From assembly GCA_038087875.1 (NCBI GenBank), contig CM075990.1, forward strand, positions 14,076,001-14,140,000: DNA of 64,000 nt. Direction: 5' to 3'. The DNA is from Malacoraja senta. Lineage: Eukaryota. How positions within the stretch are numbered: position 1 is the stretch's first letter; every line of letters begins with the position of its first letter. This document shows positions 1-64,000 of the stretch, piece after piece. Under the pieces are notes generated by a model that ran no database searches, was not told the DNA's origin, and saw only the letters and a list, made by a program, of their open reading frames with translations. A program made the position numbers and the translations under genes.

Positions 1-2178
1 TGTAGCTCACTCAAACACTCAAGTAAAGAGTAGTAGGATAAAGGGTACACAGACCATCAAAGTCTAGACCATTGGGCCAACTGATCTGCTTCATCTCTGT
101 TCATATATTGGCTAAATCGCCAATAAATATAAATGCTGAGATGAGGAAAAACCTTTTCACCCAGAGAGTTGTGAATTTGTGGAATTCTCTGCCTCAGAAG
201 GGAGGAAACCAAGTACCTGGGGAAAACCCACACGTGCCATGGGGAGAACATACAAACTCCAAACAAACAGCACCCATAGTCAGGATCGAACCCGGGTCTC
301 TGGCAATGTGAGGCAGCAACTCTACCGCTGAGCCACCATGCCACCCATAAAGATCGGAGTGCTTCCATTCCTGTGAGCTTGTTGATGGGAAACCAGACTT
401 GCTTTGTACAATTTGTAAGTTAATTACGATTATCTAATTAATGGATAAGTAATTAAATCACAGCTCCATGTCGATCCTTACTGAAGAACTGACTAAATAA
501 TCCATCATTTGTTCAATAAAGTGGAATTGAAAGTAGAAGGTTCTTGGTGCTGTCAAACCTCAGACACATCAGGCTCCAGACAGCACCATTGCAATGGACT
601 TAGCATTGCACTAATTTACACTGAGTGAGAGTCAAAAGTCTAAAGTGTTTCACTGTCATATGTACCAACAACCTCACGATAAAATTCTTACTTGCATCAG
701 CATAACTGTAAACATAATACACATGGATAATATATAATAAAGAAAAATCCAATAAATTAATAATCCCATATGATTGTTTTAAAAAGCCTAACATCCTTCA
801 TGCAACCGAGACAGTACATAGTTCAGAGTTTAGTTAGTTAGTGTTGTGTAGTGTTCAATGGCCTGATGGTTGTTGGGAAGAAGCTATCTGGTGGTCACGG
901 TTTTCGGTCTCCTGCACCTTCTTGCCGTTGGTGTGAAACGAGTGTGGCCAGGGTGATGTGGATCTCTGACGATACAGGCTATATTTTAGAGGCAGCATTT
1001 TTGAGGCACCTTCCGTTCGATGGTGGGGAGGTCAGTACCTGTGATGGACCAGGCAGTATCCAACAGACCTTGTATTCTCCTTCATTCCTGGGCGTTCAAG
1101 TTGCCGAACCTGGCCTCGATGCAATCAGTCAATGTACACGCTAATATACACCTGAAGGTTCTTTATTCCATTATTTAAAGTGGCAAATAATGTTACAGTA
1201 ACCTAACAAAATGCTAGAGGCACACAATAATCTGTAGTTAGCTACAAAGAAAGATACAGGCAACTGGAACGCTGAAATTTCATGAAGAATTGGGAGTGGA
1301 AATATTTTAGTGGTGTTTTTTGAGGGATAACAATTAGCCTGGAGACCTCCCCTGCTCTCCTTAGAAATGCAGCATGATCTTATTTAGTTTAATTTAGTTT
1401 AGTTTAGTTTAGTTTAGTTTAATTTAGTTTAGTTTGGTTTAGTTTAATGATACTGCATGGAAACAGGCCCTTGACCACCTGTTCACACTAGGGTCAATTT
1501 ACAGAGGGCTAATGTACAAACCCGATCGTCTTTGGGATGTTGGAGGAAAGCGGAGCACCCGGAGGAAACCCATGCAGTCCAAGGAAGACGTGCAAACTCC
1601 ACGCAGACACACATCCGAGGTCAAGTTCGAACCCGGGTCTCTGGCACCATGATGCAGCAGCACTACCAGGTGTGCCACTGTGCCGCCTTGGTTTGACATT
1701 TGGTGCAGAGGAAAACACCGTGACACTGGTACGGATAGCGCTGCCTCAGTAACAGCTCACAGACTCAGCATAGATGATGCTCAGTGATGGAGTCAGATTT
1801 GAACCAACAACCTTCTGAGTAAGGAGTAAACATCCTATCCATGTAGGTTAAAGAGACAACATGATTACCTAGAATGTAATCGCTATGGATGGCTGACGTG
1901 ACTAATTGCCACTGTTTCTGCAACCGTTGCCAAATTAAAATACAAATATATAACATGTAATTAATCAAATGCAGGGTCTCATTATACACAGACACGTGTT
2001 CCATTTAAAGGCCTCGTGCCATCTGTTCTTCCCGGGAATTTGTTCAATCTGGGCTGCTGCTGCGGAGTAGTGTTCTGACAATGTTGTTTCCTTTGATGCT
2101 GAACAAGGAGTGCACGGTTTTACAGAAAGTCCATCACAAGTGGGGCAGGACGAGGATGTCTCAGAAGGGGGGGGGGGG

Positions 2179-2898
<720 letters not shown>

Positions 2899-3299
2899 TT
2901 TACCTGCATATTTCGAAGAAGAAACACAGTGTGCTGCTAATCTTGAACTAAGCAGACTCGTGCAGGTAACTGGTCGTTAAAGCTGATGAGGCAGGTTTGG
3001 AAAGTGTGTGACCAGAAAGCAGAGTTTATTCCCCTTCCACAGAATATTAAATACAATGATGAGTCACAGTTGAAATGAATGGAACTGTTCCTTCACAAAA
3101 CAGCTGATGGCCAATGTGTGACAGGGACAGGGTCAACGTTCTGATTTTTTTTGGCTGCTGCTTCACAATTTAATTATCTTTTATCAACACACAATAGAAG
3201 GAGCGGATTGGGGGTTTTTTGCCCCTCTTTGGGATACAACACGTCCTCAGAAGCGACTTGCATAAAGTAAATTACTGCAGTATTACTGAAGCGTGGAGA

Positions 3300-4735
3300 T
3301 TCAAGGCACAGGAGACTGCAAACGCAGGGATCTGGATCAGAAATAAACCACTGGCTGAAATCAGCAGGTCAGGCAGCATCTGGGGAGGCCAAGCGATGGT
3401 CAATGTTTCGGGTCGAGATCCTGCATCAGGACTATGAGTGTGGAGGAGAGATAGACAATATACAGAAGTGAGAGGGAAGGGGAAGGCAGAGGCTGATAGG
3501 TGATCAATGATTCAATGGTAGTCACACGTGAACAAGTCACAGGTACAGTGAAGTTCATTTTATATACGGTTCAGCACGAGTACGAGCCACAACCACCCTG
3601 AGGCCAGACATCCTCCTGGTCTCAGAGGCGACCAAAAACATTGTCTTGTTGGAACTGACATTGCCATGGGAGGACTGTCTGGAGGAGGCCCACGAGAGGA
3701 AGATGACCAAGTATGAAGAGCTGGTCATAGACTGCCGTACGCAGGGCTGGAAGGCAAGGTGTATGCCCATCGAGGTTGGCTGCAGAGGTTTTGCAGGGCA
3801 ATCGCTCTACAAAGCCTTGAGCGCCCTTGGGCATCAACGGAGTGGCGAGGAGAAGAGCCATCAAGAACACCACAGATGCAGCGGAGAAGGCCTCGAGATG
3901 GCTCTGGATCAGGAGAGGAGGTCCATGGGGAGGAGCGAATGCCACCTGAACACAAGTCGTGGTCTGATCAACCACGGCTGGGTCGCCTGGGTGAGGGTGT
4001 CTGATGTTGAAAGACCCAAAACACCCAATGACCCCAGGTTATCACTGATGATGTGTTCAGGAGCATCAATAGATGTATTTTTATCAATCACACTGACAGA
4101 GAAGTCCCAGGAATCAAATGAGGGGTGGGATAATGGTCAGGTAGAAGCAGGTGGGAGAGCGTTGAGACAGAGGTTGGTCGGTCACAGGTTGAAACGGGTA
4201 ATAGAGGGATAACAGGCAGGTGGGAGAGTGGCTGGGGGTTAGGAAAGGTGAACAGAGGCAAAAGCAACCCAGTTTGAGAGTATGTGGGTGATGATGGGCA
4301 GAGGGAACCAGCTGGGGGAGGTATTCAGGGGAGAAGGAATGGAAAAGGTGAAAAACTGGAGGAAGAATCTGGGTGGAAATGAGAATGGAATGGAACATCC
4401 GTGTTGTGGGATGCCTGGAATTGGGAAATGTAATGTTCATTCCATTGGGATGTTAGCTATCCAAGAGGAATACAAGGGTGAGGTCCAGTCTGCATTGCCT
4501 CACCCGTGTGAAGGCTGAGGGTCGGTCAGGTATAGAAAGGGGGGTTGAAATGCCACACAGCTCAAAGCTCAAGGTGGCCATTTCTAGAGAGTAAAGGCGC
4601 TTGGCAAAATGGTTGCCTAGTGTATGCGTTGGTCTCCCTGATGTAAAGTGGCCACATGGTGAGCTGTGACTGCAACAGGCCAGGTTGGAGGAGCTGCGTT
4701 AGGCTCTGCCTCACCTAGAAAGGCAGTTTAGGTTC
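3300..4735 (-). mobile_element. Old degenerate Penelope-like fragment, interrupted by the Hero fragment
   Basis: Minus strand of ~4430-4735 shows remnants of VRQ..SSN..C..CG.LYI.ET..LG..FA (GIY-YIG). A hammerhead-like remnant (GTCCTGATGC...GACCCGAAAC) is at ~3405-3433. Confidence 0.6.
3586..4114 (+). mobile_element. Hero-clade non-LTR retrotransposon 3' fragment (restriction-like endonuclease plus 3' UTR)
   Basis: Translates ATTTLRPDILLVSEATKNIVLLELTLPWEDCLEEAHERKMTKYEELV...PIEVGCRGFAGQSL, then after a +1 frameshift GINGVARRRAIKNTTDAAEKASRWLWIRR. This is the RPD..ELT..K..KY RLE motif and a Hero-like C-terminus. TGA at 3947-3949. Confidence 0.85.
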
Positions 4736-5325
4736 ATACACACTTAGAAGGAACATCTTGGTCGGGATGGATAAGTTGGGCTGAACGACCTATTTCTATG
4801 CTCCATGACTCTATCACACTAATTGTCACTTCATATACACCCAGAGTAATCAGACCCTGGGGAGATAGCAATGATCAGCTGAAAGCAAGTTTCAGGGGCT
4901 CCTATCCCTAGAGTCTGCAAATCCCAAATTGTTCATCTTGCTTCATTTCATTACTTTACTGCAGGTCGCTACCAAATATTAATATTAAAACAGGGTTTCT
5001 CGTGGATTTGGCAGTGAGTGATATTCGCTATAAAAGAAAGACCTTAAATATTGCAGCTCCTTAACTCACTATTTAATCATCTCAAGAGTCAGCACAAGTC
5101 AAAACTGATCAATCGCCGCACGTACTGACAATGGAACAATGAAACTCTTACTTGCTGCAGCAAACACAATGACACACAGGTTATATAAAATGATCAAAAT
5201 GACCATGAATTAATAACCACAATACTAGGTGACCATAATAATGCAAAAAAAAAAATCAAAAAAAATAGTGAGACACCAATAATTCACAATCCACAAAAGA
5301 CACAATCCATAAAAGATCATAGGTT

Positions 5326-5421
5326 ATCACAAAAAGCTGGAGTAACTCTGCGGGTCAGACAGCATCGGAGATTTGTGTCTATCTTCGATTTAAGCCAGCA
5401 TCAGCATGCTCCTTCCTACAC
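5326..5421. mobile_element. Short Penelope-derived fold-back insertion
   Basis: Inverted pLTR pieces with a 14-bp TSD AAAGATCATAGGTT (5312-5325 and 5422-5435). Confidence 0.75.
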
Positions 5422-5974
5422 AAAGATCATAGGTTGTTGAGGTTAGTGTTGTGCAGAGTTCAAGAGATTGATGGCTGTTGGGAAGAAGCCGCTCTTGAAC
5501 CTGATGCGATCTCAATGGGATTCATGCAGTCAATTCCTGCAGAGCTGTTTAATACAGCAGCTATTTCACACCAAGCAATAGCGATGGGGTGTAAAACGTG
5601 ACAGCCAATTGTCAGTGGTCACGGGGGAAGATTGTTGGCATTCACAGTGTCAGCAGTGTGTAAGACCCGCGCTATGACATGTATGGAACACCGAATAGAT
5701 ACATCACTCCCTCAATCACTCATCTGCCCTCGGAGATGATCTGCCACCTCACCAACACATCTCAGTGCCCTTCTGTCAGATTTTTGTTTTCACCATGGAC
5801 ATCCTGGAAAGTTTAACTATATTAAAGGAACTCTACAAATGCAAGAGCCTTTTCACAACTACAAGGGTTGTAGTTGTGAAAAATAAAGTAGCAGTTTTTG
5901 AACTAGAGGAAGAAAGTTCTCCCAAACATTCTGCCCTGCGTTTATCCACAAGCCAAATTGGTCAGTAACATCGC

Positions 5975-6187
5975 AGGAGGGAACTGCAAATGCTAGTTTA
6001 AATCAAAGATAGACACAAAAAGCTGGAGTCTCTCAGCAGGACTGACAGCATCTCTGGAGAAAAGGAATGGGTGACGTTTCGTGTCGAGACCCTTCTTCAG
6101 AAGGGTCTCCAACTGAAATATCACCTATTCCTTTTCTCCAGACATGCTGTATGCCCCGCTGAGTTACTCCAGCTTTCTGTGTCTATC
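5975..6187. mobile_element. Penelope-derived fold-back insertion
   Basis: Two inverted copies of the GACACAAAA.GCTGGAGTAACTCAGC...CCCTTCTTCAG repeat. Confidence 0.75.
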
Positions 6188-7504
6188 ACCAGTAACAGTG
6201 GTTCCTGGAGAACACAGAGAGGATATTTGGAGACATCCTCTCAGATCTCAAAAGACACAGATTATCTGGTCATTATTACATTGCTTGTTGTGGGATCTTG
6301 CTGTTTGTTCTGATTAACTGTCTGGTTTCTTATTCAAAGACGACTAACTTCCTTGGATATTGTGAACGAGCTTCCTTTCTCACATCACAAAAATGCCAGA
6401 GTAATTCAATGGGTCAAAGGTAACTCAATTGGAACCCTTCTCTATGCTGATGGGGAAAGATGGAGCTAGAACGGAACCTAGCACGGAACAGATGGTCAGA
6501 CAAAGGCCAGAGGCAATAAGGCATAAGACTGTGAGATAAGGAGATAAGAGGCTTGAAATGGGAAGCCAGAAGAAGGGAAGATGGATGGGAGAAGGGGAAA
6601 AAGGGTCAGGATTGGGGGAGAAATGGGTGCACATCCATGTGGGGCATAGGGAAGGGAGAGGGGAAAATCCACAGAAGGACATGTTTGAACTAATTGCATC
6701 TCATGCCTGCTAATATTATTTGCTATTGTCTTCTCAGTGAGGTTTCTTCCTGCGTGGGATAGGATCACCAAACACTCTCCTTATTTTTCTTCAGGGACCA
6801 CCATTGCTGGTGCAAGAGTGGGTTCCGGGGTCAGTCTGAAGAAGGGTCTCGACTCAAAACGTCACTCATTCCTTCTCTCCAGAGATGTTGCCCGTCCCGC
6901 TGAGTTACTCCAGCGTTTTGTGTCTATTTCTTGGAACAGTTTTCGGAGCCTTCCCCACTAGGCCTCTGCATGAGGGGCTCAGAGGATTAAACAGGAGACG
7001 TGTCAGTGGAACAGAAGAGTTAAAGGGTTAATATATAAAACGCAGAAAAATGCAGCAAGGCATGCGCGGGCGACTACCATGGAAAGTCTGCAGGACAGGT
7101 GAACAAGATGACTGATTCACCTGCCAGGGCTTTTAATTAGCATCATTAACACATCTGTGCCGGGATGACAGAAACCGTCTTATTCCTTCTGACCAGGAAA
7201 GGTCACATTATTACAAAGTTATTAAATTGTGCTCCCTGTGAGTGCCTGAAGGCTAGAGCATCTAATTCAATTGGGCTGTCATGTTCGATAGGTCTAACAA
7301 GGGGAAAGGAGACATGGGATGCAATTAGTTCAAACATGCCTTTCTGTGTATGTCAATTGGTTCAGGACTAATGGTAACACTGGTCCCTAACACATTCCCT
7401 CCTTCCATAGGGTGCTCATCGTGTGTTTCACTGCACCGAGGAACAAGCAGCGATCGGCACCGAAGCACAGAAGTGGTATTTGGAGAGGAGACAGCGCTTG
7501 CTCG

Positions 7505-7940
7505 AGAGAGAGGGGGGGGGAGAGGGGGGTCGGGACGACAAAGGGGGGATGGGAGAGGGGGGACGGCGAGAGGGGGCGGAGAGAAGGGACGGAGAGAGGG
7601 GATAGAGAGAGGGGACGGGACAGGGGACAGAAAGAGGGTGGAGAGAAGGGGGAAGGTGGAAGAGAGGGGGAGAGAGGGGGGGGAGAGAGGGAGGTGGAAG
7701 GGGGGGAGGGAAGGGGAGGCTGGGAGGGAGAGCGGAGGGGGAGGAAGAGGGGAACAGGAGAGTGAGGGAGAGGGAGAGAGGTAGAGCGGGAGAGGAGGGA
7801 GAGGAGGGAGGGAGAGAAGGAGGGAGGGAAAGGTGGGGAGGGAGGTAGAGGAAGGTGAGGAGAGAGGAAGAGGGAGGAAGGGAGAGAGAGAAAGAGATGG
7901 GGTGAGAGAGTGGGAGAGGAGGGAAGGGAGAGGAGGGAAC
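7505..7940. repeat. Polypurine (G/A) low-complexity tract
   Basis: Directly visible. Confidence 0.95.
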
Positions 7941-8899
7941 AAATGTTCCAGTTTTCCAAGGTTTGTTGTAAATAAACACTCTGCCTTTCTGTGCAACTGT
8001 TCTGGCCAGGATCAGGCTGGTGAATCATCACTTCTATTTGGGTTCACTTGCTGAGCAAAATATTATTTGTCTTCTCAGTGTGTTGGGCGTGCGTCACCAG
8101 CAGGCAGCTGTTCTACTTGTTGATGGAGGCAGTTGAAGTGTTTTTTATCCCTTCGTTCCTGTGAAAGCTCTGATGTTCCGTTCTTTGTCCTTGATCAGTC
8201 TTGGTAGACACAATAGTGATTAGGAGCATCTGCATTACGATATAGTGGCTTAGTCTTCACCAGACACTGTGTCAAAGAAACACCTGCTGAATGCAGCAGA
8301 ACCAGAGCTAAAACAAGAAGGCTCGTAATTACAATGCTCCTTATTCCAATTCTCAGCAACGTCTTAAGAGTCTTGATTAGTGGGGGTGCCAGGGATTATG
8401 GGGAGAAGGCAGGAGAATGGGGTTGAGAGGGAAAGATAGATCAGCCATGATTGAATGCCGGAGTAGACTCGATGGGCCGAATGGCCTCATTCTGCTCCTC
8501 GAACTTATGAAGAGTCCTTAACAGCCTTCCTTTTAAGCGTAGTAATGATTGTTGTAGACAAAGGTGGAAGTAAAAATGTTGCATTGCAAGATCCCACAGC
8601 GGGAGGTGTGAAAGTGCAAATTGTTTTGGATTATAATTGTTTGTAATAATTGCCAGGGTGAACTACCCACTGTGGCGACCTTCAGAATTTTTTAAAAGCG
8701 CCCCTCTTTTCCACATCTCCCCCTCCCACCATACACACACACACACACACACAGGCAGGGAGGCTGGTGTTTTGTGCCCTAACTAAATAATGAGAAGTAC
8801 AATGAGACATTACCCTTGGACACATCAAGGCTTACACTGAGCATGCCATTTATTACATTGCCCTCAGAGGAAGTGGAGGGTTGTATTAACGTGCTCCCT

Positions 8900-10290
8900 G
8901 TACACTACTTGCATCCACCTGTCAGTGCTCACCAACCATCACAATCTGGGTGCCTGCAGCGCAAGTGTGGCAAGGCTGATGTGGAGATGGAGAGGGGGGC
9001 GGTTGGATGGACATGGACCAAGATCCACAAACAGGGACACCTCGTGTGTATCAAACATCTGGGTACAGGTGTGTACTGGGCTCTGGACCTCATCATCACC
9101 TGTTCCCAGACCAAGACGAACATTCCAGAAGTGAGATGAGAGAGTTTGCTCCTGATATCAAGGTGGCTGTTGACTGAGTCCAGCATCAAGGAGCCCTGGT
9201 ACAACTCTAGTGAATGGACATCAAGTGAAAGATATCAAAATGGTTGTGGTCATGTCTCATAGTCGGGACAATAGTTGGCCCTGTTGGATGCCAATCATCT
9301 CAGGCCTAGCAGATGATAACAGAGGCTCCTCATTGTAAGGTCCTCAGTCTATCCATCTACATCAACGCTACTTCAATCACCCTGCTTCTATCATTAATTG
9401 AAAAGTGGGGATGTTAGCTGATGATTGCACAATGTTCAACTACTTTCAATTATCCTCAGCAAATGAGTAGGGAGGAACTGCAGATGCTGGTTTAAACCAA
9501 AGATGAAGAAGGGTCTCGACCCGAAACATTACCTATTCCTTTTCTCCAGAGATGCTGCCTGGCCCGCTGAGTTACTCCAGCATTTTGTGCCTATCCTCAG
9601 CAAATGAAGCTGCCTTATCTTTAAGTAGCAAGACTGAGACAATATCCAAGCACAAATAAAATTGGCATGAAAAAAATTCACACTTCCCAAGGCAATGACA
9701 ATGCCCAAACAAGGAGTGTCTAAACTTCCATGGCCTTGTCATTTCTGAATCCTCCACTATCTATATCATTGATGTCACCATTGATCATGAGTTGTTGAGA
9801 GAGAGACTCTGTGATCAATGACTGACCTCCTGACAATATTAGTCATAATAGATGCAATACTCTCTACTTCACTGGATGAATGTGGCTCTAACACTCACTC
9901 ACGAAGCTTAAAGCCACCCAGCACAAAGCAGCCCACCTGAGTGCCACCCATCATCAGATCAAACTCAATTCTTCCTCCTGCTGCCAAACAATGGCTGGAT
10001 TGTGCACTATCAACAAAAGGTACTGCAGTTACTGGCCTGGGTTACTCCAGCAGAACTTCTAAACCATGACCTCTATCATCACGAAGGACAGGAAAACACA
10101 GAGATATCGCCTGTGGATTCCCTTCCATTTGTTGGAAATATATTGTCGTTCCTTCACCATTGTCTGGTCCAAAGCCCAGAACGCTCTCCGCAATACTTTC
10201 ACCAGAGACGCTCAAAAAGTTGGCTCACCGTCACTTTAAAGGCATTTAAGGATGGGCAATAAATGTTGGCCAATGATGCTCAAATTCAAC
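8900..10290 (+). mobile_element. Old degenerate CR1-like LINE
   Basis: RT motif remnant MLADDCTMF at ~9411-9437 and tail AAGGATGGGCAATAAATGTTGGCC at ~10248-10271. Confidence 0.55.
9467..9591. mobile_element. Penelope-derived insertion inside an old CR1-like RT
   Basis: 16-bp TSD TATCCTCAGCAAATGA (9451-9466 and 9592-9607). Confidence 0.8.
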
Positions 10291-10608
10291 AAAACTAATT
10301 TTATAAAATTACATGTTTACAGCTAACGGATTATTTTGGAAGACATCAAAGTGCTTGCCTGGCTCAGCTCAGAGTATTTGGTTGCCTCAAGCTCTGTGCA
10401 TGAGGATTATATAATCAGGGATGGATTCAGCCCTTGGGCTCTTTACATGTGCAACACCTTCAATCTCTTTCCCAGGGACTTAAATGCAAAAGGCAAGTGA
10501 GCTCCAGACTCTAAGCACAACCTTCAGTGCGAGCTGCAAATTTGCAGATGCCCAGCTCAGATCAAAGAGCTTCCTCTCGCTGCATTTCCCACTGGATTCA
10601 TCAAGAGC

Positions 10609-11012
10609 TATGAAGAGCTGGTCATAGACTGCCATAAGCAGGGCTGGAAGGCAAGGTGTATGCCCATCGAGGTTGGCTGCAGAGGTTTTGCAGGGCAATC
10701 ACTCTACAAAGCCTTGAGCGCACTTGGGCATCAACAGAGTGGCGAGGAGAAGAGCCATCAAGAACATCACAGAGGCAGCGGAGAAAGCCTCGAGATGGCT
10801 CTGGATCAGGAGAGGAGGTCCATGGGGAGGAGCGAATGCTACCTGAACACAAGTCGTGGTCTGATCAACCACGGCTGGGTCGCCTGGGTGAGGGTGTCTG
10901 ATGTTGAAAGACCCGAAACACCCAATGACCCCCAGGTTACCACTGATGATGTGTTCAGGAGCATCAAGAGATGTATTTTTATCAATCACACTGACAGAGA
11001 AGTCCCAGGAAT
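10609..11012 (+). mobile_element. Second, shorter Hero-clade 3' fragment
   Basis: Near-identical to ~3712-4114, with the same frameshift and the same 3' end (GAAGTCCCAGGAAT). Confidence 0.85.
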
Positions 11013-12822
11013 TCAGATCTTCACCAAGGTCAGCAAAATCACCGAGGGGAGAGAACCGGAGGAGGGGAGCTGTGCGTGGCAGAGGAAGTGAAGAAGAGAG
11101 TTGAAAATGCAGGAGGGAAGTGGAGATGAGGTTGAAGAAGAGGGGATGGGAGGTGGGCTAAGAGGAAGAAGCCAAAGCTGCACATGGAGGTGGCATGAAA
11201 AACCAAATGCTGGAAGAACTCAGAGGTTCAAGCAGCATCCGTTTAATCAATTAACCTACAATCCATCTACGGAATGTAGGAGGAAACCGGAGCACCCAGA
11301 GAAAACCCACAACAGTCGCAGAGAGAACGTACAAACTCCATGCAGACAGCACCCGAGGTCAGGATCGAACATGGGTCTCTGGCATTGTAAGGCAGCAACT
11401 CTACCGCTGCACCACTGTGTCACCCTGAGCCAAATTGGCACACGCCATGAGCAAAAATCCTCCTCCTGATTAATATTAATTCCAGCCTCTTTCATCTGAT
11501 GAACCAGTGCTCATCTGAGTTCACTAACTCCTGGAAGTGCTGGATCAACCCAATGTCTCTGGAAAACATAGATAGGCAACATTTTGAGTCGAGATCCTTC
11601 TTCAGACTCAACATGGACAAGCAACATTATGGGTCGGGACCCTTCTTCAGAGTGGCGTTTTGGGTTGGGACCCTTCATTAGGTAACAGAAGGTGTTCTGG
11701 ATGGAGGATGTGAAAGGTAGAGAAGATAGACGCAAAAAGCTGGAGTAACTCAGCAGGACAGGCAGTATCTCTGGAGAGAAGGAATGGGTGACATTTCGGG
11801 TCGAGGCCCTTGTTCAGACTGTAGAGAAGGAATGGTCGGAGGTAAAATGATGAAACTCGCTGAAAATGGGAGTCGGCAAGATTGGATATTTTTCTTCTAA
11901 ATATACCACTTGATGTGTTCCCATTCGCATTCTTCTTTCAAGCTAATCTCCACTGCAGGGCCAGGCCGCTAATTAGTTTCTCATGCCTCTTGTTTATCTG
12001 CACTTCTCCCCAAATAGAATTCAAATCATTATCTCGACTTCAGTCCCATCAGAGAATTTGGTTTTGTGTGTTTGCTTTCGATGCATCTCCCACATCTTGG
12101 AAATGTTTAAAATGTAGTGATATATAATCCCTGCTGCTCAGAATGGGTTGTCATAACAACAAAATAATAACAGCATCAGTGGAATCTCAGCTTCTTTACA
12201 CTGATGAAGGAGAAAATTAAACATCACAATAACGTGATGATCACTAAAGGAACCAAGGCTAGGGGTGTTTTGGTCTATTCAAAGCCCCGACAGACATAGG
12301 AAATTATGTCCCACATCACAAGCCACTTAATTTACCCTTTACTGCTTCTCATTTCTGATTGCTTCACACATACAAAACAAAATCTCCCCAAAGCCATTGT
12401 AAAATCAGAGGTAGAATTATCATATTTTGTTAAATATGGGGGTCAGGCTAATGGGCAGAAGGCAGGAGGATGGGGTTGAGAGGGAAATATAGATCCGCTA
12501 TGATTGAATGGCGGAGTAAACAATGGGCCGAATGGCCTAATTCTGCTCTCATACCTTATGAACTTATGTTTTTGATATTTCTTTATGACATAGAAGGAAT
12601 GCATCAAGTCCACACAGACTCACTGACCAACCCCATCCTGCCAATAATTTTCACTCTAACCACTCTCTCATCAATTCCAGCACTTACCCACCCAATATGT
12701 CCAGTTTGCAATGGACTATTAACCTACGTTCATGTTCATAAGAGATAGGAGCAGAATTAGACCATTCGGTCCATCAAGTCTACTAAGCCATTCAATCATG
12801 GCTGATTTATCTTTCCCTCACA

Positions 12823-13161
12823 ACTCGTAGGTTTAGTCGTAGTAGGTCGGCATGTTAGTCGTAGGTAATCGAGGGTAGTCGAACGTAGTCGTAGATAGTC
12901 TTCATCAGAGTTGAAGAGAGGTCGAAGGGAGGTCGAAGGAGATCGAAGGAGGTCGTCTTCACTCTCCACTATTCGGTGTCCAATTTTCCCCAAGTTAGTT
13001 GTAGCTAGTCGATGCTAGTCGAAGCTAGTCTTCAACATATTCGAAGGAGGTCGAAGGAGGTCTTCTACATAGTCGAAGGAAGTCTTCAACATGACATTTT
13101 TTCAAACTATCCTAAACTCTTCTAAACTCGCCAATTAGGTCGCCCAAGTGGGACAGCCCCT
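12823..13161. mobile_element. Truncated Harbinger-type element (one terminus) inserted in a CR1-type 3' tail
   Basis: Ends AGTGGGACAGCCCCT followed by TTA. Interior has GTCGAAGGA/TAGTCG subrepeats. Flanks are minus-strand CR1 tail sequence. Confidence 0.8.
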
Positions 13162-13592
13162 TTACTAACCAAGAATCTCTGCCTTAAAAATATCCATTTA
13201 CTTGGCCTCAAACCTGCAAGGTTTTACTATGTGAGGGGAAACCCGAGCACCCGCAGGAAACCCACGTGGTCACAGGGAGAATGTGTACACTCCACAGTGT
13301 ACAGCACTTGAGGTCAGGATTGAACCCAGGTGGCTGGAATTGTGAGACAGGGGCTCCATCAGCTGTGCCACTCTCCTGACCATAGAAGGAGGCCATTCAG
13401 CCCTTCCTGTGCAAACCATCTGAGAAATAATTGTTTGGACTGATCCCATTTTTATCTATCACCATACATTTGTTATGGTCCTCATTCAAATACACTGACC
13501 ATTTCTGTCTCCATAACCCTTTCAGGCCATGAGTTCCAGGCCCACGCCACCAGTCTTTGGGTGAATATTTGGGACAAGACTTTGATTATGTT

Positions 13593-13722
13593 TAGGAAGG
13601 AACTGAAGATGCCGATTTAAACTGAAAACAGACACAAAATGCTGGAGTAACTCAGTGGGACAGGCAGCATCTCTGGACTGAAGGAATGGGTGACGTTTCG
13701 GGGTGAGACCCTTCTTCAGTCT
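13593..13722 (-). mobile_element. Penelope-derived single-arm insertion
   Basis: 14-bp TSD ACTTTGATTATGTT (13579-13592 and 13723-13736). Confidence 0.8.
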
Positions 13723-15324
13723 ACTTTGATTATGTTGGCTGTTTATTCCGAGGTCTAGATGGTGAGATGGGAGTCTGGTCTGTGGAACTATGAATGTTGT
13801 TGAATATGCTTAATCCATCCATATATTTAATAGTGTTGTTGCCATAACAACCCTCCTGATGCACTCTGTTTATTCACCCACTTCCTTCACCCACCACTGC
13901 AGGCTGTGCCTTCAGCTGAGTAGGCTGCAAGCAATGGAATTTCCTCCCCAAACCTCTCAGTCTCACCAGCTCTCTGTTCCTTTAAGACCAGTTAAAACCT
14001 TTATTCCAGCTACTTATGATATCTCATGACTGTCTCAGCCAACATTTCTATCTGATTATGCTGCTGTGAAGTGCCTGGGGACGTGCTAAAGGTGGTGTGG
14101 GTTGGTGTTAATGCCTAGCTGAGGTTAGCTCATAAGAAGTGTTGCCAGCACTTTTAATATGGAACAGAGTCGTTTCACATCCACTACTCCCAAGGCAACA
14201 GTTTTAGTGAGTGGCCCCACCTCATCGCAGCTTCAACAGCCCGGTCCTTCACATTGCAACACACAGAATGACACTCAAAGTTCTTCACTTGCAGAGATCT
14301 CACTTAATAACATGAGAGTTGTGGGGAATGTTTAAACAGCACAATAAAATCCAGACAAACGGTTTTAATAAACATGAGCTCCCACCAGTGAAGCGCCTTG
14401 CAACAATAATCATTTAAAAAAATGAACTTGGAGTTTTAGAAAGTAAATATCCCCAGATTTCCTTCAGCTTGTGAAGCACTTGCCAATTCAAGGAAAGAGT
14501 TTAAATCATACTTTCTCTTTCTGTATATTATACTGTCGCTGCCAAACAGCACAGCGTTGCAGCAGGTGGAACTGCTGCCTCACAACGCCAGAGACCCGGG
14601 TCTCATCGTGACCTCGGCTGCTGTCTGTGTGGAGTTTGCACATTCTTCCTGTGACTGTGTGGGTTTAGTCCCACATCCCATACACGCAGGGGTTTGTCGG
14701 TTAACCATCGTCACTTCCCATGTGTTCGGAAGAATGAACATCGAAGCTTTTTTGCGGGTTTAACATGATAGATGCAGGGATGGTAATTCTCGGAACCCAG
14801 TCTACCATCTGAAAATAATGGGTTAACTGGTCAGAACGAATGAGACAAGAAGAAATGTTGTCACCAGGAGTTTGGGGAATTCGTTACCCAGGAGGGATGT
14901 CAATACTCTTTTAGTTTTGTTTACTTTAACAGTTTATTATCACGTGTACCAAGGTACAGTGAAAAGCTTTTTGTTGCATGAGAAAAGACTCGACATGATT
15001 TCTATGAATTGGGCAGTGGTGACTTAGACAGATACAATGGTTGCATTGAAGAGGCTTTAGAAAGGATATGCAGGGAATGGAGGGTCACAAATCACATATT
15101 GGCAGATGGAATTAGTAACCTTGGTATCAAATGCGGCATGGGCATTGTGGGTCGAAGGGTCTGTTTCTGCGATGTACTGTTCCATCTTCTATGTTTTAAG
15201 GGAAATGGAATTAATGTACCATTCAAAATTGTACTCACAACTTTCTGGAGGTGATGAATCATCCTTTCCAACTCATGGGAACCTCTGGTCCATAACCACT
15301 CAAGATGGAGAAGGAGCATTCAGG

Positions 15325-16288
15325 ATGGTATTGAGAAGTTTGGCATGTCCCCAACGACTCTCACCAACTCCAACAGATGCCACGTGGAAAGCATTTTATC
15401 GGGAAGCATCAGAGCTCGGTTTGGGAACAGCTCCATCCGAGACATCAAAAAAATGGAACAAATTGTGGACGCAGCCCAGACCATCACACAAAACAACCTC
15501 CCTTCCATTGACTCCATTTATATCTCACGCTGCCTCAGCAAAGCCAACAGCATAATCACGGACGAGTCGTACCCTGGCCACTCCCTCTTCTCCCCTCTTC
15601 CATCGGGCAAAAGGTATAGAAGTGTGAAAATGCACACCACCAGATTCAGGGACTGTTTCTTCCCAGCTGTTATCAGGCAACTGAATCATCCTACCACAAC
15701 TTGAGAACAGCCCTGAACTACTATCTACCTCATTGGTTCGATCGCCCGGCGTGGGGGAGCTGACATTCCCCCGATGCGGGAGCAGGTCGCCTCGATGCGG
15801 AGGTCCAGAACGCCGCCGGCTACGGGAGTCAAGACCGTCCTGTTAACGGACGGCTCGAGGCCCCCGACCGAGGAAGAACAAAAGGAAGGACTTGAACTTT
15901 ATTTCTCCTTCCATCACAGTGAGGAATGTGTAGGAGTCACTGTGGTGGATGTTCATTTTAAAATGTGTTTTTTGAGTGATTTGTTGCTTTAAATTGTATG
16001 ACTGACCTGACCAATGAAATTCCTCGTATGTTGCAAAACATACTTGGCGAATAAAATGTGATTCTGATTCTTATTCTGATTCTGATTCTGATTGGTGACC
16101 CTCAGACTATCCTTGATTAGACTTTACTGGCTTTACTTTGCACTAAATGTTATTTCCTTATCATGTATCTGTACACTGTAAATGGATTGTAATATATATA
16201 TATATTGTCTTCCCGCTGACTGGTTAGCATGCCACAAAAGCTTTTCACTGTAGCTCGGTACACGTGACAATAAACTAAACTGAACTGA
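15325..16288 (+). mobile_element. Rex1/Babar LINE 3' fragment
   Basis: RC.VESILSG.I...FGNSS...LPSIDSIY.SRCL.KA..I..D...PGHSLFSPLPSGKRYRS...TTRFRDCFFP. The 3' UTR ends GTGACAATAAACTAAACTGAACTGA. Confidence 0.88.
15738..16090 (+). mobile_element. GC-rich non-autonomous retroposon fragment in a Rex1 3' UTR
   Basis: 6-bp TSD ATTGGT (15732-15737 and 16091-16096). The empty site CTCATTGGTGACCC is present in the related copy at ~47577-47590 (minus). (ATTCTG)n tail. Confidence 0.8.
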
Positions 16289-19265
16289 GAACCTCATGAA
16301 TCAGGAACACAAAAAGGCCTTGTATTAGCAGCAGAAAGAGTGGCCACGTCACAAACTACCCACTCACCTGCCCCATCAGCACCCTCCTGCCTCATTAGGA
16401 CAAGGGTCTGCAGGCCCCATGTTGGCCTCATCAGCACCATCAGAGATGGAGTGGGAGCGTGTCTTGCTCAATCCCTTTGGACTGCCCAAGATGAAGAAGC
16501 ACATCTCCTGTTGTTATAAACGGCAAGGTAAAATCCTGCAAGTCAGAGCACGGAGCAAACTGAATACATTTTATGAAGGAGGCCAAATTGCAAAGCTGCC
16601 ATGGTCATTGACAGTGGCTAATTTGTAAAACCACCCTACATAAGAGATCAGCAGATATTGCAGGGAATGAAAACTCATCATTAGACACACTCATGGGCAA
16701 TAATAAAATTTGTGTGTACGGTGTTAGGAATGTCATATAGGATTGGATTCAATACAGCAGGTGACTAATCACAGATGGTATCACACAAAGCACTCTTGTC
16801 TCCAGGAGCAGCTCGGCTGGCTGAGAGAGAGTGTTTACCAAGCACTCCACTTTATCTCATCTCCAGCAGCTTCTCAATCTACCCACTCCAATCCCAGGGA
16901 GGGAGAGCTCCTGCAGCAAGGGTGTAGACTGCGATGGTAATCTAATCTGGTTGCACCCGTTGTAATCAGAATTTACAGATTCAATGCCATTGAACGTGTT
17001 CAGAGCAAATGGGGGAATATTGGGCTGAGTTTGACTGGGGTCCTGATTATGTATCCTTCACTGTGGCGACGGACAGACACATTGTGCAGGTTAGTTGTGG
17101 ATGTGATGGGGAGGATCTGTGGCTGGATGTGTATATCATTCACTGAGTTGCGAGGGCAGAACTAAGGCGTATTTAGCACGCATTGTGTTTCCTATTCAGC
17201 CCGTGTCTGATAAGAGCTGAGTCTCACTCTGACAGGAGGACAATGCCCCCCGCCTGACCTCAGAGTGAACCTCTTCACTAATTCATAGCTTTGTTGCTTT
17301 GATGTTGATCCTGGGCGATCTAATCCCCCCCCCCCACCCCTCCCCCTGGCTCCCCTGCCCACCCACCCTTCTCGATTCATTCCATCACTTGATTGTCAAG
17401 CTGGACATGCATGGGGGGGTGATTGGACGGAATGTGGCAGGGTCGGGAATGGGAGTTGATGGAGGGAACCACAGACGGTGACAAAGCCAGAGCACCAGAC
17501 CCAAAGGGGGAGGGAAACGTGTCGAAGAATCAGGTCGGAAGTTCCTCCTGACATGTAGCACAATTTATTCTTGCCGAAAAGCTTGCTTCCGTCCATCTTC
17601 AAGGATCCAAAGACAGACGCAAAAAGCTGGAGTAACTCAGAGGGACAGGCAGCGTGTCTGGAGAGAAGGAATGGGTGACGTTTCGGGTCGAGACCCTTCT
17701 TCAGACTGGTTCGGGACCAGGTCCAAGTTCCCTTCCTGTGGGTGACTTGGGGGACGGGTGGGGGCGTCTCCCTCACCAATTAAATCCCGGGGAAGAACCC
17801 AATCTCACCTTGGGTCAAATCCCCACACAGCAACCGAATCAATCACATCCCCAGTCCTGCTTCCCTGTCTGCAAAGAGGCCACTGACCAACTAGGTAGAG
17901 ATGACCATTGCTGGTTTGACCCCAGTTGGCAGAGGTCATTGGCCAAAGGGGCTGTTTCCACACTATGTGCATCTATGACTCCATTAGCCCTGGTGTTGCC
18001 CACATTTCATGAATAGGTTTAAAACCTGCCTTGCGACACAACCACTTTAAAACACTTTGAGAAGAACTCTGAGACTTAAACTCCCTTAGACTCCCTTAGG
18101 TCAGAGGATGGACATGGAGTGTGGACGGGGACAGGAACCTAGCTGGATGCCCTGCAAATTGGGGTGGAAAGAGGCTGGGGTATGGGAGTTTCAGCTGCTT
18201 CTCAAAGGGTTGTCCGGCTTCTGCCTGTGGTATCAATCCCAAGGGGAAATGGTTTAGTGTAGAGATACGGTGCAGAAACAGACCGAGTCTGCACTGACCA
18301 GCGATCCCCGCACATTAACACTATCCTACACGCACTAGAGACAATTTACACTTATACCAAGTTATTTCACCTACAAACCTGTACGTTTTTGGAGTGTGGG
18401 AGGAAACTGAAGATCTCGGAAAAACCCCACGCAGTCACGGGGAGAATGTACAGACACCATAGAGACAGCACCCGTAGTCGGGGTCGAACCCGGGTCTCTG
18501 GCGCTGCAACTTTACTGCTGCGACACCATGCCGTTGTAAAGGGAGTGGGGGTTGAGGGGGAGATGGAGGAGGGTAGGAGGAGGTTATGTTGTCGGGGTTT
18601 GAGTTGAGGATAGGGTTGAAGAGGAGAATAGTGTTTGTAGATGGAATCGGGAGTTGAGGGGGGGAAGGAGACTCAGGAGGGAAAAGAGGTTGAGGGGGAA
18701 ATGAAAGGAGCTGGGATTGGGTTGAGGGGAGAGGTATGGGTGGGTTGTAGAGAGAGGGTTTGAGTAGAGAGGAGGGATTGGGGAAGGGCAGGAGAGTTAT
18801 GTCAAGTGCCCTGAAGCTAATATTTACCCCTTAGTCAATGACACTGAAACAGATCATCTTGTTATTTTCACTGCCGTCCAAATCAAGTCAAGTTGAGTTC
18901 ATTGTCATATGCACATGAGCAGTGAGATACAGGTTCAATAAAAATCTTGCTGGCAGCAGCTTTATAGGCACATAGACTCAGATAACGCACAAAAACATAC
19001 TTAACTTGCACAATAAATTCTATGTAACAGTAAAATTAAAATACTGTTGCTTTGGAGCTGGCATTAACTAGCACTGCATATATATGCCCTCCAAAAATAC
19101 TGCTCTGAATAGAATGGATAGAGTTCTGTAAAAATGTGAATCATTTATTGGTGTATGTAAAACCTATCCTGGTAGACAACCACTAGAAGGTGGCTGTACA
19201 GCACATTGCAAATCAGTAACTGTTCAGTCGGAATGCTTATCACGAGCTGGAGTCTCGTTTTTTTT

Positions 19266-19574
19266 TTAGTTTAGTTTAGAGATAAGTGTGGAAACGGGCC
19301 CTTCGGCCCTCCGAGTCCGCGCTGACCAGCGATCCTGCACAATAACACTATCCTACAGACACTAAGGACAATCTTACATTTATACCAAGTTAATTGACTG
19401 ACAAACCTGTACGTCTTCGGAGTGTGGGAGGAAACCGAAGATCTCGGAGAAAACCCATGCGGTCACGGGGAGAACGCACAAACTCCGTACAGACAGCACC
19501 CGCAGTTGGGATCGATCCAGGGTCTCTGGTGCTGTAAGTGCTGTAAGGCAACAACTCTACCGCTGTGCCACAGT
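19266..19574 (-). mobile_element. tRNA-derived V-SINE (HE1-like), near full length. Representative of at least 15 copies (e.g. ~200-345, 1381-1686, 11250-11420, 13210-13370, 14548-14705, 18252-18532, 30580-30794, 34200-34525, 38355-38638, 49645-49850, 54053-54330, 55238-55527, 61195-61445)
   Basis: A/B-box-like head (TGGCACAGCGG ... GGATCGATCCC), V-domain-like core (GGGTTTTCTCCG..TCGGTTTCCTCCCACA.TCC.AAGACGT) and CR1-like tail GGGCCGAAGGGCC.GTTTCC...(CTAAA)n. Confidence 0.85.
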
Positions 19575-21760
19575 GGAGCTGCAAGAACTTGCACAGGAAC
19601 ACTCTTCCTGCTGGGTTTGCAGCGAAGGTGCCAAGACTAAATACAAATTAATCTATCAACATGAATGAAACAGAATTGTCCCGATCTGCAGAGAGGGAGA
19701 ACATCAGGAGATGTGTTCGCTTATCAAACAGCAAATTGTTCCCAGGGACTGGAAAGGGTTAAAGAGCAAGTGTGTGCTTTTGCAAAGTTGTTTTGCTTTG
19801 TGTCCTGCCTGCCCTCGGCAGCTCACTGTGCTGGGTCTAGGTGTGCCCGTGACTGTGGAACAGGACACTCTCCCTGTACCACCCAGGACAATTAACTGCT
19901 GAGAACCAGGCTAATGACTCTCTTCCCACACACAGACCCAGGCTGGCCTGCGCTGATACTTTTACTTGTTGGCTACTCGTCCTCCCCTGGGCTTTTTCCG
20001 TCGAGGAAGTGTCTCGGAAGCCCTGGCCTTCCTGTTCACACTGTACCACACCACAAGTTCCCAGTTGGGTGTGTTTCTCTGCAGAATGCTGGCAAGGTCC
20101 AACAGCAACACTGATTAACCCTTCGCACCTCTCTTTATTGCTTTCTTCTGCACTGGTTCATTTCATTCCCACTCACTTTAGTGCCAGAGACTTGACCTGA
20201 GCCGTCATCTCTCCATGTCCCTCCATAAATACTGTCCGACCTGCTGACCTCCTTCAGTAGTTTGCCTTTAACTCACTTTAGTGCTAAACCACTGCTTCTC
20301 CCAATTCGTCAAGGAAGAGCCCTGGAGGCACAAGGAACTGCAGATCAAGAACCTCGAGCAAAACACAAAGTGCTGGAGGAACTCAGCGGGTAGGGCAGCA
20401 TCTGTGGAGCGAATGGGTGGGTGACGTTTCGAGTCAGGACCTTTCTTCAGATGGTGCCTGACCTGTTGAGTTCCACCTGGCACTTTGCTCAAGAGCTTTG
20501 GAGAGATACAGCCAAACAGCCTTAAAGGACAGAAACAGGCCCTTCAGCCCATCCAAGCCCTTGCTACCCATCTTGTACCTGTCAACAATGTATCCTGCAA
20601 AAGCAAAGAATACAGGTTTCCTCAGTCTTAAGTACTGCTCTATGCAATGCCCTGCAATTGAGCACATCTATTCATTCACCTTATTGCTAAAGGTGGGATG
20701 ATGCTGTACAACAAATGTCTGCTGCACTGGGCTGCTTAAAATTCAAGGTGAATGTAAATCACTTTGGGCACTCTGCGGTCACAAAAGACTTGGAGTCATA
20801 GAGTGATACAGTGTGGAAACAGGCCCTTCGGCCCAACTTGCCCACGTCAGCCAACATGTCCCAGCTATAAACTAATGAATGAATGAATGAATGAATAGGT
20901 TTATTGGCCAAGTATGTACACATACAAGGAATTTGCCTTGGTGCTCTGTTCGCAAGTAACAACATGACATAAAACGTCAAACATTAAAACATTAAGAATG
21001 AAACATTATAGTTTAAACATGTGAATGAAATAAAATACCAGAGCAAAAGGAGGCTACAGGCTCGTGGGAAAAAGCTGCTTTATGTCTGGCCGTGGTGGCT
21101 TTGACAGTCCAGAGTCGCCTTCCAAAATATAACTCTTATTTTAAGTGTGCTAGCTGGTTCTGCATTTTATTTTTTTTAAACTGGGTATTTCCGTGCTTTC
21201 CTCAAGGCGTGCAATCCATGGGGGCAACAAATTCCCCCACAGGATTGAAGAAGTGGCTGAGCCCTCCTGGACAAGTTTCCCAGCCTCACCACAAACCCTG
21301 AAAGCGGAAGCCAACGAGATACGGAGAATCAGACAGGAGCAGGAAGAAATAGGAAGTTCTTCAGCCATACAATGGGCTGCACAGCGACACAGGTTTCATT
21401 CTGCCTTCATAAGTTGTGTGGATTTTGCACGTTCAACCCCGTGACTATGTGGGTTCCCTATTTGTGCTCTGATTTCCTCGCACATTGCAAAGATATGCTT
21501 TGTGGCAGCTAAATGCTCATTGTTAACAGGTCCGTAATGTGTAGGTCAGTGGAAGAACATGGGGAAAGTTGATGGGAATGTGTGGAGAATAAAGGGTCCC
21601 GACCCAAAACGTCACCCATTCCTTCACTCCATAGATGCTGCCTCACCCGCTGAGTTTCTCCAGCATTTTTGTCATCCTTGAATTAATGCAGGATTAGTGT
21701 AAAAGGTATAAAAGGTTAGTGGACACTCAGTGTGGACTCTTTGTGCTGAAGAATCTGTTA

Positions 21761-22075
21761 AGGGCCTGTCCCACTTATGCAACTTTTTCGGCGACTGCAC
21801 CCATCAGAGGTCGTTGCAGGTCGCCGAAAATGTTCAACATGTTGAAAATCCAGCGGCGACCAGAACAAGGTACGACTCTTTGGGCGACTACTCACGACCA
21901 TAGAGGCTTCACCCCGCGACATGTCGGCAGTATGGTCGTGAGTCGTCTCCTAGTCACCCAAAGAGTCACAGTGTCTTTCTGGTCGCCGCTGAATTTTCAA
22001 CATGTTGAACATTTTCGGCGACCTATGACGGGTGCTGGCAGTCGCCAAAAAAGTTGCGTAAGTGGGACAGACCCT
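21761..22075. mobile_element. Palindromic Harbinger-type MITE (315 bp)
   Basis: TTA TSD at 21758-21760 and 22076-22078. TIRs AGGGCCTGTCCCACTTA / TAAGTGGGACAGACCCT. Arms of ~140 bp are imperfect inverted repeats. Confidence 0.9.
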
Positions 22076-24354
22076 TTAATGTACTGTGTTCTTCACTGCC
22101 ACTACAAAATAATACTTGATTCTTGACCAACTCCATCAAATGATCTTCATATCCTTACACCTGTTAACACTTTGTTAGATTTGTTACCTTACCCATGAAT
22201 ATATTCCATGCCGAACATCCATAGTTCTCTGGGGAAGAGGATTCCAATTTTTCACATGAGATAATTTGTGTCCATTTGAGAGGGTCTTAGTTTACCATCT
22301 CATTCACAATGTGGCACCTTCAACAGCTCAGCACTCCATCACTGGAACAAAAATGGAACACCATAAAGATATGTCTCATTTTACTCCTAAATGGGTGACC
22401 TCCCCATTATCCCAAGACAATACCACAGCTCTGAAATCCTCAGCCTAATGAAACAGCCTGTCACCAACAGCACTCATTCTTTATCCGTTTCAAAAAGATC
22501 ATTCTTCGCTTTATTTACAAGAAGAATCTGGATCAATAAGCAACTGAAAAGAAAGTTGTAAAAGCAGGTTACTAATCGCCAATTTGAGCTCTCCTCAACC
22601 AAGTTAATTAAAACATAAAGATATTCATTCTCTTGGACTGCCTCTCAGCTCATCTGCAGTAGAAAACATTGTCTGTGCCTTTGTTACTCCATATATTACT
22701 CTTCCAGCCGTATATTACTCTCATATATTACTATATACTGCCATGTATTTCTCTCCCAGCCAACCTCCCTTAAAGCCAAGACTATCCTGATATCAATGTG
22801 TCCTAACTCATTACCCCTGTGCTCTTTGAACTACACAAAGTCTAGGTTAAACAACTCGGTTTTTAAATTATTGATTTCGAATCCACTATGATCTTCCCTT
22901 TCCTATGTTTTTGACCTCCTTTGTGACCAAGAAAGTTCAACTGTAGCCTTTCACTCATCATTAAATGTAACTAATCCTTCATTAGTGACCCGGTTTCTAG
23001 CTTCTGAAAATCCTTCCTTAATCCCTTGCCTCGTTAAATCCCACCTTCTCTTTGTCCTGCCTAACACCTGGCTTGGTGCCAATTTTTGTTTGCTAATGCT
23101 GCTTGTGACATTTTATTGGTGTGTTAAAGATGTTCAATGTGGAAGACAATGTGGGATATTGACACCACTGGTGATACTGGCACTCGCTGCAATGCCATGC
23201 TTCCCTGAGAAGACAGGCAGTGGACAGCCTTCATGTACTGATTTGGTAAATCACTTTGGTGTCAACCATGTTGCCATTTTTGCCACATGTGGGCCAGATG
23301 ACAGATGTCCTTCCCTGGGGAAGATTTGTGAACCCAATGGGTCTTTGTGATGACCTGGTCGCTGCAATGTCAATTTAACTGATTTATTTTCAGATGTTTT
23401 ATAGAATTTCCAAGATGTGATTTGAACTTAAGTTCCCCTTGGTTAAACCTCCAGCCTCTCGGTTTACGAGCCAAGTAACATACCCACCTGTATCCATAGA
23501 TCCTGGCACAATCTGCAGAATCCATGTATCATGAAGAAAGTAGCTTGGAAGTATTGGAGCAGTGGAAGCTCTCCCAATGTATGAAGTTCTCAGAATCCCT
23601 GTGCATTACAGTGCTTGTGATAACATCCATTCCACAACTTAAACTTGCCCCTTGCCCTTCTGCAAACCTTCCAACAATTCCTGGCACTGTAATTTTGTAA
23701 TTCTTCCCCAACGGCCAACTATGATCAACTGTAGTCTTCTTGGAGGTTTCTTCACATGAACTCTTTCCTTTCACTCACAACTGGCCAACTGTGAACAGTT
23801 GTAACCTTGGAGGGTTCATCAAGTGAGTTCTTTGCTTTAACAGCCCACTGGCCAACTATGATCAAGTTGTATCCTATTTTGAGATTTTATTGTGTAACCT
23901 CTTTTCTTTAACTGCCCTACCTAGTCAAATGGACTTTTTCTTAGTTGAAATATTTTTTTATACCTGATGCCAGACTATTCAAGAAAATTCAAGATAATTA
24001 AGAGAAATACCATTTTTATGTGCTATTTGCTCCCTCTAATTTCACGAGACTCCTGGAGTCCTAGCAACCTCAGTTTTTATTAACAATGACTGTGTTTGTT
24101 TTAATGCACTGTTCCAAACCCACAAAGGGGTATTCCAAAAAAAATACTTGGGAATAATTAAAAAAATAGGAAATAAGAACAGTGGGTCTGGAAGCCTCTA
24201 TGGGAAGAACTTGAGTTTGGCCAGAAATCTATTCCATAAATTGTAAACAATGAATAATAATGTATTGTTGCCAGTTCCCAACTGGCCCACCCAAGCAGCT
24301 CACAGCCATCTTCTCTTGGGCAATTAAGGATGAGCAATAAATGTTGGCTGGCCT

Positions 24355-24600
24355 CCAGTCTTGTAGTTTCTGAGGTGGCGAATGAGTTTAGTGAGGGAAC
24401 TCCACAGTCTTCCACAAATGGGACATATGGTAGGTGACAGGATGTGAGGTGGTATGTTGCGTCCACTGCTAATGCAATGTGTATGCTCCTCATGCATGGA
24501 CTCAAGGTTCTCACTACTAGTCTGCATATGCCTCTATTTTGAGCGATCATGGGCCAGAGATGTCCTGGGATTCAGTGGGAATCTTGCATTTCTTTAATTC
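24355..24600 (-). mobile_element. Degenerate RTE-like LINE 3' fragment
   Basis: LKKCKIP... followed by CPICGRLWSSLTKLIRHLRN, like the C-terminal zinc-finger of RTE ORFs. Confidence 0.55.
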
Positions 24601-25417
24601 AGGTCTCATTTATTGTCACATGCAAAGTTTGTTTTGTAGACAATAAAATGCCGGGACGTATATAACTGTTCACAGAAAGCTCTAGTCTGCTTTATGTCAA
24701 TGGCGTTTTTGACTTTTCAGAGGTGCTAGAACTGTCACCAAAAAAATCCCACTGATCGATTGTGAGGTGAAAGAAGTACAATGAAAATCATGTTTGTAAC
24801 AACATCACATGCCCTAGATTCAGACAACACATAAAAACATGAATTATCATAAGATCATAAGTGATAGGGGTACAATTAGGCAATCAAGTCTACTCCACCA
24901 TTCAATCATGGTTGATCTATCTCCCTCCTAGCCCCATTCTCCTGCCTTCTCCCCATAACCTCTAACACCCATACTTATACATAAATTCTTCAAGACAGTG
25001 AAGAGATAAAGACCGTACAGAAAAAAAACTAGACATTGGTGCAAAAACACAATTAGAAAACTAGTCTTTGGTAGAGCAAGATTTTAAATTGCTTTCATTT
25101 AGCAAGTCTGGGCTTCAGCAGAAACTCTGACCATCATCATAAGAGAAACAATGTTTTTGGTGGATTCAACAGCAAAAACGCTTTTTATGTTCGTGCTATG
25201 TTAGTCCATGTTTCTGTAACTTTAATCTAATTTAATCTACTGTTGATATCACAGTGAAACAGCTGCAGTGATGTATGGTAGTCACCAGATGGCTAATTAG
25301 TGCTATTATTATCCAGAAGTAATCACAGGATTAGGTGAGTGTCACATCCCTTCACCAACTAGACTTTATATAGCACCTTTAAAGTTGAATAAAGCATGCT
25401 AAGATGTTTCATATCTT

Positions 25418-25611
25418 GAGGAGAGGGGGAGAGGGGGAGAGGGGGAGAGGGGGAGAGGGGGAGAGGGGGAGAGGGGGAGAGGGGGAGGGGGGGAGGGGGG
25501 AGGGGGGAGAGGGGGAGAGGGGGAGAGGGGGAGAGGGGGAGAGGGGGAGAGGGGGAGAGGGGAGAGGGGGAGGGGGAGGGGGGAGAGGGGGAGGGGGGAG
25601 AGGGGAGAGGG
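25418..25611. repeat. (GGGGGAGA)n tandem repeat; second G-run tract at 25857-25918
   Basis: Directly visible. Confidence 0.97.
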
Positions 25612-26379
25612 TCATGGAGATGAAAGACCTCAAAAAGAGTTGGTGCAGGACTGAGGGTAAATAGGGAATTCCAGAGCATTAAAAGCATACAATAGAACAT
25701 AAATACACCTCATCAGGAGAGAGAAACAGAGTTAACATCAGGATTGTTTTGTTAAAAAAGACACATAGTGTGGAGTAACTCAGCAGGTCAGGCAGCATCT
25801 CCGGAGAACAAGGATAGGCGACATTTTGGGTTGGGACCCTTCTTCAGGCTGATTGTAGGGGGAGGGGGAGGGGGAGGGGGAGGGGGGGAGGGGGAGGTGG
25901 GGGGGGGAGGAGGGGGAAGAAAGCTGATTGTGAGAGAATACTACAATTGTATGTGATGATTCCAGAATGAGAGATAAAGACTGAGTGAGAGAAGAAAAAT
26001 AACTGCAGAAAGTAAAAGGAACGAGGGACAATCTTTGCTTGCTTCTGGAAAGGTTTAAAAAAACTCTTGTTTACTGCTGACCTAGATCAGTCACTGAATT
26101 CACCAACCAGATAAAATATCCCCATGATCCCTTGGGCAAGATGTTTAAAGTCTGTGTGTTACATTCCATGGAGTGCTGCTTCAGGTGAGATGACAACACA
26201 CTAAATGTAGGTTGGTTAACACCTGAGCCAAATAATTGACAGGAGTAGGGCTTTCCGGTGCATTAGGTATACATATCATGATACGTCAAGCACAACATGT
26301 TGCAACATAGCTTTGGGCTATTCAGCCCATCATGCCTGTGTCGTTTTTAATAGAACTATCTAAAGAAGTCCTCCACCTC

Positions 26380-28009
26380 TTGGAAGCCTTACCCCACTAC
26401 TCAAACCTCACGCCAAAAACCTTGGCGTGATAATTGACTCAGCACTGAAATTTGACAAACAAGTCAATGCCGTGGTAAAAGCTAGCTTCTTTCAGCTTTG
26501 GACGATAGCTAAAATAAAACAATTCCTCCAGTTAGATGACCTCGAAAAGATCATCCACACATTCATCTCCTCCCGCCTAGATTACTGCAACTCCCTTTAC
26601 ACTGGCATCAGCCAATCTTCCCTGTCCCGCCTGCAACTGGTCCAAACCGCCGCAGCGAGACTCCTGACGGGCACCCGAAAAAGGGACCACATCACCCCGA
26701 TCCTGGCCTCTCTCCACTGGCTCCCTGTGCGGTTCCGTATAAACTTCAAGATCCTCCTCCATGTCTACAAAGATTAGATTAGATTAGATTAGATTCCTTT
26801 ATTTGTCATTCAGACCTTTCGGTCTGAACGAAATTTCGTTGCCTGCAGTCATACATATAATAATAAATAACAAAACACACAATAAACACAAATTAACATC
26901 CACCACCGTGAGTTCACCAGGCACCTCCTCACTGTGATGGAGGCAAAAGTCTCAAAGTCTCTGTCTCTTCCCTCTTTGTTCTCCCTCTGCGCTGAGGCGA
27001 TCCAGGCTTCTGATGTTGTGACCCCGCCGGGTGATGGTAAGTTCAGTCCCGCGGCTGAATCCGTGCTCCGCGACGGGCCGGTTCAAACTCCGCGGCCCGG
27101 GGTGGCCGAAGCTGCCGAAGCTGCCACCCTCCAGTCCAGCGGACGCAGCTGTAGTTGCGGGAGCTCCAGAAAAACAGGTCACCCACCTGTGACCTACGAG
27201 CTCCCGACGATGTCGTCCACTGGGCCAGCCGCGGCCGAGCCTCCGGATTCAGGTCGCCACCAGTGTCTTTGGTCGCCACCGCCGGAACGCCACCGCAGCC
27301 CCGAAGCCGGCCAGCCCCGCGTTGGTAAGTCCTGGCTCTGCCTCCGGAGCCTCGAGGTCGGTCGCAGTTGGAGGCCGTCAGCTCCGCCATTAGACCTCAG
27401 CACAGACGAAGGCAGAGTAGGGGGATACGACAAGAAAAAGTCGCATTCCCCCGAAGGAAGAGACAAAAATCATGTTTCACCCCCCCCCCCACACACATAC
27501 ACAACCCAATAAACTTAAATTTAACTAAAACAGGACAAAAGAAAACAATAAAAAAAGTAAAAACAGACGGACTGCAGGCGAGCCGCAGCTGTTCAACAGC
27601 GCCGCCACTTCCGGTGGGCTTGCCCCCACCTACATAAAAAGCCTTCTCACCCACCACTCCACCTCCAGGCCCCTCAGATCGGCCGACTTGGGGTTGCTGA
27701 ATATCCCACGGTCTAGGCATAAGCTCAGGGGCGACCGCGCCTTTGCGGTTGCAGCCCCTAGACTGTGGAACAGCATCCCCTTTCCCATCAGAACTGCCCC
27801 CTCCATCGACTCTTTTAAGTCAAGACTAAAGACTTATCTATACTCCCAAGCCTTTCCTGACGTCCTCTGAGTGAGGGCTACATGTATATATGTATGTAGT
27901 TTGTTTTGTTTGTGCTATTCTTATAACAAATGTAAAGCACTTTGGCCAACGAGAGTTTTTTTTAAATGTGCTATATAAATAAACGTGACTTGACTTGACT
28001 TGACTTGAC
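26380..28009 (+). mobile_element. L2 LINE 3' fragment, split by an insertion at 26773-27614
   Basis: HTFISSRLDYCNSL...RLQLVQTAAARLLTG...HITPILASLHWLPV..RINFKILL, resuming with GLAP...GDRAFAVAAPRLWNSIP...FKSRLKTYL. Tail TGTAAAGCACTTTG...AATAAA(GACTT)n. Confidence 0.92.
26773..27614 (-). mobile_element. GC-rich non-autonomous retroposon, apparently full length
   Basis: On the minus strand it starts CCGGAAGTGGCGGCGC and ends AATAAAGG(AATCT)n. It cleanly interrupts the L2 frame. No recognisable protein. Confidence 0.75.
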
Positions 28010-29962
28010 CTCTGCTTATGCTCCACAACCCTACAATACCGTTCTATTTTCAAGAGATGCTTAATTGCCTTTTAGTGAGGTTCAGTGGAATCTGCTCCAA
28101 CCTATTTTTCTGGCAGCAGGTACCAGATGTAACAACTCTCTGCTTAGGAATCTTTTTGCTTGTTTCCTCTTTGGTTCCTTGCACAATTATTTTAAGTCTG
28201 CGACATCTGGCGATCCACCCACTTTAAAAAGCTGAACAGTTCCATCCAAGATCTTTGTAATGTTGAACACCTTAAATTAGTCTCTCCCGACTTCCTCTGC
28301 TCAAAGGAGAGCGATCTTAGCGTGTCTACTGTTCCGCACTTGCAATGTGTTTCTGCATCTTTGACAAATAGTTCTGCTCTCTCGGCCCAGATCCGTTCTA
28401 AAGTATACTGGTCACATTCAGTCACAGTTCTCCAGAGCAGAGATTAGTATGGCATGGACCTTGCTTATGCATTCCATGCTTCTTTTAAAAATAAATTTAA
28501 ATATCCCACACTCTTTCCTCTCTGTCTTCTCGGGTTGCTTTGCTACCAAAGATTTGCTACAATCAACCTTGGTGGATAAACAACATTGTGTCCACGAGGA
28601 GGCTCCAAAGAGATATGGATGGGTAAGGTGAGTGGGCAAAAATCCAGCATCAGGAGGATGCAAGGAGATAGGGAGAGGTAAAGTGTGTGGGCAAAAATCA
28701 AACAACATTGAAATGTGGAAAAATATGATACCATCCAGTTTGACAGGGAAAAGAAAAGAAAGAAGCATTTTGTCTAAATGGTGAAAGATCACAAAGAAAA
28801 CTTGGTGTCATAGAGAAATATAGCATAAGGAAAGGTCAACAACGCTATGCCAACCATGGTGACGCTAATCCTTTACTTTGTTTTCTTCCCACATTTCCAT
28901 TAACTGCCCCCTTCCCACCCCCCCCACCCCCGCATCACTTGGCATGTTGGCACGTAATCGATGAGCTGAAGGGCCTACTTTCATGCTGCATCTCTAAACA
29001 CATTTTTTCTCTCAGGGCTGTGAATCTTTTGAACTCTTGCCCTCAAAGGGAAAGGTACAGTGGACGCAGAATCTTTGAATCTTTTAAAGACAGAGGGAGA
29101 TAGATTCCTGCTCAGCAAAGGGCTGAAATGTTCCTGGGGTAGACAAGCTTGTGGAGTTGAGGTTTCACACAATTTGGCCATGACGTAGGTTACTTAATGA
29201 TGCAGAAGACTTGAAGGGCCGAGTGGTTTATTCCACCTCTCCTCATTCTTGTTGGTATATTCGTACCTTTGTAAATATCTAATTTGAGAAATATTTCACG
29301 TTCTGCCAGATTGTACATGCGAGAGGCATTACCCCTACAGGCAAGAGATGCTCACTCATAAGCATTAGACACTATTCATCATCAATGGTTAATTCTGGGC
29401 TGAATACTCAAGATTATTTAACTCTCAGTAAACCCAATGTGTAGATTTGTGCTGCCAATCAACACAACGGCATGGTTGTAAGAGGTGATATACAGGTTTT
29501 TTCCCCCCTCTATAAATGCTCCCATCTGTGTTTAACATCCTGTACAGTGTGTACACAGTTTGTGATTGCATTAACCGCCATTTAGTGCTTTATAAATAAA
29601 CCCTTTGAAGAAATCTGTCCAAACACAGTGATATTTTCTGAAAAAAATTGATCATCACTTATTGTCCAAGACAAAAATAATATTTAATTTTGCTAACTAA
29701 TAGTAGAACACATATTTAGCGCCTTCATTCCAAATGAATGATTAATGGCTCTGGAAGATGGCCAAATGAAATGTAAATGTTGGTGAATATGGTCCAGACT
29801 GATAGAGTGGCAGTGTTTACATTGCAGCACCGCCTGTGTGTGTGAAATGAGGAGATCCACAAGAAGATTGATGCTTTGTGCTGGTACCGTCAAGACCTCT
29901 GCTCACCTGCGAAAACGACTCATTTCTCTGCAGCAGGGAAACATCCATTGGCAGGGGACATT

Positions 29963-30260
29963 TGGTCACAATAAAGGGGAGGCCATTTAAGACGGAGGTG
30001 AGAAAAAACGTTTTCACCCAGAGAGTTGTGAATTTGTGGAATTCCCTGCCACAGAGGGCAGTGGAGGCCAAATCACTGGATGGATTTAAGAGAGAGTTAG
30101 ATAGAGCTCTAGGGGCTAGTGGAATCAAGGGATATGGGGAGAAGGCAGGCACGGGTTATTGATTGGGGACGATCAGCCATGATCACAATGAATGGCGGTG
30201 CTGGCTCGAAGGGCCGAATGGCTGCCTCTTGCACCTATTTTCTATGTTTCTATGTTTCTA
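29963..30260 (+). mobile_element. CR1 LINE 3' fragment
   Basis: RKNVFTQRVVNLWNSLP...GYGEKAGTGY with a TTCTATGT tail. Confidence 0.9.
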
Positions 30261-31183
30261 ATTGTATTAGGAGTTGGATCTGCTGACAGTCTTGGAAAGC
30301 ACTGATCGGCTCCCAGGATGTTGAGAGCAATCACAGAGAACAGTGATGAAGAGTGGTCATTAAGGATATGTGCTTAAATTGTGAACTGATGATTCTGAGT
30401 CACTCGTTCAAATGCTGTTAAGCTCACTAAGGAGTTCAATACATCTCAGAAAATAAGTTGCTCGTGACTGGATTACCACAAAAACTCCTCTCAAACAAGC
30501 CACGAGCAAAGAACACAGCCTTGTCAAAAACTAAAATGGATTCACCAATACGAGGCACGCTTGTTGGGAAGTGGACATTGTATGTTCTCCCTGTGACCAC
30601 GTGGGTTTTCACCGAGATCTTCGGTTTCCTCCCACACTCCAAAGACGTAGAGGTTTGTAGGTTAATTGGCTTGGTGTGTGTGTAAATTGTCCCTAGTGTG
30701 TGTGTTAGTGTGCGGGGATCGCTGTTCGGGGCGGGCCCGGTGGGCCGAAAGGACCAGTTTCCACGCTGTAACTCTAAACAAAACTAAACTAAACGAATGG
30801 TGGCATTATTCACTCTGGGTAAAATCAATGCTGGAACACACTGCAGTGCAAAAACGAAGGCTGCGGTCTATTTACTCACTGTCGAGCCACCTCCCTGTGT
30901 AACAGCACAGCACCTTCGATGGGTTGCTTCATTACTTGGGTGAACCTGTGGTGAAGCGACAGTGAGGTAAGAATGCTTTAATCAGGTGAGTGTGTCTCTG
31001 CCATACAACGTGTTCAGTGGGATGATTATCAACCAGTACTTCAATGTTCTTGATGCATTATTCCTGTGGAGTTGGAATATCAAACCAAATTACTCCAACA
31101 ATTATCCAACTGAGTGGTGGTGATGGATGATATGATACAGGTCCACCACGGTTATATGTTTTATCGGACCAACAGAGGTCACA

Positions 31184-31340
31184 TAATAATAATTAATAAT
31201 AATAAAAATATTAATAATAATAATAATAATTAATATATAATTAATGATAATAGTGATAGTAATAGTAATAGTAATAGTAATAATAATAGTAATAGTAATA
31301 AAATCATAATAATAGTAATAATAGTAATAATATTAATAAT
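31184..31340. repeat. (AAT)n/(AATAGT)n microsatellite
   Basis: Directly visible. Confidence 0.95.
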
Positions 31341-31689
31341 GCTGATTGTTGTGTCTGATCGATATGTTGATTTATCCAGAGAACAAGGGAAATGATGGGA
31401 GATGCGAGAGCACAATCACAATCAGACCTAGATAGGGCTCTTAAAGATAGCAGTCAGGGGATATGGGGAGAAGGCAGGAACGGGGTACTGATTGTGGATG
31501 ATCAGCCATGATCACAGTGAATGGCGGTGTTGGCTCGAAGGGCCGAATGGCCTACTCCTGCACCCATTGTCTATTGTCACTGGCACATAATTTAAAGTGA
31601 AAGCGCGCTTTTTTGCGTTCATCGAGCTTTTCCTTCATTGAGGATTCAAGTCCATTTCCAGCAATTCAACTCCAACACAGGCTGGTATT

Positions 31690-31760
31690 CTGGCACAGCA
31701 CCAAGTGTCCACTGTATTGTCAGAAGTGCCATTATTTGGATTGAGATACTACGTTGAAGT
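31690..31760 (+). mobile_element. Possible ancient DeuSINE (SacSINE/AmnSINE-like) remnant; similar pieces at ~1730-1850 and ~22285-22345 (minus)
   Basis: CTGTATTGTCAGAAGTGCC...TTTGGATTGAGAT resembles the recalled Deu-domain consensus. Confidence 0.4.
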
Positions 31761-32307
31761 TGAATCTCTCATAACAGCAATAGGAATAGGTCATCTAAAC
31801 TAACACATCACCCCTTCTTTGTGGGATTCAGATGGCTTCCAGGCTGATACAGGTGGAAAGGACAAGATGGTCAATCATAATTAACACGAAGGGGATGTGG
31901 CAAAATACCTGTGCGATATACTGGTGGCAATAGACACAGTGCTCACCATCATCTGCAACAGTCTCCACACATGCACCAGCTGTTCCTGAGGGTCCTTATT
32001 ATTTGTTGATAGCTTTAGGAGACCCCAAAAGGATCATGGTATCTTAGTGATCCTGGTCGGGGTATTTAGGATTCCAAAGAGTTTGTTGGGATTTCCAGGG
32101 AGTTCCAGAGGAGTCAGCTAGTGATTACAAATGCTTCCCATGGGTGCGAGTCGGTGTTCACAGCTTGTCCTTGTAGTGCGTCCATATTGGCAGAGGACCC
32201 CTGGTAGTGTGGCAGTATTGCTAGGTGGTCCAGAGGAGTATGTCAGGGTTTTAGCCGGTCCTAACAGTGTATGGCCGTGTTTAGGATGTATCTACTGTCG
32301 TCAGTAT

Positions 32308-32443
32308 TAACTGTGATCTATCCAATTTATTGGGGGGTTCCAGGAGTATGGCAGCATCAGGAAAGGTCCCTCAAGTAACTGTGATCTATCCAATTTATTG
32401 GGGGGTTCCAGGAGTATGGCAGCATCAGGAAAGGTCCCTCAAG
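32308..32443. repeat. Perfect 68-bp tandem duplication within a degenerate minisatellite (~31990-32610)
   Basis: TAACTGTGATCTATCC...GGTCCCTCAAG at 32308-32375 and 32376-32443. Confidence 0.95.
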
Positions 32444-33449
32444 GGCATGTCAAGTTTTATAAGAGTGCCCCAGGATTGTAGCTTACATGGGTTCTCCTGG
32501 AGCGTGTCGCTATTTCCATGGGTCCCCAAAGTATGTTAGTTTTGCAGGAGTCTCTCAGGACTGTGCGGCTATTTATAGGGCTCCTGGTAAATGTGTTGAT
32601 ATTTATAGGAACAGAAAAAAATGCCAGCTCTGCGAGACATTGGTTGGTAAAGTCAAAAAATGTACAAAACTCCCAATGATTCATCCTCTGACAGGATCTT
32701 TTAACGGTGCATACTTCCTGTGGAAAATGAATCTGCAAAACAATCATTGCTGGGCTTAATTTAGTCAATTCTATTCCTTAATCATTTGTTTAATTGCTGA
32801 TCTTCTGCATGAGCAATAATGCTTAATGTTTGTGATAATACTCTGCAATAAAAACTGTTGCCAAATGATAATTCAATTCAGGGACAGTGTTCATTGAACC
32901 TTCCATTGTGTATCTGTTACACGTGTCTGCCAATGGGACTGCTTCACCACTTCATCCAATATCTCCCATCTTTGAAAACGAATGAAGCTGCAGGCATCGT
33001 AAATCTGAAATAAATAATGGAAAGTGTGAAAAGTACTCAGCAGGTGAGAGAAACAATTAATCTGTCAAATCAGAGGCCCTATGTTGGAACTTATCAATCT
33101 TTCACCTTCAGTGTCAGCTCTGGTCCTTTCTCCACAGATGCTGGCTGACCCGCTGAGCAACTTCAGCATTTTCTGTTTACCTTTCACACATTTTTTTAGT
33201 GGGGTTTAATCGTGACTCAAAGCACCTTTACGATGCCACTCAGTGCATTTCATTACAGGTTTCTTTACATGTTACAACAGTTGCCTGCATATTGTAAGGT
33301 GACAACTTGGTTCGTATTGCTGCCTTTCCACCAGCCCTCTCCTCTTCAGCAACCTGGATAACTCAAATACACTGAACTAAGTTATTGGTTGACATCAAAT
33401 CTTCCTCAGGACATCCCATACTGATTTGTAGGCAACCAATTGTTCTATA

Positions 33450-34049
33450 TTCCTGGGCGTGCACATCTCTGAAGATCTCTCCTGGTCCGAGAACACTGAT
33501 GCCATTATTAAGAAAGCACATCAGCGACTCTACTTCCTGAGAAGATTACGGAGAGTCGGTTTGTCAAGGAGGACTCTCTCTAACTTCTACAGGTGCACAG
33601 TAGAGAGCATGCTGACCGGTTGCATCGTGGCTTGGTTCGGCAACTTGAGCGCCCAGGAGCGGAAAAGACTACAAAAAGTAGTAAACACTGCCCAGTCCAT
33701 CATCGGCTCTGACCTCCCTACCATCGAGGGGATCTATATCTCCCTGCTACCTTCAGGTAGAAGGTACAGGAGCCTGAAGACTGCAACGACCAGGTTCAGG
33801 AATAGCTACTTCCCCACAGCCATCAGGCTATTAAACTCAACTGAATCAAATCTCTGAACATTAATAGACCATTATCTGTTTATTTGCACTTTTTTTATTG
33901 ATGTGTGTATATATTTACATAATGGTATATGGACTCACTGATATGATCTGTTCTGTATTCGTGCCTACTATATTCCGTTGTGCTGATGCAAAGCAAGAAT
34001 TTCATTGTCCTATCTGGGACATATGACAATAAACTCTCTTGACTTGACT
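33450..34049 (+). mobile_element. Rex1/Babar LINE 3' fragment with an internal deletion
   Basis: LGVHISEDLSW...KKAHQRLYFLRRL...FYRCTVES.LTGCI.AWFG...LLPSGRRYRSL...RFRNSYFP with a (CTTGA)n tail. Confidence 0.9.
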
Positions 34050-35440
34050 ATATTCAGGTATTGAAGAGATAGATAAATCTAACACTATGGAACAAACCCC
34101 AGGCTACTTGTCTACTAAAACTAGGCTACTTGTCTAGTAATTAATAATAATATTCCATTTTTTCACAGACGCCATTAAAAAATTGGCATGACCTATCTAT
34201 TAGTTTAGTTTAGAGGTAGAAAATAGAAACAGGCCCTTTGGCCCATCGAGTCTACCCCCACAATGGACCACCCATTCACACTAGTTCTACTACACCATTT
34301 TCTCATCCGCTCCTTACACACTAGGGTCAATTTTATAGAATCCAATTAATCTACAAACCCGCACGTCTTTGGGATGCTGGAGGAAACTGAAACTCCTGCA
34401 GGAAACACACACGGTCACCGGAAGAACGTGCAAACTCCACACAGATAGCACATGAGGTCAGGATTGAACCCGGGTCCCTGGTGCTATGAAGCAGCAACTC
34501 TACCGGTTGTGCCACTGTGCTGCCCACACTAGAGGAAAGCTTTAGGATAGTTAACTCCAACAACAGATAAAATAATACAGCTGCAAATGACGCAGCCTCT
34601 CTTGGCTTCTCCACCAATCAGTAAGATCCTGGCTGAACATCTTCCTTTATTTTCCAAACCAATCTCCATATCTCTTGGCATGGAAAAATCAGCTGATTGC
34701 TACCATCTGGGTATATTCAACGACTGAGCATCTACAGCCCTCTGAGATAGACGATTACAAAATACTACTCCTTTTAAGAATGAAAGATTCTCCTCAATGC
34801 TAAATTGAAGACAATTACTTTGAGGTCATGACTTGCTCTAGACTGGCCAAGGTTGTGGAAACGTTCTTCTATCAACCACACTATCAAGCCCCTTAAGAAT
34901 TTTATATGGCTCAATAAGATCTATCTAACTCGACTAAATTCCAGAAAAGAAGTGTCTTATATATTTGTATTCAATAAATTGAACATATCATTGGTAATCT
35001 TATGTAGAAAATGACTGCTGACTCTGCTTGTCACTACACCAGAAAGGTATTAAATGTGTGAGACGCTCTCCACGATGCTACTGATAAGGCGGTGTCTGAA
35101 TGCATTTAAGCAGTCTTATCAACAATTTTCTCAGCTTAAACAGTTTTGACAATTTTGTGCCTTATTCTCATCTTTAACACCTTTCTGAAGTTGGATGGTT
35201 TCACTGCTGCAACAGGTTTAAAGACACAGTTTGAGGAAACATTTTGAGGATTTGTTTCATGGGTACAATCTGGATAGAATATGGACAACTCCTCATCACA
35301 CCTAGAATGAATGCCTAAGATTGTGGGCGGGCAAAAATGAGTTATGCATCCCATTACAGGAAGGATGTGAAGACTTTGGAGAATGCAGAAGTGGTTTATC
35401 AGGAAGCCACCTGGATTAGAAGGTATTAGCCACAAGGAAT

Positions 35441-35695
35441 GTGTAGGAAGGATGCTGGTTTAGATCGGATAGACACAAAAAGCTGGAGTAACTCAGTGGG
35501 ACAGGTAGCATCTCTGGAGAGAAGGAATGGGTGACTTTCCGGGTCGAGACCCTTCTTCAGACTCCGGGCAGAATGGTCAAGATTCTTCTTCAGGTCTGAA
35601 GAAGGGTCTTGACCCGAAACGTCACCCATTCATTCTCTCCAGAGATGCTGCCTGGCCTGCTGAGTTATGTACTTCAGGTTTTTGTGTCTATCTTC
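35441..35695. mobile_element. Penelope-derived fold-back insertion inside a CR1 fragment
   Basis: Two inverted arms, each with the hammerhead-like core. Confidence 0.8.
35593..35626 (+). ncRNA. Minimal type I hammerhead ribozyme-like motif (best stem I among the copies checked)
   Basis: GGT-CTGAAGA-A-GGGTC-TT-GACCC-GAAA-CG-TC-ACC, with GGT/ACC forming stem I. Confidence 0.6.
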
Positions 35696-35905
35696 ATTAG
35701 CTGCAAGGAAATGTTGAACAAACTTGAATTGTTTCCTCAGGAATGCCGGAGGTTGAGAGAAGGCCCAATGGACGTATATAAAATTATGAGAAACATAGAT
35801 AGGCTAGACAGTCAGAAGGTTTTTCCCAGGCCCATGTCAAAGTCTAGAGGACATACTTTAATGGAGCAAACTTTAGAGGAGATGTGCAGGGCAAGTTCTC
35901 TTTAT

Positions 35906-36181
35906 TCACACATGCACACACGCAGGCACAAACACACTATACACTACACACACACTACACACACACACACTACACACACACACACACGCAGGCACACACA
36001 CACTATACACACATCACCCACACACACACACACTATACACACATCACCCACACACACACACACACTATACACACACACACACTATACACGCATCACCCAC
36101 ACACACACACACACACTATACACACATCACCCACACACACACACACTACACACACACACACACACACACACTACACACACA

Positions 36182-36231
<50 letters not shown>

Positions 36232-37602
36232 TACACACATCACCCACACACACACACTACACACACACACACTATACACACATCACCCACACACACACAC
36301 TACACACACACTACACACACACTACACTACACACACACACTATACACACATCACCCACACACACACACTACATACACACTACACACACACACACTACACA
36401 CACACACTACACACACACACACACTACACACACACACACACACACTACACACACACCACACACACCACACACACACACACACACACTACACACACATCAC
36501 ACACACACACACTACACACACATCACACACACACTACACACACCACACACACACACACACACACACTACACTACACACACACACACACACTACACACACA
36601 CCACACACACTACACACACATCACACACACACCACACACACACACACACACACTACATACACACTACACACACACACACTACACACACACACACTACACA
36701 CACACACACTACACACTACACACACACATACTACACACACCACACACTACACACACACTACACACACACACTACACACTACACACACACTACACACACAC
36801 TACACACTACACACACACTACATACACACTACACATACACACCATACACACACTACACACCACACACACACACACCACACACACACATACCACACACACA
36901 CATACCACACACACACTACACACACACCACACACACTAACACACTACACACTACACACACACACTACACACACACACTATACACACATAGTACACACACA
37001 CACAACACACACACACACACTACACACTACACACACACTACACACACACACACACTACACACACACTACACACACACCACACACACCACACACACTACAC
37101 ACTACACACACAAACTATACACCACACACACACACACACACACACACTAGACACACAGTACACACACACACACTACACACACTACACACACAACACACAC
37201 TACACACACACTACACACACACATACACCACACACACACACACACACACTACACACTACACACACACACACTACACACACACTACACACACACAACACAC
37301 ACACACACACTACACACTACACACACACATACTACACACACACTACACACACACTACACACACACACTACATACACACTGCACACACACACACACTACAC
37401 ACACACTGCACACTACACACACACTACACACACACTACACACTACACACACACATACTACACACACACTACACACACACACTACACACTACACACACACA
37501 CTACACTACACACACACACACTACACACACACCACACACACTACACACACACCACACACACTACATACACACCACACACATACTACACACACACTACACA
37601 CA
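35906..37602. repeat. 1.7-kb compound (CA)n/(CACTA) microsatellite within a CR1 fragment
   Basis: Directly visible, with CR1 sequence on both sides. Confidence 0.98.
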
Positions 37603-40370
37603 GAGGGTGGTGTGTACCTAGTAAATGCTGTCAGGGTTAGTGATGGAGGCAGATATGATAGTGGCATTTAAGAAACTTTTAAAAACGCACAAGGTTATGC
37701 AAAAATGGATGGAAAGGGATCATGTGCAGGTTGAGGAGATTAGGTGTTCCTGGCATCATGTTCAGCATGGACATTGTGGGATGATGTGGCTTTTCCTGTG
37801 TTGTACTTTTCTATTTTCTACGTTCTATGTTCAATGCATCGTGTGGATGAAGGAACATATCCAAATAATAATTAAAAATAATAACAAAGGAGAAGGCACT
37901 CTGCTGTGAGTGGTGACAATCTGGTGCTGAAGCAAATCTGAAACTGTTGCCATAGTCACATTTCATCTCCATTTGGTTATGCAAGGGAGGTTGGCTGCTA
38001 TGGTAACTGGAACACTTTGGGCAGGAGGAAGCAACACGCCCTCAATAAAGGACTTGGAACAAAGTGAAGTCCTTGCTGTTGTTACCAACTCAGATCATTC
38101 TACACTCTACTCAAGTCACTGCTGTTGTAAGATTGTTCACCGTTCAGAAATCAGTTTTGTTTATTTTTTGCTTAAGAAATTGCAAAATAGAAGCGGCGAT
38201 TGTAATGGTATCCAATACGGGCATGGCTGATTCTGTACTTCAACCAATCCCATTTCCCTTGATTTCTTTTATTTTCAATTATCTCTTTCAATGACTGAGC
38301 ATCTTCAATGCTGTGGGGTGAACAAATTAAAGAGCTTCATATCCACTGAGTAAAAGTAGTTCTGCTGCCTCACAGCACCAGAGATCCAGGTTCCATCTTG
38401 ACCTCGGGCGCTGTCTGTGTGGAGTTTGCATGTTCGGCTTGTGACCACATGGGTTTCCTCCAGAAGCGCTAGCTTCCTCCCACATCCCAAAGAAGTGCAA
38501 GTTTGTAAGTTAATTGGCCTCTGTATATTGGCTCTAGTATGTAGGGAGTGGATGTGAAAGTGGGATAACATAGAACTAGTGTGATCGGGTGATCGGAGGC
38601 CAGCACGGATTCGGTAGGCTTCCAAGCTGTATCTTTCAAATGGCATTCAAATATCCAAAGTCCCTTTAATGATAAGTTTCTCCTCACAATAACACGAGAT
38701 ACAGGAGAAAAGGTAATCCAATTGAGCCCTCGATAAGATCACAACCAATCTAATTTTAACAATGCCACTTTCCCACTCTCTCCATTCATCTTGACTCCTT
38801 GTAAGTCAAATGTTTGACAATACACCCTGAACACCATCAATGACTATGTCTTCACAGCTCTCTGGGGTCGAGAGATCCAAAGATTCATGACCTTCTAAGA
38901 AAAGAAATAATTCCTCATCTCCATCTGAAATAGGAAATGCCTTATTTTGGCCATATGCCCACTAGTCCTGGATATCCCAACTAGGGAAAAAAATCCTCTC
39001 AAAAAACTTTATCAACCATTATCTGAACCTTATATTTTCAGTAAGATCACCACTCATTCTTCTAAACTGAGATACCGTGAAAAGCTTTGTGTGTATGCTA
39101 GCCAATAAAATAATACCATACTTGGCTACAATCAAGTCATATACAAATAGGGCAAAGAAAAATGCCCGCATGCGGAAAAAGGTGTTACAGACTAATAGCA
39201 TTACAGGTACAGAGAAAGCGCAGTTTAAAAAAATGGCTGTTCTGCAATGAGGTAGGTTGGAAGATCAGAACTATACCCAGGTTATAGGAGGATCTTTAAG
39301 TAATCTGATAACAGCTGTTTCAGAATCTGTGGTGTATGTTTTCACGCTTTTGTGTCTTCTGCTTGCCGGAGAGGGGAGAAGAGAGAAAGACAGGGGTGAA
39401 AATGGTCCTCAATTGTGCTGGCTGCTTTCATCCTCCTCCTTGAAATGCAAGAAAGGTGCAAAGAGAAAGGAATTGATTGCAGGGCTTTATCAAGCACTGG
39501 GTCAAATGGCCTCCGTATCTGTTGTAATGTTTGTTTCTGGACTGCCAGATATGACATTGCTCAATTTTACTATATCAAAGGCAGAGATTGAAACATCCTT
39601 GAAGGGAGTTGTGACAGTCCCTCATTTATGTAGTTTGTCACAATCCATTTGAATTTCATAGAAAGCAAAGACTACCAATTTTCTTTAGATTGCCTTGGTT
39701 TCTCTGGTGTTACAGAACAATTTCCCATCACATCTGTGACATTATATGACTTCATTTTAGCTTAATTGCCTGCCAGTTACAAATAGCACTGAATTATTTT
39801 CGACAAACTGGGGCAGTGTGTTACTGAATCGATTGAAAGTTGCCCTTTAGCAAATATATAAATCTCACATCTATAGAACAGAAATCAAAAATACTCATAA
39901 GGTTTTGCATGGATGTAAAAGTTCCAAAGAATTTGTTACTGCAGATCTGGCACTGAAAGAGCTAGCTGTGGGAAACCCAGATCAAATGGTTTGTTCTTGG
40001 TTCCAGATACGTTAAATCACAAAACAAGACAGATACCTGCACATTGAAAAAAGCAAGAATACTTTGCATTGCTTCAACATTTTTAACATCACAGAAGGTA
40101 CTCCACAGACATATTCTCAGACAACGCCTAACTATAAGATGTGATTGGACTATTTCAGGAGAACCAGCAGATGTAGAGTATTTAGATTTTCAGAAGGCTT
40201 TTGATAAGGTCCCATGCGAGGGTTTGGACACAGGTAGATGGGTGGAAATTGGTGAAATTAACAATCATAGATATAGAACTGATTAACACCTGGAAAGCAA
40301 GATGGTGAATAATTAAATATTTTTCATGTTGGCAGGCTAGTTCACGAATCACAAATAGGGTATCATACTG

Positions 40371-40553
40371 AAGGCAGACAAATGCTGGAGAAACTCAGCG
40401 GGACAGGCAGCATCTCTGGATAGAAGGAATGGGTGACACTTCAGCCCAAAACGTCACCCATTCCTCTCCAGAGATGCTGCCCGTCCCGCTGAGTTACTCC
40501 AGCATTTTGTGTCTATCTTCAGTGTAAACCAGCATCTGCAGTTCCTTCCGACA
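40371..40553. mobile_element. Penelope-derived fold-back insertion
   Basis: 11-bp TSD GTATCATACTG (40360-40370 and 40554-40564). Confidence 0.8.
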
Positions 40554-41926
40554 GTATCATACTGTTTGGTACTTGGGCCCCCAATATTCATAATTTCCAT
40601 CAGTGATTTGACTGGAAGAACCAAATGTCAGATATTCATAATTTGTCGATGATCCAATAGGGCTTCCTCCAGGTGTTCTGGCTTCCTGTCATATCCCAGA
40701 GATGATTAGGTTGGTGGACTAATTGGTCTTTGTGTGTAGGTGAGTACGATAATCTGCAGGTTGATGGAAATGTGGTGAGAATAAAATGGTTTTCGGATAG
40801 GATTAGTGTAAATTGGTGCTTGGTGGCAGCATGTATTTGGTGGGCCAAAGGGCCCGTTTCCATGCTGTATCACTCCCTAAACTCTTTGGTTGATATAATG
40901 TGGATGAAAGGGCCATTGAGGAATCTGCACAATGAGCATAAGTATTCAGGCTGAAGAAGGGTCTCAACCCAAAAACGTCGCCCATTCCTTCTCTCCAGAG
41001 ATGCTGCCTGTCCCGCTGAGTTACTCCAGCATTTTGTGTCTATCATAAGTATTTCATCTATTGGGATGCAAGTTATTAGATTCATTGGAATTGAAATTCA
41101 AAGTATTTAATCCATAGCAATTCAATATAATAAAAATAATAGTTAAGATTTTGATTGAGAGTATAGACAATGGCAACATTTGGAAACAGCTTTGATTCAG
41201 TTAAAGTTATTGCTTAAGTTAGACACTGACATGCAATAAATACCATAACTAATGTTGCTGTATCATAATTGAAGCTACCTGGTGGAGATTTATTATTTGA
41301 CAATCAAAAAGAATACAAAAGAAGATTTAAAAATCAGAGATGTTTCAGCCGATTGCTCAGAGAATTAGCGTCTTGTGATAAAAAAAAACAGAGGAAATCT
41401 AACTGCCATCCTACCTGGGGAAAAAACCCTGACTGAGGACCTGGATTTATTACTGATGATCTGTTGGGTGAGAACATCAGATAGATTTATTGACTTAACT
41501 TTGATAGATGTGGAAAGCAAGGACCCTGAATGGCAATATAATCTGATACAGCATCCTCTCATATGATTAACGGGAGGTAATTGAAGCAACCGACTAAACA
41601 TAAGATTCCTCTGGGTCCCACAGCTAGAAGGCTTTTGCACTGAAGTTATTATCTACTTGAAATGGAATTCTTAACTTTATTATGCTAATGGCTGCTATCA
41701 TGACAGATCCCCATTAAAATCATATTTCAAAGTATTGCTATTATAGTTAATATAATTGTAATGTGGTGCTGATTGGCCATGTACGCCCTACGCTGAAACA
41801 CTTTGGATAATGACTATCTTAACTCAACTCTTTTCATAACTCTAACAGTGCCCCAATTAGTGGAATGGCCACAAATGTTTAAAGAAGGAACCAGAGGATA
41901 TCACAACACAGACATTGTAATTATTC

Positions 41927-42139
41927 ATGTAGGAAGGAACTGCAGATGCTGGTTTACACTGAAGGTAGACAGAAAATGCTGGAGTAACAGTCAGATTCTC
42001 TGGATAGAAGGAATGGGTGACGTTTCGGGACAAAACCCTTCTTCAGGCTGAAGAAAGGTCTCGACCCGAAACGTTACCCATTCCTTCAATCCAGAGATGC
42101 TGCCTGTCCCGCTGAATAACTCCAGCATTTTCTATCTAT
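41927..42139. mobile_element. Penelope-derived fold-back insertion
   Basis: TSD CATTGTAATTATTC / CATTGTGATTATTC (41913-41926 and 42140-42153). Core CTGAAGA...GAAACGTT at 42048. Confidence 0.8.
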
Positions 42140-43139
42140 CATTGTGATTATTCCATCCATTTGGAATTACCTTCCTACCTCCCAAATACTTCCCTGTTAC
42201 CCTGCAAGGAAGGATTGTGTCTGTGGCGTGCCAGAATTAACAGTTTTTTTCATTTAGCTCTATCAAAAGTTGTTAAAATTTTGAATCTTTCAATCAAATC
42301 CTCTCCTTAGTTTATCTCAAACTAGCTTCTTTATTCTCTCAACATAGCTTAAAAATACAGCAATATATTTGTTCAGTTACTGGGCAACATCCAAAGGTCT
42401 GGACCATTCATCCATAGACATGAGTTTGAATCCCATCATGGCACCTAGGAACTATACAATGAAGTAATGTAAAAAATCAGGTATTGTATCCATGCAAATA
42501 CTGGATTGCATTAAAATCTATCTGTTACATCAAGATACAAGGAAGGAAAATGTAGACACAAGGAACTGCAGATACTGATTAACAAAAAAAAAGATATAAA
42601 GTGCTAGAGTAACTCTGCTGGTCAGTCAGCATCTCTGGAAAACATGGATAAATGATGTTTCGGGTTGGTGCCCATCCATCAGTCAGCATCTCTGGAGAAC
42701 ATGGATAGGAGACGTTTCAGTTCAGGACCCTTCAAGGTCCTGACTCAAAACATTATCTAACCATGTTCTCCATAGATGCTGCCTGACCAGCTGAGTTACT
42801 CTGACATTTTGTGTCTTGTTTTGCTGCAAGGAAGGAAATATAGTTCCCCCGTCTGATAATAAACGAAAAAAATGTCGAGAATACACAACAGGTCAGCCAG
42901 CTTCTGTGGGAAGAGGAACATAGTTAATGCTTCAGGTCCATGAGCTGTTATCTCCATGGATGCTGTCTGACCTGCTGAGTGTATCCAACATTTTATTTTG
43001 TTTTATTTTAGAATTCCAGCATCCTATAGTTTCCGTACCAGATTTGGCCTTTGGTTCTGACTCTGGACCCACCAACATGATTAACTCTTAATTGCCTCCA
43101 CAGTTTAGGGGTAAATAGTTTAGTTTAGTTTATTAACGT

Positions 43140-43425
43140 CATGTGTGCAGAGGATGATTTGGCACTTATCCTCACCGATTGTGGTCTGCTGGTCAGGAAG
43201 TCGAGGATCCATTTGCAGAGCGGTGTGCTAACTCAAAGTTCCATGAGTTTGGAGATGAGCTTAGGTGGGATAATGGTATCGAAAGCAGAGGCAGCATCTA
43301 TGTATGGTCTGACGCGGATGTCCTTCCCATCCAGGTGTTCCAGGGATGAATGAAGAGCCAGGGAGATGGCATCAGCCATGCACCTGTTGTGCTGGTAGGC
43401 GAACTGCAGTGGATCAAGGCTGCTA
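43140..43425 (-). mobile_element. Rex1-like RT fragment
   Basis: [10 protein letters not shown]...[13 protein letters not shown]...[12 protein letters not shown]. Confidence 0.8.
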
Positions 43426-44116
43426 GGTAGGCAGCATGATCTGAAGATGTTTAAATCCCACCCTGGGATGGACAATGGATGCTGGCATTGGAATTGATAA
43501 TAAGGTCATCCCCGTGACGAAGAAGTCCCTTATTCCAATTACCTATCTTCATAACTAGGCCACTGCAAAGTCTTTGATGTCCATTCCAATGGTGTAACAT
43601 CCCATATTATGGGCTAAGCTCTAACCAGTTTCTAATCAGTGGTTTATAAAGGTTTTATGCAATGTCGTCGTTTTATTGCTCAGTGTTAATAGCCCTGCTA
43701 GGATCATCATAGGGACTAATACTTAGATGTCCTCCTTGTGAGTTGCCACCGGATATTGCAGCAGGTTTAATGCCATTGAAAAAATGCTTTTGCATTCAAA
43801 ATGTTCACCTTCTCCTTGGAAGATTTGCCTGCAGCAACATTTTAAAAATAGAAGTGGCGCAAATGAGATTCGACAAGTCCCCATTCAACAGAATGATTGT
43901 AAGTTTGTGCAAGGCAATTACTGTTCTGTGTATTACATGGATCAGAATTGAGCATGTAGTGTGAATCAATACCGTGCAATGTTCTCCTCACCCAACTATG
44001 AAAGTAATGCCGAAAACCCCCCAATCTATTAGATGCTGGAATGGGAAATAAAAAGAGAAATTTAACCGTTGGTGTATCAAAATAGATTATGACATGGCCG
44101 CAAAATTCAGCAAAAA

Positions 44117-44959
44117 ATACAACATATACATCAATGCTCGTTAAATGCCAGGCATGCTTTAATACAATTTAACGTCTTACACAGATTACATTACTCCAAA
44201 ATAAAACTAAATAGAATCTTCCCACATATTTCTCCTATATGTGATAAATGCCTGCATCTAGAGGCCAATTTAACACATACTTTTGCAAATTGTATAAAAA
44301 TTAAAAATTTCTGGACTGATATTTTCGAAATAATTTCTGAAGTTGTTAATACTAAATTGGCTCCAGACTCAAAATTAATAATACTTGGGATATCAGAACA
44401 AAGTTTAACACTCACAACAAGCCAAAGAAACTTCCTCGACTACAGTATAATAACTGGGGAAAAATTAATATTAAAATTTTGGAAAGGCCCTACAACCCCC
44501 ACAATTAAAATGTGGATTGTGGAAATGTCGGAGACCCTACATCTAGAAAGAATTAGACTTGTCTTAATGGACAAGCAAGAACTTTTTGTTAAAATATGGG
44601 CTCCATTCATTACCTATTTGAAGGGATAGAGTGGCCCAGCGCGAAAACCCAACTGAAACTTGAACTCAGGATTAGATGTAAAATTATATTTCATAACCTA
44701 CGAACTTATCTCCAATGACGTATTATAAGTAACTCATTCCACCTCTTTTTCTTTTTTGATATTTGTAATTCTTCTTTCTCTCTATTTCTCTTTTTCTATC
44801 TATACAATAAAAAAAACACTAGAAGAAGAATTAATTGACAATTGACAAATTTAATAATGAATGAGTGATTGATGTATATGAAAAGGTTTTTTTTCCTATT
44901 ATAATATGTTACTCTACCTTATAATATGTTTGCTTCTAATAAAAAAATTATTAAAAATA
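44117..44959 (+). mobile_element. L1-clade LINE, 5'-truncated
   Basis: Open frame ~44126-44629: ARHALIQFNVLHRLHYSK...CDKCLHLEANLTHTFANC (CCHC knuckle)...KIWAPFITYL*. A-rich tail and 15-bp TSD AAAATTCAGCAAAAA (44102-44116 and 44960-44974). Confidence 0.9.
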
Positions 44960-45744
44960 AAAATTCAGCAAAAAGATGGTGGCATATCAAATTCATGGGT
45001 GATAGAAGTAGAATTAGGCCATTCGGCCCATCAAGTCTACTCCGCTATTCAATCATGGCTGATCTATCTCTCCCTCCTAACCTCAGTAGGGAAATATGTA
45101 AATTCAATGAATAAATTCACTATTTAGTAACCCTGAACCCTGACATCATGATCTGAAGATGTTCAAATCACACCCTGGATTAAATTTAGTGGGCAGACTA
45201 ATCTGAAGTAAAGACTGCAATCAGGAGAGGTGAATTTAAAACTACTTAAACTACATAAAAACAAATCTAGTTCCATAATGCCCTCGAGGGAAGGACTTCT
45301 GTTGTCCTCTGTATGATGCCAACCACAACACTAACTCTGAAATGCTGTCAGTTGCACCAAACATGATGCAAACATACTGGAAGAATACAACTGGCTGGAC
45401 CTGACATTGATTCAGACATGATAAAGTATTGTCCGGCCTTGTTCACTCTGCTAACTGATGTCAATCAGTCTGAAAAAGAGTCTCGACCCGAAACATCACC
45501 CACTCCTTCTCTACAGAGATGCTGCCTGTCCCGCTGAGTTACTCCAGAATGTTGTGTCTACCTCCAAGTTAGGAGAGCTGACCCAGCCAGTGATCTTACT
45601 GAACTGCCTGATATCAAATCATAGCTTTTGGGCAATGTACCATTCCATTCTTCCATCTAGATCTCTAATCAGAGGTGATGAAATAGTGGCCCCAGAGACA
45701 GAGTTCCTCAATATTGAATCTGGATCCTATGAAGTCTCAAGGCG

Positions 45745-46242
45745 AAGATAGACACAAAAAGCTGGAGTAACTCAGCGGGACAGGCAGTATCTCTGGAGAA
45801 GGATAGGGTGACGTTTCGGGTCGAGACCCTTCTTCAGACTGGTTAGGGATAAGGGAAATGAGAGATATAGACGGTGATGTGGAGAAATAAAGAACAATGA
45901 ATGAAAGATATGCAAAAAAGTAATGATGATAAAGGAAACTGCCATTGTTAGCTGTTTGTAGGGTGAAAATGAGAAGCTGGTGCGACTTGGGTGGGGGAGG
46001 GATAGAGAGAGAGGGAATACTAGGGCTACCTGGTGAGAGAAATCAATATTCATACCACTGGGCTGTAAGCTGCCCAAGCGAAATATGAGATGCTATTCCT
46101 CCAATTTGCGTTTAGCCTCACTCTGATAACGGAGGAGAACTAGGACAGAAAGGTCTGTGTAGGAATGGGAAGGAGAATGAAAATGTCCAGCAACAAGAAG
46201 ATCAGGTAGGTTCAGGTGGGCTGCGCGAAGGTGTTCCGCGAA
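45745..46242 (-). mobile_element. Penelope-like element 3' fragment: GIY-YIG endonuclease C-terminus plus 3' UTR/pLTR
   Basis: Minus strand reads FAEHLRAAHLNLPDLLVAGHFHSPSHSYTDLSVL...EAKRKLEE*HLIFRLGSLQPSGMNIDF, the typical PLE GIY-YIG tail, followed by the hammerhead-bearing repeat found throughout the window. Confidence 0.88.
45807..45840 (-). ncRNA. Minimal type I hammerhead ribozyme-like motif in Penelope 3' region
   Basis: agt-CTGAAGA-A-GGGTC-TC-GACCC-GAAA-CG-TC-acc: CUGANGA and GAAA boxes, stem II, palindromic ACGT at stem III and a UC cleavage triplet end. Stem I is very short. Confidence 0.6.
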
Positions 46243-47397
46243 GGGTCAAACACGATTAAATCGCCTGCTGATTGCCATCTACTCAGTTGATGAATCCCAA
46301 CACATTTGAAGAAGCATTAAGAAGAGACTCCAATGTGATGGAAAAAACTGTGTGAATGGATGAACCATCTTCGCTTCTACAATTATTTTCATAAAAATGA
46401 AAATTACTGAGGCAATTCACCAGTTGGGGCAGCATCTTTGGGGAACATGGATAAGTGACCCTTCTTCAGACCCGCTAAAGTACTAACCTGGAATGTCACA
46501 TATCCATGTTCTCAAGACATGCTGACTGACCCGCTGAGTTACTCCAGAGGGTCAGGTAGACATCTCATCCAAAGGGTCGGGTAGACATCTCATCCAAACA
46601 CTAATGGATGAGAGTATCCAAAAGAAATCAAAGCAAATTTTAATTCAACATTTTTTTTCCTTTGGACTAATCCTGAGGTATCAATCCTCAAATCCTGGAA
46701 GAGCAAAGGAATTCTTACAGGATGGTACCAAGGCTGTAAAGAGGAAGTGGCAGCAACATCCAAATAGCAACAGTCATTGCATTAGGTTAGACATTGCCAC
46801 CTGCAGGCGCATAGAAGTGCTGCAGGATATTTGGAAATGCTGTGAAAATATATGTCAAATGCATTCACTATCCATCACCAGAAGCAGGTCCTGTGAGTGT
46901 CTTTTTTTACACAGTTAAAGAAAAAGAAAACCACTCTGTTTATTTCAGAGGTGAAGCTACGATTTACTGAACTGAATCTCTTTGAGAGTATTTTAAAGAC
47001 AGAAGATGTCTGGGTTGTGATTGCAGCCGACAAAATATTGGTCTTCTGGAGAAAGAGGTTACGTTTAAGGTGCAGCCTTTATTTCATGGCTGGAAGGTTC
47101 TTTACTTTCTCCAACACAGGGCAAAAATCCAGATGGACATCACATTAGCAACAGAGTGATCATTTCCCCTCCTTCTGCGTTTAGACCCTTCAAGTGAATT
47201 GTTTATGAAGTTGCAGCTGAAGGTGGAATCCTGGTGGATAATGGGGAGTGACACCAACTGCACAAATCAAAGCCCATCTGTATCCGGGGCACGGCAATTA
47301 GTCACAATCACCTGTACTGGCTGTTTGACTGGTACAAATGCAACTCTCAGCCAATGAAAGATGCATTCCCTATTAGATGTGAGGCTGAGATTTTTTT

Positions 47398-47645
47398 GTT
47401 TAGTTTATTGTCACGTGTACCGAGGTACAGTGAAAAGCTTTTGTTGCGTGCTTTCCAGTTCAGCGGAAAGGCAATACATGAATACAATCGAGCCATTTAC
47501 AGTGTATAGACACATGATGAGCGAATAACGTTTAGTGCAAGGTAAAGCCAGTAAAGTCCGATCAAGGATAGTCCGAGGGTCACCAATGAGGTAGATAGTA
47601 GTTCAGGAGTGCTCTCTAGTTGTGGTAAGATGGTTCAATTGACTG
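47398..47645 (-). mobile_element. Rex1 3' UTR fragment
   Basis: Reverse complement of the 15680-16280 UTR without the nested insertion. Confidence 0.8.
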
Positions 47646-48067
47646 ATTACAACTGGGTGGATGTATCATTGTGCACATCTCTGAGCGTCTGTGTATTGGT
47701 ATCTGAGATATTATGTTTGTGTCTGAGTTTGGTCGTGTCTACAACTGTATGTGTGTTTGTGTCATGGAGTGTGTCTGACAGAGACTGTGTGGAAGATTGT
47801 GTGTCTGTGTCTGAGAGAATATATGTCTGAGATTGTGTGTGTGTGCTTGTGTCCAATTCCGTTCGGATTATTTTTCTTCTAGTTGACATTCCCTGGCCAA
47901 AGATTAATCCCCGAGAGACTGGAGACTGGAACCATTGGGAAAGTCTGTGTTGTTTAGGAAGCTGGGTGTAGGAAGTGATGAGACTCATCACTAGACCCCA
48001 CTGAATGGGATTGTAACCTGTGGTTCTCAATATGGCAAGCAGTGTTCCTGTTCACCTTTAACACACC

Positions 48068-48085
48068 AGCACCATCTGGTGGCCA
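48068..48085 (-). promoter_or_regulatory. Candidate CTCF site
   Basis: TGGCCACCAGATGGTGCT, close to the consensus TGGCCACCAG(G/A)(G/T)GGCGCT. Motif match only. Confidence 0.4.
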
Positions 48086-49864
48086 AAGATTTTGACTAGG
48101 GAACACAAAATGCTAGAGTAACCCAACGGGTCAGGAAGCATCTCTGGAGAACATGGATAGGTGATGTCTCAGGTCAGGACATGAAACAAGACCTATCCAT
48201 GTTCTCTAGAGATGCTGCCTGACCCATTGAGTTACTCTAGCATTTTGTGTCCTATTGTGTAAACCAGCATCTGTTTGTTTATTCAAACAAAAGTTCATTG
48301 TTTCTACCTTTGAAAGGCAGGGGAGTGGGAGAAAGAGCAGAGTTTGCTCTTTGTCCTTTAGACATCCGCTGTTGTAGGAGCTTAGTAGTTCAGTAAGTGT
48401 CTCTCAGTCTTTGTATCTTTGAGTGCAGGGCTTGCAGTGCAGTTGCATAAGTCTATTACATGAGGGGCAACCTTTTCACTCAGTGGGTGGTGGGTATATG
48501 GAACGAGCTGCCAGAGGAGGTAGTTAAGGCAAGTACTATAACAGCATGTGAAAAGACTCTTGGACAGGTGTATGGACAGGAAAAGGTTAGTTGACACGAG
48601 CCAAAACCAGGCAAAGGGGACCAGCTTAGATGTGATACTGGGCTCTATGAAGTGACATTGGGCTCTATGAAGTGATATGGTGAAATGGTTCCTATTTTTT
48701 CTTAATACTGATTGAGGGAGGTGGGAGTGGTATGCACGGCCAGTAGCATGCCAATCCCTTTGCCCACACACCTAGCCACATCCTCTACCAAATTCAGAAA
48801 AAAATTAAAGCAGACATGGGCTGAGCAAATCTGATTGCAACCACTTTCTTGTTTGGGCCAGTAGAGATTGAATGGCCTATCTCTGTCATTTTTGTACCGA
48901 GGACATGCTATACACAAAACATCACTGCATAATTTCACACAGGCTGAAACATACCCAGTTTATGAAATACACTTTGGACCCATGGTGCCTGCTGTATAAT
49001 TAACAGTCCGAGATTGTGCCACCTCGGTGCTGAAATTCAACACGGGAAGTAAATGGGAAAAAATTCACTCAGAGATCCAATTATCTAATGTAAATTGAAC
49101 AGGTCATCTAACCAGTGGAACGAATGTCATCACAATGATTTAACTGGGCGTAATTTAAGTAACCAAACACAGAGCGACTAGTGGCGGCCCTCAAATAATA
49201 TTTCATTAGCCACTACCCGAAACACCTTCCTGTAGTTCTGTACTCCCTCCTGCCTCGATCTTTTCCTAACCTCTGCAAGAAGACACGAGAGTGATTGAAT
49301 TAGCAATTCGATTTTCTTTAAAAGGCAAATCTATTTTCAGAACATCTCACAGGAACTAAACATACCATGAAGTACTTTTGGTGCATTGTACGGAGCATGG
49401 TAGCCAGGTTGATCACAGAAAGTTCCAAACGTCTTTTGGTGCATTGAGTGGAGGGTAAATATTGTCCAGGAACCGGCCTTTTTTTGTTACGGTATGCACT
49501 GGTATGATGCACCAACAGCGCTAGTTGGTCGTCAGCATGGACTCAATGGGCACACGGTGCCACGACATGTGTGCAGGTGTTTGTTCCAAAGACGGTACCT
49601 GTTGTTCTCACTGTGCACAGATGTTGAGCTTGAGCTGTGCAGGTCTAGTTTTTTCAGAGATACAGTGTGGAACTAGGTCCATGCCGACCATCGATCACCC
49701 ATACACTACTTTTCACATTTTTGCATCCCACACACGAGCGGCAATTTTACAGATGCCAATGAACCTACAAACCTGCACGTCTTTGCAATGTGGGAGGAAA
49801 CCGGAGCACCTGGAGAAAGCCCACAAAGGTCACAGGGGTGAACGTACACAGGTGAGTTTAGAAG

Positions 49865-50251
49865 GATGGGAGGGGATCTCATTGAAACATATAAGATTGT
49901 TAAGGGCTTGGACACGCTAGAGGCAGGAAACATGTTCCCGATGTTGGGGGAGTCCAGAACCAGGGGCCACAGTTTAAGAATAAGGAGTAAGCCATTTAGA
50001 ACGAAGACGAGGAAACACTTTTTCTCACAGAGAGTGGTGAGTCTGTGGAATTCTCTGCCTCGGAGGGCAGTGGAGGCAGGTTCTCTGGATGCTTTCAAGA
50101 GAGAGCTAGATAGGGCTCTTAAAAATAGCGGAGTCAGGGGATATGGGGAGAAGGCAGGAACGGGGTACTGATTGTGGATGATCAGCCATGATCACATTGA
50201 ATGGCGGTGCTGGCTCGAAGGGCCAAATGGCCTACTCCTGCACCTATTGTC
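49865..50251 (+). mobile_element. CR1 LINE 3' fragment inserted in a V-SINE
   Basis: GDLIETYKI...TRGHSL...FFSQRVVSLWNSLP and the CR1 3' UTR. Confidence 0.92.
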
Positions 50252-50294
50252 TAAACTCTGTACAGTAGTCAGGATCGAAACTGTTTTAACCCCA

Positions 50295-50872
50295 GTCCTA
50301 CCTGGTCGGAGATGCGTTTTTCCTCCAAATCGCATCTCCGATCTCCCCATGCGGCCTTCCATCGGGCTGGAGCGGCGTTTCCTGCCGGGGGACCACAGCT
50401 TCGGCGGCACAGCGCTGGGACACCAACAAGGAGCGGGCGATGCCTTGCCGGGTCGCCGCTCCGGAGTGCTGTGACCGCCGACCACCAACATCGAGCAGCC
50501 GCAGCCGCTCCAGACATTTCTAAGCTGCTGAGGACTTTTCCACCCGATGCGGGTGGGCCTATAATCATCGGGCTGCCGTTGTGGCGACTGGCTGCAGTGG
50601 CCTCAAACTGGCCCCGACCTCGGGTGGACTAGGAGGAGGAGGAGGAGGACTGGACATTTTGGTGCCTTCCCTCACAGTGGAGAGTGTAGATTCTACTGTG
50701 GGGGGATGTTCGTGTTGAATTTCTTATAGTGTGTTGTGTCATTTTTTTCTACCTCTTTTTATTATTTATATGGATAGTCTTCCCTGTAAAGCACTTTGGC
50801 TTTTGATTGAAATCGACTGAAAAGTGCTATATAAATAAATTTACTTTACTTTACTTTACTTAACTTTTACTT
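50295..50872 (+). mobile_element. GC-rich non-autonomous retroposon fragment with L2-like tail
   Basis: CpG-rich body, shared hairpin at 50668-50706, tail TGTAAAGCACTTTGG...GTGCTATATAAATAAA(TTACT)n. Confidence 0.7.
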
Positions 50873-51353
50873 AGACTGAATGCACTCTTCCAGCAAAGTG
50901 TCCAATATCCGTTTCTAGGAATTCAAAAGGATGTCGGAATTGCCAAGACTCTCAACTGAAACAATTCAATTTTTCTCGGCACTAGTAAAGTTGTGGCTGC
51001 TAAATTGATCTCAAATTATGTAAGCACGTGTACAATTTGCCAAGGAGACAGGTTTCTCAGTCTTTGGTGTGAAGGAGAAAAAATGGAGACCATTTGACCT
51101 TCACTCAATCATGCTGGCCTCTTGTGCTTCGGGGAGGTGTAGCTGTCAGACTGATGAAACCCATGTTTCAACAGATTGTTCAGTCTTCCAGATTTATGAT
51201 TTGCATTCACAAAACATTACCTGCAGAAGGAGACAAAAGGAAGTGATGATCTGAAAATCTTATCCAAACACAAAGGTACTATCAGAGGAGGGAATGGACA
51301 TTTTGGATTGAAATACTTCTTCATATTAAAACTTTTACCGAGAGGGATTTGTA

Positions 51354-52106
51354 CATAGATACATAGATACATAGAAAATAGGTGCAGGAGTAGGCCATTC
51401 GGCCCTTCGAGCCTGCACCGCCATTCAATACGATCATGGCTGATCATCCAACTCAGTATCCCGTACCTGCCTTCTCCCCATACCCCCTGACCCCTTTAGC
51501 CACAAGGGCCACATCTAATTCCCTCTTAAATATAGCCAATGAACTGGCCTCAACTACCCTCTGTGGCAGAGAGTTCCAGAGATTCACCACTCTCTGTGTG
51601 AAAAAGTTTTTCCTCATCTCGGTCTTAAAGGATTTCCCCCTTATCCTTAAGCTGTGACCCCTTGTCCTGGACTTCCCCAACATCGGGAACAATCTTCCTG
51701 CATCTAGCCTGTCCAACCCCATAAGAATTTTGTACGTTTCTATAAGATCCCCTCTCAATCTCCTAAATTCTAGCGAGTATAAGCCAAGTCTATCCAGTCT
51801 TTCTTCATATGAAAGTCCTGACATCCCAGGAATCAGTCTGGTGAACCTTCTCTGCACTCCCTCTATGGCTATAATGTCCTTCCTCAGATTTGGAGACCAA
51901 AACTGTACGCAATACTCCAGGTGTGGTCTCACCAAGACCCTGTACAACTGCAGTAGAACCTCCCTGCTCCTATACTCAAATCCTCTTGCTATGAAGGCCA
52001 ACATACCATTCGCTTTCTTCACTGCCTGCTGCACCTGCATGCCTACTTTCAATGACTGGTGTACCATGACACCCAGGTCTCGCTGCATCTCCCCATTTCC
52101 TAATCG
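51354..52106 (-). mobile_element. CR1 (HER1-like) LINE, 5'-truncated, young
   Basis: Open frame 51453-52088 (QRDLGVMVH...LYRVLVRPHLEYCVQFWSP...RRLRGDLIETYKI...TRGHSL...FFTQRVVNLWNSLP), followed by the 3' UTR and a CTATGTAT-type tail. Confidence 0.95.
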
Positions 52107-52881
52107 TAAGTGGAGATAGAGTCATAGAATCATATAGCATGGAAACAGGCCCTTCTGCCCAACATCCATGCTGACCATATTGCTGAACTGAGCTAGTCCC
52201 ACTTACAGTCACCTGGCCCATATCCCTCCAATCCTTCCAATCCATGTTGAAATTATATCTGCCATGACCTCCTCCTCTGGTAGCTCATTCTGTATATGCA
52301 CCACCCTCTGAGTAAAAAGGTTGCTCATCATGCCCCTTATAAATCTTTCCCCTCTCACCTTAACTCTTTAAACTCTCCCACCCTAGGGAAAAGTCTATGG
52401 CCATTCATCTTATCTACAACACTTATAAGTGCCAAGGAAAAAAGGAAAAAAAAATCCAGCCTCTCATGATAACCCAAATTCCCCAATCCCAGTATCATCC
52501 TCGTTAATCTTCTTCACACCCTTTCCTTCCCATGGCAGGCGACCTGAACTGTACACAGTAATTCAAATGTGGTCTTACCAACGTCTTGCACAGCTTTAAG
52601 ATGTCTCAACTCATGTACTCACTGCTCTGGCTGATATAGGCAAGCGTGCCAAATGCCTTCTTCACCACCCTGTCTACCTGCATCTCCACTATCATGGAAC
52701 TACATACCTGCAACACGAGGGCTGTTGTTCTTCTGAAAAGCCAAACATCTCTGCTTTTCTTCCAGCCCAAAAATAAAATGAATAATTTTATAAACATGGC
52801 TCTTTGATGTCATCGTAAACCATTTGACAAGGAAACTTTCCATGGTTGTGAAAGTGAATAAAATCTCAGACAAACCTTCCA

Positions 52882-53417
52882 TATAGAAACATAGAAACAT
52901 AGAAATTAGGTGCAGGAGTAGGCCATTCGGCCCTTCGAGCCTGCACCGCCATTCAATATGATCATGGCTGATCATCCAACTCAGTATCCCGTACCTGCCT
53001 TCTCTCCATACCCTCTGATCCCTTTAGCCACAAGGGCCACATCTAACTCCCTCTTAAATATAGCCAATGAACTGGCCTCGACTACCCTCTGTGGCAGAGA
53101 GTTCCAGAGATTCACCACTCTCTGTGTGAAAAAAGTTCTTCTCATCTCGGTTTTAAAGGATTTCCCCCTTATCCTTAAGCTGTGACCCCTTGTCCTGGAC
53201 TTCCCCAACATCGGGAGCAATCTTCCTGCATCTAGCCTGTCCAACCCCTTAAGAATTTTGTAAGTTTCTATAAGATCCCCTCTCAATCTCCTACATTCTA
53301 GAGAGTATAAACCAAGTCTATCCAGTCTTTCTTCATAAGACAGTCCTGACATCCCAGGAATCAGTCTGGTGAACCTTCTCTGCACTCCCTCTATGGCAAT
53401 AATGTCCTTCCTCAGAT
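52882..53417 (-). mobile_element. CR1 LINE, 5'-truncated, same subfamily as 51354-52106
   Basis: ORF 52981-53385 is nearly identical in sequence, with a CTATGTTT-type tail. Confidence 0.95.
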
Positions 53418-54567
53418 ATAGATAAAACCTTCAGGCATAACCTTCCACTAATGTCTTGTTTCTTGTTCTTTGCAGTCTTTTTTTCTTTTCAGTCTTGCTG
53501 TATTTATGTCTAATGTGTTTTTGTGTGCTGTCTGTGTCTGTGTGCCTGTGATGCTGCTGCCAGCAATATTTTTTATTGTACCTGTTCCTCACCGTATCTG
53601 TGTACCTGACGATAAACCCAGCTTGACTTGATTTGATTTGATAAAAGCAATATTTATTTATGAATGCAGAAGCTGCTGGAAATACTCTGCCGATGTAAAG
53701 GCAAACAAAACTATTGTTTCAGTTGGGAACCAAATCTGTGCAGGCCAACCTGGTGAAAGATCCTTTCTCTAAAACATGGATCCGTTTCTCTCCCCAGCTA
53801 GTGTCTAAGAATGTGTTTTGTGTAACGGGAGATGGGAGCACCTGTCGCTCAATAGTTGCTTTGGTTGGTCTAAAAATTTACAAGTGGGTTGAGTATCTCA
53901 TTGAAACTATGACCATGTCCCCCATTGGGGATGGAATCCAATTTTAGGAGCCTGCTACTTTTACCACTGGTTGGATGAATGTCATGCTGGAAAACTGTAG
54001 AACACAATTGAAATAACAAACCCTGTTGGAATACCCTGTACCTGTGAAAGGGGCAGCACGATGACACAGCGGTTAAGTTGCTTCCTTACAGCGCCAGAGA
54101 TCTGGGTTCAAACCTGACCAGGGGTGCTTGTCTGCATGACGTTTGATGATGTAGGTGGAGATGTAGGTGGAGATAGAGTCACAGAATCATACACGATACT
54201 CCAAAGATGTACAAGTTTGTAGTTTAATTGGCTTGTAAATTGTCCCTAGCATGTGTGAGGATCGCTGTTCGGCGCAGACCCAGTGGGCCAAAGGGCCTGT
54301 TTCCGTGCTGTATCTCTAAACTAAACTAAACTGTTGCATTACCCAAACCAGCCCAAGTTATCACTCTCAAATACAGACAGGAATAATCGCATAATGATTA
54401 TTTATGTTCAACTATGCTGATCAATGTATCAGTTGTGATTGTTCAACCCTGCACCCTAACGATCATAGAATCAGCACACTGGCTGACATCTTCCCAACTG
54501 GAATTCCCACAATTGTGGAAACGCTGCCCCACTTCAGAGGATCACTCCCAAAGAATGAAGCAGGCTC

Positions 54568-54595
54568 TTTATTTTAAATGTAGCATTTGTTTATT
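54568..54595 (-). terminator. Candidate distal poly(A) signals for PSD
   Basis: Two minus-strand AATAAA hexamers (54568-54573 and 54590-54595) next to unique AT-rich sequence. A proximal CATAAA variant lies near 58118. Confidence 0.25.
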
Positions 54596-55147
54596 GAACA
54601 GTATTCCTGTAGTTTTACATAGGTTGTCATCATTAAATAGCTATCAACATTTACAAAGCGGTTCCTTGCTTTGTCGGAGACGTAAAACGGTGACAGCTCC
54701 TCTTGCGGCAAAACATGTCGCCAGGTTCACTGACATTATTATGAATCAGTTTATTCGTTCCTTCAATTGATTTTTGAGGATCTGGGTCACTTTTTTCTTC
54801 TTCGTAATAAAAGGGGTTTTGGTGCTCCAGGAAGCAACAGATTTTCACTTCAATCCCCAAAGCTCTAGTCTCATTCCTATCTTACACTAAGACCTCCCTC
54901 CTTCTCCCGTTTGATCTCCTCAACAAGCTACTTGCTCTCACCCCTCCAGCAGCACCCATCTCTTCACCACATACACATGCTCTGTACCTGCTCCAACCTC
55001 ACTGCAGCCCTCTCATTAAGGCCACCAGTCTACTCTCAAATGGAGATGACTGAAGATAAAGAAACTGGGATGAGAATATCTCCGGATCACTTCACTGAAG
55101 TCAGCATCAGCAATGACCCAGGACTCATTGAACTCTTAAGAATCTTT

Positions 55148-55649
55148 GTGTAGGAAAGAACTGCAGATGTTGGTTTAAACCGAAGAGAGACACAAAAAGC
55201 TGGAGTAACTCAGCGGGACAGGTAGCATCTCTGGAGAGTCACGGTGGCGCAACGCCGGGTACACGGGTTCGATCCCGACTACGGGTGCTGTCTGTACGCA
55301 ATTTGTACGTTCTCCCGGTGACCTGCGTGGGCTTTCTCCAAGATCTTCGGTTTCCTCCCACACTCCAAAGACGTACAGGTTTGTAGGTTAATTGGCTTGG
55401 TAGATGTGAAAATTGTCCCTAGTGGGTGTAGGATAATGTTAATGTGCGGGGATCGCTGGTCGGCGCGGACCCAGTGGGCCGAACGGGTCTGTTTCCGCGC
55501 TGTATCTCTAACCATAACTAAACTAAAGAAGGAACGGGAGACATTTCGGGTCGAGGCGCTTCTTCAGAGTCTTGACCCGAAACGTCACGCATTCCTTCTC
55601 TCCGGAGATGCTGCCTGTCCCGCTGAGTTACTCCAGCATTTTGTGTCTA
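55148..55649. mobile_element. Penelope-derived fold-back insertion with a nested V-SINE (55238-55527)
   Basis: Flanked by TCTTAAGAATCTT / TCTTAAGACTCTT. The SINE splits the CTGGAGA|GAAGGAA consensus. Confidence 0.75.
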
Positions 55650-57519
55650 TCTTAAGACTCTTCCCTGGGGCAAGCCCAGAGAATGGTCAGTGACCAGAAA
55701 TGTTAACTAACGTCTGCTCGCCTGCAGATGCTGCAGGTTTTATTTTCAGCTATTTTACTTATGCATTTTCAACCCTGCAAAAGAAAATTTAAAAAAACTG
55801 AAGATACTGAAAGACTGACATAAAAAACACATAATGCTAGAATCGCCCAGCAGGTCAGGCAGCATCTGTGGGGAAATAAATTGTTAATGCTCAGATGAAA
55901 CATTAACTGTTTCTCTTTCCGCATATGGTCACCCGCCCAGCATTTTTTAAAAATTGTTATTAAAGATTCCTCTGGAATAGATTCATGGCCAGGTCCTGGA
56001 GATGAAACGACATCTGAACATTTGGTGGAAACTCAGCAGGTCAAGCAGCATCTGTGGAGGCAAAAAGCTGTGACCTGCATCAGGACTGAGAGATTGCCAG
56101 CATTTAGCAGCATCTGAGGGTGGGATAAGTGGAACTACCCGGCGAGGGAGTGATGAAAAGATTAAACCAGATGATGGGATGGATCAGCAGAGAGAGAAGA
56201 AAGCCAGATGGACAGATGAGTGGGGTGTGGATGAAGGGGAGAACAAAGGAGAAGTGCTGACTGCTGCAAATGTGGAACAGCAGCAAGCAAAGCTATGAGG
56301 GAGAGAGAGGGCAAGCAACGGTACTGACACACGGTGGGTGTTAAGGGTGGATCCTAAGACCTTAACCTTTAGGAGGGAGAACCTTTGGGCCACTTGATGA
56401 TTGGATTGAACGTACCTGTGATAGCGGCTGGGACAAATATGGGAGACAAGAAACCCGTGCTGGAAACAACGTGGGACAACACGGCGGCAAGCACATTGAA
56501 CACAAACGCCCGACTATAATGTCAACTCCCTTGTCTTTTGCTAGCCTTGAGATTAATGGACAAGCTGCTACCATCAACACTCACCATTTCCCTCTGCTCT
56601 CAGTCTTCCCAGTGGTTGAATTAAACCCTCTCTCCTCCAAACAGAAAGCTATGACTGATGAATAAATATAGCCTCTACTTTTAGGAACAAGCTGGCAGAC
56701 ATGAACTAGACTTTGTTGTCAAGGCTGCAGAGACCCACATTTTTGCTGCCCTTCATTGGGTATTTTTAAAGTGGAGGTCCTTGATTAGTAAGGGCATCAG
56801 AAGTTATGGGGAGAAGGCAGGAGAATGGGGTTGAGAGGGAAAAATAGATCAGCCATGATTGAATGGCAGAGCAGACTTGATGGGCCAAATCCTGCTCCTA
56901 TGCCTTAAGGTCTTATAATCTTCCTATCCTGTGTCTCCCGCTCAGCTGATCTGGATTGAGATCTTGGTGATCACTCACACCATTTCTTGGCCTGAATACG
57001 TAGCTGTGGGATGTTGAGCAGGTCAAACACCAAAACCCTTCAAATTCCACTGTGGGCCACAGATCCTCTTTGCTTTGAAGGATTTACCAACCCATTTTTC
57101 ACATTTTATGTGGGTTACCTTCAATCAAAATAGAAAATTTAAAACATGCACATTAGGCATTTGAAGACAGGGGTGTCTTGCTGTATGGGGGCCAAACATT
57201 GCCCAAATGCTGGAGAAAAAATATTAAAATTCAACATGCTGCATTGAGCGCCCTGCACCCGGCTATAGACACTAAGGTTCAGTCCTTATCCCTCTGTATT
57301 TTTGCGTGCGTAAGACATGCACCAAATCACTTGTTCCTCCACTGACACAAGGTCCAGGCGTCTGTCACGGTGTGAGAGACATGACCAGCAGGTCTGTGGT
57401 CATCTTGCACCAATCCAATGAGGAAGGCTGAGCACCAAGCCAATCTACTGGTCCCCGAGGATCAGCAAGGAAAACCATTCCACCACACTTTACAGAGCAC
57501 CGCTGATGGGCAAATATGA

Positions 57520-57900
57520 AGAACCCACATCTGCCCAACAAGATCACAGTGCCCACATCTACTCAGTCGCAGAGCGCACATCTGCTGACAGTTACACAGA
57601 GCACACATCTGGAAACAGTCGCACAAAGAACACACCTGCCCATCATCCAATCCCAACAGAGCATACAGATTGTCATACAGACCACACATCTGCCCATGCT
57701 GAGAGTGCACATCTGCCCACACTGTGTCAGAGTGCAAACATGCCCACATTGTTGCACAGCACACATCTGCCCTCACTGCTGCTTTGTTACAGTGTTCCAC
57801 TGCCACACAGAGTGCACATCTGCCCCGCTGTCATACTGTCTCACAGAGTGCACATCTGCCCTTCGTCACACTGTCACGATGACTGCACACCTGCCCCCCT
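57520..57900. repeat. Degenerate minisatellite with CACATCTGCCC core, downstream of the PSD stop codon
   Basis: About 10 recurrences of (AGAGTG)CACATCTG(CCC) at variable spacing. Confidence 0.85.
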
Positions 57901-58870
57901 CACCCTCTTACACCATTTGAAACTTTTGGATAGTTATTGAGTTTCTGCCTTTAGAGTTAACCAGCACCGACAAGGTCTGGGAACATCTACAAAGTATATC
58001 CGAGAAGAGCAGGACTGAACGGCTTGGACAGACGGGAGTCTGGTGCAAGCAGTGTGATGTGATCATGTGCACTAACAGAGTTGATAAAACCAGTCCCTAT
58101 TCATACTGAGGTCCTGTTTTATGAAACACACATTCAACTGACATAAACTGTGGAAATAATTTAACATTCACAAAGGGGGGGGGGGGGGGGGGGGTGGGGG
58201 AAGCAGGTACAAACAGCTGAGACGTGAGGAGTGGAGAAGAGAAACACAGCATAAATAAAAGTTTTGAAGACTGCTGTGTTGACAAGGCTATCGGCTCATC
58301 GCCAGGTCAGGCGAACATGTCCATGAGATCACATTGGGGGAAGCCTTCTCCAGTTGGTCCCGCCAAATATGGGAAGCACAACCCAAATTGCGCCACCCCT
58401 CGCCTCTGCCCTCCCCCAGCCTCCGTGCCGCCCTATCCAACACAAACGTGTTTGTTCAGCCACAGCATTGGGGGACACAATGACATCAGAACTTCGGACG
58501 CTGCAAAGGGCAGTCCTTCCTTCCCATCACTCAAGGGGGAAGCACGGAGGCCTTTGCAGGAAGAAGCAGCTCCTAGTTCCGATTCAGAGTACAAGTTGGG
58601 CTTGGCCTCGCTGTTTGGCAGATGGTGCGAGGCCTGGCCAGCTTGGCTACTGCCCTTCCCAATGGTGTTGCTCTGAGGCGCAGTTCTTACCATCCTCAGT
58701 CACAGTCTGCACTTGGCAAAGGGAATCGTATCTACATCATTCTGTGCTCGAGCCAGACATTCACCAACCAGCACGAGGAGCTACCAATGGCTCTACACTA
58801 CTGTCCTTAAGCTGCCGCCGAACGTACAACGCACGAGGCAGTCTCAGCGCAAGGTTGGACCAACCGTGCG

Positions 58871-59113
58871 TTACAGTTTGTGCTTGGCGCTAGCAGGGTG
58901 CCGATTGTTCCTGCGCTCCGAGGTATTCCGTTTGATCCTGATGGCCACCACCGGCTGCTCCAGGTTGAGGGAGGGGCTGGAGTGCGACTTCTTCAGGCCG
59001 TTCCCTTCGTTCTCCGCAGTGTCAAACAAGGCGGCGTCAAATTTGTCCAGGTCATCGGTGCCGGCCTTCAGCTTGGCCCGAAGCAGTGAGACGTAGGTAC
59101 AGAACCGCATCTC
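58871..59113 (-). CDS. psd: Terminal coding exon of PSD/EFA6-family gene
   Basis: Polypyrimidine acceptor ctctcttttccccacAG, in frame with the upstream exon. It encodes EMRFCTYVSLLRAKLKAGTDDLDKFDAALFDTAENEGNGLKKSHSSPSLNLEQ...KRNTSERR...KHKL*, with the family motifs KLKAG and LKKSHSSPSL. TAA at 58871-58873. Confidence 0.9.
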   Translation of the reverse strand, partial: EMRFCTYVSLLRAKLKAGTDDLDKFDAALFDTAENEGNGLKKSHSSPSLNLEQPVVAIRIKRNTSERRNNRHPASAKHKL

Positions 59114-59631
59114 CTGTGGGGAAAAGAGAGGCTTGTTCCATCAGAGCTGGACACAACAGCAGGGCCATGGGGAGGAGGAGGAGGAGGAGTAGGGTAAGAG
59201 GAACCGACTGGGGATTGGTGGAACCACAGAGGGTGAGATCAACACTCCCCACATTTGGGGAATGCAGACGTAAGATGGTCAATAACAAAACCAAGGAATT
59301 TGTGTGAGACTTTCCCTGTGAAGATAGACACAAAATGTTGGAGTAATTCCATGGGTCAGGCAGGATCTCTGGAGAAAAGGAATAGGTGATGTCTGGGCCT
59401 GTGTTTAGTTTAGTTTAGAGATACAACTTGGAAACAGGCCCTTCAGCCCACCGAGACCATGTCGACTAGCGATCACACAGATAGGGACAATTTTATAGAA
59501 GCCAATTAACCTACAGATCTGCAGGTCTGCGGAGATGTGGAAGTCCACGTGGAATGATGGACATGAAGTTTAAAGATGCAATTAAGGGGTGAAGCTGAGT
59601 GAGTAAGTGGCAAACATCACTCCATACTTAA

Positions 59632-59937
59632 AGGATTGGACAGGCTTGCAGATGCAGGAAAAATGTTGGGGGAGTCCAGAACCAGGGGTCACACTTTAAG
59701 AATTAGGGCTAGGTCATTTAGGACTGAGATGAGGAAAAACTTTTTCACCCAGAGAGTTGTGAATCTGTGGAATTCTCTGCCACAGAAGGCAGTGGAGGCC
59801 AATTCACTGGATGTTTTCAAGAGAGAATTAGATTTAGCTTTCAGGACTAAAGGAATCAAGGGATATGGGGAAAAAGCAGGAACAGGGTACTGATTTTAGA
59901 TGATCATATTGAATGGCGGTGCTGAATGGCCTACCCC
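59632..59937 (+). mobile_element. CR1 LINE 3' fragment in the last PSD intron (antisense to the gene)
   Basis: SRTRGHTL...FFTQRVVNLWNSLP. Ends ~15 nt from the splice donor. Confidence 0.9.
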
Positions 59938-59952
59938 TGCATCTATGCCCAC

Positions 59953-60096
59953 CTCGAACTCCAAGTATTCCTCCTTCTGCTTGTACTCCTCCAGCTCTTT
60001 GCCCTTCGCCTTCTTGTCCGGAGGGAATGAGTGATGCTCGGCCAAGTCCGTGGTCATCGCCTTCAGCCGGGCATCGTGAGCCTTTATCTGCTCCTC
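59953..60096 (-). CDS. psd: Penultimate coding exon of a PH and SEC7 domain-containing protein (PSD/EFA6 family), coiled-coil region
   Basis: 144-nt phase-0 exon bounded by ...tggcAG and GTgggc. It encodes EEQIKAHDARLKAMTTDLAEHHSFPPDKKAKGKELEEYKQKEEYLEFE, which resembles the PSD-family coiled coil (recalled human PSD: EQVRTHEAKLKAMASEL...QKEAYLEFE). Paralog identity (PSD vs PSD2/PSD3) is not certain. Confidence 0.9.
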
Positions 60097-62084
60097 CTGC
60101 CAGACAGTGAACAAAAGAACAAGATCTCAATCCAGTCCACCCCCCCCCCCCCCCCTCCACCCCCACACACGTAGGACGCACTCAAAGCTGTCCTGTAGCT
60201 CATTGGCTTTGAGAACAGGAGCTGGTAACTCCTTGCCATTCCCTGCATCAGCCAGCAGAGGCTGCCACTGCCCACCACAGTCCACAACATGACGGGCACC
60301 TCTGTCGGTTCACATGGGTTTGGGCATCTGATCTCGTTGCCGAGGCTCGGTGAGGGACATTGTCCAATTGTGCCCTTAGGCCAGGTTTGACACGTGCTAA
60401 TGGAGAAACAAGGAACTGCAGATGCTGGAATCTTGAACAAAACACAAAGTGCTGGAGTAACTCAGTGAGTCACGGCAGAATCTTTGGAGGATGTGAATAG
60501 GTGATATTTCAGGTCGGGGCCCTTCTTCAGATCCTCCTGGAAGAGGGATCCTGACCAGAAACATTATTTATTGATGTCCTCCAGTGATGCTGCCTGACCC
60601 GCTGAGTTACTCCAGCACTTTGCGTGTGGGACATGTGGCGATTTTGATGATGCCACAGACACACACAGCAACACACTTACCACCTGCATCCAATGGAGCA
60701 GCAAGAGAGAGTGGGTGGAGGACAAGTCCAGGTGTCTGGTTGGCCATTCCCCACACAAGAACACAGGGACAAAGACTTGTAAAATCCATCACAGATCTGC
60801 AGCAGCGCTACACTGTGCAAATGTTAGCAGATTGGTAACACATCGGTATTCTATCCACTTGGCGGTAGCTTTATCGGAGGTCTTGTTGTTGATGTCTCTC
60901 CAATTCTGGTCTCTTGACCATCTCCTATTTTAAAGGCTCCACCCTTGTAGTCCAAAGCTACTTCTGCCAAGATCGTAAGTCTATAAAAGTCTTTCGCTAA
61001 ACTTATCTGTCTCTCTTTCCTCTTACAAAGTAGTCCTAACATTCCTGTAAAACTGCAGCAAGTAAGAATGTCACTGTTCCAGTCTATACGCGGTGCGCAT
61101 GATAAATATCCACTCTCAATATTATTACAATCTTTGATTTGATCATCTGCTCTAGTATCCCTTCAGTCTAATTTGGTTTATTCTATTGCAAAATGGCACA
61201 GTTGCTACCTCACAGCGCCAGAGACATGAGTGTGATCCTGCACCCGGGTGCTGTCTGTGTGGAGTTTGCATGGTTTCCCTGTGACTGTGTGGGTTTCCTC
61301 TGGTTCCCTTCCACATCCCAAAGACACACAGGTTTGTAGGTCAATTGGTCTCTGTAAGTTACCCCCAATGCGTAGGGATGAGAAAGTGGGATAACATGAA
61401 ACTGGTGTGTAAGTGATGGTTAGAATGGACTCAGTGGGCTGAAGTGTATGTTTAAATGCTGCTTCTATTAATTTAATTAATTTAATCAATCAATCAGGAT
61501 GATTCTGATGAAGGGACTTTGACATGAAATGTTATCTGTTTCTCTCTCCACAGATGCTACCTGACCTGCTGAGTATTTTTGAATTTATTTCAGATTTTCA
61601 TTATCTGCATTCTTTTTGATTTTTATCTAGTATTCCTTCACATAGCTTGGGCAGTCTCTGTTATGAAGCACCCTATACATTTTAGATACAGTAATAGTCA
61701 AGAGTGTTAATAGCAAAATTGTTATATGTTCTTGGACTGGAACAATTAAATTCTTACTTGCTGCAAGTTTGCAGGTATATTAACACAACTAAACATACAA
61801 TAAACAATAATAAAATCAATTATCAGTTAAGGGGCTGTCCCACTGCAGTGACCTAATTTGCGAGTTTAGACGAGTTTGCTCTCGACTCAAACTCGCAGCA
61901 TGGTCGACACGAGGTCCTATGAGGTTACTGGAACGCTCCTTCATGCTCGAGGGAAGTTCCCGAATACTCGTGGCCGAATAGGTTGCAGAAACATTTTCAG
62001 CATGTTGAAACATATTCCACTAGTAAAATTTGGTCGGCATGGTTCTTTTTAACTTGTAGTGCAGTGGAGTGGGGTCGCTACTTA

Positions 62085-63693
62085 CAGTGGCTTGCAAAAG
62101 TTTTCATACCCCTTGAACTTTTCCACATTTTGTCACGTTACAACCACAAACGTAAATGTATTTTATTGGGATTTTATGTGATAGACCAACACAAAGTGGT
62201 GCATAATTGTGAAGTTGAAGGAAAATGATACATGGTTTTCAAATTTTTTTACAAATAAAAAATGGAAAAGTGTCGCGTGCAAAAGTATTCAGCCCCCCTG
62301 AGTCAATACTTTGTAGAACCACCTTTCGCTGCAATTACAGCTGCGTCTTTTGGGGTATGTCTCTACCAGCTTTGCACATCTAGAGACTGAAATTATTGCC
62401 CATTCTTCTTTGCAAAATAGCTCAAGCTCAGTCAGATTGGATGGAGAGCGTCTGTGAACAGCAATTTTCAAGTCTTGCCAGAGATTCTCAATTGGATTAG
62501 GTCTGGACTTTGACTGGGCCATTCTAACACATTAATATGCTTTGATCTAAACCATTCCATTGTAGCTCTGGCTGTATGTTTAGGGTCGTTGTCCTGCTGG
62601 AAGGTGAACCTCCGCCCCAGTCTCAAGTCTTTTGCAGACTCTAACAGGTTTTCTTCCAAGATTGCCCTGTATTTGGCTCCATCCATCTTCCCATCAACTC
62701 TGACCAGCTTCCTGTCCCTGCTGAAGAAAAGCATCCCCACAGCATGATGCTGCCACCACCATGTTTCACAGTGGGATGGTGTGTTCAGGGTGATGTGCAG
62801 TGTTAGGTTTCCGCCACACATAGCGTTTTGCATTTATGCAAAAAACTTCAATTTTGGTCTCATCTGACCAGAGCACCTTCCTCCACATGTTTGCTGTGTC
62901 CCCCACATGGCTTGTGGCAAACTGCAAACGGGACTTCTTATGGCTTTTTTTCAACAATGGCTTTCTTCTTGCCACTCTTCATAAAGGCCCGATTTGTGGA
63001 GTGCACGACTAATAGTTGTCCTGTGGACAGATTCTCCCACCTGAGCTGTGGATCTCTGCAGCTCCTCCAGAGTTACCATGGGCCTCTTGGCTGCTTCTCT
63101 GATCAATGCTCTCCTTGCCCGGCCTGTCAGTTTAGGTGGACGCCCATGTCTTGGTAGGTTTGCAGTTGTGCCATACTCTTTCCATTTTCGGATGATGGAT
63201 TGAACAGTGCTCCGTGAGATGTTCAAAGCGTGGGATATTTTTTATAACCTAACCCGCTTTAAACTTCTCCACAACTTTATCCCTGACCTGTCTGGTGTGT
63301 TCCTTGGGCTTCATGATGCTGTTTGTTCACTAATGTTCTCTAACAAACCTCTGAGGCCTTCACAGAACAGCTGTATTTATACTGAGATTAGATTACACAC
63401 AAGTGGACTCTATTTACTAATTAGGTGACTTCTGAAGGCAATTGGTTGCACTGGATTTTATTTAGGGGTATCAGAGTAAAGGGGGCTGAATACTTTTGCA
63501 CGCGACACTTTTCAGTTTTTTATTTGTAAAAAAATTTGAAATCCATGTATCATTTTCCTTCCACTTCACAATTATGCGCCACTTTGTGTTGGTCTATCAC
63601 ATAAAATCCCAATAAAATACATTTACGTTTGTGGTTGTAACGTGACAAAATGTGGAAAAGTTCAAGGGGTATGAATACTTTTGCAAGCCACTG
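62085..63693 (-). mobile_element. Full-length Tc1/mariner DNA transposon, IR/DR type, Passport/PPTN-like (1609 bp)
   Basis: ~213-bp terminal inverted repeats (62085-62297 and 63481-63693) starting CAGTGGCTTGCAAAAG, with an inner repeat TGCAAAAGTATTCA. TA precedes the left end. A transposase lies between the TIRs. Confidence 0.97.
62303..63314 (-). pseudogene. Frameshifted DD34E Tc1 transposase
   Basis: Stitched frames give MKPKEHTRQVRDKVVEKF...GRPPKL...WSDETK...FQQDNDPKH...[15 protein letters not shown]...AVIAAKGGSTKY*, with 34 residues between the second D and the E. Seven small deletions break the frame. Confidence 0.95.
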
Positions 63694-64000
63694 CACTTAC
63701 AGGCAGTTGAGGGCAGCCATAGGTAACCTCCTTCGCTGACCGGGCATTTTGATTGGCTCATTGGAGTTTTCAGGACCAGAGAAAATTAACCGGTAATGTT
63801 AAATGCCCACTAAACTTTATTATACTTCTTAAAATTGTCTCCACTCCTTCTCCCCCCCTTCTCTTCCTTCTCTCCCACCCCTCCGTGCTCTCTAAAGGAC
63901 TTACCGTAACTGTGCAACCGTCTTTTACCTTCCTCTTCATCGTGGGTGTGAATTTCAGACAGCGCTCCCCCGCTTTCCCTGGCCCCCGCCTTTGCGATGT

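Follow-up and report, generated by a model that had tools for sequence, protein, structure and literature searches.

Tiny fold-back insertions in a skate locus are probably truncated ends of a Neptune-type Penelope-like element

The insertions and their parent element

The 64,000-nt stretch of Malacoraja senta DNA analysed here (the window) contains about 25 insertions of a single repeat, which together comprise 50 matches, or arms, and cover 4201 bp, 6.6% of the window (Table 1). Arms were searched for with a profile built from 17 of them at a cut-off of E ≤ 0.5, yielding 50 matches in the window and none in the reversed window. The first-pass annotation had reported more than 15 insertions, and the repeat is indeed present at all 14 positions that it quoted. 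By its sequence, the repeat unit matches the last 100–135 nt of a Penelope-like element (PLE), probably of Neptune type. The unit exceeds the part that it has in common with the fragment at 45741–46245, because a tail of ~35 nt follows that part in many arms. Whole inserts measure only 95–280 bp and lack an ORF, and at least two subfamilies of arms occur. These numbers are small and derive from one 64-kb window, in which junctions and subfamilies were assigned by visual inspection. A search of metagenome and viral contigs with an arm motif yielded no locus.

Table 1. Insertions and related features in the window (strand in brackets; TSD, target-site duplication)
Position	Feature	Details	TSD
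3311..4761 (−)	Probable second, older endonuclease-bearing PLE end	Arm 3311–3429 and degenerate endonuclease 4426–4761, presumably linked; another repeat intervenes at ~3530–4100	
5326..5421	Two-armed copy, arms barely overlapping	Right arm tailed	5312–5325 / 5422–5435
5971..6189	Fold-back copy	Left arm tailed	5963–5970 / 6190–6197
6831..6930 (+)	Single arm	No tail	Not found
9467..9591	Inverted tail and sense arm	Non-overlapping	9451–9466 / 9592–9607
11535..11681 (−)	Three degenerate head-to-tail partial hammerhead-region copies	Period ~45	
11726..11820 (−)	Single arm	Inner end	11717–11725 / 11821–11829
13593..13722 (−)	Single arm	Tailed	13579–13592 / 13723–13736
17606..17716 (−)	Single arm	Intact hammerhead, box at 17704; ~8 nt extra parental sequence upstream	None convincing
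20328..20490	Two-armed copy, second subfamily	Left tail	20315–20327 / 20491–20503, imperfect
21591..21680 (+)	Single arm		Not found
25752..25860 (−)	Single arm	Continues into C-rich tract upstream; compensatory stem I pair	Not found
33124..33184 (+)	Short diverged arm		
35443..35695	Fold-back copy	Left tail; ~30-nt central filler; right arm with intact hammerhead, box at 35596, predicted cut after 35623	35425–35442 / 35696–35714, imperfect
40371..40553	Fold-back copy	Right tail	40360–40370 / 40554–40564
40947..41043 (+)	Single arm	Inner end	40937–40946 / 41044–41053
41927..42139	Fold-back copy	Left tail; arms joined at short palindrome overlapping CUGAAGA box	41913–41926 / 42140–42153, 1 mismatch
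42550..42826	Three-armed copy, second subfamily	Left tail	42538–42549 / 42827–42838
45462..45563 (+)	Single arm	Inserted separately; faces the 45741 copy	Not found
45741..46245 (−)	5′-truncated autonomous-type PLE end	Endonuclease C-half, pyrimidine-rich spacer of ~190 nt, hammerhead, inner 3′ end	
45808..45839 (−)	Intact minimal type I hammerhead	CUGAAGA from 45837; predicted cut between 45810 and 45809	
46392..46548	Degraded head-to-head pair	Ends not amenable to scoring	
48102..48273	Fold-back copy, second subfamily	Partial right tail	Not found
55147..55649	Fold-back copy	Left tail; split by nested ~285-bp interspersed repeat, 55239–55524	55134–55146 / 55650–55662, 1 mismatch
59318..59394 (−)	Single arm		None convincing
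60397..60629	Fold-back copy, second subfamily	Left tail	Doubtful
61501..61574 (+)	Old diverged arm		

The repeat had been described in the first-pass annotation as the 3′ region of a GIY-YIG Penelope fragment. The homology stands, the frame at 46033–46245 (−) being 55% identical to a shark RT and GIY-YIG protein, but of the endonuclease just the C-terminal half is present; it contains one stop and lacks the GIY-YIG motif. Neither an RT remnant nor a full-length source element was found in the window. Pfam gave no match for the 71-aa endonuclease fragment or for four other frames; relatives have RVT_1 and GIY-YIG matches, mostly under the Pfam cut-off. The CxxxxCxxC linker, a motif given for both the Neptune and Nematis clades (Craig 2021, PMC8557442), is intact in three of the five closest full-length relatives and nearly matched in the other two; the endonuclease fragment in the window begins downstream of it, and the linker is known here from the relatives. 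A search of representative proteins with a chimeric query returned mostly LINE-type RT matches, with one relevant protein among the 150 listed.

Target-site duplications

The six TSDs noted beforehand are exact (14, 16, 14, 11, 10, and 12 bp). Exact flanking repeats of at least 10 bp occur at 6 of 25 curated loci compared with 0 of 600 mismatched flank pairs, and a TSD score of at least 8, with mismatches allowed, is reached at 12 loci compared with 13 of the 600 pairs; the flanks of 13 of the 25 loci show no convincing TSD. TSDs are richer in AT than the window (66% versus 55%). No empty-site joint was present among the joints listed from four sequencing runs. TSD length varies between 8 and 16 bp across loci and the insert ends are unequal, differing by the tail. 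Together with the homology to an endonuclease-bearing PLE end, this argues, as had been proposed, that the inserts resemble MITEs but are retro-insertions. A DNA MITE with terminal inverted repeats would fit the hairpin-like shape, small size, and density of the copies, but the variable TSDs and unequal ends, the TSDs flanking single-arm copies, and the homology to a retroelement end make such an origin scarcely credible.

Fold-back geometry

All 11 scorable two-armed copies are arranged head to head and carry the ~35-nt tail on exactly one arm (p = 0.003, tails permuted among arms). Their centres are different in every case (11/11), so each fold-back arose at integration and was not copied from a replicating MITE or a family of fold-backs. 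Of the two origins considered in the first-pass annotation, stereotyped truncation products are supported; a non-autonomous family of fold-backs is not, given the differing centres. Arms diverge less within one insertion (0.138) than between insertions (0.228), and the true arm pairing was the best of 120 pairings in each subfamily. Inner junctions show 4-nt microhomology in four of nine cases, against a chance expectation of 2.2%. Of ten two-armed copies folded computationally, eight are predicted to form strong hairpins (z −5 to −22), so that the dsRNA expected from every transcribed fold-back copy would not extend to those at 5326 and 9467. The inserts look like MITEs, and their hairpins attract sub-threshold matches to microRNA families in Rfam.

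Fold-backs might also form by self-priming, in which the cDNA would snap back at a short palindrome and copy itself with no second priming. This has been used to explain head-to-head PLE junctions in rotifers (Arkhipova 2013, PMC3846280), and it would suit the short palindrome at the box in the centre of the 41927 copy, the near-palindromic centres at 42550 and 5975, and the private variants shared by both arms of one insertion. It does not, however, predict the fixed inner end of second arms with its target microhomology, the non-overlapping copies at 5326 and 9467, or copies in which the tail-less arm extends further 5′ than the tailed one, and we regard it as improbable.

The hammerhead and the 5′ ends of the arms

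The minimal type I hammerhead with a palindromic helix III, described beforehand, is genuine, with its core boxes, bulged base, and helix II, and it recurs in distant relatives. Only three arms combine an unbroken core with perfect pairing in stem II (boxes at 17704, 35596, and 45837). Related metagenome loci contain the hammerhead in three of six cases by pattern and in a fourth by profile. Across 23 related sequences, helix II is 83% paired; in helix I the two inner pairs hold and the outer two are mostly broken, with two-sided changes at the inner pairs in five and three sequences that share kinship. Minimum-energy folds of monomer and dimer gave non-catalytic alternatives, and an Rfam scan at E ≤ 5 returned 18 matches, none of them a hammerhead and all below the gathering score. 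Extra conservation of the core bases, which the first-pass annotation had tied to the ribozyme interpretation, is significant across subfamilies (3/177 versus 124/1031; 6/121 versus 262/1769 in a less biased subset) but not within the main subfamily (3/120 versus 46/710, p = 0.10). The catalytic G is altered in 6 of 30 arms and other CpG sites in 42 of 146. Because this G decays like other CpG sites, the ribozyme is not maintained in individual copies, where the hammerhead decays neutrally.

Tabulated within the window, none of 26 arms begins at the predicted cleavage site, the nearest 5′ end lying 3 nt upstream, and the ribozyme therefore did not set the insert ends. Eighteen of the 26 arms stop 20–31 nt upstream of this site, in a 12-nt zone around the CUGAAGA box, compared with 8 stops in 1947 nt downstream; that arms end near the box had been observed correctly. 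The absence of ends at the cleavage site and the decay of the catalytic G both tell against a retrozyme, whose mobile unit would arise by hammerhead cleavage and circularization. The motif is real and conserved, and one degenerate head-to-tail array (11535–11681) lacking intact cores is present, but the copies are otherwise dispersed or head to head and form no tandem arrays, and this origin is highly improbable.

Three TSD-bounded single arms begin within 1–2 nt of each other, 3–4 nt before the box, and the same 5′ boundary recurs in two subfamilies. Origin of the boundary as a 3′ splice site (pyrimidine tract, CAG) was given low weight because no upstream exon is shared and the AG is absent in relatives; considered beside this idea was a D. 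virilis intron that ends at helix I. In a mainly open-access literature, no description of this boundary was found for PLEs or for skate or shark mini-elements, and the constant position of the 5′ stop, a short way before the ribozyme, may be novel.

Coinciding starts of single arms would also be produced by a short non-autonomous PLE parasite: a single-arm RNA of ~135 nt, beginning just upstream of the hammerhead, would be transcribed from short copies and mobilized in trans, with fold-backs forming anew at each integration. Endonuclease sequence at just 2 of 25 loci speaks for this possibility, as does the existence of non-autonomous pLTR derivatives (Craig 2021, PMC8557442; Li 2026, bioRxiv 10.64898/2026.07.22.740005). 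It is nevertheless unlikely, since the arm of the endonuclease-bearing 45741 copy is as near the consensus as the short copies (4/80 non-CpG differences compared with 1–7 of ~82), the copy at 17610 continues into parental sequence, and one boundary is common to two subfamilies.

A model for the origin of the inserts

It seems probable that the inserts are extremely 5′-truncated, dead-on-arrival copies of a Neptune-type PLE pLTR that were primed from both target strands. The sequence itself shows the PLE origin, TSDs, geometry, one-tail rule, clustering of ends, and decay; from these we infer two-strand priming and the following order of steps. The element's own RT and GIY-YIG protein would make the inserts, nicking both target strands 8–16 nt apart. 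One target 3′ end would prime cDNA at an outer start site, where the tail ends; the second would use an inner start site ~35 nt further upstream, in many cases by pairing with the RNA over 4 nt. Both cDNAs would extend toward the 5′ side of the RNA, usually halting just past the hammerhead core. Microhomology or filler would then connect them head to head into a fold-back with one tail; priming from a single end would give a single arm. The hammerhead would travel uncleaved and decay afterwards. In L1 twin priming, a second target nick primes internally via microhomology and generates an inversion. The copies at 5326 and 9467 share this geometry, whereas both start sites are fixed here and arms usually overlap. 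Against the scheme stand the 13 of 25 loci with no convincing TSD; moreover, overlapping arms require strand displacement or two RNAs, and the similarity of arms within an insertion could stem from later gene conversion. In just two of six folds did the prediction include an alternative hairpin that could act as a switch setting the two start sites.

The protein of PAc, a Poseidon element of Anolis, cleaves and extends both strands, is a predicted dimer, and starts reverse transcription on uncleaved RNA at two internal sites bounding the tail downstream of the hammerhead, with AT-rich targets (Frangieh 2024, PMC11167929). This system accounts for neither the one-tail rule nor the microhomology, since it belongs to another PLE clade, started at sites with no homology to the target, and showed no strand difference in start site; to the extent covered here, its description does not model how fold-backs form.

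For the position of the cDNA stop we favour a template 5′ end at this point, at somewhat less than even odds. More tentatively, the swarm may represent run-off (“strong-stop-like”) cDNAs from a pLTR copy at the RNA 5′ end. Reverse transcription of a PLE begins at internal sites and can thus begin within such a copy, and ~100–135 nt would be copied up to a transcription start 3–4 nt before the hammerhead box, with priming from both target strands at two start sites. Against this stands the D. virilis start, which lies ~120 nt upstream of its hammerhead (PMC2377424, PMC4209133). It is also disfavoured by the initiator-like 7-mer at the boundary, which occurs at 1.1% of positions and is absent in the invertebrate relatives. 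Were run-off synthesis the cause, the start of the Neptune transcript could be read from these fossils, which would also demonstrate two-strand priming in vivo; re-amplification of short copies could then give a SINE-like parasite.

Relation to known systems and significance

Inverted pLTRs with a tail and TSDs are published PLE features, and complex insertions of endonuclease-positive PLEs likewise show heavy 5′ truncation, head-to-head inverted pLTRs, junction palindromes, a 30–40 bp tail at one end, and variable TSDs, 8–10 bp in the rotifer paper (Craig 2021, PMC8557442; Arkhipova 2013, PMC3846280). As far as these accounts extend, the present inserts differ in their size of 95–280 bp without an ORF and in the piling of 5′ ends at the hammerhead box. 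The formation of inverted copies and of the tail is described as undefined (PMC8557442). Minimal hammerheads of metazoan PLEs (Cervera and de la Pena 2014, PMC4209133) share the CUGANGA and GAAA boxes, one bulged base, a G-C closed helix II, palindromic positions 15.2–16.2, and a short helix I, whereas in the present copies helix II has 4 bp and helix I apparently 2 bp. That study ascribes to truncated PLEs thousands of motifs that stand alone and pairs on opposite strands 100–700 bp apart; in its accessible text, cartilaginous fish are not named and no end-mapping is reported. Non-LTR retrozymes, which occur in one chondrichthyan tested, are also non-coding, pLTR-derived, and hammerhead-bearing, but consist of head-to-tail tandem units with a hammerhead in each, in contrast to the dispersed or inverted copies described here (Li 2026, bioRxiv 10.64898/2026.07.22.740005).

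Annotators should beware of such hairpins, which may pass for MITEs or microRNA families. The dense, tiny, TSD-bounded copies constitute a cheap natural record for testing what Frangieh 2024 modelled in vitro, by way of the single tail of each fold-back, the microhomology seen where inner priming starts, and the lack of ends at the ribozyme cut. The class of element is ordinary; its regular ends record how the element copies into DNA.

Census and identity of the repeat

Searches of the window, begun with 45601-46500 as query and continued with seven arms, an arm being one copy of the last 100-135 nt of a Penelope-like element (PLE), recovered the repeat at every position quoted for it in the first-pass annotation. 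A profile from 17 arms yielded 50 matches in the window—the 17 seeds among them by construction—and none in the reversed window; arm matches cover 6.6% of the window. Positions within arms refer to a 133-nt model numbered in the hammerhead sense. For counts, 25 loci were curated, omitting eight weak, old or tandem match groups (11177, 11535-11681, 20186, 24180, 42875-43023, 51287, 55796, and 56028). Exact flanking repeats of at least 10 bp occur at 6 of the 25 loci and at none of 600 mismatched flank pairs; with mismatches allowed, 12/25 loci reach a TSD score of at least 8 as compared with 13/600 mismatched pairs, bearing out the long, variable TSDs described earlier. By flank comparison, no convincing TSD was found at the other 13 of the 25 loci. 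TSD lengths of 8-16 bp and a tail on exactly one arm set the copies apart from MITEs, and the earlier view of them as retro-insertions is upheld. They are likewise distinct from tandem retrozymes, the copies being dispersed or head to head.

Coordinates of arm-model features, PLE remnants and other repeats
Feature	Position	Description
CUGAAGA box	model 6-12	
Helix II	model 14-25	
GAAA	model 26-29	
Predicted cut	after model 33	
Inner 3′ end	model about 92-102	
Outer 3′ end	model about 132-135	
7-nt direct repeat	model 80-86 and 110-116	in all arms, before the inner and outer 3′ ends; both copies complementary to model 55-60; may mark the two start sites
PLE frame	46033-46245 (-)	71 residues, one stop
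Older nuclease remnant	4426-4761	probably belongs with arm 3311-3429
Altered arm	13685-13722	owing to two changes, its first 45 nt form a longer local hairpin, for which the 5′ end of the same arm may have served as template
Palindromic element	21760-22076	inverted-repeat pairs of 39 and 48 nt, one nested in the other, with 92-98% complementarity; has the look of a genuine non-autonomous DNA transposon and no relation to the PLE arms
Inverted LINE-type 3′ ends	12475-12824	two, 170 nt apart; related sequence at 44992-45085
SINE-like repeat	55239-55524	short tandem tail; inside the left arm of the two-armed copy at 55147; many related copies across the window
Two mutually similar fragments	3532-4212 and 10501-11091	frames presumably resemble, by motif, the C-terminus of a restriction-like-endonuclease LINE; no Pfam match for the frame of 3532-4212
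Two RT C-terminal fragments	51450-53430 (-)	taken to be CR1-like
Repeat pair, ~210 bp	62085-62297 and 63481-63693	flanks frame 62468-62833, presumably resembling a Tc1-type transposase; no Pfam match for this frame
Long GT/CA-rich arrays and perfect 68-bp duplication	2179-2884, 35907-37602, 32308-32443	

The parent element

The PLE origin of the arms is evident from the 5′-truncated element end at 45741-46245 (-), in which just the C-terminal half of the nuclease is left. The sole longer match of its 71-residue fragment is a skate protein (69%), itself chimeric, with part of a LINE-type RT fused to part of an endonuclease. The endonuclease part led to six longer proteins; the five examined, from sharks, sea urchin, and metagenome, carry RT and/or GIY-YIG domains, and a whale-shark RT/GIY-YIG relative shares 55% identity with the window fragment. 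In the relatives, RT and nuclease are joined by a cysteine-rich linker, which Craig 2021 (PMC8557442) lists for Neptune and Nematis, so that the parent PLE is, judged by sequence, likely Neptune-type. These protein matches also point to a cartilaginous fish as the probable host. One public gene model, annotated as neuromedin-U receptor 1, contains a stretch of this PLE endonuclease, which suggests a chimeric annotation or exonisation.

Geometry of the two-armed copies

In all 11 scorable two-armed copies, the 3′ ends face the flanks and exactly one arm bears the ~35-nt tail (p=0.003), with tail scores of 12-26 for the tailed arm versus 5-9 for its sister. A degraded pair at 46392, left out of these 11, has the same orientation without tail signal. 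Of ten two-armed copies folded, eight are predicted hairpins, so that the earlier fold-back description holds for most but not for 5326 and 9467, in which the tail is inverted against the arm with little overlap. Sister arms resemble each other more closely than arms from separate insertions do, also inside each subfamily, where in both cases the true pairing ranked first among 120. The PLE literature (PMC8557442, PMC3846280) describes inverted terminal repeats (pLTRs), one-sided tails, TSDs, and junction palindromes, all of which the window copies share.

The centres are unlike one another in 11/11 copies, consisting of a palindrome, overlaps of 2-4 nt, or filler. Self-priming, proposed for rotifer PLEs (PMC3846280), accounts for the palindromic centres but leaves unexplained the fixed inner end with its microhomology: in 4/9 main-subfamily junctions, versus 2.2% by chance, the element sequence runs on for 4 nt within the TSD. 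Priming on both strands is the likelier route: a dimeric RT-nuclease would cut staggered nicks in the target, each nicked 3′ end would prime at one of two start sites, and the cDNAs would halt near the box and then be joined end to end. Overlapping arms would require strand displacement or two RNAs. Two RT start sites have been mapped to the tail boundaries, according to Frangieh 2024 (PMC11167929). A literature search missing most subscription journals found no paper that derives PLE fold-backs from two-strand priming or describes a fixed 5′ boundary of PLE copies.

The 5′ ends and the template

Breakpoints do cluster beside the box, as the first-pass annotation had described for many arms. 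Among 26 arms from 14 bounded insertions, with ends assigned by eye, 18 have their stop at model 2-13; of the others, four lie at 16-31 and two each at 47-52 and 86-96. Not one ends at the cut (model 33-35) or extends upstream of position 1. Three TSD-bearing single arms start at model 2-3, and with ten unbounded arms added, position 13 is reached by 26 arms, 23 of which stop between -8 and 13. Since the ends cluster upstream of the cut and avoid it, the template RNA was uncleaved, and the cDNA is brought to an end by something that lies 20-31 nt upstream of the cut. An uncleaved template was also found in vitro (Frangieh 2024, PMC11167929). By judgement rather than computation, four causes of the stop were weighed: the RNA 5′ end is tentatively preferred, annealing at a short palindrome overlapping the box with stalling before a pyrimidine tract is quite conceivable, a short master copy is unlikely, and a splice-related block more unlikely still. 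The fuller run-off reading, in which the cDNAs start in the pLTR at the 5′ end of the RNA and end at a transcript start near the box, is less likely than not.

Age of the insertions

Contigs of four public sequencing runs were aligned to 39800-49000. Among the top matches listed, loose ends with unrelated long flanks mark the tail end in two runs (40549, 40553); three runs show them at 41044, where true ends and tail-bearing copies are mixed. Contigs of a second organism, with flanks ~5-8% different, span the junctions at 40371, 45462, and 46245 with at least 31 letters on each side; these three insertions are therefore older than the split from that organism. Young-looking arms deviate from consensus at 1-7 of ~82 non-CpG sites. 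The copies are old relics.

A hammerhead conserved in source elements

The window motif agrees with the minimal type I hammerhead that Cervera and de la Pena (PMC4209133) described for PLEs; they ascribe solo and opposite-strand minimal hammerheads to truncated PLEs. The arms show a bulged base before helix II, a 4-bp helix II, and a 2-bp helix I, with palindromic ACGU where helix III would be. An Rfam scan of the window did not detect the hammerhead, and minimum-energy folds predicted for monomer and dimer are both non-catalytic. In 4/6 related metagenome loci (~45-50% protein identity), the nuclease match is followed at ~100-190 nt by the same core; there the helix II loop differs and helix I pairs are compensatory, kinship inflating such counts. 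The core proposed earlier is thus genuine, being intact in three arms and present in these relatives, but it decays in the copies. Extra conservation of its non-CpG bases is seen across subfamilies but is not significant within the main one. The catalytic G, located in a CpG, is changed in 6/30 arms and other CpG sites in 42/146, which is neutral decay. Given the cross-subfamily conservation and a catalytic G changing like other CpGs, conservation of the ribozyme belongs to the source elements, and decay sets in once copies are inserted.

Follow-up and report, generated by a model that had tools for sequence, protein, structure and literature searches.

Three elements in the genome of Malacoraja senta constitute a SINE-superfamily-like group of retroposons without an RNA-derived head. 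These elements, E1 (15738..16090, plus strand), E2 (26773..27614, minus strand) and E3 (50295..50872, plus strand), lie in a window of 64,000 nucleotides of contig CM075990.1. We consider it probable (roughly 65%) that they are non-coding, non-autonomous retroposons of exchangeable modules, which would spread through Pol II transcription, RNA folding, target-primed reverse transcription (TPRT) and template switching. The proposed order of modules is a short YY1/ETS-type head, a GC-rich, base-paired and family-specific body, a core, and a LINE-derived 3' tail. The core would consist of a conserved hairpin-GGATGTT of ~50 nt lying between a purine tract and a T-rich tract; the tail would come from a Rex1-type or an L2 LINE.

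Three elements and their insertion sites

The elements, stem coordinates, GGATGTT motifs, T-rich tracts and tails of the original prediction were all recovered as quoted. A two-armed hairpin pattern matched three loci in the window, namely E1, E2 and E3, and none in 100 shuffles. Core-versus-core alignments exceeded 300 of 300 shuffles in E1/E2, E1/E3 and E2/E3. The likeness of E1 and E2 is not confined to the hairpin, as had been supposed, and extends with 70.5% over 146 columns to the upstream purine tract and the downstream T-rich tract. The claimed dissimilarity of the bodies is nearly but not wholly complete (shuffles equalling the real score: 50/300 for E1/E2, 4/300 for E1/E3, 5/300 for E2/E3). 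None of the four reading frames of the elements matched Pfam, and no RT or endonuclease is encoded.

E1 and E2 are insertions within decayed LINEs. E1, which is probably 5'-truncated, sits in the 3' UTR of a Rex1-type LINE whose two halves align to an uninterrupted paralogue at 47657-47398. It is flanked by a target-site duplication of 6 nt (left 15732..15737, right 16091-16096, plus strand), which is present as a single copy in this paralogue. E2 is apparently full-length (842 nt) and lies, without a duplication, within the RT reading frame of an L2 LINE. The host frame is found on either side (5' half at 26364-26772; 3' half at 27615..28017, plus strand, ending in an E3-type tail), and the empty site, represented in run X1 by a loose end at 27615, indicates that 7 host nucleotides are gone. 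The duplication at E1, the target loss at E2 and the microsatellite ends are TPRT-type insertion signatures. E3 stands behind a CR1 3' end with an uncertain 5' boundary (50254-50295), and a search for its target-site duplication found none. Neither E1 nor E3 has a YY1/ETS head.

L2, CR1 and Rex1 are the clade names that we take to apply to the LINEs of the window. The only Pfam match among these LINE fragments was PF09004, on one fragment, and an Atlas search led to chordate clusters. A literature search on the PF09004 domain found nothing, and a search for the Rex1-type protein in viral contigs gave no match.

LINE-derived tails and their exchange

The tail of E1 (16010..16090, plus strand) comprises a Rex1-type stem-loop, AATAAA and (ATTCTG)n, the last detected as a tandem repeat. 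It matches a Rex1-type LINE end at 20942-20900 (79%; 0/300 shuffles as good). This end belongs to a truncated LINE 3' end (20880..21130, minus strand) with an E1-type tail, a UTR without the hairpin, and a C-terminal peptide match in two frames (2/1000 shuffles). The tail of E3 (50785..50872, plus strand) comprises an L2-type stem-loop, AATAAA and (TTTAC)n, and matches the end of the L2 that hosts E2 (27931-28017; 73% over 89 nt, 0/300 shuffles as good). The tail of E2 (26773..26850, minus strand) has an 11-bp GAAA-capped stem-loop (fold z -3.75), AATAAA and (AATCT)n. It gave no significant alignment to the four LINE tails in the window (18-19/300 shuffles as good) and is Rex1-like in architecture only. 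Tail mapping to LINE 3' ends of the window thus succeeded for E1 and E3 but left E2 without a significant partner. The tails had been described as three different LINE tails. They are indeed mutually unlike (28-275/300 shuffles score equally), but those of E1 and E2 share one broad Rex1 type, and therefore two LINE clades and three subfamilies are probably involved.

The same core domain carries different LINE tails in E1-E3 and also in public reads. In run X22 (polyA RNA), 1,348 reads contain TGGATGTT and the T-rich tract immediately before an L2 tail, a junction in which only the final 8 core nucleotides are covered, with a consensus agreement of 0.58. Runs X8 and X18 have loose ends at 26941 in which different bodies precede this hairpin core. 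Together these reads indicate that the modular design extends beyond the window. The tail mapping, the hairpin-free LINE UTRs and the reads from other organisms thus support the claim of modular elements that keep a conserved core and exchange their LINE partners.

The bodies could also be ordinary LINE UTRs, a case checked in the window, where the hairpin is missing from 5/5 LINE 3' UTRs. A related possibility, which we regard as unlikely, is that the elements are bipartite deletion derivatives of LINEs, with head, body and hairpin representing Rex1 or L2 UTR (5', or unsampled 3') joined to the tail, and tails being exchanged later. A YY1-type start with a T-rich tract behind it, as in the E2 family, may resemble LINE 5' UTRs. 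The hairpin-free 3' UTRs speak against such an origin, as does the fact that a single deletion cannot give one core with tails of two clades. In addition, the complementarity between the head and the region before the tail of E2 suggests evolution as a unit. For SINE bodies, excerpts of PMC5786205 propose the bipartite route and call such elements very likely Pol II transcripts. RIME, NARTc, Bov-A, WALLSI3 and RTESINE, as covered there, resemble the present elements in being non-coding, probably transcribed by Pol II, and provided with a LINE-like start and a LINE tail. Nevertheless, in these excerpts both parts come from one LINE and ORF-less bipartite elements are listed only for RTE, Ingi, Vingi and R2, whereas here the tails are of L2 and Rex1 type and neither head, body nor core could be traced to a parent. 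Deletion of LINEs would imply the same mode of movement, is compatible with the modular reading and may be its origin.

Under the modular reading, the ORF2 protein of the partner LINE would bind the tail stem-loop in trans and copy the RNA by TPRT. TPRT through recognition of the tail by ORF2 protein is established for L2 tails. According to excerpts of PMC4176376, those of ZfL2-1 and ZfL2-2 have, as here, a 3' stem-loop and a short tandem repeat, and are recognised by the cognate protein. Such stringent L2 tails account for tails only, and the core hairpin is without counterpart in the LINE UTRs tested. The junctions between modules are seen; they would be produced by template switches in the T-rich tract, giving new tails, and just upstream of the hairpin, giving new bodies.

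Folding of the elements and the core hairpin

The head of E2 (27570..27614, minus strand) consists of an ETS-like CCGGAAGT overlapping a YY1-like motif, names that we take to be appropriate. It is followed by a 5' T-rich tract (27500..27565, minus strand), with T-runs of at least four at element positions 52, 59, 70, 75 and 85, and by a GC-rich body (26945..27475, minus strand). Nested long-range helices are predicted in this body (27453-27469/26958-26974 and 27394-27411/26981-26998), with mean pair probabilities of 0.97-0.99. In helix 27394-27411, all three differences among the 40 of 293 shown change G.U to G-C. Fold z was -6.3 against global and -4.9 against 40-nt block shuffles for E2, and -8.0 and -6.4, respectively, for E3; control sequences ranged from +0.9 to -1.9 against block shuffles. 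This strong folding of E2 and E3 (z about -5 to -6, block shuffles) goes beyond the original prediction, as does a predicted pairing of the E2 head with the region before its tail. The antisense strands fold about equally well by z, as expected of any inverted complementarity.

Positions 27570-27579 in the head of E2 are complementary (10/10) to 26841-26850, just ahead of the tail. The RNA is modelled to close into a rod-like fold from which the core hairpin would branch as a side arm, leaving the stem-loop of the tail free. We considered a role for UUCG tetraloops, as CTTCGG is enriched in E2 (4 copies; 3/2000 shuffles), and dropped it because the predicted fold has no loop closed by any of these copies.

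The hairpin with GGATGTT is found at 15910..15953 in E1 (plus strand, 13 bp, P 0.98 within the whole-element fold), at 26895..26941 in E2 (minus strand) and at 50667..50710 in E3 (plus strand, 16 bp). Local folding z was -3.1, -1.8 and -4.2, respectively. The single stem mismatch of E2, at 26907, is private to this copy; the pairing base occurs in ~100% of family contigs and reads in 4/4 runs. With the family-majority base, the predicted hairpin probability is 0.99 versus 0.01 in the window copy, and the predicted pairing of head and pre-tail region rises to 0.96 versus 0.27. Across 13 hairpin pairs in the three elements, nine are invariant, two show two-sided changes, one is changed on one side and one is broken. 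Both compensatory pairs originate in E3 alone. The description of the hairpin as covarying is therefore unsupported, given that 50/500 shuffles do as well with three hairpin sequences.

These patterns bear on an alternative in which modularity is real and the core a passenger: the hairpin would be the best-kept ancestral piece, or a palindrome or binding site at the DNA level, rather than a selected RNA. Since the 26907 mismatch occurs in the window copy only, E1 and the E2 family have the same stem sequence, which favours this alternative, as do the 146-column homology of E1 and E2 and the 9/13 invariant pairs. Conversely, the arms are retained while the loops vary in length and sequence, all three stem changes of E3 preserve pairing (slid controls drop to 30-57% paired), and the core outlasts the exchange of both tail and body. 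We find the passenger alternative doubtful. Within the modular reading, we tentatively propose that the hairpin serves partner-independent folding and protein binding, nucleating the 3' domain, head-to-tail closure and presentation of the tail, a role to which we would give somewhat less than even odds.

Two other candidates for the hairpin were rejected. An ENE-like triple helix, with U-rich flanks at the hairpin base, did not hold, since the wider core folds no better than shuffles in E1 (z -0.45) and E2 (0.10), with -3.2 in E3, and the consensus fold has no lower stem. The arms hold CACAGTG and CACTGTG, as in V(D)J recombination signals, but without nonamers (best match 5/9 at 11 heptamer-like sites). 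In public collections, the hairpin pattern occurred in no viral contig, at five metagenome loci and at one prokaryote genome locus, and a 14-nt hairpin arm at 95 viral loci. These 101 outside loci were dismissed as chance because none resembles the elements beyond 24 nt.

Transcription, known counterparts and abundance

As originally predicted, there are no tRNA A/B boxes: the first 200 nt of E2 contain no A- or B-box-like match, and a tRNA search of the elements returned none. At gathering score, Rfam assigned no family to E1, E2 or E3, and at the E-value threshold E2 and E3 gave only 3 and 2 weak chance matches, with no 5S, 7SL or snRNA. There was no Rfam match to a hammerhead or HDV-type ribozyme, a search that diverged ribozymes could escape. 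E2 has 10 T-runs of at least four, the earliest at position 52 and five within 52-90. T-runs of the kind found in its 5' tract are incompatible with full-length Pol III transcription, and thus they are evidence against Pol III. Pol III SINEs of the ordinary kind whose RNA-derived head has decayed would share the design of core and exchangeable tail with CORE, V, Deu and Meta SINEs. Yet the T-runs, the length of 842 nt and the failure to match any small RNA or box make this reading very improbable.

Transcription by Pol II, the ordinary gene-type polymerase, is plausible on indirect evidence, in line with the original prediction. T-runs from +52, the YY1/ETS-type head, AATAAA and presence in polyA RNA agree with it, but a pile-up of RNA starts at the head was sought in X22 and none was seen. 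Transcription would probably proceed from the head and CpG-rich body, a step to which we assign about even odds. Most X22 reads (15,731/24,827) are less than 90% identical to E2 and therefore report its relatives, which display a canonical YY1-type motif at the head. Depth reached 1,600-5,200 at the head, compared with about 40-260 on each strand of the host L2 frame. The strand ratio fell from 12.6:1 at the head to 4.2:1 over core and tail, in a library of uncontrolled orientation in which oligo-dT could favour the A-rich antisense strand. In reads leaving the head at 27591, the loose end had a median length of 56 nt, with the 5' end of E2 only 23 nt off, and thus many begin further upstream.

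Among known systems, the HCD SINE superfamilies (CORE, V, Deu, Meta, UCON3) likewise combine one internal domain with different LINE partners, possess L2-type tails and exchange tails through chimera formation. By their descriptions they are short, with tRNA, 5S or 7SL heads bearing Pol III boxes (e.g. excerpts of PMC11481361 for bivalves, PMC7245038 for hagfish, and PMC5499810 for CmiSINE and SacSINE1). Neither trait is found here, where elements reach 842 nt and have a strongly paired body, a discrete 3'-proximal hairpin core and two Rex1-type tails. According to excerpts of PMC4844689, the bird BuceSINE and ManaSINE2 are similar in having a GC-rich 5' part of unknown origin and a LINE tail without a small-RNA head. 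They depend on AviRTE through a bipartite RTE tail and have independent origins, each within a single bird lineage; the excerpts mention neither a shared hairpin nor tail exchange across clades, both present here. Their transcription mechanism is given as not demonstrated in excerpts of PMC5786205. Coelacanth CoeG-SINEs (about 1.0-1.4 kb in excerpts of PMC4255032) are, by description, also non-coding transcribed retroposons of a fish lineage.

De novo repeat libraries usually pick up families as abundant as these, and single families are rather probably catalogued somewhere. It is quite improbable that Repbase or Dfam list them under neutral names, such as non-autonomous Rex1 or L2 or unclassified repeats, perhaps with the shared core noted, and equally so that the shared-core group has been described. 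Full-text searches of literature outside subscription journals and Repbase Reports gave no such group, and those chondrichthyan SINEs that appear in excerpts of PMC5499810 and in a table of PMC3747384 are tRNA-headed. An undescribed superfamily of Pol II RNA parasites without small-RNA ancestry, distinct from LINE deletions and defined by rod-like RNAs folded end to end and a partner-independent hairpin module around which bodies and tails (Rex1-type, L2) are exchanged, is conceivable, though we lean against it. If true, it would be a Pol II counterpart of conserved-domain SINE superfamilies and provide a testable structure for a conserved SINE-type core. The group bears on two questions, the role of conserved SINE bodies and the transcription of GC-rich-headed SINEs. 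For retrotransposition assays, it offers a short folded core, a possible promoter of YY1/ETS type and naturally occurring variants with swapped tails. It also suggests that Rex1-type LINEs carry non-autonomous partners.

In public reads, the E2 family is very abundant in at least two organisms, without steep 5' decay. This apparently abundant, transcribed and CpG-rich repeat class may introduce promoter-like sequence, as well as sequence for double-stranded RNA, throughout these genomes. Summed contig depth over E2, which is not a copy number, had a median of 8.6e5 versus 20.5 on the unique flank in run X1, and of 2.7e5 versus 36.6 in run X8. In both runs the 5' half was close to the 3' half. 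Depth was found in every bin in 4/4 runs, indicating a uniform many-copy structure for the E2 family only, and in X8 and X18 it was highest at the hairpin bin.

Three retroposed inserts with a common core

The GC-rich non-autonomous retroposons E1 (15738-16090, + strand), E2 (26773-27614, - strand) and E3 (about 50295-50872, + strand, with an uncertain 5' end) are CpG-rich, with observed/expected ratios of 1.03, 0.92 and 0.81, respectively, versus 0.38 for the whole window. They lie in vertebrate-type DNA full of SINE fragments and decayed LINEs, the latter presumably of the CR1, L2 and Rex1 clades; one LINE peptide belongs to chordate clusters with PF09004.

The two-armed hairpin pattern matched only these three elements in the window, with no match in 100 shuffles. 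Each pairwise alignment of the cores (the ~50-nt hairpin and GGATGTT) scored above 300 of 300 shuffles, while the tails gave no alignment with one another against 300 shuffles. Body alignments were equalled by 50, 4 and 5 of 300 shuffles; the dissimilar bodies originally described are thus better called unrelated or nearly so. The predicted hairpin core is indeed common to all three, but the part common to E1 and E2 is wider than first described, as these two are alike around the hairpin (70.5% over 146 columns). E1 has two small CGATGCG-centred hairpin motifs (15770-15803) and E3 has one (50543-50556), a hint that their bodies are distantly related.

E1 sits inside a Rex1-type 3' UTR, and comparison with the uninterrupted paralogue at 47657-47398 reveals a 6-nt duplication. 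E2 splits an L2 reading frame; its empty site, given by contigs of the public run X1, indicates that 7 host bases were lost without duplication. A target-site duplication was sought at E3, where the 5' end is uncertain, and none was found. All three 3' ends carry AATAAA and a short tandem repeat, and none of the four element reading frames had a Pfam match. E1, E2 and E3 are retroposed inserts.

LINE partners, family size and module exchange

The E1 tail matches a LINE end at 20942-20900 (0/300 shuffles), and two frames of that LINE fragment encode a C-terminal peptide of Rex1 type (2/1000 against one reference, 22/1000 against the other). The tail of E3 aligns with an L2 end at 27931-28017 (0/300). 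The layout of the E2 tail (TTTC, stem-loop, TGACAATAAA) is that of Rex1-type tails at 16266 and 34025; no partner LINE was assigned to it because its alignments to LINE tails in the window were not significant (18/300 and 19/300). Hence, the three LINE-like tails first proposed hold by LINE match for E1 (Rex1-type) and E3 (L2), and for E2 as Rex1-type by layout alone. The sections consulted of PMC4176376 describe strict recognition of such tail stem-loops by zebrafish L2 proteins. The element would be mobilised in trans via its tail. The core hairpin was absent from all five LINE 3' UTRs tested in the window.

Evidence from outside the window came from aligning four public runs (X1, X8, X18 and X22) to E2 and its flanks; X22 is a polyA RNA run, about 6% of which was read. 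Part of E2 is present in 20 runs from 10 studies and six organisms, six of these runs holding small shares only. Summed contig depth, taken as the median of 14 bins across E2, was 8.6e5 in X1 (20.5 on unique flank) and 2.7e5 in X8 (36.6 on unique flank). This depth is no copy number, but it suggests that copies run into the thousands at least. E2 relatives are abundant and transcribed.

Modules have been exchanged. Depth in X1 was 8.3e5 over the 5' half of E2, close to the 1.16e6 of the 3' half; in X8 and X18, the bin with the hairpin was the deepest. In these two runs, loose ends at 26941 lead into other sequence upstream of this same core. In X22, TGGATGTT and a T-rich tract immediately precede the L2 tail in 1,348 reads, with TGGATGTT nearer the tail than in E3. 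This supports a core and L2-tail family independent of E3, of which only the last 8 core nucleotides are visible (agreement 0.58). These junctions bear out the modular group with tail exchange, which may have arisen by template switches in the tracts on either side of the core. A further 1,162 X22 reads, at 27964, have no more than the final portion of the L2 tail in common and contain a different stem-loop (agreement 0.96); they represent a separate L2-tailed family that is also abundantly transcribed and adds to the depth over the tail.

We conclude that E1-E3 form a real, abundant and modular group of non-autonomous retroposons. Its exchange of tails about a conserved domain is already familiar; what is unusual is the lack of a Pol III head, together with the YY1/ETS start, the predicted end-to-end fold and the use of Rex1-type partners. 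In the parts consulted of PMC11481361, PMC7245038 and PMC5499810, conserved-domain SINE superfamilies use several LINE partners. The present group likewise combines one core with several partners but, unlike those superfamilies, lacks the defining RNA-derived Pol III head. Bird SINEs with GC-rich heads are known on AviRTE (PMC4844689, in part), and the relevant portion of PMC5786205 gives ORF-less bipartite LINE derivatives for RTE, Ingi, Vingi and R2 only. The group is not described in the consulted portions of a Rex review (PMC6274825), a SINE/LINE review (PMC3747384) and a coelacanth paper (PMC4255032). Nor did we find a description in the full-text literature, a scope outside which lie Repbase, Dfam and subscription journals.

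Transcription, hairpin and predicted fold

Transcription by Pol III is unlikely, because E1-E3 contain no tRNA or Rfam family, the first 200 nt of E2 hold no box-like match, in keeping with the reported lack of tRNA A/B boxes, and T-runs start at position 52 of E2. The 5' start of E2 displays what we take to be an ETS-like motif with an overlapping YY1-like one, and its X22 relatives have a canonical YY1-type motif at the head. X22 depth was 1,600-5,200 over the head, 260-500 over the body and about 40-260 per strand over the host L2 frame, with strand ratios of 12.6 (head), 2.5 (body) and 4.2 (core plus tail). Given usual library chemistry, the majority strand is the element sense strand, in a run without an orientation control. 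A simple internal promoter is disfavoured by this lack of control, by the absence of a start pile-up at E2 in X22, by loose ends with a median of 56 nt where only 23 nt of E2 remain, and by low read identity (15,731 of 24,827 reads below 90%). The proposed Pol II drive therefore keeps the head motifs and missing Pol III signs in its favour and has the start data against it; we give Pol II transcription from the head an even chance.

The 13 stem pairs of the three hairpins comprise nine invariant, two changed on both sides, one changed on one side and one broken, a pattern equalled by 50 of 500 shuffles. The broken pair (26907) is private to this E2 copy, since about 100% of aligned sequence in all four runs carries the pairing base. 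Thus, E1 and E2-family stems are identical, and E3 is the source of every change that keeps pairing. The covariation first claimed is reduced to agreement with a conserved hairpin, with selection on pairing not proven. A folding or protein-binding role is a tentative, somewhat doubtful suggestion. Searches of viral, metagenome and prokaryote collections for further hairpin copies gave chance matches only. The hairpin arms of E1-E3 also include a V(D)J heptamer paired with its complement in the other arm, inward-facing and 14-19 nt apart, with no nonamers found beside them; at high copy number these amount to many cryptic heptamers.

Against 40-nt block shuffles, predicted folding is far beyond chance for the body of E2 (z -4.9, 0/25) and for E3 (z -6.4, 0/25); E1 scored -2.1 (1/25), and four control sequences +0.9 to -1.9. 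Antisense strands scored similarly. For E2, nested long-range helices across 400-520 nt are predicted with pair probabilities of 0.97-0.99, and the head is complementary to the region just before the tail at 10 of 10 positions. Among 40 listed of 293 differences, the three that fall in one long-range helix all replace a G.U pair by G-C, as do four of five T-to-C differences against a baseline of 27/110 (P 0.015), and three others break predicted pairs. The core hairpin of this copy is predicted to be outcompeted (P 0.01); the family-majority base would raise it to 0.99 and the pairing of head with pre-tail region from 0.27 to 0.96. The RNA may thus take a closed rod-like fold.

Other features of the window

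A terminal exon of 80 codons that follows a splice acceptor (58871-59113, - strand; motif LKKSHSSPSL), which had no Pfam or Atlas match, presumably resembles the C-terminus of PSD/EFA6 ARF-GEFs; all three retroposons lie downstream of it. A non-LTR element has left two 3' fragments that are 97% identical (3532-4212 and 10501-11091); they encode a peptide without a Pfam match, which seems to be a restriction-like endonuclease end. A 178-codon frame (44093-44629, + strand), also without a Pfam match, seems to us to resemble the C-terminal part of L1/Tx1 ORF2. A perfect 68-nt tandem duplication (32308-32443) is a recent event or an assembly artefact. A CpG-rich palindromic element of ~310 nt with terminal inverted repeats (21760-22075) is MITE-like, and a DNA transposon fragment (62085-63693), presumably Tc1-like, has 213-nt inverted repeats 97% identical and a transposase-like frame at 62468-62833.
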